IMG/VR virus record: IMGVR_UViG_3300032288_004306
Coordinates: 1-61,050 of that record
DNA from: a virus
Taxonomy: Duplodnaviria > Caudoviricetes
Direction: 5' to 3' (one strand)
DNA length: 61,050 nt
Shown one piece after another: positions 1-61,050 of the stretch. A program made the translations under genes and the position numbers. Every line of letters starts with the position of its first letter. Position 1 is the stretch's first letter. Below the pieces are notes generated by a model. That model was given only the letters and a program-made list of their open reading frames with translations, did no database searches and was not told where the DNA came from.

Positions 1-1
1 A

Positions 2-250
2 ATGAAGAAATTAATCATTGGATTGATTATGTTATCTGCGCCAGCGATGGCTCAAGACCGCGTGACGCAGTATGACTTTGACAAGGATGGCAAAGTTTCT
101 TTTGAAGATGTAAATCGTTATTGTACAGTATCAAGGGGTCTCTTTGATCGCGCTGATAAAGATAGCGATGGCTTTTTGAGTAACTCAGAAATGCGTCAAG
201 CAAATCGCTATTTGTTCTCACGCTGCATGGAAGTACCAAAAAACGGGTAA
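2..250 (+). CDS. Small secreted EF-hand Ca2+-binding protein
   Basis: Signal peptide MKKLIIGLIMLSAPAMA; two EF-hand loops DFDKDGKVSFED and DKDSDGFLSNSE. Confidence 0.75.
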   Translation: MKKLIIGLIMLSAPAMAQDRVTQYDFDKDGKVSFEDVNRYCTVSRGLFDRADKDSDGFLSNSEMRQANRYLFSRCMEVPKNG

Positions 251-255
251 TTATT

Positions 256-402
256 ATGGCTGACGAAGTCGAACATGTTTGTATTATTTGTGGCTGGAAA
301 TATGATGAGAACAAATATGGGAAATGGGAAGATCTCTCAGATGACTTCGAATGTCCTGATTGTCGTTCAGAAAAAGATCTATTTGAAGAAAGAAAATTTT
401 AA
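256..402 (+). CDS. Rubredoxin (48 aa, not in ORF track)
   Basis: Manual translation MADEVEHVCIICGWKYDENKYGKWEDLSDDFECPDCRSEKDLFEERKF: CxxCG..Y, W..L.DDF.CPxC, K..F rubredoxin pattern. Confidence 0.88.
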   Translation: MADEVEHVCIICGWKYDENKYGKWEDLSDDFECPDCRSEKDLFEERKF

Positions 403-418
403 AAGGATGGATTATTAA

Positions 419-931
419 ATGAACTGGGTAAATGTAATCAAAGAAGGTTTGCCAGAATATGCAAAAGATACAAGATTAAATCTTGATGCCGTTCTGCTGC
501 GTAGTTCAATTGATCCTACTGTAGCGCAAGGATGCGCACTTGCTGCAGCATTTGCGGCTGGTAATGCTAGACTAGCGACAGCAATCGACGCAGAAATCAC
601 TGATCGTAAGGAAGCCGACGCTGCGTTGACTGCTGCCTCTATCATGGCACAGAATAATGTTTGGTATCCATACGTTGAAATGGCTGATGATCCCACACTC
701 AAAGGATTGCCTGCGCAACTTCGTATGAACGGTATCATGAATCACGGTGGCACTTCGAAGATCAACTTCGAAGCATATTCTCTCTCTGCCTCAATCGTAG
801 GCAAATGCCACTTCTGTGTGAAGGCTCACTATGATACTCTCAAGAAAGAGGGTATGACAGTTGAGCAACTTCGCGATGTTGGTCGTATTGCGGCAGTGAT
901 TAATTCTGTAGCAAAGGTTTTAAACGGCTGA
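419..931 (+). CDS. ahpD: Alkylhydroperoxidase AhpD
   Basis: LPEYAKDTRLNL N-terminus, MAQNNVWY, E..SL..S...KCHFCVKAH catalytic CxxC-His motif. Confidence 0.9.
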   Translation: MNWVNVIKEGLPEYAKDTRLNLDAVLLRSSIDPTVAQGCALAAAFAAGNARLATAIDAEITDRKEADAALTAASIMAQNNVWYPYVEMADDPTLKGLPAQLRMNGIMNHGGTSKINFEAYSLSASIVGKCHFCVKAHYDTLKKEGMTVEQLRDVGRIAAVINSVAKVLNG

Positions 932-937
932 TACATT

Positions 938-1591
938 ATGCCTGATTTTTATTGCATGGGAAATTATCGCCCATTAAGTAAGGTTGAAGATACTGACCTT
1001 ATTCATGAATTGTTTTCTGTAAAGATTTTTGTAGAAGAGAATTTCTTATCACCAGAGCAATGTGCTGAATTTCTTTTTTATGCTAAGAATGAAGATAGAA
1101 AAGAACACAAATTAATTTACGGCGAAGGAAAAAGTTCTCATGCAAAACAACCATTTTTTAATCAAATACCTAATCGCAACAAAATAATCTCTGCTATTCA
1201 AAATAGAATTGATTTTTATTCTAATTCAATTGGAATGAATTCATGTTTTTTTGATGTTAACACCTCATGGTGTAATATTCAACAACTCAATAGTTCTTTG
1301 CAATTTCATGCCCACACTAGAAGCCAAATAACTGGAGTCATTTTTATTCATGTGGATTCTAACTCAGCGCCATTACAATTTATAAATCCCAATTATGGTG
1401 CATTTTATCATGACAATGGTGATATCATAAAACCTACAAATACACCAATAGTTTCTTATAGACCAAAAAATGGTGATTTGATACTATTCCCATCTTGGCT
1501 AGTTCATGGAAATATAAATAATCAAACAAATAATAGAACAGTAATAAGTTTTAATTGTATTAATCAAGTTCCAATTAAGGGTGATTTATGA
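938..1591 (+). CDS. Putative 2OG-Fe(II) oxygenase (TIGR02466-like)
   Basis: SWCN...HAH...ITGVIFI...GDLILFPSWLVH...RTVISFN. Confidence 0.85.
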   Translation: MPDFYCMGNYRPLSKVEDTDLIHELFSVKIFVEENFLSPEQCAEFLFYAKNEDRKEHKLIYGEGKSSHAKQPFFNQIPNRNKIISAIQNRIDFYSNSIGMNSCFFDVNTSWCNIQQLNSSLQFHAHTRSQITGVIFIHVDSNSAPLQFINPNYGAFYHDNGDIIKPTNTPIVSYRPKNGDLILFPSWLVHGNINNQTNNRTVISFNCINQVPIKGDL

Positions 1592-1746
1592 ATGATTCAA
1601 AACAATATCCATGCGCATGCGGACGCAGTCCGACTGGCTATTGCATTGGCTTGCATGCAATGACAACTGAGCAATACAAGAAGTATCTTGAAGAGCAACA
1701 AAAGTCTTTGAATGAACAAATAAAACCACAGTTTTTAAGAGATTAA
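1588..1746 (+). CDS. Small CDGSH-like [2Fe-2S]/Zn-binding protein (52 aa, not in ORF track)
   Basis: Manual translation MNDSKQYPCACGRSPTGYCIGLHAMTTEQYKKYLEEQQKSLNEQIKPQFLRD; C-x-C-GRS-x4-C-x-G-x-H (3Cys-1His); ATGA overlap with the upstream gene. Confidence 0.7.
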   Translation: MNDSKQYPCACGRSPTGYCIGLHAMTTEQYKKYLEEQQKSLNEQIKPQFLRD

Positions 1747-2026
1747 TGGTTGTAAACTGACAATTAAAGGTGTTCTGGACTCGGGTTCGACCCCCGACAT
1801 CTCCACCAAATGCCCATCACCTCTGCAGCAATGTACGTGGTGGCTATCTTATGGGGATGAATTTGGCTTCGACAGGGCAAGTAATAACCTGACAGCAACC
1901 AGTGAGGCGACTGACTTAATCAGCGCAAACAAAGTAAACGCAAACGACGATTACTTCGAAATGGCTCTCGCTGCTTAATTGCAGTATGAGATTACCAGAG
2001 TTGACCGCTTGGTAACAGAAAGGTCT
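1747..2026 (+). ncRNA. ssrA: Circularly permuted (two-piece) tmRNA
   Basis: Acceptor piece comes first: T-arm TCGGG-TTCGACC-CCCGA then CATCTCC-A-CCA ending at 1808. A 44-nt intervening segment follows. The coding piece starts GGGGATG at 1853 and pairs with CATCTCC including G3.U70. Tag ORF 1940-1978 reads ANDDYFEMALAA*. Confidence 0.93.
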
Positions 2027-2027
2027 G

Positions 2028-2059
2028 GGATGGTGGTGCGAACCACCATCCTTTTCTTT
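2028..2059 (+). terminator. Intrinsic terminator after tmRNA
   Basis: GGATGGTGGT-GCGA-ACCACCATCC perfect 10-bp stem followed by TTTTCTTT. Confidence 0.88.
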
Positions 2060-2085
2060 CCACTGCAATAATGGAGGCAACTAAC

Positions 2086-2724
2086 ATGAATGCAGTAGAT
2101 ATATTACATAATGTAGAAAATTATTTTGATCGCAATCACAATTTGTTCTGTATGTGGGGTGGGCTTTTCTCGCTCATATTTTTTGGAATCTTTATCCCAT
2201 ATAGAATGTTGGCAATACAAGAGGCAACCCTAACTGCTCAGTTGTCAGCATATCAAACACAAAACTCATATCTTGCCACGCAAGTGAATGATATGTCAAG
2301 AGAGATGAAGTTCTTGCAACTCAGTTATGACGAAAAGAAAAAAGTCATGCGCGAAGTTGATTGTCTTGCAAAGAACATTTACTTCGAAGCACGAGGAGAA
2401 CCACGCGCTGGCAAGATTGCTGTTGCTGAAGTGACGATGAATCGTGTCAAGAGTAAACAATTCCCTCGTTCTGTTTGCGGTGTCGTCTATCAAAAGACCA
2501 AAGGCACTTGCCAGTTCTCTTGGGTCTGTGAAGGTAATAAAACAATTCGCAATCGTTCAGCATGGAAAGAGTCCTTGCAAATTGCTGAAACGATATTGAT
2601 TTTAGACAGAGACTATGGTATAATTGGATCTGCAAAGTATTTTCATGCAGACTATGTTGACCCTGAGTGGGCAGAACGCAAAAAATTGATTCGCAAGATT
2701 GGCAATCACATATTTTATCATTGA
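2086..2724 (+). CDS. SleB-like cell wall hydrolase with N-terminal membrane anchor
   Basis: CLAKNIYFEARGE, VTMNRV, FP.SVCGVVYQ, CQFSW, IGNHIFY; GGAGG RBS favours ATG 2086 over 2071. Confidence 0.9.
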   Translation: MNAVDILHNVENYFDRNHNLFCMWGGLFSLIFFGIFIPYRMLAIQEATLTAQLSAYQTQNSYLATQVNDMSREMKFLQLSYDEKKKVMREVDCLAKNIYFEARGEPRAGKIAVAEVTMNRVKSKQFPRSVCGVVYQKTKGTCQFSWVCEGNKTIRNRSAWKESLQIAETILILDRDYGIIGSAKYFHADYVDPEWAERKKLIRKIGNHIFYH

Positions 2725-2730
2725 GGCTTT

Positions 2731-3759
2731 ATGAGAATTATTGAAGACGTTAAATTGGACTATAAAGATGTCCTGATTACTCCGAAACGATCTACGCTCT
2801 CATCAAGGAGTCAAGTAAGCCTCGAAAGAACTTTCACTTTTAGAAGCGGCAATAGTTGGAAAGGTGTTCCCATTATTGCTGCTAACATGGACGGTGTTGG
2901 CACATTTGAGATGGATGCTGAGTTGAACAAACACAAGATGATGGTTGCGGTGACCAAGCATTACTCTCAAGAAGATCTTATTGATCACTTTATACAAAAA
3001 TTTAACAGCAGCGTCTACTCGATGGGCATCTCAGACGCAGACTTATACAAATTTAATAAAGTTGTTGAATCAAATATTGTAAAGAACTGGAATATCAAAG
3101 TTTGTATTGATGTTGCAAACGGATACACGCAAAGTTTCGTGGACTTTATTAAAGAGTTCCGCGATGATCATCCAAATGTTTTATTGATGGCAGGTAATGT
3201 TGTCACACCAGAAATGACAGAGGAACTAATTCTTGCAGGTGTGGATATTGTCAAAGTTGGTATTGGTCCTGGTTCTGTTTGCACTACACGCAAAAAGACA
3301 GGCGTCGGCTACCCGCAGTTGAGTGCAGTTATTGAGTGCGCGGATGCAGCACATGGTCTCAGGGGTCATATCATAGCGGATGGAGGGTGTTCCGTTCCTG
3401 GAGACGTAGTGAAAGCATTCGCTGCGGGAGCCGATTTTGTGATGCTTGGTGGAATGTTGGCTGGTCACAAGGAAGGTGGAGCAACTCCGCTGGGTGGAAA
3501 TAAATTCTACGGAATGAGTTCAGATACTGCAATGGATTTGCATAATGGTGGTGTTGCTAATTACAGAGCATCTGAGGGTAAGACTGTAGAGATTCCATAT
3601 CGTGGCGAGGTTAAACTTACTATGCAAGATATTTTGGGTGGATTACGTTCGGCATGTACATATGTGGGGGCAAGTGAATTGAAAGAGTTGAGTAAGCGCA
3701 CAACATTTGTTCGTGTGACTCAGCAGTTGAACAATTCCTTGAGTGCGTATGAGGTCTAA
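2731..3759 (+). CDS. guaC: GMP reductase
   Basis: [64 protein letters not shown]. Confidence 0.95.
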
Positions 3760-3760
3760 C

Positions 3761-3982
3761 ATGGCAAGCCGTGAAGAAAAAAATAACTTCTCTATGATGA
3801 TCATGAATTTGGCGATTTCAGAAAAGATCGATCATATGGATGCAATTACTTCTTATTGCGAACGAAATAATCTTGAGATTGAAGTTGCTGCAAGTTTGAT
3901 CAATGACTCTCTGAAGAGCATCATTGAGGGTGAAGCCATGGAGTTAAGATTTTTGCCACGAGGAAGTCGATTGCCATTATGA
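3761..3982 (+). CDS. 33: Late transcription coactivator gp33
   Basis: DHMDAI..YCE.NNLEIE....LI..SLK..IE.EA.ELRFLP...RLPL; position upstream of gp59/gp32; GAGG RBS before ATG 3761. Confidence 0.85.
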   Translation: MASREEKNNFSMMIMNLAISEKIDHMDAITSYCERNNLEIEVAASLINDSLKSIIEGEAMELRFLPRGSRLPL

Positions 3983-4575
3983 TGGAAACACATCATTATT
4001 TTCCAACTGCGATTTCCTCAGGGATAAATGTGCCATTGGCAGAAAAGATGTTGCCAATTGTAAAAAAATATTTGGAAGATGATAAGTGTACTAAAAATTT
4101 AGGGTATAAGACTACTTTTTCGGCTTGTCAACTTCACCAATATCCTGAATTTAATGAATTCAGTAATTATGTTTGTGATTTAGGTCATAAATTCTTAGAC
4201 AGACAAGGTTATGATAGCCGATCACTTAATTTGTCAACACAAATGTTTGCAAATGAAATGCATTCTGGTGATGAGCATATGCAGCACACTCATCCAAATT
4301 GTTTGTTGTCTGGTGTTTTCTACTTACAGGTAGATAGCGAATCATCGCCTTTGGTTTTTATAGACCCGAGACCATTTAGAAAATTTTTTTCGTTAAAACA
4401 TAGTCGATTGACAGAGTTTAATCAAGCAGAATATTCTTTTAATGTTGAGAACGGATTAATTATAATGTGGGAATCTTGGTTAGAACATTATGTTCCTAAA
4501 AATTTGAATTTAAATGGTAGTAGAATATCATTGGTGTTTAATATATCAACACCAACATTACAGAATCAAAGGTAG
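3979..4575 (+). CDS. Putative 2OG-Fe(II) oxygenase (TIGR02466-like)
   Basis: HTHPNCLLSGVFYL, F.DPRP, WESWLEH.V..N...RISLVFN. Confidence 0.87.
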   Translation: MMETHHYFPTAISSGINVPLAEKMLPIVKKYLEDDKCTKNLGYKTTFSACQLHQYPEFNEFSNYVCDLGHKFLDRQGYDSRSLNLSTQMFANEMHSGDEHMQHTHPNCLLSGVFYLQVDSESSPLVFIDPRPFRKFFSLKHSRLTEFNQAEYSFNVENGLIIMWESWLEHYVPKNLNLNGSRISLVFNISTPTLQNQR

Positions 4576-4586
4576 GAACATATTCA

Positions 4587-5195
4587 GTGAACGGATACGA
4601 TTTGTATTGCATCTATCAAGCCATCAAGTTGCACTTCACGTCAGAGAGTTATAACTTCTTTCAATATGATGGCAAAACTCGAGTATCAGTAGATGCATTT
4701 CAAAAACGTCGTGACAAGTTTCTATTCCACCGCCTTGCGCGCAAGTATCGCGACGATGAGATGGTTCCATTTCTGGTTGCTAATTTTGTACACAGTGACG
4801 ATAACTGGACCAAGTCATTGCTTGAAGACCAGGCTGAAGAAACTTATAGGGATTGGAAACGAACCACGGATTCGATGACCAAAGTGTATCTGGAAGATCT
4901 GCAAAAGATTTGCCCTGATCCAAAAGAGTTTAACAATTTATTTAAAGTTGAAGATGGACAGTTTCCAAAACTGTTAGTGGCATTTCTCCAAAAAGATGTG
5001 ACGATTGAGACTCTTGTGATTCTTAATAACATCTTCAACTTTATTCAAATTTGGGACAAGAAGATTTCAGATGATATCATCTATCCCAAGGTGTCAAGAA
5101 AGGTGCGCAAGTATGGTGCTTTTCTTGCGGTGAACGTTGACAAGTATAAGCAACTGACAAAGGAAACTTTACTTGCGAACGAAAATGCTATATAA
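4587..5195 (+). CDS. 59: Helicase loader gp59
   Basis: Y..Y.AIKLHFT...YNFF.Y.GK, F.KRRDK..F..LA, IETLVIL; GTG start; located between gp33 and gp32. Confidence 0.9.
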   Translation: MNGYDLYCIYQAIKLHFTSESYNFFQYDGKTRVSVDAFQKRRDKFLFHRLARKYRDDEMVPFLVANFVHSDDNWTKSLLEDQAEETYRDWKRTTDSMTKVYLEDLQKICPDPKEFNNLFKVEDGQFPKLLVAFLQKDVTIETLVILNNIFNFIQIWDKKISDDIIYPKVSRKVRKYGAFLAVNVDKYKQLTKETLLANENAI

Positions 5196-5196
5196 T
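5168..5196 (+). promoter_or_regulatory. Sigma70-type (early) promoter for gp32
   Basis: TTTACT (5168-5173), 17-nt spacer, TATAAT (5191-5196). Confidence 0.6.
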
Positions 5197-5261
5197 GATA
5201 TGGTAATGAAGAAAGTGGACAAGTCGATATACATTAATACTACGCTATACGGAGAATACAA

Positions 5262-6161
5262 ATGAGTCTAGCAAATCTAAAGAACAAGAGTTCTTCTCTT
5301 GATAAGTTGAAGAAGGCAGTTGAGCAATCTTCTGCTGGTAACACTGGTGGCAAGAACATTGATGATCGTTTTTGGCAACCAGAAGTTGACGCTGCTGGCA
5401 ACGGATACGCAGTTATCCGCTTCCTCGATACGCCAGCCGTCGATGGTGAAGATGGTCTGCCGTGGGTACAAATTTGGTCACACGGTTTCCAAGGTCCAGG
5501 TGGTTGGTACATTGAGAATTCTCTCACAACTCTTGGCAAGACCGATCCTGTTTCTGAGTACAACACTGTTCTGTGGAACTCAGGCGTCGAAGCAAACAAA
5601 GAAATTGCTCGCAAACAAAAGCGCAAGTTGACCTACATCGCAAACATTCTTGTAGTTTCTGACGCCAAGCGTCCGCAAAATGAAGGCAAGGTGTTCTTGT
5701 TCAAGTTCGGAAAGAAGATTTTCGACAAGATCAAGGAGCAACTTGAGCCGCAATTTGCTGATGAGACTCCAATGAATCCGTTTGACTTCTGGAAGGGTGC
5801 GAACTTCAAGGTCAAGATTCGTAACGTCGAAGGCTATCGCAACTATGACAAGTCGGAGTTTGAGGCTCCTGCTGCATTGTTGAATGGTGATGATGCGAAG
5901 ATTGAGCAGGTTTGGAAGTCTGCATATTCACTCAAGGATTTCTTGAAGCCTGATAACTTCAAGTCCTATGATGAACTCAAGGCGAAGTTAGACAAGGTTC
6001 TTGGTGCTGGTGGCGTTGCTGGCGCAACCGCAAAGCGAGTTGATGATGAGGAAGCAGCCGCTCCTGTCATTCGCTCTGCTCCAGCCAAGAAAGTAACTGC
6101 TGAGAATGTCAGCGTCGATGATGACGATATGGCGTTCTTCGAGAAACTTGCCGCTGAGTAA
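5262..6161 (+). CDS. 32: Single-stranded DNA-binding protein gp32
   Basis: DDRFW, GNGYAVIRFL, HGFQGPGGWYIENSLTT, FKFGKKIFDKI, NYDKSEF, acidic tail DDDDMAFFEKLAAE. Confidence 0.97.
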   Translation: MSLANLKNKSSSLDKLKKAVEQSSAGNTGGKNIDDRFWQPEVDAAGNGYAVIRFLDTPAVDGEDGLPWVQIWSHGFQGPGGWYIENSLTTLGKTDPVSEYNTVLWNSGVEANKEIARKQKRKLTYIANILVVSDAKRPQNEGKVFLFKFGKKIFDKIKEQLEPQFADETPMNPFDFWKGANFKVKIRNVEGYRNYDKSEFEAPAALLNGDDAKIEQVWKSAYSLKDFLKPDNFKSYDELKAKLDKVLGAGGVAGATAKRVDDEEAAAPVIRSAPAKKVTAENVSVDDDDMAFFEKLAAE

Positions 6162-6190
6162 TTTCGATTAGAAAACCGTAGATGTTTTCA

Positions 6191-6216
6191 GGGGGACTTC
6201 GAAGTCCCCCTTTTTT
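6191..6216 (+). terminator. Intrinsic terminator after gp32, at the convergence with the leftward operon
   Basis: GGGGGACT-TCGA-AGTCCCCC followed by TTTTTT. Confidence 0.9.
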
Positions 6217-8941
6217 ATGACACAATCGCTGATGTAAACGCAGTTGGGTGAGAGAAATCTTTAGCCAATGCTCTATTAAATGAGTTATCATTTGAGCGAG
6301 TTGATGCTTTTGGTACTGGTGTTTTTGGTGATTCGATTGGTTTTTGAGAACCACTTTGATTATTATTAATCACCACAGGAGCAGCAGGTGCTGCTTGCGC
6401 AGTCATCTTCGAAGTTTCTAGTTGAGCAGAGCCTTGAGCAACATCAGTTCCTGCTGTATTTGTAACAGGAGATATATTTGCGTTTAATGGTGCTGCAGCA
6501 GGTGGTTGCGCTTCCATCGATGATGGTGGTGCTGCATTTGTTGATGCAGCCACTGCTTGTTGTTCTGCGCCAGCAGTTGCTGGTGGTGGGGCTGCTCCGC
6601 CACCAGAATCAGAGACAGGTGGAAGTGATGCTTTCTGATTCTGAGCCATTGGTGGAGAAGGTGGTAATGATTCAGATTTACCAGTTTCCAAATTGACCAT
6701 GTTACCTTTTGAATCAGCAACTAATGGTTTAGCATTTGGATCAGGATTATCTGGAGTAGGTGCACCTTCTAGTGGTTGAATGTGCCATGGCTCATGACTT
6801 AATGGTCTTTTTAAACCGAACATTGCTAGGAATGAATCTGTTGTGACCTTTTGACCATTGAAGGTCATGCCATTAATGGCATCGATACCTGCTGCACCTT
6901 TACTGTTAATATCAACTGCAGTTCCACGACCATGTGCGCTACCTTTACCACCTAATGCTGCTGGCAGTGCAACCCACTTGCGAGTCATTTTAGTTAATTG
7001 TGCTTCAGTGGCATTTGGGTTGGCTGCTTTCAATTCGTTGTATTTTGCAGTCCATAGTTTCATCTGCTTTTCATCTGAACGATATCCAGATGTAAGCATA
7101 AGTTTCTTACCAGTAACTTTTTGAAACGCTTCTGCCATTCGTGCAAGACGATCTTGCATTCCAGATTGCAATCCTGCAGTATCGATACCTGCGTTTTGTT
7201 TCGTTGTGACTTGATCTAGTTTTGGTGATGGTCCAGAGAATAAATTCGAAACTGCACTTGCAACTTGTTTTGCACCAGAAACAACACCTGCCCCGATCTC
7301 TTTGGCTTTATCAACTGCAGTTTCAAGGAATGTCTTTGGTTGCGCAGCTGGTGGTGTTGGTGCAACTGGTGCTGCAGCTCCACCCACGGCTGCTGGAATT
7401 GTTGCTGCGGTTGCAGTTGTAGCTGCTACAGTGCCTGCGCCAGGAAGTGCACTCTTATCTGCTGCAGCAACTGGTGCCATTTTTTCTTTTACTGGAGCGG
7501 GTTTTGTTTCACCAGTGCTCTTTTTTTTCTGAGCCTTCTCATCATACAAGGCTTTTTCAGCATCTGATAGCGCAGAGAATTCTTGCCATAACTGATAAAG
7601 ATCATAAGCCATCCATAAACTGCCAGCGATAGTTAAAGCAGCACCTACCCAACCAGCACCAGGAATAGTTGCAAGTCCACCTGCAAGCGCGAGTCGTGCT
7701 CCAATTTTAGCAAATAGTGTGGGTGCTTTTTTCTTGACAAAACCAACAAATAAATCCCATGCTTTTGATTTAACGTTTTTTACAACTGCTGTTTGTCCAA
7801 TTTTCTTTACAGCAACCGCACCTGCGACGGCACCTGCGCCACCAGCACCTGTTGCAGCTGCTTGTAACTTAATATCTTTCTTTTCAGCAGCAATTTGATC
7901 GCCAACTATCTTCTTTTCTTCTGGCGTTTTTGCGGTCATAGCCTGTTCTTTCAGAGCCTCACCGCCTTGAACTTCTAGATTAGGATCACGCAATGAATCA
8001 ACTGCTTGATATGCGAGGAATCCACCTGCAGCTGCTCCTGCCAGTGCACCAATTCCACCAAATCCTCTTCCACCGCCTCTGCCGCGACCTCTTCCACGAC
8101 CACGACCTCTTCCACCTCCACCTCCACCCAATCCACTCAATGCGCTTTTGGCAAGCAACATGTTTAGTTTGTCATGGACAGAAAGTAAACCGAGTGTTGG
8201 CGTCACTCCATTCAATGAAGACAAAGCGTCTCCAGTTCTATTCATCAACTTCTTAGAGTCGAGATCACCGAGTTTATCTTCAAGATATTCTCTGAGTTGA
8301 ACTAATGGTTGTTCATCTGCACCAATGGCTGAAGAAAGTATTGCTGTTCGAGCTGCAGCTCCACCAGTTGACGTTGCTTCTTTTGAAGAAACAAGTTTTC
8401 CTTCAGTATTTTTATATCGACCACCACCAGACATGCGTGGATCGAAAGTGTAACCAGATTTAAGTGAAGGTTTTGCTAAAGATCTTTCAATATTTTTAAC
8501 AATATTTTGAGTTTCAATTACCTTACGAATGATAATTGAAAGTGGCTTTGCAAGTTTACCGACTCCACTACCACCACCTCTTTCGCCCCTTTCTTTTTTG
8601 TCTAATCCAAATTTGGCTTGGGCTTCTTTAATCTTTTCTGGAGATTCCATTTTCTCCAAACCGAGATTCTTAAACATGTCACCCAAATCTCTTCCAAGCA
8701 ATCCTTCGAAGAATGCTTGACGTTTTCCGAGAGTGCCTCTCGTGGCGATGGCATATTCTTTTGAAACTTGTTGTCGCGCTTTTGCAGAAGCGATAGCACC
8801 ACCAATAAGACTCTTTCCTTCTCGTGCTTTGGCAGCTTCTGCTGATGCGACTTTTTCAAATGCATCAGTACTCCCTCTGCCCATTCGTCTATTGACTTCT
8901 GCGAGAATACCTTTTCTAATTTTTTCTGAGTCTACTGCCAT
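6215..8941 (-). CDS. Tape-measure/baseplate-hub (gp29-like) protein with an M15 (D-Ala-D-Ala, VanY-like) peptidase domain
   Basis: Long Ala/Gly-rich helical protein downstream of gp26/gp51; LTSGYRS..Q, SAHGRGTAVD and EPWH are M15 zinc-peptidase motifs; hydrophobic LALAGGLATIPGAGWVGAAL segment; C-terminal PVVINNN. Confidence 0.7.
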   Translation of the reverse strand: MAVDSEKIRKGILAEVNRRMGRGSTDAFEKVASAEAAKAREGKSLIGGAIASAKARQQVSKEYAIATRGTLGKRQAFFEGLLGRDLGDMFKNLGLEKMESPEKIKEAQAKFGLDKKERGERGGGSGVGKLAKPLSIIIRKVIETQNIVKNIERSLAKPSLKSGYTFDPRMSGGGRYKNTEGKLVSSKEATSTGGAAARTAILSSAIGADEQPLVQLREYLEDKLGDLDSKKLMNRTGDALSSLNGVTPTLGLLSVHDKLNMLLAKSALSGLGGGGGGRGRGRGRGRGRGGGRGFGGIGALAGAAAGGFLAYQAVDSLRDPNLEVQGGEALKEQAMTAKTPEEKKIVGDQIAAEKKDIKLQAAATGAGGAGAVAGAVAVKKIGQTAVVKNVKSKAWDLFVGFVKKKAPTLFAKIGARLALAGGLATIPGAGWVGAALTIAGSLWMAYDLYQLWQEFSALSDAEKALYDEKAQKKKSTGETKPAPVKEKMAPVAAADKSALPGAGTVAATTATAATIPAAVGGAAAPVAPTPPAAQPKTFLETAVDKAKEIGAGVVSGAKQVASAVSNLFSGPSPKLDQVTTKQNAGIDTAGLQSGMQDRLARMAEAFQKVTGKKLMLTSGYRSDEKQMKLWTAKYNELKAANPNATEAQLTKMTRKWVALPAALGGKGSAHGRGTAVDINSKGAAGIDAINGMTFNGQKVTTDSFLAMFGLKRPLSHEPWHIQPLEGAPTPDNPDPNAKPLVADSKGNMVNLETGKSESLPPSPPMAQNQKASLPPVSDSGGGAAPPPATAGAEQQAVAASTNAAPPSSMEAQPPAAAPLNANISPVTNTAGTDVAQGSAQLETSKMTAQAAPAAPVVINNNQSGSQKPIESPKTPVPKASTRSNDNSFNRALAKDFSHPTAFTSAIVS

Positions 8942-8948
8942 TTATTTT

Positions 8949-9146
8949 CTATCTTTTACGTTGCATCTCTAGCATCTTCATTTTTTCGTTCTGTTCTTTT
9001 ATCATTTCCTGCAACATCGTAACATAAATCTGTTTTTCCCACGGTATCAAATTCTCTAGTTCAGTCAAAGAGTATTTGTGATGTTGTATCAGTGAAAAAT
9101 TAGTTGTATAGTAATTTTTCAAATTATCATAACCAAATATTAGTCG
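8949..9146 (-). CDS. 51: gp51-like baseplate hub assembly domain, probably made as a -1 frameshift extension of gp26 (not in ORF track)
   Basis: Manual translation RLIFGYDNLKNYYTTNFSLIQHHKYSLTELENLIPWEKQIYVTMLQEMIKEQNEKMKMLEMQRKR*; matches the gp51 motif NYY.TNF.L.QHHKYSL.E.EN..PWE..IY; no in-frame ATG ahead of the conserved core. Confidence 0.85.
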   Translation of the reverse strand, partial: RLIFGYDNLKNYYTTNFSLIQHHKYSLTELENLIPWEKQIYVTMLQEMIKEQNEKMKMLEMQRKR

Positions 9147-9859
9147 AAAAAACTTAGAATGCCCTCCACGTTTACGTTATGCACAAATCCACATTTACCA
9201 CAAGCGAGTTCTTGCTCTAAAATAACTCTCGGACTTGTCAAGAAAAACTGTTTAATATTCTGCACCTGATCAATAGTTAAGTTGTCGAAGAATGTCATTA
9301 GTTCTTCTTTCGAAACCATCTTCTTCTCATAAATTTGATCTTCGTCATAAATGTAATCAAGATATTCAGCAATCACTTCGTAACCGCCATCCTCAAACTT
9401 ATCATTCAATGCTGCTTCAGGAATTGTGATCGAAGGATAGTTAAACTTAACTCCGATGTTTTCCGTCAATTTAACAATGTTTGTATGACCCTCTGTTTCA
9501 GCATATCTAATGTTTTTTAGAAGAAGATCAAATTCTGTTTTATGACCACATGGTTGATCTTCAACAACGTTGTTGCAAGTATAAATCATTTGAGCAGTTT
9601 CACCAACTGAATTAATTCTCAAATGTAAGAAAAACATCTCAACGTCAAAGGTTGGTAAACTGTCCACATCAAGATCATCTAAACAACAATTTGTAATAAT
9701 CTGTTTAATTGTTGATGTGATTTCTCTCAAATCCTCTGACTCTTTTGCCATTAAAAGAAGTTTTTCTTCTTTCACTAGAAATGGACGAAAACGAACTTTT
9801 TTATCTAATGACTTCAAATACACTTCATGTATAGGGTGTTCAATTTTTGGTAAAGGCAT
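9140..9859 (-). CDS. 26: Baseplate hub assembly protein gp26
   Basis: MPLPKI, RFRPFLVKEEKLLLMA.ES, FDVE..FL.LR..SVGE, two Cys pairs, C-terminal EGI.SFF. Confidence 0.92.
   Translation of the reverse strand: MPLPKIEHPIHEVYLKSLDKKVRFRPFLVKEEKLLLMAKESEDLREITSTIKQIITNCCLDDLDVDSLPTFDVEMFFLHLRINSVGETAQMIYTCNNVVEDQPCGHKTEFDLLLKNIRYAETEGHTNIVKLTENIGVKFNYPSITIPEAALNDKFEDGGYEVIAEYLDYIYDEDQIYEKKMVSKEELMTFFDNLTIDQVQNIKQFFLTSPRVILEQELACGKCGFVHNVNVEGILSFFD
9146..9167 (-). promoter_or_regulatory. Putative -1 programmed frameshift signal (internal SD plus slippery heptamer)
   Basis: Minus strand GGAGGG-cattctaag-T TTT TTC: an X XXY YYZ heptamer in the gp26 frame, one codon before the stop, with an SD-like element 9 nt upstream. 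Confidence 0.7.
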
Positions 9860-9877
9860 AATTTACTCCATCAAATA

Positions 9878-10753
9878 TCAACTAAAATCTCCACTAGCAC
9901 CAGCACCAGCAAATTTTCCACCGCCAGGATTAATCGGACTTGGTCTTACGGTTTGCGGTATGATTGTTGGTCGACCATCAGATACTGGTGGTGTGGAACC
10001 AGATGCTGACGATGTTCTACCAGATTGAGTTGCTGTTGAAGTTGCTGTTGGATTTGGTCGTGCAGACTGTTCTAATTCACCAGTTATCCAGTATTCATAT
10101 CTAAAAGTCACAGCGAGGCGATGAATGCTATCATCAGCCCAATTCATATTCATTGGAGCGATCGCTGTCGGAAATGCTCCGAAAAAAGAAACTTTATAGA
10201 TGACAGAAGTAGGTTCATAAATTGGCACAGCTGCTCTCGCACGCGCTGCTTTTTCATCTATTCCAAGACTTCCAAAATTAGCAGCTGATGTATCTCGAGC
10301 AATGCCAAGGCTTCCAGGTGCAGCTGTTTTTGAATCTCGTGCGATACCTAAACCTGCGTTTTCTATAGAAACTTCAGAGAATTGATTAATCTCAATTTTA
10401 GGAGACGTATAAGAATCTTTATAATTTGGATTATAGTTATTGATTGGAATAACTAAATTCATCCAACGATCAAAGAGTTTCTTTTCCCAAAAATCTCCTG
10501 TGCATACAAACGTGAGTGTTAAGTCGGCAAAGGTTGGGAATGTCGCAACTGGATTAGCAACGCCATAGTAACGACCATCAACCGTATTAACTGTGTAACC
10601 TGGTAATTCTGTGGCTTCACACTGAAAGCGAAGATCAGACGCATTTATCCCCAATCCTGGTGGAGCGATGATTCGAACATCAAACTTGGAAGTTTTTGCA
10701 AAATCATCATGTTTTGCGAAATGTGAACGAAATGTGTCTACATTAAATGCCAT
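9878..10753 (-). CDS. 54: Tail tube initiator gp54 (gp19-like fold)
   Basis: L.F.CEATELPG, LTLTF, FDRWM, AFPTAIAPMNMNWADD.IHRLAVTF.Y.YW. Confidence 0.75.
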   Translation of the reverse strand: MAFNVDTFRSHFAKHDDFAKTSKFDVRIIAPPGLGINASDLRFQCEATELPGYTVNTVDGRYYGVANPVATFPTFADLTLTFVCTGDFWEKKLFDRWMNLVIPINNYNPNYKDSYTSPKIEINQFSEVSIENAGLGIARDSKTAAPGSLGIARDTSAANFGSLGIDEKAARARAAVPIYEPTSVIYKVSFFGAFPTAIAPMNMNWADDSIHRLAVTFRYEYWITGELEQSARPNPTATSTATQSGRTSSASGSTPPVSDGRPTIIPQTVRPSPINPGGGKFAGAGASGDFS

Positions 10754-11301
10754 TAGTTATTATACACCATCTTTTGAAACGGAAGGAAAATTGCTGTTTC
10801 CCAATTAGCTGGTTCGACGTAAATGAGTGAAGATAATATATGCGTAAACAAATATCGCTTAATGCATGGCTCAATCAATTTGTATCGACGAGATTTAGAG
10901 AGCAAATCATATGACAATCTAAATTTTGTCGTATCGTCATATTTATCGTTGTTTACGAAATCGTTTAGTTTGTCTAACAATGCTAATCTAGAATACGGAT
11001 CGAGATAGTGAAGATTTAATCCTAGAAATCCATCTGAGTAAATCTCCATCGGAATCACCAACGGAAACTTATCCCAAACTGGAAGAGTATCTTTATATTT
11101 CGGATCGTAATGATAGAAGTACATGCGACCTACGAATGCTCTCGGAGATACTCGGCGAGCATCGTTTAGAATATTCGAACGATTTGCTGGCATGCGAAGT
11201 TTTCCAAGATTACTTGCAAGCCATGCGCGAGCTTCTCCTGAACGAGGGGAGATTCCTGCGGTTCGAAGATCTGCCGAGACTTTATCGAATAGTGATGCCA
11301 T
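10753..11301 (-). CDS. 2: DNA end protector gp2
   Basis: GRMYFY.YDPKYK.TLP.WDKFPLV, GFLGLNLHYL, PCIKRYL, WETAIFLP. Confidence 0.92.
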   Translation of the reverse strand: MASLFDKVSADLRTAGISPRSGEARAWLASNLGKLRMPANRSNILNDARRVSPRAFVGRMYFYHYDPKYKDTLPVWDKFPLVIPMEIYSDGFLGLNLHYLDPYSRLALLDKLNDFVNNDKYDDTTKFRLSYDLLSKSRRYKLIEPCIKRYLFTHILSSLIYVEPANWETAIFLPFQKMVYNN

Positions 11302-11735
11302 TAGATTCCTAAATCTTCTTCTGTTATAACTTTAAACTGCCAACTGCGATCTTTACAATACTCAACTGCAGCCTTCCATTTGGCTTCGTTCACACCCCAT
11401 TGCATCACTTCGTTGATATATCTTCGAGTGATCTTACTCTTTTTCACTGGGGGTTGTGCCTGACTCTTAGGTTTTACCTCAAGAATCATTGCCTCTGTAA
11501 TGCCAGATCTGTTCTTTACACGAACAAAGAAGTCTGGGAAATACCGATGCCATCGATTATCCACAGGCGATAAATATGGAATCACGATCTCTTCATTTGA
11601 CCATTCAATTACGTTTGGGTTCGAATCAAGGTGCACCATGACTCGGCGTTCCCATAATGAACGATACCAAATGTTCGTCGGATCACCTAAATATTTATTG
11701 GTATTTTTAGGACTAAATTTGCCACTGTATGCCAT
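11301..11735 (-). CDS. 4: Head completion nuclease gp4
   Basis: MAYSGKF.PKN..KY.GDP..I.YRSLWE, HRYFPDF, EVKP, N.AKW.AA, F.VITE. Confidence 0.95.
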   Translation of the reverse strand: MAYSGKFSPKNTNKYLGDPTNIWYRSLWERRVMVHLDSNPNVIEWSNEEIVIPYLSPVDNRWHRYFPDFFVRVKNRSGITEAMILEVKPKSQAQPPVKKSKITRRYINEVMQWGVNEAKWKAAVEYCKDRSWQFKVITEEDLGI

Positions 11736-11739
11736 CTCT

Positions 11740-11747
11740 TATTTATA
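11740..11747 (-). promoter_or_regulatory. T4-type late promoter (gp55-dependent)
   Basis: TATAAATA on the minus strand, 4 nt upstream of the gp4 ATG. Confidence 0.8.
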
Positions 11748-11757
11748 GGAACATTTA

Positions 11758-12966
11758 ATGGCTCAACAATCTGTAGTCAGCCAACCAGTTGTCGTAAAAT
11801 CAAACGCACAGACTCCTTCTCCCACGAATGGAAGTCAAAGAAAGACAACTGGTCCGCAAAGCAAGACTGAAGGTACACCATTTGAGTTTAACGATCTTCG
11901 GTTTCCATTAAATGTGGGTACAGTAGATAAACATCTTCATTGGATTAAATTTATCCCAACTGTTCAGAATAAGTCTAGTTATAACGTTAAAAAGGCTCAA
12001 GGTACTAGTGGTGGAGAAGTGTTGAGTCGAGTGGATGGAAACAGGCTTGGCGGTCCTCAACTCGGTAGATCTACAGATCCATTAAATGGTGCTGTCGCTG
12101 CTGGTGTTCTTGGAACAGGTTTAGGAGTTCTTGGTGCAGTTTCTGCTGCAGCTGATGCATTAAGTGATCCTACACGCGCAGCCTCTTTTGGTACTGCTGC
12201 AATCGGCGGTGGTGTTGGTGGTGCTGTGGTTGGAGCATTTGCTGGTGCAGTGGTTGGCTCAATTGATTTGACTCGTAAGACTCGTAGAGCTGCAGGTTCA
12301 ATTGGTCTGTATATGCCAGATACTGTAAACCAAACCGTTGTTAACGATTATGATCAGGTCAGTTTGACTCAAGCACTCGGAACTGCAGGCTTGGTGATGC
12401 AGGCTGGTGGAAGTTTAATTGACGATATTAAAAATAGCAATATCACAAACATCGGTCAAACGCTTGGCTCCTCTGTCGGTGGCGCAGAAATTAAAGGTGC
12501 ACTCGCCGAAAAAACTGGCGCATTTGGGCAGGGTATCACAGACGTTCTTTTATTCTCTGCTGGTTATGCACAAAACCCTCAAGTTGAATTGCTCTTCAAG
12601 ACGATTCAAAACCGCGAGTTTCTTTTCGACTTTAAATTTGTTCCTCGCAATAAAAAAGAAGCAGAAGAAATTATTAAGATTATTCAAGCATTTAGATTCT
12701 TTGCTGCGCCAGAAATTCCAACGACAGGCGGTGGTCGTTATTTCGTACCTCCATCTGAGTTTGACATCGTTTTCATGCTAGGATCATTGAGAAACCCAAA
12801 CCTTCCGCAATTATCAACATGCGTTCTTCAAGGTATCGATGTAAACTACGGTAGTGCTGGACAGTGGACTGCATTTAAAGATGGTATGCCAGTAGAAATT
12901 TCGATGCAACTTCGATTTAAGGAAGTCGAAATTATGCACAAAGAACTTGTACGACAGGGCTACTAA
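11758..12966 (+). CDS. 48: Baseplate tail tube cap gp48
   Basis: I.LYMP, NPQVELLFK....R.F.F.FKF.PRN..EA, P.EFDI, CVL..IDVNY, G.PV....L.F.E. Confidence 0.9.
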   Translation: MAQQSVVSQPVVVKSNAQTPSPTNGSQRKTTGPQSKTEGTPFEFNDLRFPLNVGTVDKHLHWIKFIPTVQNKSSYNVKKAQGTSGGEVLSRVDGNRLGGPQLGRSTDPLNGAVAAGVLGTGLGVLGAVSAAADALSDPTRAASFGTAAIGGGVGGAVVGAFAGAVVGSIDLTRKTRRAAGSIGLYMPDTVNQTVVNDYDQVSLTQALGTAGLVMQAGGSLIDDIKNSNITNIGQTLGSSVGGAEIKGALAEKTGAFGQGITDVLLFSAGYAQNPQVELLFKTIQNREFLFDFKFVPRNKKEAEEIIKIIQAFRFFAAPEIPTTGGGRYFVPPSEFDIVFMLGSLRNPNLPQLSTCVLQGIDVNYGSAGQWTAFKDGMPVEISMQLRFKEVEIMHKELVRQGY

Positions 12967-13640
12967 TGAAATACTTCGAGAGTTTTCCGCTAACACGATT
13001 TACGTTAGATACAAACAATTTCTCACCGCAGTTGGTGACGAATATTCTTGCGCGTTCAACTTTCCTTCGAGAAATCGCAAACAATACCTCTATTGCATAC
13101 GAATACTCTGTAAAAGAAAGCGACACGCCAGAGATTCTAGCGTATAAAGTTTATGGTGACGCATATCGAAATTGGATTATTCTTTTGTTTAACAATATTA
13201 TTAATCCATTTTATGATTGGCCACTTAAAACTGATGCATTAAATAATTATATTCTCGAAAAATATAATCAAGATATCGATGCTGCTCGAACAACAATTCA
13301 TCATTATGAAAAAGAAACAACTAAAAAGTCTGTGTATAACGGATTACTAATTGATGAGCAAGTTGACACGCAGATTATATCAGAATATCAATTGAATTAT
13401 ACTACAGGAGTAATTACTCCAACTGCTCTTCCAAGTACTGCCGATACATCAATAGCAGTTAGCACGGAAATAGTAACATATCCAACTTATACGTTGACAA
13501 TTGATATTGTGCACAAAGCAGTATCCAACTACACATATGAATTTAACGAGAACGAAAAAAGAAGAAAGATTAAACTTCTTGATGAAAAGTACGTTCAACG
13601 AGTTGAAGATGAATTTAGGAATTTGATGCTCAATGGCTGA
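12966..13640 (+). CDS. 53: Baseplate wedge subunit gp53
   Basis: YFESFP, DTPEILAYKVYGD....WIILL.NNI.NP.YDWP, IHHYE, NE.RRKIKLL. Confidence 0.92.
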   Translation: MKYFESFPLTRFTLDTNNFSPQLVTNILARSTFLREIANNTSIAYEYSVKESDTPEILAYKVYGDAYRNWIILLFNNIINPFYDWPLKTDALNNYILEKYNQDIDAARTTIHHYEKETTKKSVYNGLLIDEQVDTQIISEYQLNYTTGVITPTALPSTADTSIAVSTEIVTYPTYTLTIDIVHKAVSNYTYEFNENEKRRKIKLLDEKYVQRVEDEFRNLMLNG

Positions 13641-14928
13641 TAATAATGGCGTTTATAATTCAAAAGATTATGAGATCAAGAAACTAGAATTAATTAATTC
13701 TGGCGGACAGACGATCGATCTTCGTAATATTTTTGTGGAAATGCAAATTTTCCAAGACATCTATTCATCCGTGATGAATGGAAATATGCTAATCAACGAC
13801 GGTAATGATACCTTCAGCAATTTTTACATGTGCGGTAATGAGTATTTGCAAATCAGTATTGATAAGCCAGGACTAAATCGCCCATTGGAAAGAATGTTTC
13901 GAGTTTATAAAACCACTGATCGCCGACCATCAAGCGATTCTGGTCAAGTTTATGTCCTACATTTTTGCTCTGATGAATTATTATCCTCAGAATCTCTTGT
14001 TGTAAGTAAAGCGTACAAAACAACTAAAATTAAAGATGTTGTTTCTGATATTCTATTAAACGAATTAAATGTCGACCCGCAAAGAATTGCAAGTTTAGAA
14101 AATACTTCTGGATCATTCGATTTAATTATTCCAGGGTATCGTCCGTTTGAAGCCATTCAATGGGTAACTGCTCGCGGATACGATCAAAAGAAATTTTGCT
14201 ATTTCTTTTTTGAGAATAAGAATGGGTTTAATCTAATGTCATTGCAAACGATGATTAAACAAAAGCCATATAAGAAACTCAAATACGAACTTAAAAATAC
14301 GCAAAGTGATCCTGCATTGAATAAGGATTCAATTGACAATTTTAATATTATAAATGATTTTGATATGATTACTTCTATTTCAAATGGATCGTTTTCTTCT
14401 CGATTACTTTCTATTGATATATTTTCTCAAAAGTTTGAGAATATTGACTATAATCTATTAATGGCAGAAACACAGGGTAATTTAATTAACAAATATAAAC
14501 CTGTGAACTCTTTTAAGAACTCTAAGAATCAAACGCTATTTAATTCTCCTTATGCATTCTTTCGAACATATTTGAGTATTAATGACACAGCATCAGAGAA
14601 AAGCAACGATATTAAATACTGGATGCAACCAAGAGCAATGCATATGTCATTGCTTAATCACTTTAGAATTCAAATCACAATTCCAGGTGATATAGAATTA
14701 AAAGCTGGCGACATTGTTGAATACGAATTTCCTGCGTTTGAGAGTGCAGAAACTGGCGGTAAAAAACTTGATAAGGCAAGAACTGGAAAATATCTCGTTG
14801 CTTCTATCAACCATAAATTCAATGGCGATACATATGAATCGATTGTAGAGTTGGTTGCTGATTCATTCTCAGAAGCAATTCCTGCAGCCAAAGATGGATT
14901 GAATAAATTAACCAAGAAAGGTAAATGA
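13633..14928 (+). CDS. Baseplate hub protein (gp27-like)
   Basis: Lies between gp53 and gp5; IFQDI.S..M.G, IIP..RPFEAI.W, FFFEN..GFN, I.IPGD..L.AGD.V, GKYLV..I.H. Confidence 0.75.
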   Translation: MADNNGVYNSKDYEIKKLELINSGGQTIDLRNIFVEMQIFQDIYSSVMNGNMLINDGNDTFSNFYMCGNEYLQISIDKPGLNRPLERMFRVYKTTDRRPSSDSGQVYVLHFCSDELLSSESLVVSKAYKTTKIKDVVSDILLNELNVDPQRIASLENTSGSFDLIIPGYRPFEAIQWVTARGYDQKKFCYFFFENKNGFNLMSLQTMIKQKPYKKLKYELKNTQSDPALNKDSIDNFNIINDFDMITSISNGSFSSRLLSIDIFSQKFENIDYNLLMAETQGNLINKYKPVNSFKNSKNQTLFNSPYAFFRTYLSINDTASEKSNDIKYWMQPRAMHMSLLNHFRIQITIPGDIELKAGDIVEYEFPAFESAETGGKKLDKARTGKYLVASINHKFNGDTYESIVELVADSFSEAIPAAKDGLNKLTKKGK

Positions 14929-14930
14929 TT

Positions 14931-15176
14931 ATGAAGAAGGTATATAAATTTTCAGCAACATGGTGTCCACCTTGTAAACGACTATCTGAAAATCTTCGAG
15001 ATGTTGAATCGCCGATTCAAATTGAAGAAATTGATATAGATCAAAATAACGAGTTACCAAGAAAATTTAACATTCATGGAATACCAACTATGGTTATTGT
15101 TGAAAATGATATCGAATTAAAAAGAAAAAGCGGTCCTATGACAGCAAAAGAATATTTGGAATGGGTTAACAGTTAA
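14931..15176 (+). CDS. Thioredoxin (copy 1, WCPPC)
   Basis: KFSATWCPPCK...IHGIPT (cis-Pro motif). Confidence 0.9.
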   Translation: MKKVYKFSATWCPPCKRLSENLRDVESPIQIEEIDIDQNNELPRKFNIHGIPTMVIVENDIELKRKSGPMTAKEYLEWVNS

Positions 15177-15231
15177 TGCCAAGAGAAATTCCTGTAGCCA
15201 AAGATAGATTAAATAAGAAGGGTAAATGATT

Positions 15232-15477
15232 ATGAAAAAGATTTATAAATTTTCTGCATCATGGTGTGGTCCTTGTAAGATGTTATCTAAGACTCTTTCA
15301 ACGGTTGAATCACCAGTTGAAATTGAGGAAGTGGACATTGATGCAAACCCAACATTGACGCAACAATATCGAATTCGTGGTGTTCCGACTCTCGTATTAG
15401 TTGATGGCGATACAGAAGTCAAAAGAAAAACTGGAGTAATGTCTTCAGCTGATTACTTGGCGTGGGTTAGTGAGTAA
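15232..15477 (+). CDS. Thioredoxin (copy 2, WCGPC)
   Basis: KFSASWCGPCK...IRGVPT. Confidence 0.92.
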   Translation: MKKIYKFSASWCGPCKMLSKTLSTVESPVEIEEVDIDANPTLTQQYRIRGVPTLVLVDGDTEVKRKTGVMSSADYLAWVSE

Positions 15478-17126
15478 TGCCAGGAGCAAAGAAAAATTTT
15501 ATTGGACTTGAGGGGTTCATCTGGTGGATTGGCGTCGTTGAAGATCGCCAAGATCCAGAACAACTCGGTCGCGTTCGTGTGCGTTGTTTCGGCTGGCACA
15601 CGGATGAAAAAGATAAAATTCCAACAGAGCAATTACCTTGGGCGCATCCAGTAATTCCTGTTAATAATCCAAATGCGTATACACCAAAAGAAGGTGATAT
15701 GGTGTTTGGTTTTTTCATCGATGGTGATAATGCTCAGAATCCTGCAATCATGGGTGTGCTTCCTGGCAAGCCTGAAAAGAAACCTAACTATGCAAAAGGT
15801 TTTTCAGACCCAGGAAAAGATCTCGGTAAAAGACCAAAGAAGCCTGATGATCAATCGGAACAATACCCAAAAGCCAAATATCTTCGAGAACAAACTACAA
15901 ATAGACTTTCTCGTGGTAAAGCAGAAGGCACTATTATTGCTACAAGAAAAAAGAATCTCAAGAAAAATATCAAGTCTGCTGGTGGTGTAACATGGAGCGA
16001 GCCAAATCCTCCATTTAAACCAACTTATCCATATAATAATGCTCTCGAGACTGAATCAGGTCATGCATTAGAGTTCGATGATACACCTGGACAAGAAAGA
16101 GTTCACATCGCACATAAGAAAGGTGCGTATATCGAGTTCGATAAAGACGGAACTAAATTAGAGCGAGTTCAAAAAGATAATTATACTGTGATTATGGGTG
16201 ACGATTTTATCTATGTTAAAGGTAAAGCAGTCATTACAGTCGATGGAAATTTTAATCTTCGAACTTCTACAATTAATATTGAAGCCGCAGCAATCAATAT
16301 GGCTTCAGATGGACCAATTAAAATAAAAGGAAGTGCCGTTAATATTGAAGCCACAGGTGCAATGAATTTGAAGGCTGGTGGAGTTGGCAACTTTACTTCT
16401 GGTGGCAAACTTTCTCTTAAAGGATCGACAGCAGCTCTTGCAGGAGCAACAGTTGACATTCCTGCTGCCAAAATTGGTCTGCAATCAGGTTCCGCATCTA
16501 CAGCCTCTGGTGCTGGTATTAAGGGTGGTGGCACTTCACCTTCTGCAGAAGAACAGGCAGAGGCTGCTAATACCGCAGCTGCAGCAGCTAACACTTCATC
16601 AAATACTGCGGCGACTGCCAATGCTGTTTCAACTACAGGAACGTCAACATCTGCCAATGGAACATCTGGTGGTCTAGAAGAAGTTTCTGTCACAGGTAAG
16701 AAAATTGATGCATCAAATAATGCAACAAAAACTGCATTTGGTAAGGTAGTGGATGGAATTTCTTCAACGGTTGGTGGAGTTGTTTCCACAATCGGTGGCG
16801 CAGCTGATTCAATTATTAAAGATTTTACTGGCAATACACCACTCGGTGAATTGACTTCGAAGATTGACACATTTGCAAGTAGCGTAGATGATAATAAGGG
16901 TCTAATTCTGGGTCTCAAGTCTGATCTTAAAAATGGATTACTCAATAAAATTGACCAAGTGGCAACTGGAGCTGCGGATAGAAATATTGATTTCTCTATT
17001 GATTCATCTATAACAAGCGAAATTAATAAATTAAAAAATGGAACAGCAAATACTGTGCAGGTTGTTATGGGTAAGAGAATTTATCCTAAAACAGAAACAA
17101 TAACGGCTAACACAAGTGGTGGATAA
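15477..17126 (+). CDS. 5: Baseplate central spike gp5 (OB fold plus beta-helix, no lysozyme domain, C-terminal extension)
   Basis: WWIGVVEDRQDP..LGRVRVRCFG.H, LPWA, YPYN...ETESGH..EFDDTPG.ER. Confidence 0.92.
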   Translation: MPGAKKNFIGLEGFIWWIGVVEDRQDPEQLGRVRVRCFGWHTDEKDKIPTEQLPWAHPVIPVNNPNAYTPKEGDMVFGFFIDGDNAQNPAIMGVLPGKPEKKPNYAKGFSDPGKDLGKRPKKPDDQSEQYPKAKYLREQTTNRLSRGKAEGTIIATRKKNLKKNIKSAGGVTWSEPNPPFKPTYPYNNALETESGHALEFDDTPGQERVHIAHKKGAYIEFDKDGTKLERVQKDNYTVIMGDDFIYVKGKAVITVDGNFNLRTSTINIEAAAINMASDGPIKIKGSAVNIEATGAMNLKAGGVGNFTSGGKLSLKGSTAALAGATVDIPAAKIGLQSGSASTASGAGIKGGGTSPSAEEQAEAANTAAAAANTSSNTAATANAVSTTGTSTSANGTSGGLEEVSVTGKKIDASNNATKTAFGKVVDGISSTVGGVVSTIGGAADSIIKDFTGNTPLGELTSKIDTFASSVDDNKGLILGLKSDLKNGLLNKIDQVATGAADRNIDFSIDSSITSEINKLKNGTANTVQVVMGKRIYPKTETITANTSGG

Positions 17127-17128
17127 CT

Positions 17129-18034
17129 ATGGCGATCTCAGAAGCACGTGCAAAAATAATCGCAAGAATTGAAGCAAAACTTTTAGATAAGATCAATGAC
17201 ATGAAAACTAATGGTGGCACCTTTTTGCAGCAAACACCGACGGTTACAGTCGGTGGACTTCCAGTCGCAATAAGAATCGGTGGAACTGGAGCATTGGGCT
17301 CGCTCGGACAAGCATTAAATTCAGTTACCGCTGTTGTACAAGCTGCAGGAGATATTGCAAGTCTCGTTCAAAATCCAATGGCTCTCGTAGAATCTGCTGT
17401 CGGAAGTGCTATCTCTGGAGTCTCGTCTCAAATATCGGGAATTGCAGGACAACTTACTGGTGGTCAATTAAGTCAGTTGAGCGGCATTGTTTCGAATTTT
17501 AATACTGCATTATCTGATTTTCAAGCCCACACTTCGAATCTTTCTGGATTATCTTCCGCAATCAGTGATACTGTCGCTGATTTTAATAAAATAACAGATT
17601 TAGGCAATACAATTACAGGCTTGGGTTCGGACACCAGAGATTCTTTTATACAAAACACTGCTTCTGCTCTATATTCTGATACAAAATTAAACGATATTAA
17701 AGACACTTTAAATATCACCGTTCTTAATAAGATCGATTTGATTAAGCGACAAGATGCGAATACAGTTGCTGGGCAAACCGCAATTTCTACCTATGTAACC
17801 GAGATCTCTACCTTACTAAATAATCAGAAGAATACAGTAAGCGATATTGTAACAACCGACACGCATAACTTCAATGAGGCTGGAAATAATGTAACAGCCT
17901 CAACCTCTGTCATAGATTTAGCAGAACAATTTGCAGATACAACCAGCATGCAATATGTACTATTAAATCGTGTTGGGAAAGACTCTACAATTTCTGCTTT
18001 TAACACTGCACTTACGGATACAGCAACAGAATGA
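17129..18034 (+). CDS. Hypothetical virion protein at the gp5.4/PAAR position
   Basis: Located between gp5 and gp25; TPTVTVGGLPVAIRIG resembles one PAAR repeat; the rest is Ser/Ala/Gly-rich and predicted helical. Confidence 0.5.
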   Translation: MAISEARAKIIARIEAKLLDKINDMKTNGGTFLQQTPTVTVGGLPVAIRIGGTGALGSLGQALNSVTAVVQAAGDIASLVQNPMALVESAVGSAISGVSSQISGIAGQLTGGQLSQLSGIVSNFNTALSDFQAHTSNLSGLSSAISDTVADFNKITDLGNTITGLGSDTRDSFIQNTASALYSDTKLNDIKDTLNITVLNKIDLIKRQDANTVAGQTAISTYVTEISTLLNNQKNTVSDIVTTDTHNFNEAGNNVTASTSVIDLAEQFADTTSMQYVLLNRVGKDSTISAFNTALTDTATE

Positions 18035-18423
18035 GTTTAATCGCTCGAAAATTTTCAGATTTAGATCTTAATTTTACGAAACATCCAGTTACAAAAGATG
18101 TTTCGAAGAAGGTGAATGAGAACGCCATTGCAACTGCGATTCGAAACCTTCTTTTGACAAGTTTTTACGAGAGACCATTTAATCCAGAACTTGGTTCGAA
18201 TTTGAAAAAATTCTTGTTTGAGCCGATTGATAATGTTACAACTTCTCTCATTCAAGACTCTATTTTCGAAACGATTAAAAACTTTGAACCTAGAGTAACT
18301 ATTTCTGAGGTGGTCGCTGCTCCAAATTTCGATGATCAGCGTTATGATGTTTATGTAACTTTCTTTGTTAAAAACACAATAGAACCAATTACCATCTCAT
18401 TCTTCTTAGAACGGATAAGATAA
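18031..18423 (+). CDS. 25: Baseplate wedge subunit gp25
   Basis: FSDLDL.F..HP, AI..AIRNL.LT...ERPF.P..GS, LFE, FEPRV. Confidence 0.95.
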   Translation: MSLIARKFSDLDLNFTKHPVTKDVSKKVNENAIATAIRNLLLTSFYERPFNPELGSNLKKFLFEPIDNVTTSLIQDSIFETIKNFEPRVTISEVVAAPNFDDQRYDVYVTFFVKNTIEPITISFFLERIR

Positions 18424-18424
18424 C

Positions 18425-20494
18425 ATGGCAAATCCTGAAGCAAAACTCAAAGTCGCGGAACTCGATTTTGATACTATTAAAACAAATTTAAAAGAGTTTT
18501 TAAAGTCTCAATCGGAGTTCAGTGATTACAACTTCGAAGGCGCAGGTCTGTCAGTCCTTCTAGATATCCTAGCCTATAATACGCATTACATGGGCTACTA
18601 CTTGAACATGGTCTCGAATGAAATGTTCATCGACACCGCCATTAAGCGTGGATCAGTCGTTTCTCATGCCAAGTTACTTGGTTATGTTCCTCGTTCCCGA
18701 GTTGCTGCAAAAGCAACAATTGATTTAACCATTACCCCAGTCGCAAACGATTCAAATAGTGCGATCACGATCCCTCGTTTTACTCGTTTTGTTTCAGAAG
18801 CAAAAGACGGAATTAATTATATTTTTGTAAATCCTTCTGCTCGAGTTACAAGTAAGAATACAGTCAGTGGATTATTTGAAGTTGACAATTTAGAAATTAA
18901 AGAAGGTCAACCAAACGCAATTACATTCACATATGATGCGCAAACGAATCCGAAGCAGTATTTCGAACTCCCAGATGTCGGAATAGACACATCAACAATT
19001 CAAGTAACAGTACAAAGATCTGCTGAGAATGCAAATCAGCAAAGTTATATTCTTGCTCAAGATGCGACAGATGTAGATGAAAACGCTGCTGTATATTATC
19101 TTGAAGAAAATAAAAATGGAAAATATCAAATTTATTTCGGCGATAATGTTGTTGGCAAATCCTTAACTGAGGGCAATATCGTTATTGTAAGTTATATTGT
19201 GACATCAGGTTCTACAGCAAATAGTTTAAGAGAGTTTAAACCTGTTGATACTATTTTAAATGGTGCATCAGTTGCAGTCACATTACAGAGTGAATCTACA
19301 TCAGGTGCAGCTGAAGAAGATATTGAAAAGATTCGTTTTACTGCGCCAAAAGCATTTATCGCTCAAAATCGCGCAGTTACAAAGAACGATTACATTGCTT
19401 TAATTAATCGCGATTATCCATACTTCGAAGCAGTGAACGTTTGGGGTGGTGAAGAAAATGATCCGCCAGTTTATGGAAAGGTTTTCTTCACAGCAAAACC
19501 TCTAGGTGGTTATGAGATCACAACAACTGAAATTGAATCTATTAAAACTAATATTCTAAAACCATTTTCAGTGTTAACAGTAACGCCTGATTATGTTGAA
19601 GCAGATTATAATTATCTCAATATTAGCGCAGACGTCAATTACGATCCAACTAGAACAAACAAAACTGCAAGTGAAATTAATTTAGGTGTTATCAGCGCTA
19701 TTCAGAATTTCTGTAATCAAAATTTAGATACATTTAATTCAACATTTAAAGTTTCTCAATTATCAAGAGCAATTGACGACTCTGATCAATCAATCACAAG
19801 TAATGATATTGGTGTTATTATTGAAAAACGTTTTGCTCCAGATACAACCAGAACGTTGAGTTACAGTCTCAATTTCGGCACAGAATTATTACAAGGAACA
19901 ACAACTCAACGCTTGATTTCCACACCTTCGTTTAAATATCTCGATGCTGCGGGAATTGAGCGTGATTGTTTCTTAGAAGAAGTTTTGCAATCATTTACTG
20001 GTGTCGAAAGCATTGAAATTCTAACAGGTGGTAGTGGATATACTACAACTCCAGATGTGATTATTGATGGTGATGGCACTGGTGCTTCTGCTCGAGCATT
20101 AATCGTAAACGGATCCGTTAAGAAGATTGAAGTTGTACATGTAGGAACTGGATATACTTCAGCGTCAATCACAATATCTGGCGGCGGTGGATCTGGTGCA
20201 TCAGCAAGAGCAAGTTTGCAAGGTCGCACAGGCAAAATAAGAATTTATTATTTCGATACAAATCAAATTAAAAAGGTTATAACAGAAGATATTGGTACAA
20301 TCGATTACCAACTAGGTGTTATTACATTAAATAGTTTCGCACCAACAAGTGTTGATGATCCATTCGGAACGTTAATTATTAAAGCCATTCCAAGAAAAAA
20401 GATTTTCTCCTCTGTTAGAAATAGAATTGTCACACTAGATACTTCTGATCCAGGTTCTGTGATTACAACAATTAATGCCGTAGTCGAGCCATAA
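18425..20494 (+). CDS. 6: Baseplate wedge subunit gp6
   Basis: LDFD.IK.NLK.FL, DYNFEG.GLS.LLD.LAYNTHY, IYFGD, QNRAVT..DY, WGGEEN.PP.YGKV. Confidence 0.95.
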   Translation: MANPEAKLKVAELDFDTIKTNLKEFLKSQSEFSDYNFEGAGLSVLLDILAYNTHYMGYYLNMVSNEMFIDTAIKRGSVVSHAKLLGYVPRSRVAAKATIDLTITPVANDSNSAITIPRFTRFVSEAKDGINYIFVNPSARVTSKNTVSGLFEVDNLEIKEGQPNAITFTYDAQTNPKQYFELPDVGIDTSTIQVTVQRSAENANQQSYILAQDATDVDENAAVYYLEENKNGKYQIYFGDNVVGKSLTEGNIVIVSYIVTSGSTANSLREFKPVDTILNGASVAVTLQSESTSGAAEEDIEKIRFTAPKAFIAQNRAVTKNDYIALINRDYPYFEAVNVWGGEENDPPVYGKVFFTAKPLGGYEITTTEIESIKTNILKPFSVLTVTPDYVEADYNYLNISADVNYDPTRTNKTASEINLGVISAIQNFCNQNLDTFNSTFKVSQLSRAIDDSDQSITSNDIGVIIEKRFAPDTTRTLSYSLNFGTELLQGTTTQRLISTPSFKYLDAAGIERDCFLEEVLQSFTGVESIEILTGGSGYTTTPDVIIDGDGTGASARALIVNGSVKKIEVVHVGTGYTSASITISGGGGSGASARASLQGRTGKIRIYYFDTNQIKKVITEDIGTIDYQLGVITLNSFAPTSVDDPFGTLIIKAIPRKKIFSSVRNRIVTLDTSDPGSVITTINAVVEP

Positions 20495-20495
20495 T

Positions 20496-23400
20496 ATGTC
20501 TGCAGCCGAAAAAACAATTTCAGCCCTTATTGAGTCTGAGTTACCAGACTTTATTAATGCTGAACATCCACAATTCAAGAGATTTCTTGAGTTGTATTAT
20601 ACATGGATGGAGCAAAATTCTGCAAACGGAATCTCAAATACTGCAGGAAATACAATTTATCATGCGATGGGTATTGAAAACTATCGCGATATTGATCAAA
20701 CTCCACCTGAGTTTATTAAGTATTTTAAAGACGAAATTCTTCCATATTTCCCAGAAAATACTTCTCTCAGCACAGAAAAGATTATCAAGGCTGCTCGTGA
20801 ATTCTATAGCAAGAAAGGTAGCGACGAATCTCTTCGTTGGTTGTTTAAAGCATTATTCGACGAAGATATTGAAATTAATTATCCAAAAGAGCAAATATTC
20901 ATTGCTTCTGACGGTAAATGGATTCTACCACGTGCATTTAGAATTACCATTACAGAACAGAATAAAAATGTAGATCCAAATTTATTAGAAAAACGACTAG
21001 TATTTGGAACTACCTCTGGCGCAACTTGTGTTGTTGAATCTGCAAATAGAAACGTTGATCCAACAAATGGTAGAGAAATATTGGAAATTTATGTTTCCAA
21101 TATTAAAAAGTTTTTCGATAACGGTGAAACAATTGAGATTGAGTATGTTGATGCAAACGGCAGCACTCAATTTTTCCGCGAAAGAATTATTGGTACACTA
21201 TCAAATATTCGCGTCGATTCTAACATTCGTACTGATCCAGCACAACGACGTCGCGGTCTTTTATATAACGTTGGTGATCCAGTTGTAATCACTGGCGGTT
21301 TGAATAATACACCTGAAGCCAATGATGCAGCTGCAATCGTTGGTGATGTTTCTCAGGGTTCTATTGAATCAGTAGCCATCACCTTTGCAGGTTATGGATA
21401 CAGAGTATACTCAAATACAGAAGTTATTGTATTGCGTTCTGTTGGTGATGATCCAAATGCAAATCAAAGTACAGATCTTCGTGTATTAAACGTGAATGTT
21501 TCTGCATGTACATCTAACAGTCAAAGAAATTTCTTAGAACCAATCACTTATGATAAAACAGTAATCGATTACGTTGGTGATGTACAAATTGGGAATGCAA
21601 ATTTAGCCTTCTTCACACTAAACACTCGAAACGCTTTATTAAATGTTACCGAAAACGATGAAGATGACTTCTTTAATAATTATGAAGAAGTTTGGGCTAA
21701 CGGTAACAACTTTGTGGATGCTCTATTTACTGCAAAAATTGCAACTGTAAATGGAAATACCGCTATTCTTGGTACTGTAAATGTTAACACAAGCAACATT
21801 GTTATTGGAACTGGAACTGCATTTGACGTAGAATTAAAAATAGGTCAACAACTCGAAGTTGGTGGTGAGAGAAGAACCATCGATAATGTTGTAAATAACT
21901 TTTATTTGACGACAACAGCTGGCTATTCTGGAACATTAACAGCGCAAACAGCATATCGAATTGGACCATTTGCGACACTGGGCACTGCATGCACAGGCGG
22001 GTTGTTAGTTTATGATATTTCAAACACAGGACCACTTGCTACAGTTTTAACTGGCGCTCAAATTAATACAAGAAATACCGCAAAGTCATTTGTGTTCAAT
22101 TCAGTTACAACATATCTTGTTCCTGCAAATGCAAATAGCCAACTGATTCAATGTTTAGACTTTGAAACTGTAAACACTGGCGGTATTGCATTGATTTCTG
22201 TTCTTAATGGTGGCGGTGGCTTTAGATCAGAACCTGCACTCGATGTTAAATCATATTATGACACTCAATTATCAGAAAACTATAGTTATGTTTCTGAAAA
22301 TGAAGATAAAGTTGCCACAAGACAATTGTTTAAAGACCTTGGTCAAATCGCACACGTTTGGATTAATAACGGTGGTTCAGGGTATGCTGTTAATGACGTG
22401 ATTTCATTCAGTGGTCGTGGATATGGTGGCAATGGATATGTTCAGAACGTAAACACCACAGGTGCAATTACTTCTGTGATTCTTTCTGATCGCGGTGAAG
22501 GTCATCTTGTTCGACCAAATGTAATTATAACTCGTTTGTCGCCAAGTTATACTACGATGAACGGAACTGCTAATATTATTTCTGGAAATACGACAGTATT
22601 CGGAACAGCAACAGAATTTACAACTGACTTTAATTCAACTAATGTTATTCGAGTTAATAACGAATTAAGAAGAGTTGTTACCGTTGTTAACAATACCATT
22701 CTTCGTGTCAATACTGCATTTAATTTCACAAGTAATGCAAATACTGTCGACCGTCAAAATGGTTCAGAAGCAACACTAACTGCTTACTTGTTCGGCGATG
22801 GTCTTGAAGATACTGTTGGAACTTCCGCTATTGGTAGAGTGCGTGATATTCGATTATTATATCGTGGATATGACTATATTTCTGTTCCTGATGTCTCATT
22901 AAAAGTTGTTGATACAATTGTCAACCCAATCTCTGTAGAAGTTCCATTCGTAGAAACAGAGTACGTTTATCAAGGTGCAAACCTTGCAAGTTCAACATTC
23001 CGCGCGAATGTTAAGTATTTCAATAATACAACTGGGTTATTAAGACTTTATAACTATTCTGGTCGAATTGACCCAACAGTTGATATTAAGTCTGGAAATA
23101 ATATTTTCTGTAATGTGAATACTGCTGTTAACGTTGCAGCTCCAGCACAATATGATCCAACGGTGATCGCTATTGGATTACCAAATCCAATGTATTATGG
23201 TAATGGTCGTGCTCGAGCCAATGCTCTGTTTGCTAATGGACTTATTGAGTTTGATGGATTCTATTTAAACTCTGATGGATTCCCAAGTGCAGATAAAGTG
23301 TTCCAAGACGCTAATGTTTATCATAACTTCTCATATATTGTTCAATCAGAGAAAAACCTCGTTGACTTTGAGACGCCTGTTAAGAATATCGTACACCCAG

Positions 23401-25052
23401 CTGGAATGTCACTTATTTCGAAGACAGTTCAAAAAGCAGAAAAAGATCAATTTACGATTGCATATCCAAACGTCTCAATTATTATGCCAGGAAATGGTAC
23501 AGAAGCAGTTACCGTCACCAATTCATATTCGAATGTTGTAATTGGATACCAAACCTTGTTCTTACCAAACGTTGGCAGCGTTCAATATTCAAACTCTCGT
23601 GTCAACGTTGGTGATTTGTTTGTCATTGAAGATGGCACCAGAATACCAATCTCACGAACTGTCACAGCAGTGAATAGCAACACTCAATTGATGGTTGATG
23701 CGAACTTCTTATATACTGGTCAAGGTAAGATTAGAGGAAATGTTGTATTTACGAATATCCCTGGAACAGTAACTGTCAATCCAGCTGTAAGTGGTACTGT
23801 AGAGATTAATTCTCCAATCACAGGAACAGTTAATGTCGTGGCATTTAGTAATGTGGTTATTGGCAATAACTCAACCACATTCACATCTAATCTGACTGCA
23901 AATTCTGTTTTAACGATTAATAATGAAACAAGATTAGTAAGTAACATTGTCAATAATGAATACTTGGTGGTAAACTCTGCGTTCACACATTCAGGAACTG
24001 ATAATATAGCGTATCTTGGATCAAATATCGTTTATGGTTCTGGCACAAACTTCGACCCTCAAGTAAACGTTGGTGATATTGTCACAATCAATAGTGAAGT
24101 TCGTGAGGTTACTGTTGTAACATCTGATACAAGATTAGAAGTGAACGCACCATTTACATATTATGGAACAGGAAAATCTCTCTATAAACAGAATAATAAA
24201 GTTCTTGGTGTTTCGACGTTCTTTGATATTAATCTTGCTGTAACTGATATTATTAAAGTTAATAATCAAATTCGTGAAGTTGTGAATATCGACAGCGGAA
24301 CTCTACTTACTGTAAATGCACCATTTGAATATTATGGAACAGGAAATAATATCGCAGAATTGAGCAATACTATTGTCACAGTTTATAATAACTCAAATAG
24401 CGTCGACGAATTAGTTCTTCAAAGCGATAATATTAGTTTTAATATATTTGCTGCTAATATTATGATGGCTCAAACTGGTAATGTTCAAATCTTCACGACA
24501 AATACCAAAGTCATCGGAACAGGAACACTATTCACATCAAACTTGGTTGCAAATGATATAATCATGGTTGGTGGTCAAATCAAACAAGTTATTAATATTG
24601 CGAACGATACTGTATTGAATGTGAATTCTGTCTTCACTGCAAATGATACTGATGAATTGATTTACAGAAGAGCGACTGCAGTTAACGCTGAGGTGCTTTC
24701 TGTTTCATCGAATAATTTAACTCTCAACGTTGCAATTCCAGGTAACATTGCCAACCTAGTTTATGTCGTGGCTCCAAACTATCGACAGATTCAAACAATT
24801 GGTGGAACAGTAAATCTTTCTTCCAATATTGCTGTTGCAAATACAAGTAATGCAAACACTCCAACAAGTTTCGTTGGTACAGTTTATATCGGGAATCAAA
24901 TCACGACAAACGATTACGAAACAAGAACTGTTGTTGGCGTGAACGCAAGCACTATAATTGTAGATGCTAACTGGGATGTTCCTGGCGATGATAAATACCT
25001 AACATTACCAGAAAACCACACTTTCAACGTTGTCACTTTGACTGCATACTGA
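20496..25052 (+). CDS. 7: Baseplate wedge initiator gp7-like protein with many inserted beta modules
   Basis: F..FLE.YY.W.E, FY..KG...SL..LFK.LF, YP......SDGKW, Y.NFSYI...VK..VHPAG; lies between gp6 and gp8. Confidence 0.8.
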   Translation: MSAAEKTISALIESELPDFINAEHPQFKRFLELYYTWMEQNSANGISNTAGNTIYHAMGIENYRDIDQTPPEFIKYFKDEILPYFPENTSLSTEKIIKAAREFYSKKGSDESLRWLFKALFDEDIEINYPKEQIFIASDGKWILPRAFRITITEQNKNVDPNLLEKRLVFGTTSGATCVVESANRNVDPTNGREILEIYVSNIKKFFDNGETIEIEYVDANGSTQFFRERIIGTLSNIRVDSNIRTDPAQRRRGLLYNVGDPVVITGGLNNTPEANDAAAIVGDVSQGSIESVAITFAGYGYRVYSNTEVIVLRSVGDDPNANQSTDLRVLNVNVSACTSNSQRNFLEPITYDKTVIDYVGDVQIGNANLAFFTLNTRNALLNVTENDEDDFFNNYEEVWANGNNFVDALFTAKIATVNGNTAILGTVNVNTSNIVIGTGTAFDVELKIGQQLEVGGERRTIDNVVNNFYLTTTAGYSGTLTAQTAYRIGPFATLGTACTGGLLVYDISNTGPLATVLTGAQINTRNTAKSFVFNSVTTYLVPANANSQLIQCLDFETVNTGGIALISVLNGGGGFRSEPALDVKSYYDTQLSENYSYVSENEDKVATRQLFKDLGQIAHVWINNGGSGYAVNDVISFSGRGYGGNGYVQNVNTTGAITSVILSDRGEGHLVRPNVIITRLSPSYTTMNGTANIISGNTTVFGTATEFTTDFNSTNVIRVNNELRRVVTVVNNTILRVNTAFNFTSNANTVDRQNGSEATLTAYLFGDGLEDTVGTSAIGRVRDIRLLYRGYDYISVPDVSLKVVDTIVNPISVEVPFVETEYVYQGANLASSTFRANVKYFNNTTGLLRLYNYSGRIDPTVDIKSGNNIFCNVNTAVNVAAPAQYDPTVIAIGLPNPMYYGNGRARANALFANGLIEFDGFYLNSDGFPSADKVFQDANVYHNFSYIVQSEKNLVDFETPVKNIVHPAGMSLISKTVQKAEKDQFTIAYPNVSIIMPGNGTEAVTVTNSYSNVVIGYQTLFLPNVGSVQYSNSRVNVGDLFVIEDGTRIPISRTVTAVNSNTQLMVDANFLYTGQGKIRGNVVFTNIPGTVTVNPAVSGTVEINSPITGTVNVVAFSNVVIGNNSTTFTSNLTANSVLTINNETRLVSNIVNNEYLVVNSAFTHSGTDNIAYLGSNIVYGSGTNFDPQVNVGDIVTINSEVREVTVVTSDTRLEVNAPFTYYGTGKSLYKQNNKVLGVSTFFDINLAVTDIIKVNNQIREVVNIDSGTLLTVNAPFEYYGTGNNIAELSNTIVTVYNNSNSVDELVLQSDNISFNIFAANIMMAQTGNVQIFTTNTKVIGTGTLFTSNLVANDIIMVGGQIKQVINIANDTVLNVNSVFTANDTDELIYRRATAVNAEVLSVSSNNLTLNVAIPGNIANLVYVVAPNYRQIQTIGGTVNLSSNIAVANTSNANTPTSFVGTVYIGNQITTNDYETRTVVGVNASTIIVDANWDVPGDDKYLTLPENHTFNVVTLTAY

Positions 25053-25059
25053 GGCTTCA

Positions 25060-27072
25060 ATGTCATCATTAATAACACCAACATTTTCGAAATTCTTAGT
25101 TGAGGATGTGCGAGAGCAATTCGCCTCTCAGTCAAATACCTATGTGACATTGGGTAGAGCAATTGGAACTGGCTCCAATACTGCAAATATTGAAGATATC
25201 TTTTGGACTACAAACGAAAGAAATAAGTTTTATAGAAACATGGTCGGCGCCAAAAAGGTTGCTGCAGCCGATATGCAACCAGTTATTCCTAGAGTCGACT
25301 GGACTTCAAATACAGTCTTTGATTCTTATGAAGATAACATAGAATTATTCTCATACATTGATTTGTATAATTTAGGGACCGTAAATGCAAATTCAAACAC
25401 TGTTCTAACTGGAACTGTTAATATCGCAGCTTCGAATGTTGTTGTTGGTAATGGCACATCATTCAATTCGTTCATATTTGCTGGTGATCAGATCATCGTC
25501 AACTCAGCAACTAAAACTGTTGTTTCTGTGACAAACGCTAGTCATTTGATTGTGAACAGTGCTTTTGCAAATACAAACACGGGGTCTACAATCGCATTAC
25601 GCTCGAATGGAAGAATTATTATTGGTAATTCTGCTAATTTTATTGGTAACGTTGAATCAGGTAATGTTGTTGTTATTGGTGATGACGCTAGAGAAGTTAT
25701 CACTGTCAGAAGTAATAAAGTTTTAGCAGTAAATGCAAATTTAACATACTCAAACGCAAACGTTACTATTTCTAGAAGAGATAACACTTATCCATACACC
25801 GCAAATACTTTTTATGTGCGAAATAAGAGAGATCAGGTATTCAAGTGTTTGTTTAATAATTCAAGAGCAAATTCTACAGTTGAACCAACTATCGATATTG
25901 ACGGGCAACTTCCAGAAAATCCATTTATTTTGACGGGCGATGGTTATAAATGGAAGTATATGTACACCATTCCTGCTGGTTTGAAACAGCGTTTCTTTAC
26001 AAATAGATGGATGCCTGTTTCAAACGATGCTGTCGTTGTTGCTGCTGCCACAGATGGTAGAATCGACCTAATTAAAGTTCTTTGGGGTGGTTCAGGATAT
26101 TTAAGTGGTGGAAATAGTAACACTGCAGCAATACTACAGGTTACAGGAACAGATGGTCAGGGTGCTAATCTAGTTGCTAAAGTCGCCAATGGCGTGATCA
26201 CAGACGTTACGATCCTTACAGGTGGAAACAACTACACAGAAGGTACAGTAACTTTAAATAATCTAGCCGATCAATTAGGTCTTGTTACGATTGGCGGTAT
26301 CGTGAATATCAGTTCTACTGTTGTGAATGCTAATGTTTCTAATACCGCAAATCAATCGTTTATCGGAAATGTATTTGTAAACGATATCGTAACAATTAAT
26401 TCTGAATCGAGAAATGTCGTAACTGTTGTTAGCGGAACGCAATTGGTTGTAAACACTGCCTTCACAAATCCTGCAAACAATCAAATCATGACTGTAACAA
26501 GATCAAATGCAGTATTCGACCTTCAGATCGGTCCACAAGGTGGGCATGGATACGATCCAATTAAAGAACTCAGAACCCATAGCCTTATGGTTTCAGTCGA
26601 GTTTGAAGATACAGAAAACGAAACAATTCCAATAAGTGATTCAACGAATACATTCGACTTTAATCAGATTGGAATCGTTATGGATCCTATCGTTGCAAAT
26701 GGTGCATTTACAGCAAATCAAACGAATTATCGAATTTCAACTCGACTTGAAGTTTCGGATCCAGGGTTAACAAATTTCGTAGATGATGAGACTGTATACG
26801 TTGGAACCTCCTTATCGACTGCAACTGCAATTGCAAATGTGGCTCACTGGGATCCAGGTGATAATTATCTTTACATAAATAATATCACAGGAGCATTCTC
26901 TGGACAACAAATCATCAGAGGTGTTACATCGGGAGCTTCGGTTCCTATCCTATCGGTTTCAAATTCTGAGTTAAAATTGTATAGTGGCGATTTGATTTAT
27001 ATGGAAAATAAACCAAACGTAACTCGTAAAGATAATCAAATAGATCAAGTTAAAATTGTACTTTCTTTCTAG
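25060..27072 (+). CDS. 8: Baseplate wedge subunit gp8
   Basis: IPRVDW, VFKCLFNN, DGYKWKYMYTI, GP.GGHG.D...EL, SGDLIY.EN....R...Q. Confidence 0.9.
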   Translation: MSSLITPTFSKFLVEDVREQFASQSNTYVTLGRAIGTGSNTANIEDIFWTTNERNKFYRNMVGAKKVAAADMQPVIPRVDWTSNTVFDSYEDNIELFSYIDLYNLGTVNANSNTVLTGTVNIAASNVVVGNGTSFNSFIFAGDQIIVNSATKTVVSVTNASHLIVNSAFANTNTGSTIALRSNGRIIIGNSANFIGNVESGNVVVIGDDAREVITVRSNKVLAVNANLTYSNANVTISRRDNTYPYTANTFYVRNKRDQVFKCLFNNSRANSTVEPTIDIDGQLPENPFILTGDGYKWKYMYTIPAGLKQRFFTNRWMPVSNDAVVVAAATDGRIDLIKVLWGGSGYLSGGNSNTAAILQVTGTDGQGANLVAKVANGVITDVTILTGGNNYTEGTVTLNNLADQLGLVTIGGIVNISSTVVNANVSNTANQSFIGNVFVNDIVTINSESRNVVTVVSGTQLVVNTAFTNPANNQIMTVTRSNAVFDLQIGPQGGHGYDPIKELRTHSLMVSVEFEDTENETIPISDSTNTFDFNQIGIVMDPIVANGAFTANQTNYRISTRLEVSDPGLTNFVDDETVYVGTSLSTATAIANVAHWDPGDNYLYINNITGAFSGQQIIRGVTSGASVPILSVSNSELKLYSGDLIYMENKPNVTRKDNQIDQVKIVLSF

Positions 27073-27082
27073 GTAGAAGTTC

Positions 27083-30000
27083 ATGGAATTTAATATTGAA
27101 CCATATAACGACGATTTTCAACAGAACGCATTAGATAATAATTACGTTCGAATTTTGTTTAAGCCAGGACGCGCTGTCCAGGCTCGTGAATTGACTCAAA
27201 TTCAGTCAATGCTGCAAAATCAAATTAAGCAGTTTGGCGATCATGTTTTCCAGGATGGTTCTCCTGTAATCGGCGGTAATCTAACCCTCGATAATAAAGT
27301 AAAGTATCTAAAACTCCAAGAAACTTTTAACAATACCGACATTGACGTTGACGAATTCAACGAAAAAGTTATTCGTAACGAAGATGGAACAGTTCAAGCA
27401 AAAGTTCTTGCAACGTATTTCCCACCTGATGGTATTCCAACACTTCTCGTTAAGTATATCACTGGTGTAGAATTTGCCGACGGTGATACTCTTAAGATTA
27501 TCGGAACACAAACTCAGGCGCAATTGATCGGCTCTTCAGCAAATGGATTTGCGACCGTTTGTTCAGTAAACGAAGGTGTATTTTACGTTGATGGTTTCTT
27601 CGTTCAGGTTCCAAATCAAACAACTGTCGTCAGTCCATATTCTACGGTTGCAAACGTTAAGATTGGTCTAGAAATTTCTGATGATATTGTTGATAGCGAT
27701 ATTGACACTACACTTCTCGATCCTGCTCAGTCCTCATTTAACTACCAGGCTCCAGGTGCTGATCGTTATCAATTTAATCTTTCTCTTTCAACACGCCCAC
27801 TTGATACCGTTGTGGATGAATCACAATTCTTCGAATTGATGCGCGTGGAACAAGGTGCGATCACAAAACAAGTTAAGTATCCAATCTACGCTGAACTTGA
27901 GAAAACTCTTGCTCGCCGTACATTCGATGAATCAGGAGACTATACAGTTCGCCCATTCCGTGCATCTATTCAAGATGGTACAGATGCAAATAATTATACG
28001 ATTTCCATCGAACCTGGCAAAGCATATGTCAAGGGATTCGAATTTGAAACAATTGGAACATTAAAGATTGATGCACCTAAACCTCGTGGTGCTTCTGATA
28101 TTAAATCATTAGTTGACACTGACGTCGATATTTCTTATGGTAATTTCTTGTACGTTACTGCTTTGCGTGGTAGCGGCGCATTTATTAATACATCTGCGCT
28201 TGAAAAAGTAGATATTCACGCTTCATATAGTTCTGGTATTAATACTGCGCAAACTGCAGCATCAGGAAATGTGTTCTATTATTCTAATACTCGTATCGGT
28301 AGCGCAAGAGTAAAGAATTTTACTCGTTATTCTGCAGACGGATTTAATAATAAAACAGATTCAAATGGTGTTTATTCTCTATATTTGACAGATATTAATA
28401 TTCAACCTAAAGTATTAAAAGTAAATAATGCTAGTGGTGCTGCAAATACCTTAAACTTGCATGCAGGATTATTCTGCTCAAACGTTAATAACTTTATTAA
28501 TGTTTCAATCACAATTCTTCCAGTCAGATTGGATGCAATTGCAAACGTAAATGTTGCAAATGTATTTGCAAACTCATATCGTGTTAATGCTAATTCAGCA
28601 GTAGCAAACGTATTCAATTCACCTAATGTTAATGTTGGTTCTATTATTCGAATTGGTAATGAAGTTCGTGAAGTGACGAGCATTAATACTGCAGGTGACT
28701 ATCTAATTGTTAATACAGCATTTGAAAATACATTTGTTGCAACTGATAAAGATTCAAACCCATTAAGTGTGTTTGTACAGAGTGATTACACACAAAACGT
28801 TACAAATCAATCAAGAATAATCACATCAGCTGGAACTGCCACAGGAAATTCATTCTTTGTTCTTGACCGACCATTTGATAATTTCGGTATCCCTGATGCA
28901 AATACCGTATTCCAAATGAACTTCTCGATTGATAATGCGCGCAGTTTTGTTTCTGGTCCAGTAGTTGCAAATGCTCGAAATCTAGTAGCAAATGCATCGA
29001 TGAACGTTGCTTCTCTATCATTTGATCGTAGTTTCTTTACGACTCTTGAAGATAAACAAAGAAACGGATTTATCTTCCGCTTGCCAGCAAATTATGTTAG
29101 CCGTTCTACATTAAACAATGCTGATTATAATTTCAATAAGATTATTCTAAATCGTTCCAATACTGGTACTGCAAATCAGTTTGCATTATCCCAAGGTTCA
29201 GGTTTAGAAACATTTGAAACTATACCTTTTGCTGACGCAACTGGTGCAATTCAAGATAATCTAATTGTGGTTGTGCGAGATAATAATGGTAACACTCAAT
29301 ATCCAAATGGATCAGTGTTGCAATTGACTGCAGGTAATGTTACTATCGGATCACCTGCAACATCAATTACGATCGATACCTTTGTTCCAGACATTTTAAA
29401 AGTTGATATTTTAATTAATGTTAAACAAAATGATGCAGAAGATAAGATTCGTAAAAAGATCTATTATAGCAATACAAGCTGGAGCGGAACAAGAACTAAC
29501 TTCACATATCCAACTAGCGAAAATGGTAATACAACAGTCACACTAGACAATTATACTACTGTTGCAAACATTAACGTTGCTCAAGGATTTATTTTCTTGG
29601 GTGATCCAACATTTAATGCTGTAAGACCTGGAGATGCAATCAATCTCTTTGTTCCTGACGTTGTTAAAGTAAATAAAGTTCTTGCTGGTAACACAACGCA
29701 TTATCCAGACGCAAATAATGTTGCTGATATTACAGATCGCTTCTATGTCGATTATGGTCAACGCGATGATATTTACGATCATGCTAAACTTATTTTGAAG
29801 CAAGGTTATGATAGTCCTTCTGCAAAACTCTTGGTGCACGTTGACTTCTATCAGCACATCTATGCATCGGGATCAAACGTATCATTCTTCTCGGTTGACT
29901 CATATTCTCAAACACAATATGAGAATGGCGCAATCCCAATTTATACGTCAAATGATGGCACTGTCTATAATCTAAGAGATTGTATTGACTTCAGACCAAC

Positions 30001-31753
30001 TCGTACACTTGGTGATGGTGGTTCAGGATTCACTGTTCCAAATGTTCCATCTCCAGATGAAGTTACTGAATTATCATTCAACTATTATCTACCAAGAATC
30101 GACAAACTAGTCTTGTCAAAAGATAAGGAGTTTAGAATTCTCCAAGGTAAATCATCAGCCCAACCACTTCCTCCAGAGGATGTGGATGACGCAATGACAT
30201 TATACACGATCAAACTTCCACCATATGTGGCAGATGTTCGTGAAATTAAGATGGTTTATATTGAAAATCGTCGATTTACGATGAAGGATATTTCCTCTAT
30301 CGAAAAACGTCTACAGAAAGTTGAGTTCTTCACTTCTCTAAACAATGTTGAAAATCTTGCACTTGCAGATAAGACGCAATACGAAGATGGCACAGAAAAA
30401 GAGAAGTATGGTATCGTTGGTGAGAACTTCCGCAACTTTAATATTGCAGACTATAAGAACGCCGACTTTAATGCAGCATTGGAAGGTGGTTTCCTAATTC
30501 CTCCAATGAACATTAATAGCGTTGGCTTCAAGAGAGTTTCAGTTGATACAACTCAAACAAATCGTAAAACAGTAACTCTTCAATATACTGAAACTCCAGC
30601 AATCATTCAAGGATTGGCTGCTAACAAAGCTGTTTCTGTCCAACCATTCTTGTTTGGTCAGTTTAATGGAACATTGTTGTTGTCGCCAGAAACAGATTAC
30701 TGGGTCTCAGAAACATTGAAGCCAGAGGTTATCACGGTTCCAGAAAGAATTATCGAAAATCACACTGTGATTCGCGAAATTATCACCGAACCATCACCAC
30801 CTGTAACAATCATTAATGTGTTGCCAACTGTAAACGCAGCAACTCAAATTATTGAAACACCAGGCGGTGATCCACCAGCTCCACCATCAGAAGAAATTGT
30901 TGTAGTTGAGCCACCTGCTCCACCTGCTCCAGTAATTCCACCTGCGCCAGTGCTTGTACAACCTGAATATGATCCATGGCAAGAAAGAACATGTCCAGCT
31001 CCATGGATGATGATCACGTTGGATAATGGATATAAACTACCAGCTGGTGAATTGAAGCCAGGAATGTTTGTTCGTGCAGCCCATGAGCATACACTAGATG
31101 TTGGTAAGTATGAAGTCACTCATGTTGAGTCAATTCAAGATGCAGAAAGAATTCTAATTGAATTCGAGCATGTTGATTTCGTCTGTTCTCTATCGCATAA
31201 ATTCTATGTGAATGGTGAGTGGGTGGATGCGCAAGATCTAGAAGTTGGCGATATGGTTGGTCTCGCACCACAAGAATACGAAGTTCTTGGTATTAGAGAA
31301 TATGATGATGGTGAAGTTATTAAGATCACTGTCAACGAAGCACATACATACTTCTGTGAAGATATTCTCTCGCACAATAAGCCACCAACTCTTGATCCAG
31401 AACCATTTGTGGATCCAGTGTTGCCTGACGTTGTTGTTCCACTTGTTCCACCAGATCCACCAAATCTCGAAATTAAGTTTGAGTTTGATCCATGGTGGGG
31501 TATCATTCCAAGAAATATGTTTGGTTGGGGTGGATCGTTTGATGGATCATCATGGTTCCCAGCTGTGATGACAACAATCACTGACATTCCTCCTCCAATT
31601 GAATCGCCAAATCCAATGCTCTCAGAGCCAATTATATTGGGTGCGCCAATTGAAGATGTCAGTGCAAGTTTGATTACGACTGCTACTCGCAATGGAGGCG
31701 GTGGAAGGGATATCGATATGGATTTCCTCAATTTTAGATATGACTTAAATTAA
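27083..31753 (+). CDS. Large virion structural protein (VrlC/DUF4815-like, N-terminal part) with a Hint domain near the C-terminus
   Basis: PY.DDF, RILFKPG.AVQARELTQ.QS.LQNQI, APGADR, LARRTFDESGDY, IDFRP, YYLPRIDK, NRRFTMKDI..IEKR. Confidence 0.85.
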   Translation: MEFNIEPYNDDFQQNALDNNYVRILFKPGRAVQARELTQIQSMLQNQIKQFGDHVFQDGSPVIGGNLTLDNKVKYLKLQETFNNTDIDVDEFNEKVIRNEDGTVQAKVLATYFPPDGIPTLLVKYITGVEFADGDTLKIIGTQTQAQLIGSSANGFATVCSVNEGVFYVDGFFVQVPNQTTVVSPYSTVANVKIGLEISDDIVDSDIDTTLLDPAQSSFNYQAPGADRYQFNLSLSTRPLDTVVDESQFFELMRVEQGAITKQVKYPIYAELEKTLARRTFDESGDYTVRPFRASIQDGTDANNYTISIEPGKAYVKGFEFETIGTLKIDAPKPRGASDIKSLVDTDVDISYGNFLYVTALRGSGAFINTSALEKVDIHASYSSGINTAQTAASGNVFYYSNTRIGSARVKNFTRYSADGFNNKTDSNGVYSLYLTDINIQPKVLKVNNASGAANTLNLHAGLFCSNVNNFINVSITILPVRLDAIANVNVANVFANSYRVNANSAVANVFNSPNVNVGSIIRIGNEVREVTSINTAGDYLIVNTAFENTFVATDKDSNPLSVFVQSDYTQNVTNQSRIITSAGTATGNSFFVLDRPFDNFGIPDANTVFQMNFSIDNARSFVSGPVVANARNLVANASMNVASLSFDRSFFTTLEDKQRNGFIFRLPANYVSRSTLNNADYNFNKIILNRSNTGTANQFALSQGSGLETFETIPFADATGAIQDNLIVVVRDNNGNTQYPNGSVLQLTAGNVTIGSPATSITIDTFVPDILKVDILINVKQNDAEDKIRKKIYYSNTSWSGTRTNFTYPTSENGNTTVTLDNYTTVANINVAQGFIFLGDPTFNAVRPGDAINLFVPDVVKVNKVLAGNTTHYPDANNVADITDRFYVDYGQRDDIYDHAKLILKQGYDSPSAKLLVHVDFYQHIYASGSNVSFFSVDSYSQTQYENGAIPIYTSNDGTVYNLRDCIDFRPTRTLGDGGSGFTVPNVPSPDEVTELSFNYYLPRIDKLVLSKDKEFRILQGKSSAQPLPPEDVDDAMTLYTIKLPPYVADVREIKMVYIENRRFTMKDISSIEKRLQKVEFFTSLNNVENLALADKTQYEDGTEKEKYGIVGENFRNFNIADYKNADFNAALEGGFLIPPMNINSVGFKRVSVDTTQTNRKTVTLQYTETPAIIQGLAANKAVSVQPFLFGQFNGTLLLSPETDYWVSETLKPEVITVPERIIENHTVIREIITEPSPPVTIINVLPTVNAATQIIETPGGDPPAPPSEEIVVVEPPAPPAPVIPPAPVLVQPEYDPWQERTCPAPWMMITLDNGYKLPAGELKPGMFVRAAHEHTLDVGKYEVTHVESIQDAERILIEFEHVDFVCSLSHKFYVNGEWVDAQDLEVGDMVGLAPQEYEVLGIREYDDGEVIKITVNEAHTYFCEDILSHNKPPTLDPEPFVDPVLPDVVVPLVPPDPPNLEIKFEFDPWWGIIPRNMFGWGGSFDGSSWFPAVMTTITDIPPPIESPNPMLSEPIILGAPIEDVSASLITTATRNGGGGRDIDMDFLNFRYDLN
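30992..31378 (+). other. Hint (intein-like) domain, residues C1304-N1432 of the 27083 ORF
   Basis: CPAPWMMITL..G....AGELKPG (block A), CSLSHKFY (block B), W..A.DL..GD, V..ITV..AHTYF...ILSHN (blocks F/G); +1 residue is Lys; no endonuclease domain. Confidence 0.85.
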
Positions 31754-31773
31754 AAGATTAGGTAAAGAAGAAT

Positions 31774-34700
31774 ATGCCAATTACAACAAATTACGGTAAA
31801 GTCGTTGTTGACACAAACCTTGTCCCTTACATTCGTGAGAGGCAGGTTCAATTTCTTGCTCAAAATTTGAGACCATATAAACTCGCCAAAATCTTTTTTG
31901 ACGATGTTGCGGTTAATCAATTTTGTCAAGCACCTGGTCGATTATTGCTTGATTCTAAAAAAGCAATTACTGTTGAGAGAAATAATTCTACAACGATTAC
32001 GACAACTGATATAGCATTCCAAGGTTCTTCAAATACCGTAAATACCTTCAATGCTATTGTTGAAAATTTCTATAGTGGCAATAATACTGTTATTCTTCGC
32101 CGTTTAAGTGGTAACTTTGACGATCAATCTCAACTTTTCATTGAGAATGTTTCTACTGGTGTTGTTTATGCCAACTGTAATATTGCAACAGTTACAAATT
32201 TAAATACATCTGATTCGTTTAGAATCGGTGAGGGTATTGTCGCCCCAGAACGTGGAAATGGTTATGGCACTGTATTGGCTACCTCTGGCGAAAATGTTCT
32301 TTATGTTAATCAGAATTATCTAAATCTAAACGTAGATGCAGTTGGCGTTAATACTATTGCGTCAATGAGTGGCGATTACAAAGATGGTGACGTCGTTTAT
32401 CAAACATTGACTGGCGTTCCACGATATGATCTTGCAACGTTTAAAGGTATTGTGAGATACTTCAACGTTAATGGACAAGGTGCACTTGCGATCGAGCCAT
32501 TATCTGGTAAAGTTGTTGCGAATTCAAATGTCGCAAGTTCTAATGCTGTTGTTAGACTTTGGAATGCAACATCGACTGGTTCTAAGCCACTCGCAGCAAA
32601 TCAATACAACCGCAGTTACTTTGCTTCAAATAGTAACGTTCAAAGCGTTATTAATACATCAGTTAAGATTAATACAAGCTCTTGGATTCATCGTTCAAGT
32701 TTGATTGCAAATACTGATGCTCCAAATAACTCAACAATTATTCTCAGCACACAAAGCGGTAACAATCCTGCAAATGGTAACTTGATTTATCTCACATCAG
32801 GTACTGGTGTTGGTACAGTTAAAAGAATTGTTTCAATCAGCGGTGATGTAGCTGTTCTTAATAGCGCACTTGGATTTAATGTAACATCAAATACATACTA
32901 TTCAATCGGCAACTTTGAAGTTGATCAATACGGAACATTGGCTGGTATCTTCCATATTCCATCATATTCAAACTTCAAGTTTAAGACAGGTAATCGTGTA
33001 CTTACAATCACTGATACGAATACCTATAATGACCCTGACTATGACATGCGTGCATCAGCAATTTATGCTGCTTCGGGTATCTTGAAATCTACGCAAAGAT
33101 TGCAAACAACACCAGTGTTGGCTCCTCTACCTGAGGTAGAAGCTGACGCCCCAGTTGTTCCAATTCCTCCATCAGATAGAACATTCAACTCTCAACAAAA
33201 TAAGAGCCCTGTCACAGGTTCTACTGGATCAACTACACCAAGAATTCCTCTTGGAGATGGTTTGTCGCAAACATTCTTTACGCCAAAACCATTAAGCAAC
33301 AACCAAGATTATGGTATGTTCGTAACTTCAGTTGATTTGTTCTTTAAGAGCAAGCCAGCTTCTGGTGGATTCTTCACGAATTCGCTCTTACAAAAACGCA
33401 GTAGCATGCAATTGCCTGTGACTGTAAAGATCGCCGAAGTTCAAAATGGTTATCCAACAAAGAACTACCTGGCTTCAAAGACAATTCAAGCAAAAGACGT
33501 TAATGTATCTGAAGTTCCAAGCACATCAAATACTGCAACTGTGACGAAATTTACTTTCGACGATCCAGTTTATTTGGAACCAGCTCGTGAGTATGCTTTA
33601 ATTGTTGGATCAGATTCTCCAGACTATGAATTGTTTATCGCTGAAATTGGCGAAGATGTACTAGGTTCATCACCAACTCGCCGTATTTCTGAGCAGCCAT
33701 ATGCTGGATCATTGTTCAGATCACAAAACTCATCAACTTGGACACCATATCAAAATCAAGACTTGATGTTTGTGATTAATAAGGCAGTGTTTGCATCATC
33801 AGGAACAGCGACGTTTAATCTTGATATGCCACCTACTGCAAACGTTGACATCGATCGTGTCATGCTTGTTTCTTCAGATTTGAAGTTCCCAGTTGGCACA
33901 GTAGACTATAAATTGAAGGGTTTATTCTCTTCAAATACGCAGCAAGAAAATCCAGGCGTCTATCTTGTTCCTTATGGAGCAGTTGAATATGGCACCTTGC
34001 TAGATCGTTCAGGTAAGCCAGCATCTGGTTCGTTCTTGAATCGTCGTCGTATGGTTCGTGGCAATTCAAATAGTTTCATCATGACTCTTGAAATGTCATC
34101 AACTAATGGTGATGTTTCTCCAGTGGTAAATCTAGAAAGATTGTCGCTCGCTGCAGCAACGTTCGGTATCAATAACGCTGGATTGCAGAATACTCATATC
34201 TCTATCACTAATGCTGGTGCTGGTTATAATGCCATGTCAACCAGCGGAAACGTGGTAAAGGGCTCTACAAATAACGCAATCAATAACTTTGCTCAGTTGT
34301 ATCGTGAAACTTATCTTGCTAATAACTGGAACATTGGATTCTATAACGTAACGATTACGAATAATCCAAACGATAGTGGAACAGGTGCTTCTGGTTTCGC
34401 AGTTGCAAATACTGATGGTTCGAACACGATTAGTTATGTTGTCATGACAACGACTGGTAGTGGATATCTAGAAACTCCAACTGTCTCTTTTGCCACTGGC
34501 AATGCTACAACAACCACTCAAGCGCAAGGTATTGTTTCTGGTGAAACAAGCAAGTCTGGCGGTAACATGGTTGCGAAGTATATCACTCGCGAAATTGTTC
34601 TCGAAGATGGATTTGAGGCTGGTGATTTGAGAGTATTCATGGATGCGATTCGCCCAACGGCTACTGACATTCAAGTTTACTACAAGGTTCTATCTCCAGA

Positions 34701-34965
34701 TGATCCACAACGTCTTGCTGATAAGAGTTGGAGAAGAATGTCAATTGTGAAGGATATCTATTCCAAGAATGCGAAAACGATTATTGGATTAGAATTTAAG
34801 CCTTCTCTTGACTCAAACAAGATTTCTTACACAGAAAACGGTTTAAATTATCCAATCGGTGGAATCTTTAAGAACTTTGCTGTGAAAGTTTGTATGAGAA
34901 CCACTGACGCTTCGATCGTTCCTAAGATTCGCAATCTAAGAATTATTGCTGTTCCTGAGGGTTAA
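31774..34965 (+). CDS. Large virion structural protein (VrlC/DUF4815-like, C-terminal part)
   Basis: PYIR.R.V.F....LRP, FFDDV.V, G.F.IP, L.QTF, TSVDLFF..KP, F..PVYL, GSLF.SQN..TWT..Q..DL.F, P....LR.IA. Confidence 0.8.
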   Translation: MPITTNYGKVVVDTNLVPYIRERQVQFLAQNLRPYKLAKIFFDDVAVNQFCQAPGRLLLDSKKAITVERNNSTTITTTDIAFQGSSNTVNTFNAIVENFYSGNNTVILRRLSGNFDDQSQLFIENVSTGVVYANCNIATVTNLNTSDSFRIGEGIVAPERGNGYGTVLATSGENVLYVNQNYLNLNVDAVGVNTIASMSGDYKDGDVVYQTLTGVPRYDLATFKGIVRYFNVNGQGALAIEPLSGKVVANSNVASSNAVVRLWNATSTGSKPLAANQYNRSYFASNSNVQSVINTSVKINTSSWIHRSSLIANTDAPNNSTIILSTQSGNNPANGNLIYLTSGTGVGTVKRIVSISGDVAVLNSALGFNVTSNTYYSIGNFEVDQYGTLAGIFHIPSYSNFKFKTGNRVLTITDTNTYNDPDYDMRASAIYAASGILKSTQRLQTTPVLAPLPEVEADAPVVPIPPSDRTFNSQQNKSPVTGSTGSTTPRIPLGDGLSQTFFTPKPLSNNQDYGMFVTSVDLFFKSKPASGGFFTNSLLQKRSSMQLPVTVKIAEVQNGYPTKNYLASKTIQAKDVNVSEVPSTSNTATVTKFTFDDPVYLEPAREYALIVGSDSPDYELFIAEIGEDVLGSSPTRRISEQPYAGSLFRSQNSSTWTPYQNQDLMFVINKAVFASSGTATFNLDMPPTANVDIDRVMLVSSDLKFPVGTVDYKLKGLFSSNTQQENPGVYLVPYGAVEYGTLLDRSGKPASGSFLNRRRMVRGNSNSFIMTLEMSSTNGDVSPVVNLERLSLAAATFGINNAGLQNTHISITNAGAGYNAMSTSGNVVKGSTNNAINNFAQLYRETYLANNWNIGFYNVTITNNPNDSGTGASGFAVANTDGSNTISYVVMTTTGSGYLETPTVSFATGNATTTTQAQGIVSGETSKSGGNMVAKYITREIVLEDGFEAGDLRVFMDAIRPTATDIQVYYKVLSPDDPQRLADKSWRRMSIVKDIYSKNAKTIIGLEFKPSLDSNKISYTENGLNYPIGGIFKNFAVKVCMRTTDASIVPKIRNLRIIAVPEG

Positions 34966-34967
34966 TT

Positions 34968-35195
34968 ATGGGCGACAGAGCGAGAGTAAAAGAAAATACC
35001 AGTTTTGTTAAAGATTTAGACACTATGGTTGTTCTAAACACTAACAAAGGTGCAGTAGCAAAGCATAAACAAAAAATGGCTGAATTAAATCGCGCAAAGC
35101 ACGTAGAAAGCGAAATAAATAATCTGAAGTCAGAAGTCTCTGATATTAAAGACATGCTTTCTCAAATTTTAAAAGCCGTTGGTGGCGAGAAGTAA
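34968..35195 (+). CDS. Small coiled-coil protein commonly found after VrlC-like genes
   Basis: KD..T..VLNT, EINNLKSEVSDIKDML.QIL. Confidence 0.65.
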   Translation: MGDRARVKENTSFVKDLDTMVVLNTNKGAVAKHKQKMAELNRAKHVESEINNLKSEVSDIKDMLSQILKAVGGEK

Positions 35196-35198
35196 AAT

Positions 35199-37544
35199 AT
35201 GGCAAATACAATTAATGTCGGTTTAACAACCACAACAAATACGTTTAATCAGTGGAGAATCACAGACAATCTCATGGCGAACGACGTCAATGAGATTGCT
35301 CGTGGCAACTTTGTCAAACCAACTGGTAACGTAACGATTTCTCAAGGCTTTGTTCGAATTGCAAATGCTACTGGTGGTGTTATTCTTGACGTTGCTGACG
35401 ATACAAATATCGACGGAACGCTAACTGTTTATGACGTTGAAGTTGATAACGCTACGAACCACATGTATGTCGATTGCGGCGATATTCGCTATCGTCGCAT
35501 GGGTCAAAATGACTTCTATCATATCAACACAAATACGACAATTTATGCAACTAACATCTCGTTCACCAATGCTGCATCTGGCACACTAAATGTTAACAAT
35601 CAGTATGTGACGATTAATACTCAGTTTGCAAATGTTGCAAATACTCAAGATACAGCAGTTTTAAATATTCATCCACCTAATGTGTGGGTATTTGGCACGA
35701 ATGTGAATATTCAAAATACAACTGCTGGATCTTTAAACGTCTTTAATAGGCTTACTCACGTAAACTCAGGAAATGTTTACTTTGGTAATAATGATCCAGT
35801 ATCAAAGGTTATTGTTGAATCTCAAAATACGATTATCTTTGGTTCCAATGTAACTATTCAGAATACATCTGCAGGAACAGTGAATATTAACAATCGTATT
35901 GTTGAAGTCACTTCACCTAATATAATCTATTCGAACACGCACTCAACCGCAAGATTTAATGTTTATCCAAATACATTCTATTTTGGTGGACATGTTAATA
36001 TTGCAAACGTCGAATTAACATCTACATTTAATGTTGCTCCGATCACAAACTTTTTCGGAACCAATGTTAATGTTTCAAACACAACACAAGGCGGCACGTT
36101 CAATGTGTCGTCAAATACGTTTATCACTGCCTCAAATGTTACAATTGCTAACACTCAAGTTGGCGGAACATTAAATGTTGCGTCTAATACGAACATTACT
36201 GCATCAAACGTATTAATTTCTAATACTCAAGCAGGTGGTACGTTTAATGTTGCATCAAATACGACAATCACTGCTTCAAATGTAACGATTTCGAATACAC
36301 AGGTCGGTGGAACATTTAATGTTGCATCAAATACAACAGTAACTGCAGCAAACGTAACGTTCTCAAATACGACTGCTGGTGGCACTTTAAACGTTGCCAC
36401 AAACACTCGTATCACCGCAGCAAACGTTGTAATTTCGAATACGACTGTTGGCGGCACCCTTAACGTTGCATCTAATACTCGTATCACTGCAGCCAACGTT
36501 GTCATTTCAAATACAACAGTTGGTGGTACATTGAATGTTGAATCAAATACAACACTATCACCGCAACATGTCTTGTTCTCAAACGCAGCCGCAGCAGCAA
36601 CTGTAAACGTGACTCCAAATACTTGGATTAGTGGCAACTTAAATCTTGCATCAAATCTTGAGGTTACAAAAACATCATTCTTCTATGGTAACGTTGTTGC
36701 TTCTCAGAATGCCAATGTTACAGGAACAGTAAATGTTGGATCAATATTAGCAGTCACAGGAAATACGTTACTATTGTCCAATTTGACAATTAGTAGAAAC
36801 ACGGTTGTATCGCAAAATGCTAATGTTCTAGGAACATTGAATGTCGCTTCTCTTGAAGTTGGAAGTAATATCACGACAGGCAACTTGAGAGTTACTGGGC
36901 TTGCGAACATTGCTTGTGCAAACATAATTCAAGCAACAGTTACATCGTTGACTGTGTTGGATCCAATTATTGCACCTTCAGAAAACGACTCTGATTCGTA
37001 TCGCTTGCGTTATACATCTAACACTCGCGGTGATGGTCAGTTCGGTGTTTATCTCGGATCTGCTGCAAATGGTAACGCATTCATCAAGTTCGATACTGCA
37101 CTTGGTAACGTCTGGCGTATTACATCAAACAGCACACAAGGTATCTACGACACGATCTTCTCAACCAAAGCATACTATGCAAATACGTTGCAAGGATATG
37201 CTGAAGGTATGGTCACAGCAACGGTGACATCTGGTACATATACTGCAAATCTAGCCCATTCAAACATCTTTGATTTGACTTTGGCTCGTGTTGCAGGTAC
37301 TTCAACAGCATTAACCTTTGAGAAAGCACCAGTAACTGGAAATCTATTCTCTGTGACATTGATTGTTCGTCAATCAGCCGCTGCAGGTAATACGTTGAGT
37401 TATGCTAATACGGTGAAGTGGTCCAACGGCGAAGAACCAGTACTGGCTTCAGGTACTTCTGGTAAACTTGACGTTATCACGTTACTTACTGTAGACGGTG
37501 GTACGACATTCTTCGGTTCACACGCTATGGCTAATGTTGGTTAA
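35199..37544 (+). CDS. Tail fibre-like protein with a beta-repeat shaft and C-terminal adaptor-type domain
   Basis: N-terminal T.TF.QWR..N anchor motif; 24-aa repeats; C-terminal NIFDLTL..TLIVRQ..VKWSNG..P...DVITL.T.DGG.T..G. Confidence 0.7.
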   Translation: MANTINVGLTTTTNTFNQWRITDNLMANDVNEIARGNFVKPTGNVTISQGFVRIANATGGVILDVADDTNIDGTLTVYDVEVDNATNHMYVDCGDIRYRRMGQNDFYHINTNTTIYATNISFTNAASGTLNVNNQYVTINTQFANVANTQDTAVLNIHPPNVWVFGTNVNIQNTTAGSLNVFNRLTHVNSGNVYFGNNDPVSKVIVESQNTIIFGSNVTIQNTSAGTVNINNRIVEVTSPNIIYSNTHSTARFNVYPNTFYFGGHVNIANVELTSTFNVAPITNFFGTNVNVSNTTQGGTFNVSSNTFITASNVTIANTQVGGTLNVASNTNITASNVLISNTQAGGTFNVASNTTITASNVTISNTQVGGTFNVASNTTVTAANVTFSNTTAGGTLNVATNTRITAANVVISNTTVGGTLNVASNTRITAANVVISNTTVGGTLNVESNTTLSPQHVLFSNAAAAATVNVTPNTWISGNLNLASNLEVTKTSFFYGNVVASQNANVTGTVNVGSILAVTGNTLLLSNLTISRNTVVSQNANVLGTLNVASLEVGSNITTGNLRVTGLANIACANIIQATVTSLTVLDPIIAPSENDSDSYRLRYTSNTRGDGQFGVYLGSAANGNAFIKFDTALGNVWRITSNSTQGIYDTIFSTKAYYANTLQGYAEGMVTATVTSGTYTANLAHSNIFDLTLARVAGTSTALTFEKAPVTGNLFSVTLIVRQSAAAGNTLSYANTVKWSNGEEPVLASGTSGKLDVITLLTVDGGTTFFGSHAMANVG
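36090..36593 (+). repeat. About seven tandem 72-nt (24-aa) coding repeats
   Basis: Consensus GGT(F/L)NVASNTxITA(S/A)NVxISNTxx; more degenerate copies lie upstream. Confidence 0.85.
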
Positions 37545-37555
37545 GGAGATTATTC

Positions 37556-37960
37556 ATGAGTAATGTTCTTAAATTTCCACAAAGTTCAGTTCATGATTCT
37601 TTTGAAGGAATTCTAAAAGCATATCGCGAAAAGGTTCAAAAGATCGATGCACGCGAAAACGTAGTTGTTCTTAATTTGAATGAGTCAAATATCTTCAATA
37701 TTACACTACGCAAAAACGTAGTAAATATTTCATTCGATCATTTGCCTGAAGCAGATTTAGCATACTCTTGTGTGTTAGTTTTAAAACAAGATTCAATTGG
37801 CAATCGTAAAGTAATTTTCCCAGAGAATGTTTATTGGTCATTTAATGAAGTTGCAGTATTAGCAACAAAGCCAGGATTTGCAGACGTTATTACATTGATG
37901 ACGTGTGATGGTGGTGAAACTTATTATGCATCTCATGCTTTAGCCAATTTAGGTCGTTAG
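37556..37960 (+). CDS. Stand-alone paralogue of the fibre C-terminal domain
   Basis: NIFNITL, LVLKQD..G.R...FP..VYW, DVITL.T.DGGETYYASHALAN versus DVITLLTVDGGTTFFGSHAMAN in the upstream gene. Confidence 0.7.
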   Translation: MSNVLKFPQSSVHDSFEGILKAYREKVQKIDARENVVVLNLNESNIFNITLRKNVVNISFDHLPEADLAYSCVLVLKQDSIGNRKVIFPENVYWSFNEVAVLATKPGFADVITLMTCDGGETYYASHALANLGR

Positions 37961-37973
37961 GAGGTTATTTTAA

Positions 37974-38303
37974 ATGGCATTAGCAAAAATTAAAGATGTT
38001 ACATTGTATGTTGGTCTTACAGAAAATGGTGCAGCATGTTTTCAAGTAAAGAAACTTCTTGCTGATAATAACATTCCACACAAACTTCTTGCATACAATG
38101 ATACAGCACAACACCCATCAGTGTTTGGTGCATTAAACACATGGCGTTGGGGTGAAAATTTAGAAACAAGAACATTTACTGATTTTCCAATTGTTCACTG
38201 GAAAGAAGTTGACACCAATGCTGATATAGTTTTAAAATGCGTTACATCAGTCGCAGAACTAAACAACTCTTCATTATTGTTAAATAAAGAACTCGTAGAA
38301 TAA
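37974..38303 (+). CDS. Glutaredoxin-fold-like protein lacking CxxC
   Basis: VTLY....AACFQVKKLL..NNIP, and ..DFPIV (cis-Pro-like motif). Confidence 0.5.
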   Translation: MALAKIKDVTLYVGLTENGAACFQVKKLLADNNIPHKLLAYNDTAQHPSVFGALNTWRWGENLETRTFTDFPIVHWKEVDTNADIVLKCVTSVAELNNSSLLLNKELVE

Positions 38304-38322
38304 TTTCAATAGTTGAGATAAA

Positions 38323-41300
38323 ATGCCTCTAGCGCGAAATACTCTTAAAATTACTCGTGCTGAGCCAGGAAGCGTCACGTTCAATTCTTCTGGCACATGG
38401 ACAATTCCATTCAAAGTCCGCAAATTTACAGTTACAGGTGTCGGTGGCGTAGGTAATCCTGGTAATCCAGGAAACGCTGGCATTGCTGGTACTGGTGGTC
38501 CAGGTGGTACTGCTGGTGTTGCTGGTAATGCAGGTAATCCTGGAGCAAAAGGTGCGACTGGCAATCCTGGTAATCCTGGCAATGCTGGCAAAGGCGGCGA
38601 AGGCGGGGCTGGTGGCACCGCAGGTTCAGCTGGTAACAAAGGTGCTACAGGTGCTTCTGGTAATCCTGGTAATCCTGGTAACAATGGCGTAGGTGGTGAA
38701 GGTGGTGCTGGTGGTAATGCAGGTTCTGCAGGTAATAAAGGTGCCACTGGCAATCCAGGAAATCCTGGCAATCCAGGAACAAACGGAAATGGTGGTGCAG
38801 GTGGTTTAGCAGGTAATGCAGGAGCTGCTGGTAATCCTGGAAATAGCGGCAATGCAGGCAATCCTGGCAATCCTGGAACTAATGGCACAGGTGGTAGTGG
38901 TGGAGCAGGTGGCGCTGCTGGAGGCGCAGGTAATAAAGGTGCCACTGGCAACCCAGGAAATCCAGGAAACCCAGGAACTAACGGTGTAGGTGGTCCTGGT
39001 GGTAATGCAGGCACTGGTGGCGCAGCAGGAAATAAAGGCGCAACAGGAAATCCTGGCAATCCTGGTAACTCAGGAAATTCTGGCAAAGGCGGTGCTGGTG
39101 GCAAAGGCGGTGCTGGTGGAGGCGCAGGTAATGCAGGAAATCCTGGAGACCCAGGAGGTCCAGGAAACTCTGGTAAGGGTGGTGCAGGCGGCAATGCTGG
39201 CGGAAATGGTGGTTCTGGTGGAAATGGTGGCACTTCTGATGGAAGCCAAAGTGATGGTGGTTTTGGTGGTCCAGGCGGCAATGGCGGTAATCCAGGTTCA
39301 GTTGGTGGTGGAAATATTGGTCCATTAGGCGGTGATGGTGGTCCTGGAGGAAATCCAAGTGGTGGTGCTGGTGGTCCAGGTGCTACTGCTGCGCAGCCAT
39401 TTGAAAACGGCGGTGGCGGTGGTGGCGGTGGCGGCGGAGCTGGTAGCGGTGGAGCTGGATCACCAGGAAATCCTGGTGATGGTGGATTGTTAGGAGCTAA
39501 TGGCGATGATGGTAATCCAGGAAATCCTGCAGGAAACGGTAATGTTGGCGCTGCAGGTAATTCTGGTGCTGATGGTGTTCCAGGAACAGATGGCAATACA
39601 GGTGCTGATGGTACTGGTGCTGGTGGTGGGAATCCAGGAAATGCAGGTGTAGCAGGAAATTTAGGTACGAACGGTAATCCTGGAAACAATGGCAATCCAG
39701 GTGCAAATGGCACAGGAGCCACATCAGGTGGTGCAGGTGCTGGTGGAAATCCTGGAAACGCTGGTGCAGCAGGAAATCCAGGAAATATTGGTAGTCCTGG
39801 TAATGCAGGTTTTGGTGCAACATCTGGCGGCAGTGGTGGTGAAGGTCAGCCTGGAAATGCTGGTACTGCGGGAAATGCTGGAAGCAATGGGAATCCTGGC
39901 GCTAATGGCACAGGAGCCACATCAGGTAATCCTGGATCAGCAGGTTCAGCTGGCACAGATGGTGTAGCAGGGAATGCTGGCAACAAAGGTGCCACTGGCG
40001 CCAATGGTACTGGCGCAACATCAGGTAATGCTGGATCTCCAGGTGTAGCAGGAAATCTTGGCGCTGCAGGTAATGCTGGCAACAAAGGTGCTACTGGTGC
40101 TGATGGTACTGGTGCAAATCCTGGTACTTCTGGTAATCCTGGAACTGCAGGAAATCCTGGTGTAGCAGGTAATTTTGGAAGTGCTGGTACAACTGGCAAC
40201 CCTTCTTCAATTGCGCAATCAACATTCTCAAGTTTCACTACATCCAATTTTGCAGGTGGTGCTGCTGGTCCTGCGGGAACTGGCGGTAATGCTGGCAATA
40301 AAGGCGCAACAGGTAATGCTGGTAACCCAGGAAATCCTGGCAATTCAGGCAAAGGTGGCGAGGGCGGCGCAGCAGGCACTGGCGGAAATGCTGGCAACAA
40401 GGGTGCAACTGGTGCAACAGGAAATTCAGGAAATCCAGGAAATAATGGAGTTGGTGGTGAAGGTGGTGCAGCTGGAACTGCTGGATTAGCAGGTAATAAA
40501 GGTGCAACTGGCGGCAGTGGTAATCCTGGCAACCCTGGCAATAATGGAGTTGGTGGTGCTGGAGGTAACGCAGGTACTGGTGGTGCTGCTGGTAATCCTG
40601 GCAATAAAGGTGGCACTGGCAACCCTGGCAATCCTGGATTCAATGGTAACGGTGGTGCAGCAGGTGCTGCGGGTAATGGTGGCAACGCAGGTAATCCTGG
40701 CAATAAAGGTGGCACAGGCAATTCAGGTAATCCAGGAAACAATGGTGCTGGTGGTCCAGGTGGTAATGCTGGCGGTGCTGGTCTAGCAGGAAACAAAGGT
40801 GCCACTGGTAATCCTGGAAATCCTGGTAATGCAGGAAATTCTGGCAAAGGTGGTCCTGGCGGTAAAGGTGGATCTAAAGGATTTGCAGGAAATGCAGGTG
40901 CCACTGGAAATTCAGGCGCTCCAGGTAATGCTGGTAATGCTGGTAAAGGTGGCACACGCGGAAATGCTGGAACTGCAGGAAATCCTGGAAGCCCAGGAAA
41001 TGCTGGCGTCCCAGGTGGCGGCGGTGGCGGCGGTGGTGGAGGTGGTGCATTTACCATGGAAACTGCTGCAGGAGCCTCTGCAGGATCTCCAGGTAATGCT
41101 GGAGGCGGTGCAACCAACGGTAATGGTGGTGGCGCAGGATCTCCTTTTGCCTTTGGTGGTGATGGTAATGCTGGCTCACCAGGATCTGCAGGTAATCCAG
41201 GAGCAGATGGAACTGGCGCCAATTCAGGAAATCCAGGAAATCCAGGAAATGTTGGTGCCGCAGGTAATCCTGGTGCTGATGGCAATCCTGGTGCTGATGG

Positions 41301-42060
41301 TACAGGTGCAACTTCTGGTGGTGCTGGTGGTTCAGGTGAACCAGGAAATTTTGGTGCTGCTGGTAATCCAGGCACTAACGGCAATCCTGGTCCTGATGGT
41401 ATTGGCGCAACAAACGGTAATGCAGGAAACGCAGGTGGTGAAGGTGGGCTTGGTTTAGGTGGCGATGTTGGCAATCCAGGACCAAATGGCAATGATGGCT
41501 TTGGTGCTGGAAATGGAAATGCTGGCGGAAATGGTGGAGCTGGAAATGCAGGTGGCGGTGGCGATGTAGGTGTTGCTGGTCCTGCAGGTAATGGTGGTTC
41601 TGGTGCAACATCAGGCAATCCTGGAAATGGTGGTGCTGCTGGAAATGATGGTGCAAATGGCACTGCTGGTAATAAAGGCGCAACTGGTGCAAATGGTACT
41701 GGCGCAACATCAGGCAATTCAGGTAGTGCAGGTTCTGCTGGAACAGATGGCGCGAATGGAACCAATGGTAATAAGGGTGCTACAGGTGCAGACGGAACAG
41801 GTGCTGGTTCTGGCAATGCTGGCTCAGAAGGCACACCAGGAAATGCTGGTGCTGCAGGAAATAATGGTACAGCAGGAACAACAGGTGCTAACGGAAATCC
41901 TGGCAACCCAGGAAATCCAGGTGGATCTGGATCATCAGGAACACCAAGCGTTTCAAACATCACTGCACTTAAAACAAGATCAGTGGGTGCACTATCAGCC
42001 ATCACCGTTGGTGGTGGATCTGGATCAGGTCAGATCGTCATATCGTGGTCAGGACAGTAA
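38323..42060 (+). CDS. Giant glycine-rich G-X-Y repeat (collagen/polyglycine II-like) fibre or adhesin
   Basis: About 1,150 aa of G-X-Y (GNPGNPGNAGNKGATG) framed by TFNSSGTWTIP..V....GVGG and GSGQIVISW, the termini of phage Gly-rich domains. Confidence 0.8.
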   Translation: MPLARNTLKITRAEPGSVTFNSSGTWTIPFKVRKFTVTGVGGVGNPGNPGNAGIAGTGGPGGTAGVAGNAGNPGAKGATGNPGNPGNAGKGGEGGAGGTAGSAGNKGATGASGNPGNPGNNGVGGEGGAGGNAGSAGNKGATGNPGNPGNPGTNGNGGAGGLAGNAGAAGNPGNSGNAGNPGNPGTNGTGGSGGAGGAAGGAGNKGATGNPGNPGNPGTNGVGGPGGNAGTGGAAGNKGATGNPGNPGNSGNSGKGGAGGKGGAGGGAGNAGNPGDPGGPGNSGKGGAGGNAGGNGGSGGNGGTSDGSQSDGGFGGPGGNGGNPGSVGGGNIGPLGGDGGPGGNPSGGAGGPGATAAQPFENGGGGGGGGGGAGSGGAGSPGNPGDGGLLGANGDDGNPGNPAGNGNVGAAGNSGADGVPGTDGNTGADGTGAGGGNPGNAGVAGNLGTNGNPGNNGNPGANGTGATSGGAGAGGNPGNAGAAGNPGNIGSPGNAGFGATSGGSGGEGQPGNAGTAGNAGSNGNPGANGTGATSGNPGSAGSAGTDGVAGNAGNKGATGANGTGATSGNAGSPGVAGNLGAAGNAGNKGATGADGTGANPGTSGNPGTAGNPGVAGNFGSAGTTGNPSSIAQSTFSSFTTSNFAGGAAGPAGTGGNAGNKGATGNAGNPGNPGNSGKGGEGGAAGTGGNAGNKGATGATGNSGNPGNNGVGGEGGAAGTAGLAGNKGATGGSGNPGNPGNNGVGGAGGNAGTGGAAGNPGNKGGTGNPGNPGFNGNGGAAGAAGNGGNAGNPGNKGGTGNSGNPGNNGAGGPGGNAGGAGLAGNKGATGNPGNPGNAGNSGKGGPGGKGGSKGFAGNAGATGNSGAPGNAGNAGKGGTRGNAGTAGNPGSPGNAGVPGGGGGGGGGGGAFTMETAAGASAGSPGNAGGGATNGNGGGAGSPFAFGGDGNAGSPGSAGNPGADGTGANSGNPGNPGNVGAAGNPGADGNPGADGTGATSGGAGGSGEPGNFGAAGNPGTNGNPGPDGIGATNGNAGNAGGEGGLGLGGDVGNPGPNGNDGFGAGNGNAGGNGGAGNAGGGGDVGVAGPAGNGGSGATSGNPGNGGAAGNDGANGTAGNKGATGANGTGATSGNSGSAGSAGTDGANGTNGNKGATGADGTGAGSGNAGSEGTPGNAGAAGNNGTAGTTGANGNPGNPGNPGGSGSSGTPSVSNITALKTRSVGALSAITVGGGSGSGQIVISWSGQ

Positions 42061-42098
42061 CATATATAACTGATACAATATGATTTTTTGGAGTCATC

Positions 42099-42827
42099 AT
42101 GTTTTTTGATAAGTTAAAGTCTGTCATCAAAACACCAACAATTGAATTTTTATGTTACAAAGAAGATTATGGTGTTCTTCCTGAACCATATCCTGCGCGC
42201 AAATTAATGCCAGATTGGTTCAAGGCACTTCCGCCAAAGATCAATAAAGAAAACAAATTTAAAAATAGCACAATCAAACGTTGTGCACCGTTTCTAGATG
42301 CCATGAATGTGGGTTGGATTCTTCCACTTGCAGCTGACGTTGAGTTTACAACAAATGGTGATGTGAGTGGTGTAAATTACAAGTGGCAGTTTTATCGCAC
42401 CATGATTGAGAATCATGGCAGATCGCAAATTTCTACCGAAGAAGTTCCAAATCCTAATGATCCAAAACCACCAATGAAGTTTTTGAATTATTGGGCAATT
42501 AAAGTTCCAAAAGGTTACTCAGTTCTATTTGTTCCACCATTGAATCGCCCAGACCCAAGGTTCACTTGTATCTCTGGTCTTGTGGATTGTGATGGTTACT
42601 TTGAGTTTATTAATTTCCCATTCTTCTTTCATGAGCCAAATTTTGTCGGAATTATTCCTGCAGGAACACCTCTCGTTCAAGTGATTCCGTTTAAGCGCGA
42701 TGCATTGTTCCGAGACTTCGAAGCAAGAGCAATGACAGAAGAAGAACATAATGAGTTAGAGTTCACTCGTCGTCAAAGAAGCATTCATGAAAGTCATTAT
42801 CGAGATTATGTATGGAGTAGAAAATAA
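42099..42827 (+). CDS. DUF6065-like protein (paralogue 1)
   Basis: P.PA....PDWFK, TIKRC.PFLDAM..G, KF.N.W.I..P.GYS.LF, G.VD.D, GTPLVQVIPFKR. Confidence 0.7.
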   Translation: MFFDKLKSVIKTPTIEFLCYKEDYGVLPEPYPARKLMPDWFKALPPKINKENKFKNSTIKRCAPFLDAMNVGWILPLAADVEFTTNGDVSGVNYKWQFYRTMIENHGRSQISTEEVPNPNDPKPPMKFLNYWAIKVPKGYSVLFVPPLNRPDPRFTCISGLVDCDGYFEFINFPFFFHEPNFVGIIPAGTPLVQVIPFKRDALFRDFEARAMTEEEHNELEFTRRQRSIHESHYRDYVWSRK

Positions 42828-43417
42828 TGTCAGTATATCAATTTGCGCCAAGTCCAGATAAATCCACAAATGAATCATTACATGCATGGTGGAACGATGG
42901 CTTTACTTCTCGTGAAATAAAGGATATAATCAATGTTGGTGATGATTATGTACAAAGTGATGGAACAATTGGTTCAGGTGAAACTAACGAAGATATTCGC
43001 AAATCTAAAGTTGCTTGGATCAATAACAACACAAGAACAAATTGGTTGTATGATCGTATGGCGTTTATTACAAGAAATCTAAACGGACAATTTTTCGATT
43101 TCGATTTGTATGGGTTTGTTGAAGATTTCCAATACACAGTTTATGGTGAGGGAAATGATCATTATACTTGGCATATGGATAAGGGAAGAAACTCAACCTC
43201 GCCAAGAAAACTGTCATTAGTTTTGCAATTATCCGACCCTTCTGAGTATGATGGTGGCGATCTAGAAATATTCACTGGAGCAACGCCCACAGTCTTGGAA
43301 AAGAAAAAGGGAATTATTCATGCCTTTCCAAGTTTTGTGATGCATCGCGTAACTCCAGTGACTCGTGGCGTGAGAAAGACTTTAGTTGTTTGGGTTTCTG
43401 GACCGAAGTTTAGATAA
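42827..43417 (+). CDS. PKHD/prolyl-4-hydroxylase-like 2OG-Fe(II) oxygenase
   Basis: FQYTVY, Y.WHMD, RKLS..LQLS.P.EY.GG, FPS...HRVTPVT.G.RKTLV.W. Confidence 0.9.
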   Translation: MSVYQFAPSPDKSTNESLHAWWNDGFTSREIKDIINVGDDYVQSDGTIGSGETNEDIRKSKVAWINNNTRTNWLYDRMAFITRNLNGQFFDFDLYGFVEDFQYTVYGEGNDHYTWHMDKGRNSTSPRKLSLVLQLSDPSEYDGGDLEIFTGATPTVLEKKKGIIHAFPSFVMHRVTPVTRGVRKTLVVWVSGPKFR

Positions 43418-43418
43418 A

Positions 43419-43426
43419 TATAAATA
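43419..43426 (+). promoter_or_regulatory. T4-type late promoter
   Basis: TATAAATA in the intergenic gap before ORF 43453. Confidence 0.75.
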
Positions 43427-43452
43427 CTGATACGCCCAATTAAGAGATTGCC

Positions 43453-44292
43453 ATGTCAACAACTAGAGATTATACAAAAACCTGGATTCCTGGACCATCT
43501 CGCGTCAATCAAACGTTTAATGCTCCAGGAAGTATCACGATTCCATATGGAAGATATCAGGCAACTGTAACAGGTAAGGGTGCTCCTGGAAACTCCCCAC
43601 AAGCAACTGCATGGGCAACAAACTACAACGTAGTGTATCCAGTTGGTAATCGCCCGATTGCAAATCAACCTGCAACTGGGTGGACAACAAACTATAACGT
43701 TGCATACCCAGTCAACTATCCATTCGCGGCAAGTCACGAAGCATATCAACCTCCAAATTATTGGGCTGTCGGATATCATAAAGGATACACTTATTGGTCT
43801 AGACCTGCATATGGTCAAACTGAGAATTTCAATCCGCAAGGTCCAAGTATATTCGGTTCCAGTCAATGTGGATTTTCTCCGCAACATCAAAGTGGACCAT
43901 CGCATCTTTCAAGCCACACTGTTCAACATCGAGAATACACTATCAATCAGTGCCAAACGTATCCTGGATACCCATACACAGTTATCAACTACAACGTTGC
44001 ATATAACACTGTATACCCAATCGCAACTCAGCCCGCAACTGCTTGGGTGACAAATTATAATACAAATTATAATGTTGTATATCCAATTGCAAATCAACCT
44101 GTGACTGCATATGTTTTAGGTAATGTTGGTGCTGCAGCAAGTGCATTGGGTGTTACTGCTCCTGGTGGTCCTGTATCTCAAGCAGCAAGTCCAATATCCC
44201 CTACTGCAGTCTCTTATTATTCATATCCAGATAACGCAACATATCCTGTTACTGTCCCATCAGGTGGTCAAATCAATATTACTATAACATAA
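43453..44292 (+). CDS. Tyr/Asn/Pro-rich putative fibre-tip or adhesin protein
   Basis: Same framework as the 38323 protein (TFNAPGSITIP...TVTGKG / VTVPSGGQINI); internal repeats NYNVVYPIANQPATAW; own late promoter. Confidence 0.55.
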   Translation: MSTTRDYTKTWIPGPSRVNQTFNAPGSITIPYGRYQATVTGKGAPGNSPQATAWATNYNVVYPVGNRPIANQPATGWTTNYNVAYPVNYPFAASHEAYQPPNYWAVGYHKGYTYWSRPAYGQTENFNPQGPSIFGSSQCGFSPQHQSGPSHLSSHTVQHREYTINQCQTYPGYPYTVINYNVAYNTVYPIATQPATAWVTNYNTNYNVVYPIANQPVTAYVLGNVGAAASALGVTAPGGPVSQAASPISPTAVSYYSYPDNATYPVTVPSGGQINITIT

Positions 44293-44329
44293 TTATTGCT
44301 TTTTTATTATTTTATAATTTACATGTAAG

Positions 44330-44941
44330 GTGAGAATGATGTATCCTATACCAAAATTTAGTAAACAATTAAACCATTTTTGTCATGTTACAGATGTCTT
44401 CTCAAAAGAAGAAGTGAAGAAAATACTAGATCTAGAAGATTTAACTAAATTCTTAAAAGGTAACGTTGGAGATGGTGATCGTGGCCAGTTAAATATTACG
44501 GCTAGAGACAGTGATATCATGTGGCTGCAGCCAACTGATGGTCAAAACGGTGAAGCGTTGTGGCTTTTTGACAAATTTGCGCATCTAACTGGGCAAGTAA
44601 ACCAAGATCATTTTCTTTTTGACATCGATCATCTCCAAGCATTTCAATACACCGTCTATAGAGAAAGTCAACATTATACATGGCATGTTGACATTTCAAA
44701 CATATGGATGAAATACGAAAGAAAAATTAGCGCATCTATTATTCTCACAGACCCTGATGAATATGAGGGTGGAGAATTTGAAGCAATTGTTGGCGGTAAT
44801 GTTGAAAATCCAACAGTCATAAAACCAAATAAAGGGGATGTTATCTTTTTTGCCTCTTGGATTCCTCACAGAGTAAGACCTGTCACGAGTGGCGTAAGAA
44901 AATCATTAGTTGCTTGGGTTATGGGTAAGAGGACTTGGTGA
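44330..44941 (+). CDS. PKHD/prolyl-4-hydroxylase-like 2OG-Fe(II) oxygenase
   Basis: FQYTVY, YTWHVD, RKIS, EYEGGEF, HRVRPVTSGVRKSLVAW. Confidence 0.9.
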   Translation: MRMMYPIPKFSKQLNHFCHVTDVFSKEEVKKILDLEDLTKFLKGNVGDGDRGQLNITARDSDIMWLQPTDGQNGEALWLFDKFAHLTGQVNQDHFLFDIDHLQAFQYTVYRESQHYTWHVDISNIWMKYERKISASIILTDPDEYEGGEFEAIVGGNVENPTVIKPNKGDVIFFASWIPHRVRPVTSGVRKSLVAWVMGKRTW

Positions 44942-45681
44942 TGTTTGAACTATTTACATCATGGAAACAAAAAAAGGAAATCATGACCTTTTATTGTCAC
45001 CCAGAATTAGAAGATGTCATCCCAAAACCAGAACCAGCATTATCTAATCTTCCAAAGTGGTTTAAAGATCTAGATCCTTCATTTGAGGGTTTTGATAAAT
45101 TTGGTCATGAAAATATGACCGCTAAAAAATGTCTACCACTTATTGACGGTATGTCGTTAGGCTACGTCATCAAATTAGCAGGAGATGTTCGAATTCGAAG
45201 CAATAAAGATTGCACTCAAATTGATCATCTAGAACAACCACAACTTAAACTAATTGAATACCACACTGAAAAGCAAGTTGGTGGTAATCATGCATTAAGA
45301 AAAAAACAAGGACCAATCATTAAGTTTGTGAATCATTGGATAATTAAAACTGCGCCAGGATGGTCAACTTTATTTGAACCATTACCAAACGTGTTTGATA
45401 GTCCATTTACTTGTTTTTCTGGTTTAGTTGACACTGATCAATATCCAAAACTTGTAAATTTTCCAGCAGTTTGGAATTTACCAGATGCAAATTTTTTATT
45501 AAAAGCAGGAACTCCATTAGTTAGAGTAATCCCGATTGAAAGAAGTTCAATTACAAAAATGAAGAAAAACACAGTTATTCGTAAAATGAGTGAAAAAGAA
45601 TTTTTGACAATTTCTAAAATAGAAAAGATTCAACAGTTAAGAAATAATTATTATACTCATGATTTGAGGGTGAAAAAATGA
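44941..45681 (+). CDS. DUF6065-like protein (paralogue 2)
   Basis: P.PA...LPKWFK, TAKKCLP..D.M..GY, KFVNHW.IKT.PGWSTLF, GLVDTD, GTPLV.VIP; start may be 44935-44941. Confidence 0.7.
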   Translation: MFELFTSWKQKKEIMTFYCHPELEDVIPKPEPALSNLPKWFKDLDPSFEGFDKFGHENMTAKKCLPLIDGMSLGYVIKLAGDVRIRSNKDCTQIDHLEQPQLKLIEYHTEKQVGGNHALRKKQGPIIKFVNHWIIKTAPGWSTLFEPLPNVFDSPFTCFSGLVDTDQYPKLVNFPAVWNLPDANFLLKAGTPLVRVIPIERSSITKMKKNTVIRKMSEKEFLTISKIEKIQQLRNNYYTHDLRVKK

Positions 45682-46454
45682 TTTTTGATTTTATGAAAAA
45701 AAGTGATATTGATTTTATCGATGCAGATAATAGTACTGCACATATTCCAGAACTTGCAATAAAGCGTGCAAGAGATGTTGAACCATTTTTTAAACAATCG
45801 CAAAAAGATAAATTTGGGGAGTATAAATTTGCTGCTTGTCCAGGTATGTTAGATTTTGCTAGAATTGGTTATATAATTCCAGCATGGGGTCCTTTAAAGA
45901 TAAAGGGAAATTCTGCAGGCACAGTAACTTTAAATACTCCACCTCTAGAGATTAGACAAAACAATCCAAATATATCGTTTATGCCTGCGTTGAGGTTTGA
46001 TGAGGACGTCATCGATGGATTATTCACAACACAAGATAATGTTAAATTATCTGTTTACAATTTTCCATCTCCATGGAGAATTCGGTGTAGAAAGGGTTTA
46101 TCAGTAATTGTAATGCCCGCATTTTACCATTTCAAACATGTAAACTCTATACAACTTATTCCAGGCATTGTTGATTATTCTGCTGGATTTCAAACAGTTA
46201 ATTTTATTGCTGCAGTAACTAAAGAAACAGAGATTCATATTGAACCTGGTGAACCATTAATTCACATAATTCCAATTCCAACTGATGCAATTATTGCTAC
46301 TTATGGTAAAGAACACGATTATAAAACCAAAAGTATCGATAACACAACTAATCCATTTAAGAGTTATAAACAATGGTATTCAAAGTATGTCAAATTAAAT
46401 AAAAAATTTAAACTTGTTAATAGAAATAAAGAAAAGTATGAGACCTTCAATTGA
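45678..46454 (+). CDS. DUF6065-like protein (paralogue 3, divergent)
   Basis: CPGM.D....GYIIPAW, PW.I....G.S, PGIVDY, GEPL.HIIP. Confidence 0.6.
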   Translation: MIFDFMKKSDIDFIDADNSTAHIPELAIKRARDVEPFFKQSQKDKFGEYKFAACPGMLDFARIGYIIPAWGPLKIKGNSAGTVTLNTPPLEIRQNNPNISFMPALRFDEDVIDGLFTTQDNVKLSVYNFPSPWRIRCRKGLSVIVMPAFYHFKHVNSIQLIPGIVDYSAGFQTVNFIAAVTKETEIHIEPGEPLIHIIPIPTDAIIATYGKEHDYKTKSIDNTTNPFKSYKQWYSKYVKLNKKFKLVNRNKEKYETFN

Positions 46455-47413
46455 TGAGAAAAATATTCGTTAATATTGCATCTTATAGAGATTGTTATCT
46501 TCCAGCAACGATTAAAAGTTTAATCAATAATGAATCTGGTAGAAATCAAATTACATATGGAATATTCGATCAATCACATTTAGAAAGTAGTTTATTTGCA
46601 ACAGCAAAAGATCTAATAAATTTACCAAATGTTAGATATAAAAGAATAGATCCAGAATATTCTGACGGAGTCGTTTGGGCTCGAGCCATTAATGCAATGC
46701 AAATTAATGAAGAAGAATTCATGTATCAAGTGGATTCGCATATGCTTTTCGATAAAGATTGGGACAATTATTTAATTTGGGATTATGAGCAAGCAAAGAA
46801 AATTGCAAACACAGAAAAAATAATATTATCGACTGGAACAAAAAATTTTGAAGCAGTTGATAATAAAATAACAAAGCATACATTGTCTGATGACATAACT
46901 GTTAAATTTGGATACTTTCAATTTAGAAAAAATCTTCAACTTAGAGTGCATGGTCCATGGATCCCTGCCACCTCTGTGGTGCAACCTTCAATCCATGCAA
47001 TTGCTGGAAATTTTTTCACCACTTCAAAATGGGTAAAAGATGTCGGATATAACACAAATATGTACTTCGACGCTGAAGAGCAAGTGCTTGCACTTTCCTC
47101 TATTATTGCTGGGTACAAGATATATGCTCAGAGAAAGATAAAGTGTTACCATTTGATTGGTTCTAATAAACACATCAGTCGGCAAGAAGTTGAACCAGTC
47201 ATCCATCCAAGCATAATTCAGAGAAATAAAAATCGAGAAGAGAGAGAACTAATCGACTACATCTACTCTTTACCAGAAGAAAAACTAGAAGAATATAGAA
47301 AACTCACTGGAGTTGATTATATAAATAGAAAATTAGAGGATAGAGCTATCTCGCGATCAATACCGCACGATTCAGATTTAGTCAACGATTGGGAAATTCC
47401 AAATAGAGAGTAA
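46454..47413 (+). CDS. GT60 / Skp1-hydroxyproline GlcNAc-transferase (Gnt1)-like glycosyltransferase
   Basis: IFVNIASYRD, G..WAR, YQVDSHM.F.KDWD (DSH metal motif), AGNFF, F..EE. Confidence 0.8.
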   Translation: MRKIFVNIASYRDCYLPATIKSLINNESGRNQITYGIFDQSHLESSLFATAKDLINLPNVRYKRIDPEYSDGVVWARAINAMQINEEEFMYQVDSHMLFDKDWDNYLIWDYEQAKKIANTEKIILSTGTKNFEAVDNKITKHTLSDDITVKFGYFQFRKNLQLRVHGPWIPATSVVQPSIHAIAGNFFTTSKWVKDVGYNTNMYFDAEEQVLALSSIIAGYKIYAQRKIKCYHLIGSNKHISRQEVEPVIHPSIIQRNKNREERELIDYIYSLPEEKLEEYRKLTGVDYINRKLEDRAISRSIPHDSDLVNDWEIPNRE

Positions 47414-47414
47414 A

Positions 47415-48143
47415 ATGACGCTTCAAAAGTCTAACGTAGTCACAAACATAGAACTGGTGGTAAGAGATTCTTCTCAGATCGAAGAAAGGCACGTTCTTGC
47501 GGCGGCAGAAGTTGGTGTGGGATCCGCAAATCAAAGTCCAGCAGAAGTTTTAAATGTTCGAGAAGTGTGTAATTTTAAAAAAACTTCTGAAGGATACACG
47601 GTAGATGGTAAAGAGTATGTTTATCTATCTCCACATGAAGGAATAGTTGAAAATTCTGATACAAATTTATTCGTATCAATAAGAAAAAATCATGAAATTA
47701 AAAATAACACTTCTCCTCAAACTCAATTAACATCAAACGCTCTATATCTACTAACTCAAGGATCAATGGAAATCTCTTATGAGAGTGGAGAAAGGGAAAC
47801 ACTCTCAGCTTTTGTCGGGGAAAATTGGAGTTCAGAGTACCCTAATTATAGATACTCAGTAAATTGTATAGTTGAGTTACATAAGAATTCTTCTTTGTTC
47901 GTAGTCGACTTATTAAACCCTGTATCGAATTATGATATTGAGCATATTCAATTTAACGGTGTGATTGAGAAATCTTTAGATTCGAATGTGATTGTTATTG
48001 CTAAATGCATTAATACGAGTCCAACTAATAATCTTGTTTATGTGAATGACGAGCTTTGCAGAAGTTACTTGATTTGCAACGGAAATATCTCGTTAAATTC
48101 ATCTGGCAATGCAATCAGCGTTCTTATAAAGAATAAACAATAA
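47415..48143 (+). CDS. Hypothetical protein
   Basis: 242-aa ORF in operon orientation; no recognised motif. Confidence 0.55.
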   Translation: MTLQKSNVVTNIELVVRDSSQIEERHVLAAAEVGVGSANQSPAEVLNVREVCNFKKTSEGYTVDGKEYVYLSPHEGIVENSDTNLFVSIRKNHEIKNNTSPQTQLTSNALYLLTQGSMEISYESGERETLSAFVGENWSSEYPNYRYSVNCIVELHKNSSLFVVDLLNPVSNYDIEHIQFNGVIEKSLDSNVIVIAKCINTSPTNNLVYVNDELCRSYLICNGNISLNSSGNAISVLIKNKQ

Positions 48144-48147
48144 AATT

Positions 48148-48155
48148 TATAAATA
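48148..48155 (+). promoter_or_regulatory. T4-type late promoter
   Basis: TATAAATA about 25 nt upstream of ORF 48180. Confidence 0.75.
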
Positions 48156-48179
48156 CACCTATAATAATAGGGAATTCGA

Positions 48180-48515
48180 ATGGCTCAGTTTATAGAATTA
48201 GAACTCGATCAAGGATCGGATTTTAACTACGATCTAGATCTTTCCGATGATGATGGAGTTGCCATTAACGTCACTAATTTTACATTCACATCTTCTATTC
48301 GAAAGTCTTATTATTCTACTAATCCAGTAGCCAATTTAACCGTTACCGTTCTAAATGCTGCGAACGGTAATGTATTTTTTACTTTAAATGCAGCGACGAC
48401 GGCTAATATTAAAGCTGGTCGCTATCTTTTTGACGTGAAGCAAGTTGATAATGTGAACACTACTACTCGCCTTATTGAAGGCATTATCACAGTTAATCCG
48501 CAGGTTACGAAATGA
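48180..48515 (+). CDS. Small virion protein (BppU-N-like fibre attachment domain)
   Basis: L.LDQG.DF, IRKSY.S, L.A..TA.IKAGRY.FDV, R..EG.ITV.P.VT. Confidence 0.7.
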
Positions 48516-51500
48516 CTATACTTCGCGTCTCCACAGGTCGTGGTTCTCAAGGTTTAACGGGTCCACAAGGTCCATCTGGTCCTGCTGGCATTAATGGTCC
48601 ACAGGGTCCACAGGGTCCATCTGGTCCTGCTGGTGGTCCACAAGGACCAACTGGTGCTACTGGTCCACAAGGTCCGCAAGGCGTAATAGGTAACACTGGT
48701 CCACAAGGTCCGCAAGGCGTAACAGGTAACACTGGTCCACAAGGTCCACAAGGTCCATCTGGTCCAGCTGGTGGTCCTCAAGGTCCACAAGGTGTAACTG
48801 GTCCTCAAGGTCCACAAGGCGTAACTGGTCCACAAGGTCCACAAGGTCCGCAAGGTCCACAGGGTTCTACTGGACCTCAAGGTCCGCAAGGTCCTCAAGG
48901 TCCACAAGGCGTAACTGGTCCGCAAGGTCCACAGGGTTCTACTGGTCCTCAAGGTCCGCAAGGTCCATCTGGAACTGCTGGTGACAGATACGCCACAACC
49001 AGCTCAACAGCTGCAACAATATCTCATCCAGCAACATTTACATTCACAATTGCTCCATCATTAGCATATAGTATATCTCAAACCGTTAGAGTGGCACATA
49101 ATGCCAACAATTACATAGAGGGTATTGTTGTCTCATATGCATCTGGTAATGGTCAATTAATTGTAGATTCAACATCAGCAACTGGCAGCGGCACATACGG
49201 TACATGGGCTGTAAACCTTGCTGGTGCTACTGGATCCCCTGGTCCACAAGGTCCACAGGGATCACAAGGTTCAACTGGTCCACAAGGTCCACAAGGTCCA
49301 CAAGGTCCATCTGGTGCTCAGGGTGATACTGGTGCAACGGGTGCAGCTGGTCCACAAGGTCCACAAGGTGTTGTTGGTAATGCTGGTCCACAAGGTCCAC
49401 AAGGTCCACAAGGTCCACAGGGTCCACAAGGTGGTATTGGTTCAACTGGTGAAGTTGGTCCACAAGGTCCACAAGGTCCACAGGGTCCGCAGGGTTCTAC
49501 TGGTCCACAAGGTCCACAAGGTGTTCTTGGTCCACAAGGTCCACAAGGTCCAGGCGCAAGTGATGCATATGCTCAAGCCAATGCTGCATATGCACGCGCA
49601 AATTCGCTCACGATTCAAGAAGTTTATGCAAGTAATGGTAACGTTGTAAATTCATATTCAAACGTTAACACTATTCAATTTGATAACGATGCTGGATTCA
49701 ATGTAATTGACGAAGCAAATGGTATCGTTTCCATTCAAATGAACAGTACGTTCAAGACATGGAATATTAATGGTGCTCCTGGTCTTGTTGCTTCTGGTCT
49801 TGATACAGTAAACTTTATCGGTCAGGGAATTACTATTGAAGCCAATAATAATTCTTCTCCAAAATCAATCACGTTTACTTCTGCAGCACTTGATGCATAC
49901 ACCACTGGCAATAATTCATATGCTCAAGCCAATGCTGCTCGTAATCAAGCAAACACTGCTCGTGATACTGCGAATGGTGCATATTCTCAAGCCAATGGTG
50001 CATATGCACAGGCTAATGGTGCATATGCTCAAGCAAATACTGGAATTGAATCTGCAAACGGCGCATACGCTCAAGCGAACGGTGCCTATGCTCAAGCAAA
50101 TATTGCTTATGGTCAAGCCAATGACGCATATAGCCAAGCAAATACGGCTCGTGGACAGGCTAACACTGCACGCGATCAGGCTAACACTGCTTATGCTCAA
50201 GCAAATGCTGCTTACGCCGATGCAAATACTCGCGTCTTGAAGGCTGGTGATACAATGACTGGCAACTTAAATGTTGCTGCTACATTGATCACACAAAATG
50301 TCATTCCAAATCTAAACGTCACATATGATCTTGGTACACCAACTCAGCGTTTCAAAGATATCTGGTTATCAAATTCAACCATTTATCTTGGTAATGCTCA
50401 AATCACAACGTTGGAAGATGGACAAACAATTCAAATTCAAACATTGAATGTAAGCACTCTTGAAACTGCAAGTGGCATTAACATTGCTTCTCAGGCAGCT
50501 GATGCTTACACTCAAGCCAACAATGCACGTGAACAGGCTAACTCTGCTCGTGGTCAAGCCAATGCAGCATATGCAGAAGCCAATCTGAAGTTTAATTCAG
50601 CTGGTGGCACAGTAACTGGCAACGTTGCAATCACCCAAAACTTATCATCAAATGGTACAGTTGTCGTTCTTAACGATCCAGTTGTAACTATCGGTATTGC
50701 AAATCTTGCATCAAATGATAACAGAGATCGCGGCTTCGACTTCAAGTATTGGGATACTGAAGAAAGAAGAGGCTTCATTGGTTGGGATAACAGTCTAAAT
50801 GCTCTCACTGGTTACGTTCATGCAACGGAAAACAATGAAGCATTTGGTGGTAATCGTATCAATGCACGATTCCTCAATGTTACGACTGATGATAGACTCA
50901 CAGCTGCAAATGCTAACATAACAACAGCAAATATCACAACTCTTGTTACAAATGGAGCAACAGCGCAGTCAATCACTCTTGGTTCACTTAATGTTGAAAC
51001 ATGGGTTGGTGACTCATACGCTCAAGCCAATGCGGCTCGTGGTCAAGCAAATACAGCACGTGACCAAGCGAATGCTGCTTATGCTGACTCAAATACGAGA
51101 GTATTGAAGGCTGGCGATACTATGACAGGAAACCTTGTCATGAGTGGTGCAACGCTCAATGCTAACATTGCTCATATTTCTACAATTAGAACAGCAAATG
51201 CTCTTTCACTTGAAACGACGGCTGCTCAAAATGTTCTTGTTAAGACAAACGGCAATGAAGTTGTTCGTGTAACGACTGCTAACCAAGTGTTTGTTGGTAC
51301 AAATGCTGCAGCAGTAATTGCTCAACTTGGACTCACTGCTGCAAATGGATATAATGTTCCACTCGCTGCTGTTGATTCTGCAAATAATGGCGTTGAAGTT
51401 ACTGTAATTAATAAGAACACTGGAACTCTTGCATATGCTGAGTTCAATGCGAAAAACGACGAAACACCAAACGGTGAATCTGGATGGATTTCTGTTGGTA

Positions 51501-54500
51501 TTAATAGTGCCAACTACGATGATCCTGACTACACTGTAACTGGTCCAGACGATGGTTACATTCTATATGAAGCCGCCACTGGTTCTGGTGCAAATGGCGA
51601 CTTGATTGTTGGTACTGGCACAAACGGTACAAATAATAAGATCACTTTTGTTGCTGGTGGATTCGGTCGCGAAGATGCTCAATTGATCATCAGCCCACAA
51701 GCACTTAAGAGAGCAGACATTCAAGGTCGTTCGTTGACGTCAAATGTCGCAACGATTCATACTGTTGGTGCTCATACGTTTATTGCAAATGATCAAGTAA
51801 CAATCAGTGGCGTAAGTGCTCCATTCAATGGAACGTTTACAGTAACTGGTGCTCCAACATCGAATACGTTTACATATAACCTTACAAGCACGAATGCATC
51901 ATTTGCTTCAGTTGATCCTGTTGGTAAGGCAGTGCAGTTTGTTGTGTTTAACAGAGGCACTGTTGAGATTCCATCTCAATTGCTTGCTGGTGAAAATGCA
52001 CTCTCAACGCTAATTGATGCAGGTATTGACCTTGCAAATAACTTTGCTGTTGCTGCAGCAGCAGTGGTGGACTATAATGGTCCTGGCGAAACTGTCATGT
52101 TCAACAAGAGCAATGGCTCTCTTGCATACTCTGAGTTCAATGCTCGAAACTCTGAAGCCAACTCTGAACATGGTTGGATTTCTCTTGGTATTAACTCACC
52201 AACCTATAATGATCCATCATTCCCAATCACGAAAGGTGATGATGGTTATCTTCTATACGAAGCACCATTTGGAACAAATAATAGTGGTGACTTGATTATC
52301 GGCACTGGTGTACACGGTCAAAATAATCGTATCATCTTTGCTGCTCAAGGTTTCGACGAAGCCAATGCTCAGATGTCTATCACACCAGACTCGTCAGTGC
52401 GAATTAGAATTAACACTGATTCGACAAGTGCAAACACTGGCGCTCTTACAGTTGATGGTGGTATCGGTATCCTTGGTTCAATGTATATCCAAGGTAATCA
52501 AACAATTCAAGGTGACTTGATTGTTAACGGTACGCAGATCATTCAATCTGTACAAAGCCTCGTTGCTGAAGGTCCAATTTCTCTCGTTGGTAATGATACA
52601 GTTGGAGATACATGGGACTCTGGCGTTGTTGCAGCATATGCTCTATCCAAGACACCAGAAACAGCAAGTATCAATAATAAAGCACTTACAAATAACATTG
52701 TAACACTCACAACAACGTTGAATCATACCTTCGAAGTTGAAGATCTTGTTACAGTTGCAAACGTTGATGCAACATTCGACGGAACATATCGAATCACCAA
52801 CGTAACTGCAAATACGTTCTCATACTACAAACTTGCATCAAACGTTGCATCACAAGCTGATACTGGTGATGCAACAGTCAATAAGAGAATGTACTATGAA
52901 GGTGTTGTCAAGAATGTCAATACCAACTACTGGAACTTCTTCTCAGGTCTACAAACTCGCCCAGAGTTCAATGTTGACTGGAACGATGCAAATCTAGCAT
53001 TCGACGGTATCGTTGCTGGTGCTGCTGACTTCAAGGGTTCATTGAAGTTTGGTACAACAACAAATCAAGTGACATTGAACTATACTGATACAAACAATCG
53101 TACATTGACTGTTCCAGCATTGGGTGGCAATAGAACGTTCGCGTTTATCAATGAAGTTCAAACATTCACTGGTAATCAAACGTTCAGCGATAACGTAACT
53201 GCTCGCAAGATTATTGTCACTGGCGATAATGTTGATGGCACTGGTATGTTCTTACCAACTGCTGCAACTCTCGGCTTCTCAGTCGATGGTGTTGAGCGTG
53301 TAAGATTTGCCACTGGTGAAGCAGTAATCAACGAGAACTCGCAAGATTATAACTTCCGCGTCGAAACAAATAATGATGCTCATGCATTGTTTGTTGATGG
53401 TGGTACTGACAACGTTGGTGTTGGTTTAGACGGACCAACTTCGAAGTTCCACGTTGTTGGTAATGCAAACATTACTCTTGGTATCGTAACTGGTGCTGGT
53501 GTAAATGCTGCAACTGTCAACGCAACAACGTTGAACGCCGCAACACTTATCACGAATGCTGGTATCAACGTAACGGCTCAAGCTGCTGATGCTTATGGTC
53601 AAGCAAACTCTGCTCGCGATCAAGCCAATACAGCATACGGTCAAGCCAACGACGCATATAGTCAAGCAAACACGGCTCGTAACCAAGCCAACAGTGCTTA
53701 CGGTGCAGCAAATAATCGTGTGTTGAAGGCTGGCGATGTTATGACTGGCACTCTCAACGTCAACTTTGCTGGCGTTGGATTGAATGTTAACACTGATGCA
53801 GTATTCGGAAACACGATTGCAGTTGGCTCTGGTGCGCAAATTAGCCTACCAAATCTAGTTGCTCAGTTTACGTCAAATCAAAATGGCTATAGCCAAATTA
53901 ACTTTACAAATCAAAATGCTGGAACAAATGCTTCTGGTGATGTGGTTGTAACTGCTGATGATGGTAGTGATACCGCATACTACATTGATATGGGTCTCAA
54001 CAGCAGCGGATTTAACGATCCAACATATGCGATTATGAAGGCTCACGATGGTTATGTGTATATCAACGGCGGCAACCTCGTCATGGGTACTTCTACCTCT
54101 GGCGATGACGTGGTTCTCTTTGCTGGTGGCACTGGTGCAGCCAACGAAGGATTGCGTGTATTCTCTAACGGTGATATAAATGTAAGCAAGACATTGTGGG
54201 TTGGTGGAAATAATATTTCTGCTAAACTCAATGCTGCATACGGTCAAGCCAATAGTGCTTATGATGCTGCAAATAATGCCAAGGTTACAGTTTATGCCAA
54301 TAGCGATTCAGGCGTAACAACTCAAGCAATCAACTTTGTAAATACATCTTCAGTTCTTGTGGCTGTTGCAAACAGTGGCGGTAATTCTAATGTCACTCTA
54401 ACGCTTGCTGGAACACCATACGATCAAGCCAATGCTGCTAGATTGCAAGCGAATACTGCTCGTGGAACTGCTAATGATGCATATGGTCAAGCAAATGCTG

Positions 54501-55930
54501 CTTATGGTCAATCAAACACGGCACGTGATACCGCAAATGCTGCTTACGCTCAAGCCAATTCAGACTATCAACCAGCAGTAACTGAACTTGCTGTTACGAA
54601 CAATGGCACAACAGCATATCGATTTGATCAATACGGTGCTACAACAGACGATCCAACGATCTATGTTCGTGCTGGCGAAACAATTGCATTTAATCTAAAC
54701 AATGCTGGTCACCCATTTGCAATTCGTGTTTCGAATGGCGGTTCAAACTATGATACAGGGTTGACGCACGTTGCAACAGATGGCACAGTAAGCACTGGCT
54801 CGAGTGCGCAAGGGAAAGTCGCTGGTAAACTTTACTGGAAGGTTCCTTTTGAACTTGGTGGAAACACTTATGTTTATCAATGCACTTCACACGCTGGAAT
54901 GGTTGGTAACATTGTCATTGAAACTGACAGTACTGTCATTTATGCCCAAGCAAATACTGCTCGCGACCAAGCCAATAGTGCTCGTGGACAGGCTAATGCT
55001 GCGTTTGCTCGCGCTAACCTTGTTTATACTCAAGCAAATAATGCATACGCCCAAGCAAACTTGGTTTATGGTGTTGCTAACGATGCATACGGACAAGCAA
55101 ATGCAGCTTACACTGCAGCAAATAATGCCAAGGTGACTGTATTTGCGAATAGCGGCGCAGCAAATGCAACAACACAAACAATCAATTTTGTGAACACATC
55201 GTCAATCCTTGTGACTGTTGCAAATACTGCAGGCAATGCTAATATTACATTGTCAATCATTGGTACTCCATATGATCAGGCAAATGCTGCTCGTGGTCAA
55301 GCAAATACAGCATATGGACAAGCCAACGACGCATATGGTCAAGCAAACACTGCCAGAACTCAAGCAAACACTGCTCGCGACCAAGCAAATACTGCTTATG
55401 ACCAAGCAAACACTGCCAGAACTCAAGCAAACACTGCTCGCGATCAAGCCAATACTGCTCGTGACACAGCCAATGCTGCATATGGTGCTGCGAACACTGC
55501 GGGTACAAATGCACTAGCTGCTTATGGTCAAGCAAACGCTGCATATGCTCGCGCTAATACTATTATCGATGGTACTGTTGCGATTAAGACGTTGTCGATG
55601 ACACAAAACCTCATCGCTGATACTGGAGCAACTGGCACAGAAATTGTCAACTTGTCTCTAGGCGACGTCTTTAGATTTGTCTTGGTTGGTGGAACGACAT
55701 TTACCTTCAATAATGCGCCAAGTTCTGGAACAGCGAAGTCTGTGTCTCTATTGGTGCAGCAGGATGCTACTGGTGGTCGCACAGTTTCTTGGGGTAATAC
55801 AATCTACTGGGCTGGTGGTTCTGCGCCTCCAGCAACGACAACAGCAAATGCTCGTGACTTGTATACCTTCATCACCTTTGATGGTGGCAGCACGTTCTGG
55901 GGCACATTGTCTATCAAGGACGCTAGATAA
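48512..55930 (+). CDS. Giant multidomain fibre: collagen (GPQ)n, heptad coiled-coil repeats, duplicated beta domains, cupredoxin-like domain, C-terminal adaptor-type domain
   Basis: GPQ triplet blocks at about 48540-48980 and 49220-49555; A(Y/R)xQANx heptads; two or three copies of a N.G..A..EF..GWIS.GINS..Y.DP...DGY domain; HPF...CTSHAGM. Confidence 0.82.
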
Positions 55931-55951
55931 TAGAGTCTAGCGTCTCTTTTT
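55919..55951 (+). terminator. Probable intrinsic terminator overlapping the fibre stop codon
   Basis: GACGCTAGA-N8-TCTAGCGTC followed by TCTTTTT. Confidence 0.6.
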
Positions 55952-55960
55952 GAGTTTGTT

Positions 55961-56962
55961 ATGAAATTACATGTATTGGTCAATCCAAGAAACCCTACAG
56001 GTTTAATGAACCGCATTGACCCCTTTGCGGTTCATGCCTACAAATACATCAAACATCTTTTACCATATTATGACATAGTTCATTATGGTGTAGAAGGTGC
56101 ACAAGTAGATTGTGAACATGTAAATGTTCCAGATATTAATGGGATTGACACTATTGCATTTAATAGAGCTGCTGGCGAAGAAATTGCAAAAAGAAAATCG
56201 CCCAATGATTTGATTATCAGTTTTTTTGGTAAAGATAATCAGCTTGCTTGCGATATGAACCCTGATTGTAAGGTTGTTGAGCCTTCAATTGGTTATCGTG
56301 CCAATGGAGTTTTTGCTCCATATCGTGTATTCACTTCATATGCAAATATGCATTATTTCTATGGTGAGCGCGGAATGCTCATGAACCCTTCGTGGTTTGA
56401 TGCTGTGATACCAAACCCATTTACTATTTCTGAATTTGAATACTCTGATATAAAAGATGATTATTATTTGTATCTTGGTCGCGTTGTAGAAGAAAAGGGA
56501 ATTCATCTTGCCATTCAAGCAACAGAAAAACTCGGAAAGAAATTGATTATTGCTGGACCAGCGCAAAATTTAAATCATCTTGGATACAAATCTATTCCAA
56601 GTCATGTACAATTAGTTGGTTATGTGAATGCTGAACAAAGAAATGAGTTGCTTAAAAATGCAAAAGCATTACTTGGTTTAACATACTATCTTGAACCATT
56701 TGGGAATATGGTTATTGAAGCCAATCTTTGCGGAACACCTGTAATTACAACTGACTGGGGCGCATTCCCAGAAATTGTAGTTGAAGGTGTGACTGGATTT
56801 AGAGTCAGAGACTTCCAATCACTATTAACTGCAATGAATAAAGTAGATTTGCTAGATTCATTTGAATGTCATGAACATGGCTTACAGTTCTCTGATGAGA
56901 ATGTGCACGAATTGCATCATCGTTATTTGCAAAAAGTGATAAAGAATTCTTTCTATGACTAG
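55961..56962 (+). CDS. GT4-family (GT-B) glycosyltransferase
   Basis: YLGRV..EKG...AI, EPFGNMVIEA..CGTPVITTDWGAFPE. Confidence 0.9.
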   Translation: MKLHVLVNPRNPTGLMNRIDPFAVHAYKYIKHLLPYYDIVHYGVEGAQVDCEHVNVPDINGIDTIAFNRAAGEEIAKRKSPNDLIISFFGKDNQLACDMNPDCKVVEPSIGYRANGVFAPYRVFTSYANMHYFYGERGMLMNPSWFDAVIPNPFTISEFEYSDIKDDYYLYLGRVVEEKGIHLAIQATEKLGKKLIIAGPAQNLNHLGYKSIPSHVQLVGYVNAEQRNELLKNAKALLGLTYYLEPFGNMVIEANLCGTPVITTDWGAFPEIVVEGVTGFRVRDFQSLLTAMNKVDLLDSFECHEHGLQFSDENVHELHHRYLQKVIKNSFYD

Positions 56963-57707
56963 CAAACTTTTTATTATACCTTCTACCATTCAAGCCAAAG
57001 AAGGAAAATTCACATACTCAAATACAAGAAGTGTATTTTCAACTGAAGAACGATTACGACAAACAATTTTTACAATCAATTCTATTCAAAACGCATACCC
57101 CAACTCTCATGTGGTTTTATTAGATTCTTCTGATGATTATCAAAATTTAAAATTAGAATTTAAACATATACCAAATTTAGATTTTATTTCAGTTAGAGAA
57201 TTATCCCCAGAGAATGCAGATGTAATTAACACACACCCGAATAAAAGTTTATGTGAATGTTTAATGATGAACACTTATTATAAACATTTTAAAAAACAAA
57301 TAAAACAATATGATTATGTGATCAAGGCTTGCGGAAGATATTTTTATTTTAACTTCTATGATCTTTTCACAGAAGAAAATAAAGAAAAAATATTTTTCAA
57401 GCACCCATTGAATTTTGAATGGAATGATAGTTGGAACTATCATTTTGTTGATTTACGAGAAATTCAAAACAATAATCGACTATATCAATATTGTACCGTA
57501 TTATTTGCTTTTGGTAGCATTCATTTAGAAAAGTTCATAGATATAAATGAATCAGTTATTCATCTATTAAAACAACCTAGTATGAGACATTATGATATTG
57601 AAACGCTATCATATTATTTGACAAGACCATACGCAAAAGATATTGTAGAAGTTGATTGGAAAGTTTGCGGTTGGGACGGAACATCTGGTCGATTTATGTA
57701 TTATTAA
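56955..57707 (+). CDS. Hypothetical protein, possibly glycosyltransferase-related
   Basis: R..QT..TI.SI, YDYVIK..GRY, D.E motifs; lies between glycosyltransferase genes. Confidence 0.45.
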   Translation: MTSKLFIIPSTIQAKEGKFTYSNTRSVFSTEERLRQTIFTINSIQNAYPNSHVVLLDSSDDYQNLKLEFKHIPNLDFISVRELSPENADVINTHPNKSLCECLMMNTYYKHFKKQIKQYDYVIKACGRYFYFNFYDLFTEENKEKIFFKHPLNFEWNDSWNYHFVDLREIQNNNRLYQYCTVLFAFGSIHLEKFIDINESVIHLLKQPSMRHYDIETLSYYLTRPYAKDIVEVDWKVCGWDGTSGRFMYY

Positions 57708-57713
57708 GAACAT

Positions 57714-58271
57714 ATGAAAACTAAACTAATTATCACAGACGATTTTTATTCGAATCCAGATGCAGTTCGATCTTATGCACTATCACAATCGTTTGAGGTT
57801 CGAGGAAACTATCCAGGACTTCGAACTAAACCATATCTTCCAGACGACGTTAAAGATGCAATTCAATACATCGTCTATAACGCTGGCGGCAAAGTAACTG
57901 ATTGGATGGAGAATTGTGGTTATACTGGCGCATTTCAAATTTGCACTGCGCAAGATAGAACTTGGATTCATGCTGACAGTTATAACACTTGGGCTGCTGT
58001 CTGTTATCTTACGCCAGATGCTCCAATTTCATCTGGAACTGCTTTATATCGTCACAAAGCCAGCGGCGACTATGAAAGAAAAGATAACTCGCAACCCCAT
58101 CTAGATGGTAATGATTATACCAAATGGGAAAAAACAGATTATGTTGCAAACAAATATAATCGAATTGTGGTGTATCGTGGTAATTTATATCATGCATCAC
58201 TAGATTATTTCGGCGATAATTATCAAAACGGTCGATTATTTCAAACTTTCTTTTTTAATACTGAATACTAA
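57714..58271 (+). CDS. DUF6445-like 2OG-Fe(II) oxygenase-fold protein
   Basis: DDFY.NPD.VR, NYPG.RT, WIHAD, A.VCYLTP.....GT..Y, NR.V.Y....YH, RL.Q.FF. Confidence 0.78.
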   Translation: MKTKLIITDDFYSNPDAVRSYALSQSFEVRGNYPGLRTKPYLPDDVKDAIQYIVYNAGGKVTDWMENCGYTGAFQICTAQDRTWIHADSYNTWAAVCYLTPDAPISSGTALYRHKASGDYERKDNSQPHLDGNDYTKWEKTDYVANKYNRIVVYRGNLYHASLDYFGDNYQNGRLFQTFFFNTEY

Positions 58272-59020
58272 TGAAAATTCTTCATGTTGTTTTTTCTTGC
58301 AATCGTTTAAAATATCTAACTCAATCTATCGATTCTTGGTGCAATTTAAATTATGGCGGGCATCAAGTAACAAGATTAATTGTTGATGATTATCCTAGAA
58401 CTCGAAATGATGCTATATTTGAGTTGCTCGGAAAAACGCACAACACTCTATTATGGAGAAACACTGAGAATTTAGGGTTGTCTGTTACCTGGTCTAATTT
58501 CTTTAATTGGCTTAAAACTCAAGATTATGATTATGTCTTACATCAAGAAGACGATGTTATTTTAAAAGGTGTAACTCGTATTGATGATATGATTGAGTGT
58601 TTAGAATCTAACCCTAAAATTGCTTCTGTTGTGTTACAAAGGCAACCATGGTACTTCACTGAAACAAAAAGTAGAATAGAACTCGACGATGTACCTTTTA
58701 AAAACTATTGGTACTCGAAAAATACTAAAACGTTCCCTATTATATTCTCTTTATATCGTAAAAATATTGTAGAGTATCCATTTCAAGAATATTGGAACTT
58801 CAATTTAAATGAGGGGATGATAATGGTCTATCTAGATCATTATCATCAAATGTATTCCGCAACTCTAAAAGGATATAATGGAGAAAATTTGATAGAGCAT
58901 ATTGGAGAGGAATCAACAGGAAAGAGAATTCTTCCTGGAGAGCCAAGATATGAATATTTCGCTCATATGGATCCTGATAAAGTATACACTTCTCGAGAAG
59001 GGAAATTGATCGAGGACTAA
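58271..59020 (+). CDS. GT2-family (GT-A) glycosyltransferase
   Basis: SCNR..YL...I.S, IVDD, NLGL, YDYVLHQEDD, HIG. Confidence 0.8.
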   Translation: MKILHVVFSCNRLKYLTQSIDSWCNLNYGGHQVTRLIVDDYPRTRNDAIFELLGKTHNTLLWRNTENLGLSVTWSNFFNWLKTQDYDYVLHQEDDVILKGVTRIDDMIECLESNPKIASVVLQRQPWYFTETKSRIELDDVPFKNYWYSKNTKTFPIIFSLYRKNIVEYPFQEYWNFNLNEGMIMVYLDHYHQMYSATLKGYNGENLIEHIGEESTGKRILPGEPRYEYFAHMDPDKVYTSREGKLIED

Positions 59021-59023
59021 ATA
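59017..59023 (+). promoter_or_regulatory. Variant late promoter (CTAAATA) before gp13
   Basis: ACTAAATA about 25 nt upstream of gp13, followed by a GAGAGG RBS. Confidence 0.5.
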
Positions 59024-59046
59024 TAGGATAATTAGAGAGGTTTTAA

Positions 59047-59808
59047 ATGGCGCAACCTTCTTCCCGCACAGAATTAAAAGACTATTGTCTCCGCAAATTG
59101 GGATTCCCAGTCGTAGATATTAACGTCGATGAAGATCAATTAGAAGATCGTATCGATGATGCATTGCAACTGTTTCAACAGTATCATTTCGATGGAACTG
59201 AAAGAACTTGGTTAGCGCATCAATTAACTGCTGGTGACATTCAGAACAAGTATATTCAGCTCGCTGATTCGATTATCGGAGTTTCGAAGGTATTTCCATA
59301 TACAGGATCGACTCAATCTTCGACTTCTTCAGCTGGATTTAACATCTTTGATATCAACTATCAGTTGCGTCTCAACGATTTTTATAATCTAACTTCTTCT
59401 TCTTACACCTATTATGTGATCGCTCGCGAGCATCTCTCAATGCTCGATATGATCATTACAGGCGAATACCCATACACCTTTAATAAGAAAACAGGTCGTC
59501 TAAATCTTCAAATCGAAATGGCGAAAAGATTTACTCCTGGAAACTATATGGTTTTCGAATGTTTTAGAATCGTCGATCAAGAAGTTTATTATAAAGTCTT
59601 CAATGACGTTTGGATTAAAGAATACACCGCTCAGTTGTTTAAGAGACAATGGGGTGAGAATCTCAAGAAATACGACAACTATGTTCTTCCTGGTGGATTG
59701 ACAATCAATGGTCAAAAGATTTGGGACGAAGCCAGCGTAGAAATTGAGAAACTAGAAGAAAAACTCCGCGACACATACGAAGAACCAGTACCATTCCTAG
59801 TGGGATAA
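59047..59808 (+). CDS. 13: Neck protein gp13
   Basis: P.SR.ELKDYCLR.LG.PV..INV..DQ.EDRIDDA, K.QWGENL.K, LPGG...NG. Confidence 0.95.
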   Translation: MAQPSSRTELKDYCLRKLGFPVVDINVDEDQLEDRIDDALQLFQQYHFDGTERTWLAHQLTAGDIQNKYIQLADSIIGVSKVFPYTGSTQSSTSSAGFNIFDINYQLRLNDFYNLTSSSYTYYVIAREHLSMLDMIITGEYPYTFNKKTGRLNLQIEMAKRFTPGNYMVFECFRIVDQEVYYKVFNDVWIKEYTAQLFKRQWGENLKKYDNYVLPGGLTINGQKIWDEASVEIEKLEEKLRDTYEEPVPFLVG

Positions 59809-59809
59809 A

Positions 59810-60697
59810 ATGGCAACAAGCGTCTATTTTAACAATCAGCATGCAAGAACAGAACAGTTCTTGCTTGAAGATCTAATCATCGAATCAATCAAGAATCATG
59901 GAATTGATATTTACTATATTCCAAGAGATTCTCGTTCTTCGACCGATGAACTATTTGGCGATGACCCAGTCAAATATTTTTCTCATGCGATTAAGATCGA
60001 AGTTTATCTCGAGAGTTTTAGAGACTACGAAGGTAACAAAGAATTTTTCTCAAAATTTGGTCTTGAAATCCAAGAAACAGCTCGTCTAGTTTTATCTCGC
60101 CGATCATTCGAGAAGTATGTGACCTCAGTTATGGGTGATACTCATAATACTCCAAAAGAAGGCGATCTAATTTATCTTCCAATTCAATACAAATTGATGG
60201 AGATTAAATTTGTTGAAGAAGAAAAAAACTTCTTTCAGTTAGGTAAAGATGCTAAGAGTCCATACATGTATGGGTTAACAGTCGAAGCGTTCAAATATAA
60301 TGGCGAGTTGCTTGATACTGGCGTTGATCAAATTGATCGAATTGCAAATGTAAATGGATATGGAATAGAACTTAAAGTTTCTCAGGGTGGTACAGGAACA
60401 TATCAAGGATTTGAGATTGTATATCAAGGTGCAAACGTTGCATCAGCAAATGCAAAAGCATATGTTTCTGCTTGGGACAAACCAACTGGAACTCTTTACG
60501 TTCGAAATATCAAGGGTGAGTTTGCAAATAACACATTGTTGATCGGCGCATCAAGTAATGCTCGTTGGACGTTGAATAGTGCACCAAATATTCTTGATAA
60601 CGTCAACGACACTGATATGGATGATAACGAAAGAATAGAAACTGAAGCAGATAATATCATTGACTTTACTGAAATTAATCCATTCGGTGAACCATAA
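59810..60697 (+). CDS. 14: Neck protein gp14
   Basis: EQ.L.EDL.IESIK..G...YYIPR, SKFGLEI, P.EGDLIY.P, FFQLG, DF.E.NPFGE. Confidence 0.95.
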   Translation: MATSVYFNNQHARTEQFLLEDLIIESIKNHGIDIYYIPRDSRSSTDELFGDDPVKYFSHAIKIEVYLESFRDYEGNKEFFSKFGLEIQETARLVLSRRSFEKYVTSVMGDTHNTPKEGDLIYLPIQYKLMEIKFVEEEKNFFQLGKDAKSPYMYGLTVEAFKYNGELLDTGVDQIDRIANVNGYGIELKVSQGGTGTYQGFEIVYQGANVASANAKAYVSAWDKPTGTLYVRNIKGEFANNTLLIGASSNARWTLNSAPNILDNVNDTDMDDNERIETEADNIIDFTEINPFGEP

Positions 60698-61050
60698 TGT
60701 TATCAAGCACACACTTTTATCATCGCATTACTCGTAAAATGGTTGTCGCTTTCGGCACTATGTTCAATAACATTCGTTTGGTGCGTTACAACAAATCAGG
60801 AACTCAAGAGATTGAGCGCATCAATGTTCCGCTTCAATATGCGCAAAAAGAAAAATTCTATCAACGCATTACGCAAGATCCCGAACTAACTAAAGAAGTT
60901 CAAATGACTCTTCCAAGAATGAGTTTTGAACTCAGCGCAATCACATATGATCCATTGCGCAAAAGAAATATGTTTACAGAAAGTTTTTCACCAGAATCTG
61001 GCAACAGTGTAAAATCAATTCGTACAACGCCATATAACTTTGATTTCACG
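60697..61050 (+). CDS. 15: Tail sheath stabiliser/terminator gp15 (partial, runs off the window)
   Basis: Manual translation MLSSTHFYHRITRKMVVAFGTMFNNI...VPLQYAQKEKF...LPRMSFE...YDPLRK. Confidence 0.92.
   Translation, partial: MLSSTHFYHRITRKMVVAFGTMFNNIRLVRYNKSGTQEIERINVPLQYAQKEKFYQRITQDPELTKEVQMTLPRMSFELSAITYDPLRKRNMFTESFSPESGNSVKSIRTTPYNFDFT

Follow-up and report, generated by a model that had tools for sequence, protein, structure and literature searches.

Two gene modules pairing repeat proteins with predicted modifying enzymes in the tail-fiber region of an uncultured T4-like phage

Hydroxyproline-rich glycoproteins of the extensin type, found in plants and algae, consist of short tandem repeats that are poor in charge and rich in Pro and Tyr; P4H hydroxylates them, and O-glycosylation of the hydroxyproline follows. 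Another example is the Skp1 pathway of Dictyostelium and Toxoplasma, which comprises PhyA, Gnt1 and further glycosyltransferases (GTs). According to a passage in PMC11570480, Toxoplasma PHYa hydroxylates Pro154 of SKP1 and GNT1, the first glycosyltransferase, uses the hydroxylated product. Among viruses and bacteria, the P4Hs of Chlorella virus-1 (5c5t) and Bacillus anthracis (3itq, 5hv0) are small soluble PF13640 enzymes, and a passage of PMC9301287 cites Eriksson 1999 for an action of the Chlorella-virus P4H on viral peptide repeats rich in proline.

The island studied here occupies positions 38323..59020 of a 61,050-nt stretch of DNA (the window) from an uncultured T4-like myovirus, and lies in the tail-fiber (host-recognition) region with all of the genes listed below on the + strand. 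It contains two paralogous units, each made up of a repeat protein and predicted modifying enzymes. As in the Skp1 pathway, a P4H-type oxygenase of the cytoplasm is paired with a transferase of the PF11397/GT60 type, here in the second unit, and further GTs are encoded nearby. The differences are that the phage has no Skp1, that its candidate substrates are hypervariable repeat proteins of great length with many potential sites rather than one, and that two dUTPase-fold proteins accompany the enzymes as obligatory partners. The phage oxygenases are also small soluble PF13640 enzymes, and their profile matched the P4Hs of Paramecium bursaria Chlorella virus-1 (8e-9) and Bacillus anthracis (3e-4); however, their closest solved relatives were PKHD-type hydroxylases (3e-13) for which the depositors named no substrate, and they are genetically coupled to DUF6065 genes and to a specific repeat protein. 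The likeness to extensins, in Pro/Tyr-rich short tandem repeats, would be one of analogy only: the phage repeats are Asn-rich, have no Ser-Pro4 blocks and are made in a bacterial cytoplasm, and the sugar added to them would be of the GT60 type, not arabinose. Tail fibers and adhesins with glycine-rich motifs, of the T4 type and HF1 group, are a further comparison. A DUF6065 gene abuts such a region in HSTV-2 and Serpecor1, but the phage protein studied here has a much longer low-complexity part (347 triplets), with oxygenases and a transferase encoded alongside. No published account of fiber hydroxylase/glycosyltransferase modules was found in the literature.

The first unit, module A, and the two genes preceding it are:

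37556..37960, + strand, small fiber-tip-like protein, 134 aa (phrog_9017 tail fiber protein, 1.7e-15)
37974..38303, + strand, 109-aa companion of the collagen-like gene, a conserved neighbor with no family assigned
38323..42060, + strand, collagen-like Gly/Asn/Pro protein, 1245 aa, the module A repeat protein (PF01391 Collagen, 133.6 bits)
42099..42827, + strand, DUF6065a, dUTPase-fold family (phrog_7084, 1.1e-65; PF19541, 16.5 bits, below the cut-off)
42827..43417, + strand, P4Ha, 2OG-Fe(II) oxygenase of the prolyl-hydroxylase type (PF13640, 55.7 bits)

The PF01391 score of the 38323 protein exceeds the Pfam cut-off. Its 347 G-X-Y triplets, in 21 runs of four or more, make up 84% of its length, and a preliminary description of this DNA was right that it is rich in GNP (57 copies) with Pro in the Y position (73 Pro at Y versus 9 at X). 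The stop codon of DUF6065a overlaps the start of P4Ha (TAATG). DUF6065a had 1237 relatives at E<=1e-10, and 80 viral loci with such a relative were compared. A G-X-Y protein adjoined DUF6065a in 74 of these loci, on the same strand in 72, and the other six were cut at contig ends; a P4H gene was adjacent in 76 of the 80, and the GNP protein with its Y-position Pro does accompany a P4H-like gene. For the 37974 protein, Pfam, PHROG and NCBIfam searches gave no match, but many of the 80 loci have a homolog of it beside DUF6065a or the G-X-Y protein, and homologs of the 37556 protein sat ahead of the 37974/collagen-like gene in related loci.

The proline content of the collagen-like proteins gave a hint of the substrate. 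In 51 non-redundant collagen-like neighbors with P4Ha, Pro filled 3-28% of Y positions (median 16%), and in three neighbors without P4Ha, an absence confirmed by tblastn, it filled 1%, 1% and 8%. Y-position Pro thus tracks the presence of P4Ha, in a pattern that represents only two or three lineages (L144; L147/L148; L159) because many of the compared loci are near-duplicates of one another.

The second unit, module B, follows directly and is listed with the gene behind it (47415), a merely possible member:

43453..44292, + strand, Pro/Asn/Tyr/Thr-repeat protein of the "PYN" family, 279 aa, the module B repeat protein
44330..44941, + strand, P4Hb, 2OG-Fe(II) oxygenase of the prolyl-hydroxylase type (PF13640, 60.9 bits)
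44941..45681, + strand, DUF6065b (PF19541, 30.4 bits; phrog_7084)
45678..46454, + strand, DUF6065c (phrog_7084, 4.1e-23)
46454..47413, + strand, GT60-like polypeptide glycosyltransferase (PF11397 GlcNAc (GT60), 84.6 bits, cut-off 21)
47415..48143, + strand, 242-aa protein with no family assigned

The 43453 protein, at most a putative tip, is Pro/Tyr-rich as first described (P 31, Y 29, T 31 and N 25 of 279 aa), and matched the family HMMs at its N-terminus (5.7e-26) and C-terminus (1.8e-27). The N-terminal modules of its family and of the 38323-type family are homologous to each other (hhalign, probability 98.4% and E 5.8e-15 over 39 columns). P4Hb, DUF6065b, DUF6065c and the GT60-like gene form one tightly overlapping operon after 43453. 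The ORF list starts DUF6065b at TTG 44935, and P4Hb ends in a stop that runs into the ATG at 44941 as a TGATG junction; DUF6065b and DUF6065c overlap by ATGA, and the GT60-like gene begins at ATG 46454, where it had been placed. Inspection of junctions revealed overlapping stops and starts inside both units.

A GT60 relative marked 80 viral loci, of which 78 also had DUF6065c, 74 had DUF6065b and 72 had P4Hb; loci that lacked one were cut by contig ends. Upstream DNA was long enough in 69 loci, and in 66 of these the ORF directly upstream of P4Hb belonged to the 43453 family. The downstream neighbor was of at least six kinds, and the set was still together where the genes had been reordered (L035-L040). 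The 47415 protein gave no match in family searches and had no homolog in the 80 GT60 loci. The GT60-like enzyme had been placed around the collagen-like fibers; it is instead found with 43453, and none of the 80 module A loci had a GT60, DUF6065b/c or 43453-family protein within 8 kb. All genes of the preliminary description were located where expected, and the enzyme families and their linkage to repeat proteins give partial support to a candidate fiber-modifying island, but one with two modules rather than a single pathway around collagen-like fibers.

Analyses of the oxygenases agreed with their assignment as PKHD/P4H-like proteins, as both scores were above the PF13640 gathering cut-off of 27. 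The H-x-D...H motif and an Arg were conserved in 27 oxygenases; in P4Hb, H119, D121 and R190 were invariant and H180 nearly so. In a profile search of the PDB, 13 of 20 matches were named as PKHD-type or prolyl hydroxylases, among them Chlorella-virus, algal and Bacillus P4Hs, and none of the 20 was by name a nucleic-acid oxygenase. P4H-type oxygenases were found in 354 cultured phage records, mostly of cyanophages and often distant from fibers. Two more 2OG oxygenases occur in the window, at 938 and 3979.

The assignment of the GT60-like protein was supported by its model (pLDDT 94.1), for which all Foldseek matches listed were polypeptide GalNAc-transferases (best E 8e-12). Residues D94-S95-H96 were invariant in 31 GT60-like proteins, and none of six longer fused-form matches was a fusion to a P4H.

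Three DUF6065-like paralogs had been proposed, and all three matched phrog_7084 (1e-65 to 4e-23), although only DUF6065b passed the PF19541 gathering cut-off of 26.6 (30.4 bits for the ORF at 44935, with 16.5 for 42099 and 19.1 for 45678). The DUF6065b model (pLDDT 88.9) had a dUTPase-like fold, the top 22 of 48,161 chains being of the dUTPase / dCTP-deaminase fold (Z 10.1 to 5.8). We interpret DUF6065 from this model as a dUTPase-fold protein, probably trimeric, whose gene also adjoins tail-fiber genes where there is no P4H. In haloarchaeal myoviruses it ends the tail-fiber module and the gene on its other side varies: the HSTV-2 homolog follows thymidylate synthase and DNA polymerase genes, and in Serpecor1 this nucleotide-side neighbor differs while the tail-fiber side is the same. 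In an Anaerolineales prophage with a siphovirus-type tail module, DUF6065 is flanked by Dit and a Gp37-like tail protein, and in cyanophage S-RIM4 a distant relative is near ribonucleotide reductase.

The remainder of the island consists of:

48180..48515, + strand, LtfC-like small protein, coupled to the giant fiber (phrog_1084, 1.4e-23)
48512..55930, + strand, giant fiber, 2472 aa, collagen-like (GPQ) at its N-terminus and with a tip domain at its C-terminus
55961..56962, + strand, GT4 glycosyltransferase (PF00534, 78.7 bits, cut-off 26.4; phrog_3408, 5.3e-66)
56955..57707, + strand, 250-aa protein conserved between GT4 and DUF6445
57714..58271, + strand, DUF6445 protein (PF20043, 59.2 bits, cut-off 24)
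58271..59020, + strand, weakly GT2-like protein (PF00535, 21.6 bits; phrog_3047, 4.2e-5)

The LtfC-like protein also matched phrog_3304 "L-shaped tail fiber protein assembly" (6.7e-19), its gene overlaps 48512 by ATGA, and the sequence TATAAATA lies 25 nt upstream of it. In relatives, the exact late-promoter consensus occurred before LtfC and gp13 and ahead of no enzyme gene in those examined; the exact motif ahead of 43453 was kept in only 2 of 55 relatives. The 48512 protein is giant and carries 44 GPQ copies, as described, but its 86 G-X-Y triplets (Pro at X 54 times versus 3 at Y) are confined to residues 11-348 and cover 10% of its length. The remainder has coiled Ala/Asn/Gln-rich repeats, globular parts and a cupredoxin-like segment, and the protein is therefore a fiber with a collagen-like N-terminus rather than G-X-Y throughout. 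No specific link of 48512 to the oxygenases or other enzymes was found in the 80 GT60 loci and the comparison of related loci.

The GT4 and DUF6445 genes were clear, and the GT2 gene was present and GT2-like with a PF00535 score below the cut-off of 23.3. DUF6445 and the GT2-like gene overlap (TAATG) and in related loci were always paired, in either orientation, beside gp13. In DUF6445, a putative oxygenase, an H-x-D and a later His were seen by eye only. The 56955 protein had no significant family match; homologs were found in 17 of the 80 GT60 loci and in loci with module A only (L086-L091, L105).

The tie between enzymes and repeat proteins in the fiber region is far tighter than common ancestry alone would give, and the linkage persists across several gene orders and differing flanks. 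Our observations are of gene families, conserved catalytic residues, gene overlaps, and patterns of linkage and co-loss, and we consider the best reading, with about an even chance of being correct, to be that the repeat fiber proteins are modified by enzymes that the phage itself encodes.

It is possible, though doubtful, that the repeat proteins are modified otherwise, with the oxygenases acting on Asn, Tyr or another residue and the GT60-like enzyme on Thr/Ser, or that the P4H-like and DUF6065 proteins are mainly assembly factors for Gly/Asn-rich fibers. Asn is the commonest residue in both repeat families (18% of the repeat regions in 70 proteins of the 43453 family) and fills 140 of the 347 X positions of 38323, and Thr accounts for 10.6% of the 43453-family repeats. 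At loci L147 and L159, the place of P4Ha beside DUF6065a and a Pro-poor Gly/Asn/Ser protein is taken by a PF13759-type oxygenase, and in haloviruses without P4H, DUF6065 is found alongside Gly/Asn-rich tail proteins. However, the PDB-matched PF13640 enzymes with a known protein substrate are prolyl hydroxylases, Y-position Pro tracks P4Ha, and the conserved catalytic residues of the oxygenases and GT60-like protein disfavor a purely structural role.

That these are host-directed auxiliary genes, modifying host envelope glycans or proteins (e.g., as a block to superinfection) and merely residing in a hypervariable baseplate-neck island, seems to us quite unlikely for the modules themselves. A passage in PMC7029224 describes pelagimyophage and cyanomyophage "host recognition clusters" that mix fiber genes, glycosyltransferases and auxiliary metabolic genes, and reads the GTs of the region as modifiers of the host-LPS O-chain; a passage of PMC9301287 describes what P4H does in phages as cryptic. 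Such a role leaves unexplained why a paralogous repeat protein stays the direct neighbor of each P4H/DUF6065 set through rearrangements, why GT60 and the 43453 family share their pattern of presence and absence, and why Y-position Pro vanishes with P4Ha. For GT4, GT2 and DUF6445 the host-directed reading may still hold: together with 56955 they form a set that co-occurs with either module next to gp13, and in cultured cyanophages DUF6445 adjoins GT11 and GT25 or fucosyltransferase genes.

A base J-like modification of nucleotides or DNA, in which the oxygenase hydroxylates a base, the GT adds a sugar and the dUTPase-fold proteins handle the nucleotide pool, is very unlikely: the DUF6065 fold, the HSTV-2 gene order and the DNA hypermodification common in T4-like phages would suit it, but no AlkB or TET/JBP-type chain was among the PDB matches of the oxygenase profile, the GT belongs to PF11397 with polypeptide transferases as its nearest solved folds, the DUF6065 profile found no dUTPase at the sequence level, the Serpecor1 and Anaerolineales neighborhoods keep DUF6065 with tail genes, and the genes are embedded, their starts overlapping, in stretches of late structural genes.

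Returning to modification of the phage's own fibers, the substrates, the chemistry and the incorporation of the repeat proteins into virions are what we infer in the following scheme. At a late stage of infection and in the cytoplasm of the host, the oxygenases would hydroxylate prolines of the adjacent repeat proteins, the targets in module A being Y-position Pro in -Asn-Pro-Gly- triplets. In module B, the GT60-like enzyme would then place HexNAc on hydroxyproline, or on Thr/Ser, of the repeat protein; GT60-family enzymes are also able to use Thr, and the acceptor may therefore be a residue other than hydroxyproline. DUF6065, the least certain part of the scheme, may be a fiber-associated accessory that serves as an adaptor, a chaperone or a nucleotide(-sugar) binder. 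Together, two enzyme sets genetically tied to two related low-complexity repeat proteins suggest that this phage chemically decorates its own fiber proteins, and the outcome would be an extensin- or mucin-like decorated fiber protein.

The viral contig (61,050 bases, estimated to be 35% complete) carries a virion module of the T4 type on its + strand, and every feature named in the preliminary description was present in it.

Features of the window (position or ORF start, strand for the structural genes, identity)
15477, +, gp5 (T4-type virion module)
18031, +, gp25 (T4-type virion module)
18425, +, gp6 (T4-type virion module)
20496, +, gp7-like protein (T4-type virion module)
25060, +, gp8 (T4-type virion module)
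27083 and 31774, +, two VrlC/DUF4815-type proteins (T4-type virion module)
35199 onward, +, fibre proteins
38323-42060, collagen-like GNP protein (module A)
42099-42827, DUF6065a (module A)
42827-43417, oxygenase P4Ha (module A)
43453-44292, Pro/Asn/Tyr-repeat protein (module B)
44330, oxygenase P4Hb (module B)
44941 (44935 in the ORF list), DUF6065b (module B)
45678, DUF6065c (module B)
46454-47413, GT60-like enzyme (module B)
48180, LtfC-like protein
48512-55930, giant GPQ fibre
55961, GT4
56955, 250-aa protein
57714, DUF6445
58271-59020, GT2-like protein
59047, +, gp13 (far end of the window)
59810, +, gp14 (far end of the window)
60697, +, gp15 (far end of the window)

For the neck protein gp14, the closest relative in a cultured phage was that of a cyanomyophage (40.9% identity). 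A comparison with 50,697 phage records, by megablast for 42000-48600 and 55900-61050 and by tblastn for the GT60-like protein, gave no match, so that a cultured phage with this cassette is not at hand. Based on these searches and on the location of the genes between those for the baseplate and the neck, we place the cassette in the "host recognition cluster", which a section of PMC7029224 describes as hypervariable and as lying, in cyano- and pelagimyophages, between neck and baseplate genes.

Other observations were made outside the cassette. Residues 1315-1426 of the VrlC/DUF4815-type protein 27083-31753 matched PT-HINT (PF07591) weakly (24.6 bits against a cut-off of 27.7), and this could be a Hint-type insertion. 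A 908-aa ORF on the - strand (6215-8941) scored 36.8 bits for PF02557, a peptidase domain of the VanY type, and matched no PHROG; the stretch around it has raised G+C (0.45) and a negative AT skew. A C-terminal "tip" domain (phrog_9017) is common to 35199-37544, 37556-37960 and the C-terminus of 48512-55930, and also terminates many fibres of related loci.

The preliminary description had proposed a single island that hydroxylates and O-glycosylates collagen-like virion fibres, similar to the modification of Skp1 by PhyA and the GT60 enzyme Gnt1. The assignment of 46454 as GT60-like was upheld. It matched PF11397 at 84.6 bits (cut-off 21), a match recovered again in a six-frame search of the record, and of its 180 homologues at E<=0.001, all but one among the 120 matches listed carried PF11397. 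Its structural model (pLDDT 94.1) has a GT-A fold nearest to the GT27 polypeptide transferases; the Foldseek PDB matches listed were all polypeptide GalNAc-transferases (best E 8.2e-12), with a TM of about 0.55 over the catalytic domain. In an alignment of 31 GT60-like sequences D94-S95-H96, which ends strand 89-94 of the model, was invariant, and judging by GT27/GT60 enzymes we take it to be the catalytic metal-binding motif (D-x-H/D-x-D). Together, the PF11397 homologues, the invariant D-S-H and the ppGalNAc-transferase folds argue against the possibility that 46454 is not GT60-like. No solved Gnt1 structure was among the Foldseek PDB matches listed, and the likeness to Gnt1 itself therefore rests on the Pfam family. 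A search for longer, fused forms yielded six matches, none with a P4H fusion, the partners being PF10250 and carbamoyltransferase domains.

To determine which genes accompany the GT60-like enzyme, we studied its relatives in viral contigs. A single-sequence scan found none, whereas an alignment-based scan of IMG/VR found 101, of which 80 loci were kept and annotated by phmmer (E<1e-5) of stop-to-stop ORFs against the proteins of the window. GT60 was accompanied by DUF6065c in 78 of these 80 loci, by DUF6065b in 74 and by P4Hb in 72, and the loci missing a partner were cut by contig ends. The order P4Hb, DUF6065b, DUF6065c, GT60 was constant except in L035-L040, in which the repeat protein is preceded by GT60 and a second P4H paralogue.

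Directly 5' of P4Hb, at a gap of 15-81 nt, was an ORF with conserved N- and C-termini and a middle of hypervariable short tandem repeats. We scored the 69 loci in which both P4Hb and DUF6065b were present and the upstream sequence was 400 nt or longer, calling the family by HMMs of both ends, and the 43453-family protein was directly 5' of P4Hb in 66. The remaining three had an intervening ORF of 216-230 aa (L041:1860-2552, L043:7156-7848, L052:7270-7920). This ORF is flanked on one side by the P4Hb cassette and on the other by a Tyr-rich collagen-like protein (G-Y-T/G-S-K); that of L041 matched a sulfotransferase family (PF03567, Sulfotransfer_2, 27.8 bits) and is a candidate for a further modifying enzyme at the same place. 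As claimed for the window's Pro/Tyr-rich protein, 43453-44292 has a high content of Pro, Tyr, Thr and Asn. Across 70 non-redundant members of its family the repeat region was 18% N, 13% A, 11% P, 11% T, 10% Y and 8.5% G, and was almost without charged residues. The neighbour downstream of module B varied (LtfC and giant fibre, gp13, inverted GT2/DUF6445, inverted module A, or a collagen-like gene).

Module A showed a comparable linkage to a different repeat protein. DUF6065a had 1237 relatives at E<=1e-10, and an alignment-based scan with these identified 95 viral relatives, of which 80 loci were kept. A G-X-Y protein (at least 8 G-X-Y triplets) adjoined DUF6065a in 74 of the 80 loci, in 72 on the same strand; in the six loci without one, no more than 730 nt was available on that side or, in one case (L134), the cut is on the other side. 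Among the collagen-like neighbours the leading triplets were GNP, GNA, GAA and GTA, with Pro far commoner at Y than at X. P4H adjoined DUF6065a in 76 of the 80 loci, and in the four exceptions (L144, L147, L148 and L159) tblastn found no trace of it. In two of these, L147 (8684-9298) and L159, a PF13759 oxygenase was coupled to DUF6065a in place of P4Ha. We measured how often Pro occupies the Y position in the non-redundant collagen-like neighbours that have 30 or more triplets: the fraction was 0.03-0.28 (median 0.16, n=51) where P4Ha was present, and 0.01, 0.01 and 0.08 (n=3) where it was not, the latter representing two or three lineages. This pattern of loss fits a putative action of P4Ha on Y-position Pro. 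No GT60, DUF6065b/c or 43453-family protein was found within 8 kb in the 80 module-A loci, indicating that it is the Pro/Asn/Tyr-repeat protein, rather than a collagen-like protein, that GT60 travels with. The 43453 and collagen-like families have N-terminal modules that align with one another (hhalign probability 98.4%, E 5.8e-15, 39 columns), and modules A and B are paralogous units.

Two giant G-X-Y proteins had been described for the window. This description held for 38323-42060, in which 347 triplets cover 84% of the length, in two runs of 88 triplets and 19 shorter ones (PF01391, 133.6 bits); GNP occurs 57 times, and Pro is at Y 73 times and at X nine times. We take a polyglycine-II type fold to be an alternative to the collagen triple helix for this protein. 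It held only in part for 48512-55930, whose 86 triplets are confined to residues 11-348. There they form runs of 11, 15, 23 and 37 triplets (PF01391, 106.9 bits), so that both proteins have long uninterrupted collagen-like runs; GPQ occurs 44 times, and Pro is at X 54 times and at Y three times. Fibres of the GPQ type, with Pro at X, were present in many loci, yet were dispensable, as the cassette of L060, L062 and L064, whose flanks are complete, is not accompanied by any G-X-Y protein. The earlier inclusion of the giant GPQ fibre in the modification pathway was thus not borne out, and 48512 is not implicated as an enzyme substrate. Separately, this fibre contains a cupredoxin-like segment (54581-54928, residues 2024-2139), with a PF00127 (plastocyanin/azurin) score exactly at the cut-off (21.2 bits), weak PDB matches to plastocyanins, amicyanins and copper nitrite reductases, and a His...Cys-x2-His-x2-Met ligand pattern seen by eye.

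The two oxygenases were confirmed as PKHD/P4H-like, with PF13640 scores of 55.7 and 60.9 bits (cut-off 27). In 27 oxygenase sequences H119, D121 and R190 were invariant and H180 nearly so, comprising the H-x-D...H triad and the Arg. The oxygenase profile matched 20 PDB sequences at E<=0.1, and these support the proposed likeness of 42827 and 44330 to P4H only with a qualification: nine were prolyl 4- or 3-hydroxylases or procollagen-proline dioxygenases, including that of a Chlorella virus (5c5t, 7.7e-9), but the best matches were among four PKHD-type hydroxylases (best 2.9e-13) whose substrate is unnamed. Among the nine, the P4Hs of the Chlorella virus (PBCV-1), Chlamydomonas and B. anthracis, and P3H1, ranked after the PKHD-type hydroxylases (8e-9 to 5e-3). 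The other seven were two unnamed chains, a generic 2OG oxygenase, EctD and three phytanoyl-CoA dioxygenases, and none of the 20 was named as a nucleic-acid oxygenase. A literature search on PiuC/PKHD substrates found nothing bearing on the cassette.

Additional oxygenases were observed in the window and its relatives. The extra P4H paralogue upstream of GT60 in L035-L040 (L038:9441-10004 and equivalents) has, in the L038 copy aligned, Ser instead of the second iron-binding His, and this copy may consequently be inactive. Two PF13759 (2OG-FeII_Oxy_5) oxygenases are encoded far from the fibre region (938-1591 and 3979-4575), and in many relatives a PF13759 homologue is directly 3' of P4Ha, in the order DUF6065a, P4Ha, Oxy5.

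All three proteins described as DUF6065 paralogues matched phrog_7084 strongly and aligned with one another. The PF19541 cut-off (26.6 bits) was passed by 44935 (30.4 bits) and missed by 42099 (16.5) and 45678 (19.1); a halovirus homologue scored 35.7 bits. DUF6065b is predicted to have the jelly-roll fold of dUTPases. In an exhaustive comparison of its model (pLDDT 88.9, with a helical C-terminus) with 48,161 chains, the top 22 all belonged to the dUTPase / dCTP deaminase superfamily (Z 10.1 to 5.8), the best with an rmsd of 3.2 over 120 aligned residues, and the next chain had a Z of 4.8. The best Foldseek match was also a dUTPase, although a weak one (E 6.9e-4), and the ESM Atlas gave only unnamed, mostly viral clusters (for 43453 it gave no usable match). 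The family alignment has a conserved G-x-V-D-x-D-x-Y stretch, presumably resembling dUTPase motif III, and no conserved His pair. The DUF6065 profile found no dUTPase among PDB sequences at E<=10, and its only match, to interleukin-2 (E 0.86), was a chance one.

By tblastn, 49 records of haloarchaeal tailed viruses had DUF6065 homologues with 43-50% identity, and cyanophage S-RIM4 had a match at 22%. A genome-contig scan for DUF6065a produced 41 pattern matches, two of which were true relatives; one of these two cellular loci was a siphovirus-type prophage in an Anaerolineales MAG, with DUF6065 between Dit and a Gp37-like tail protein. The halovirus and prophage loci included the following.

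DUF6065 loci in haloviruses and prophage
L163 (HSTV-2), 8893-9762 and 11118-12158
L167 (Serpecor1), 5902-6732
L165, 5998-6717

The haloarchaeal-virus homologues are encoded where the tail-fibre module ends, close to a Gly/Asn-rich tail protein, and no P4H was found in the haloarchaeal-virus and prophage loci. In HSTV-2 the genes for thymidylate synthase and DNA polymerase precede that for DUF6065, which converges on the tail module, gene 35 of which encodes the Gly/Asn-rich protein. In Serpecor1 the nucleotide-side neighbour is a ribonucleotide reductase on the other strand, and the tail-fibre side is as in HSTV-2; part of the report on this virus (PMC7230728) describes a tail fibre with glycine-rich motifs in this region. 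We rejected a plain phage dUTPase as the main reading of DUF6065, since each of the three paralogues is coupled to fibre-linked genes, and since the conserved neighbour in the haloviruses and prophage is the tail side. Based on the predicted fold and these tail-side neighbours, we regard DUF6065 as an accessory protein that is associated with fibres and has dUTPase ancestry.

Many of the genes overlap the next.

Overlaps between adjacent genes
DUF6065a and P4Ha, stop-start overlap TAATG
P4Hb and DUF6065b, stop-start overlap TGATG
DUF6065b and DUF6065c, stop-start overlap ATGA
DUF6065c and GT60, stop-start overlap TGATG
LtfC and fibre 48512, stop-start overlap ATGA
GT4 and 56955, overlap of 8 nt
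DUF6445 and GT2, stop-start overlap TAATG

The sequence TATAAATA, which we take to be the T4 late-promoter consensus, was not significantly enriched in the window (5 found, 3.6 expected). In relatives it was conserved before LtfC (12/24 and 5/12) and gp13 (15/28 and 9/19), and occurred before the repeat-protein gene in 2/55 and before enzyme genes none or once per gene family. A dedicated late promoter for module B was dropped for these reasons, and from its near absence before them the enzyme genes appear to be transcribed by read-through from upstream structural genes. A sigma-70 and terminator scan yielded only a strong hairpin after 48512 (55918-55945, 11 pairs then a T run). This terminator-like hairpin overlaps the giant fibre gene at its stop codon and stands between that gene and the GT4, 56955, DUF6445 and GT2 set.

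Among the further glycosyltransferases and the DUF6445 protein described for the window, GT4 and DUF6445 were above their Pfam cut-offs but the GT2 was not: 58271-59020 scored 21.6 bits for PF00535 (cut-off 23.3) and had a weak PHROG match to "galactosyl transferase" (4.2e-5). These genes and 56955 constitute a separate conserved set beside gp13 that was found with either module. The DUF6445/GT2 pair occurred in both orientations among related loci, and in cultured cyanophages DUF6445 adjoins other glycosyltransferases. The set may lengthen a glycan carried by protein or may act on host glycans. DUF6445 had no match among PDB sequences.

The enzyme families of the earlier interpretation and their coupling to repeat proteins were therefore retained, and its substrates were narrowed. 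Gene linkage points to the repeat protein next to each enzyme set as its most likely substrate: P4Hb and GT60 would act on 43453, and P4Ha on 38323. That each module modifies its own repeat protein by hydroxylation, with glycosylation in addition in module B, we consider an evenly balanced proposition. A wider reading is more speculative and, taken as a whole, rather doubtful: that widespread uncultured T4-like phages build hydroxyproline-linked glycoprotein fibres using P4H-type oxygenases, a GT60-type transferase and, as a new class, dUTPase-derived DUF6065 fibre adaptors, the hypervariable charge-free repeat proteins giving extensin- or mucin-like virion structures. The phage group with these modules was seen in well over a hundred viral contigs. 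As candidate substrates are encoded next to both enzyme modules, the hypothesis is directly testable. Full-text searches of the literature, with few subscription journals covered, found no account of these modules under cyanophage P4H/collagen, phage collagen-like fibres and hydroxyproline, phage GT60, DUF6065 or virion O-glycosylation.

In one section of PMC9301287, the role of the "2OG-Fe(II) oxygenase" genes of marine and freshwater phages is termed cryptic. If the enzymes modify the phage's own fibres, part of these many genes would gain a first function and DUF6065 its first functional context; under the hydroxyproline-glycoprotein reading, the system would be the first for hydroxyproline O-glycosylation in a prokaryotic virus. 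Receptor-binding fibres would then depend on O2, 2-oxoglutarate and iron, and adsorption competence would in this way be tied to the physiology of the infected cell. To our knowledge, such post-translational chemistry is so far known from protists, plants, animals and giant viruses; if these abundant aquatic phages do modify their own fibres, their host recognition would hinge on chemistry of this type.
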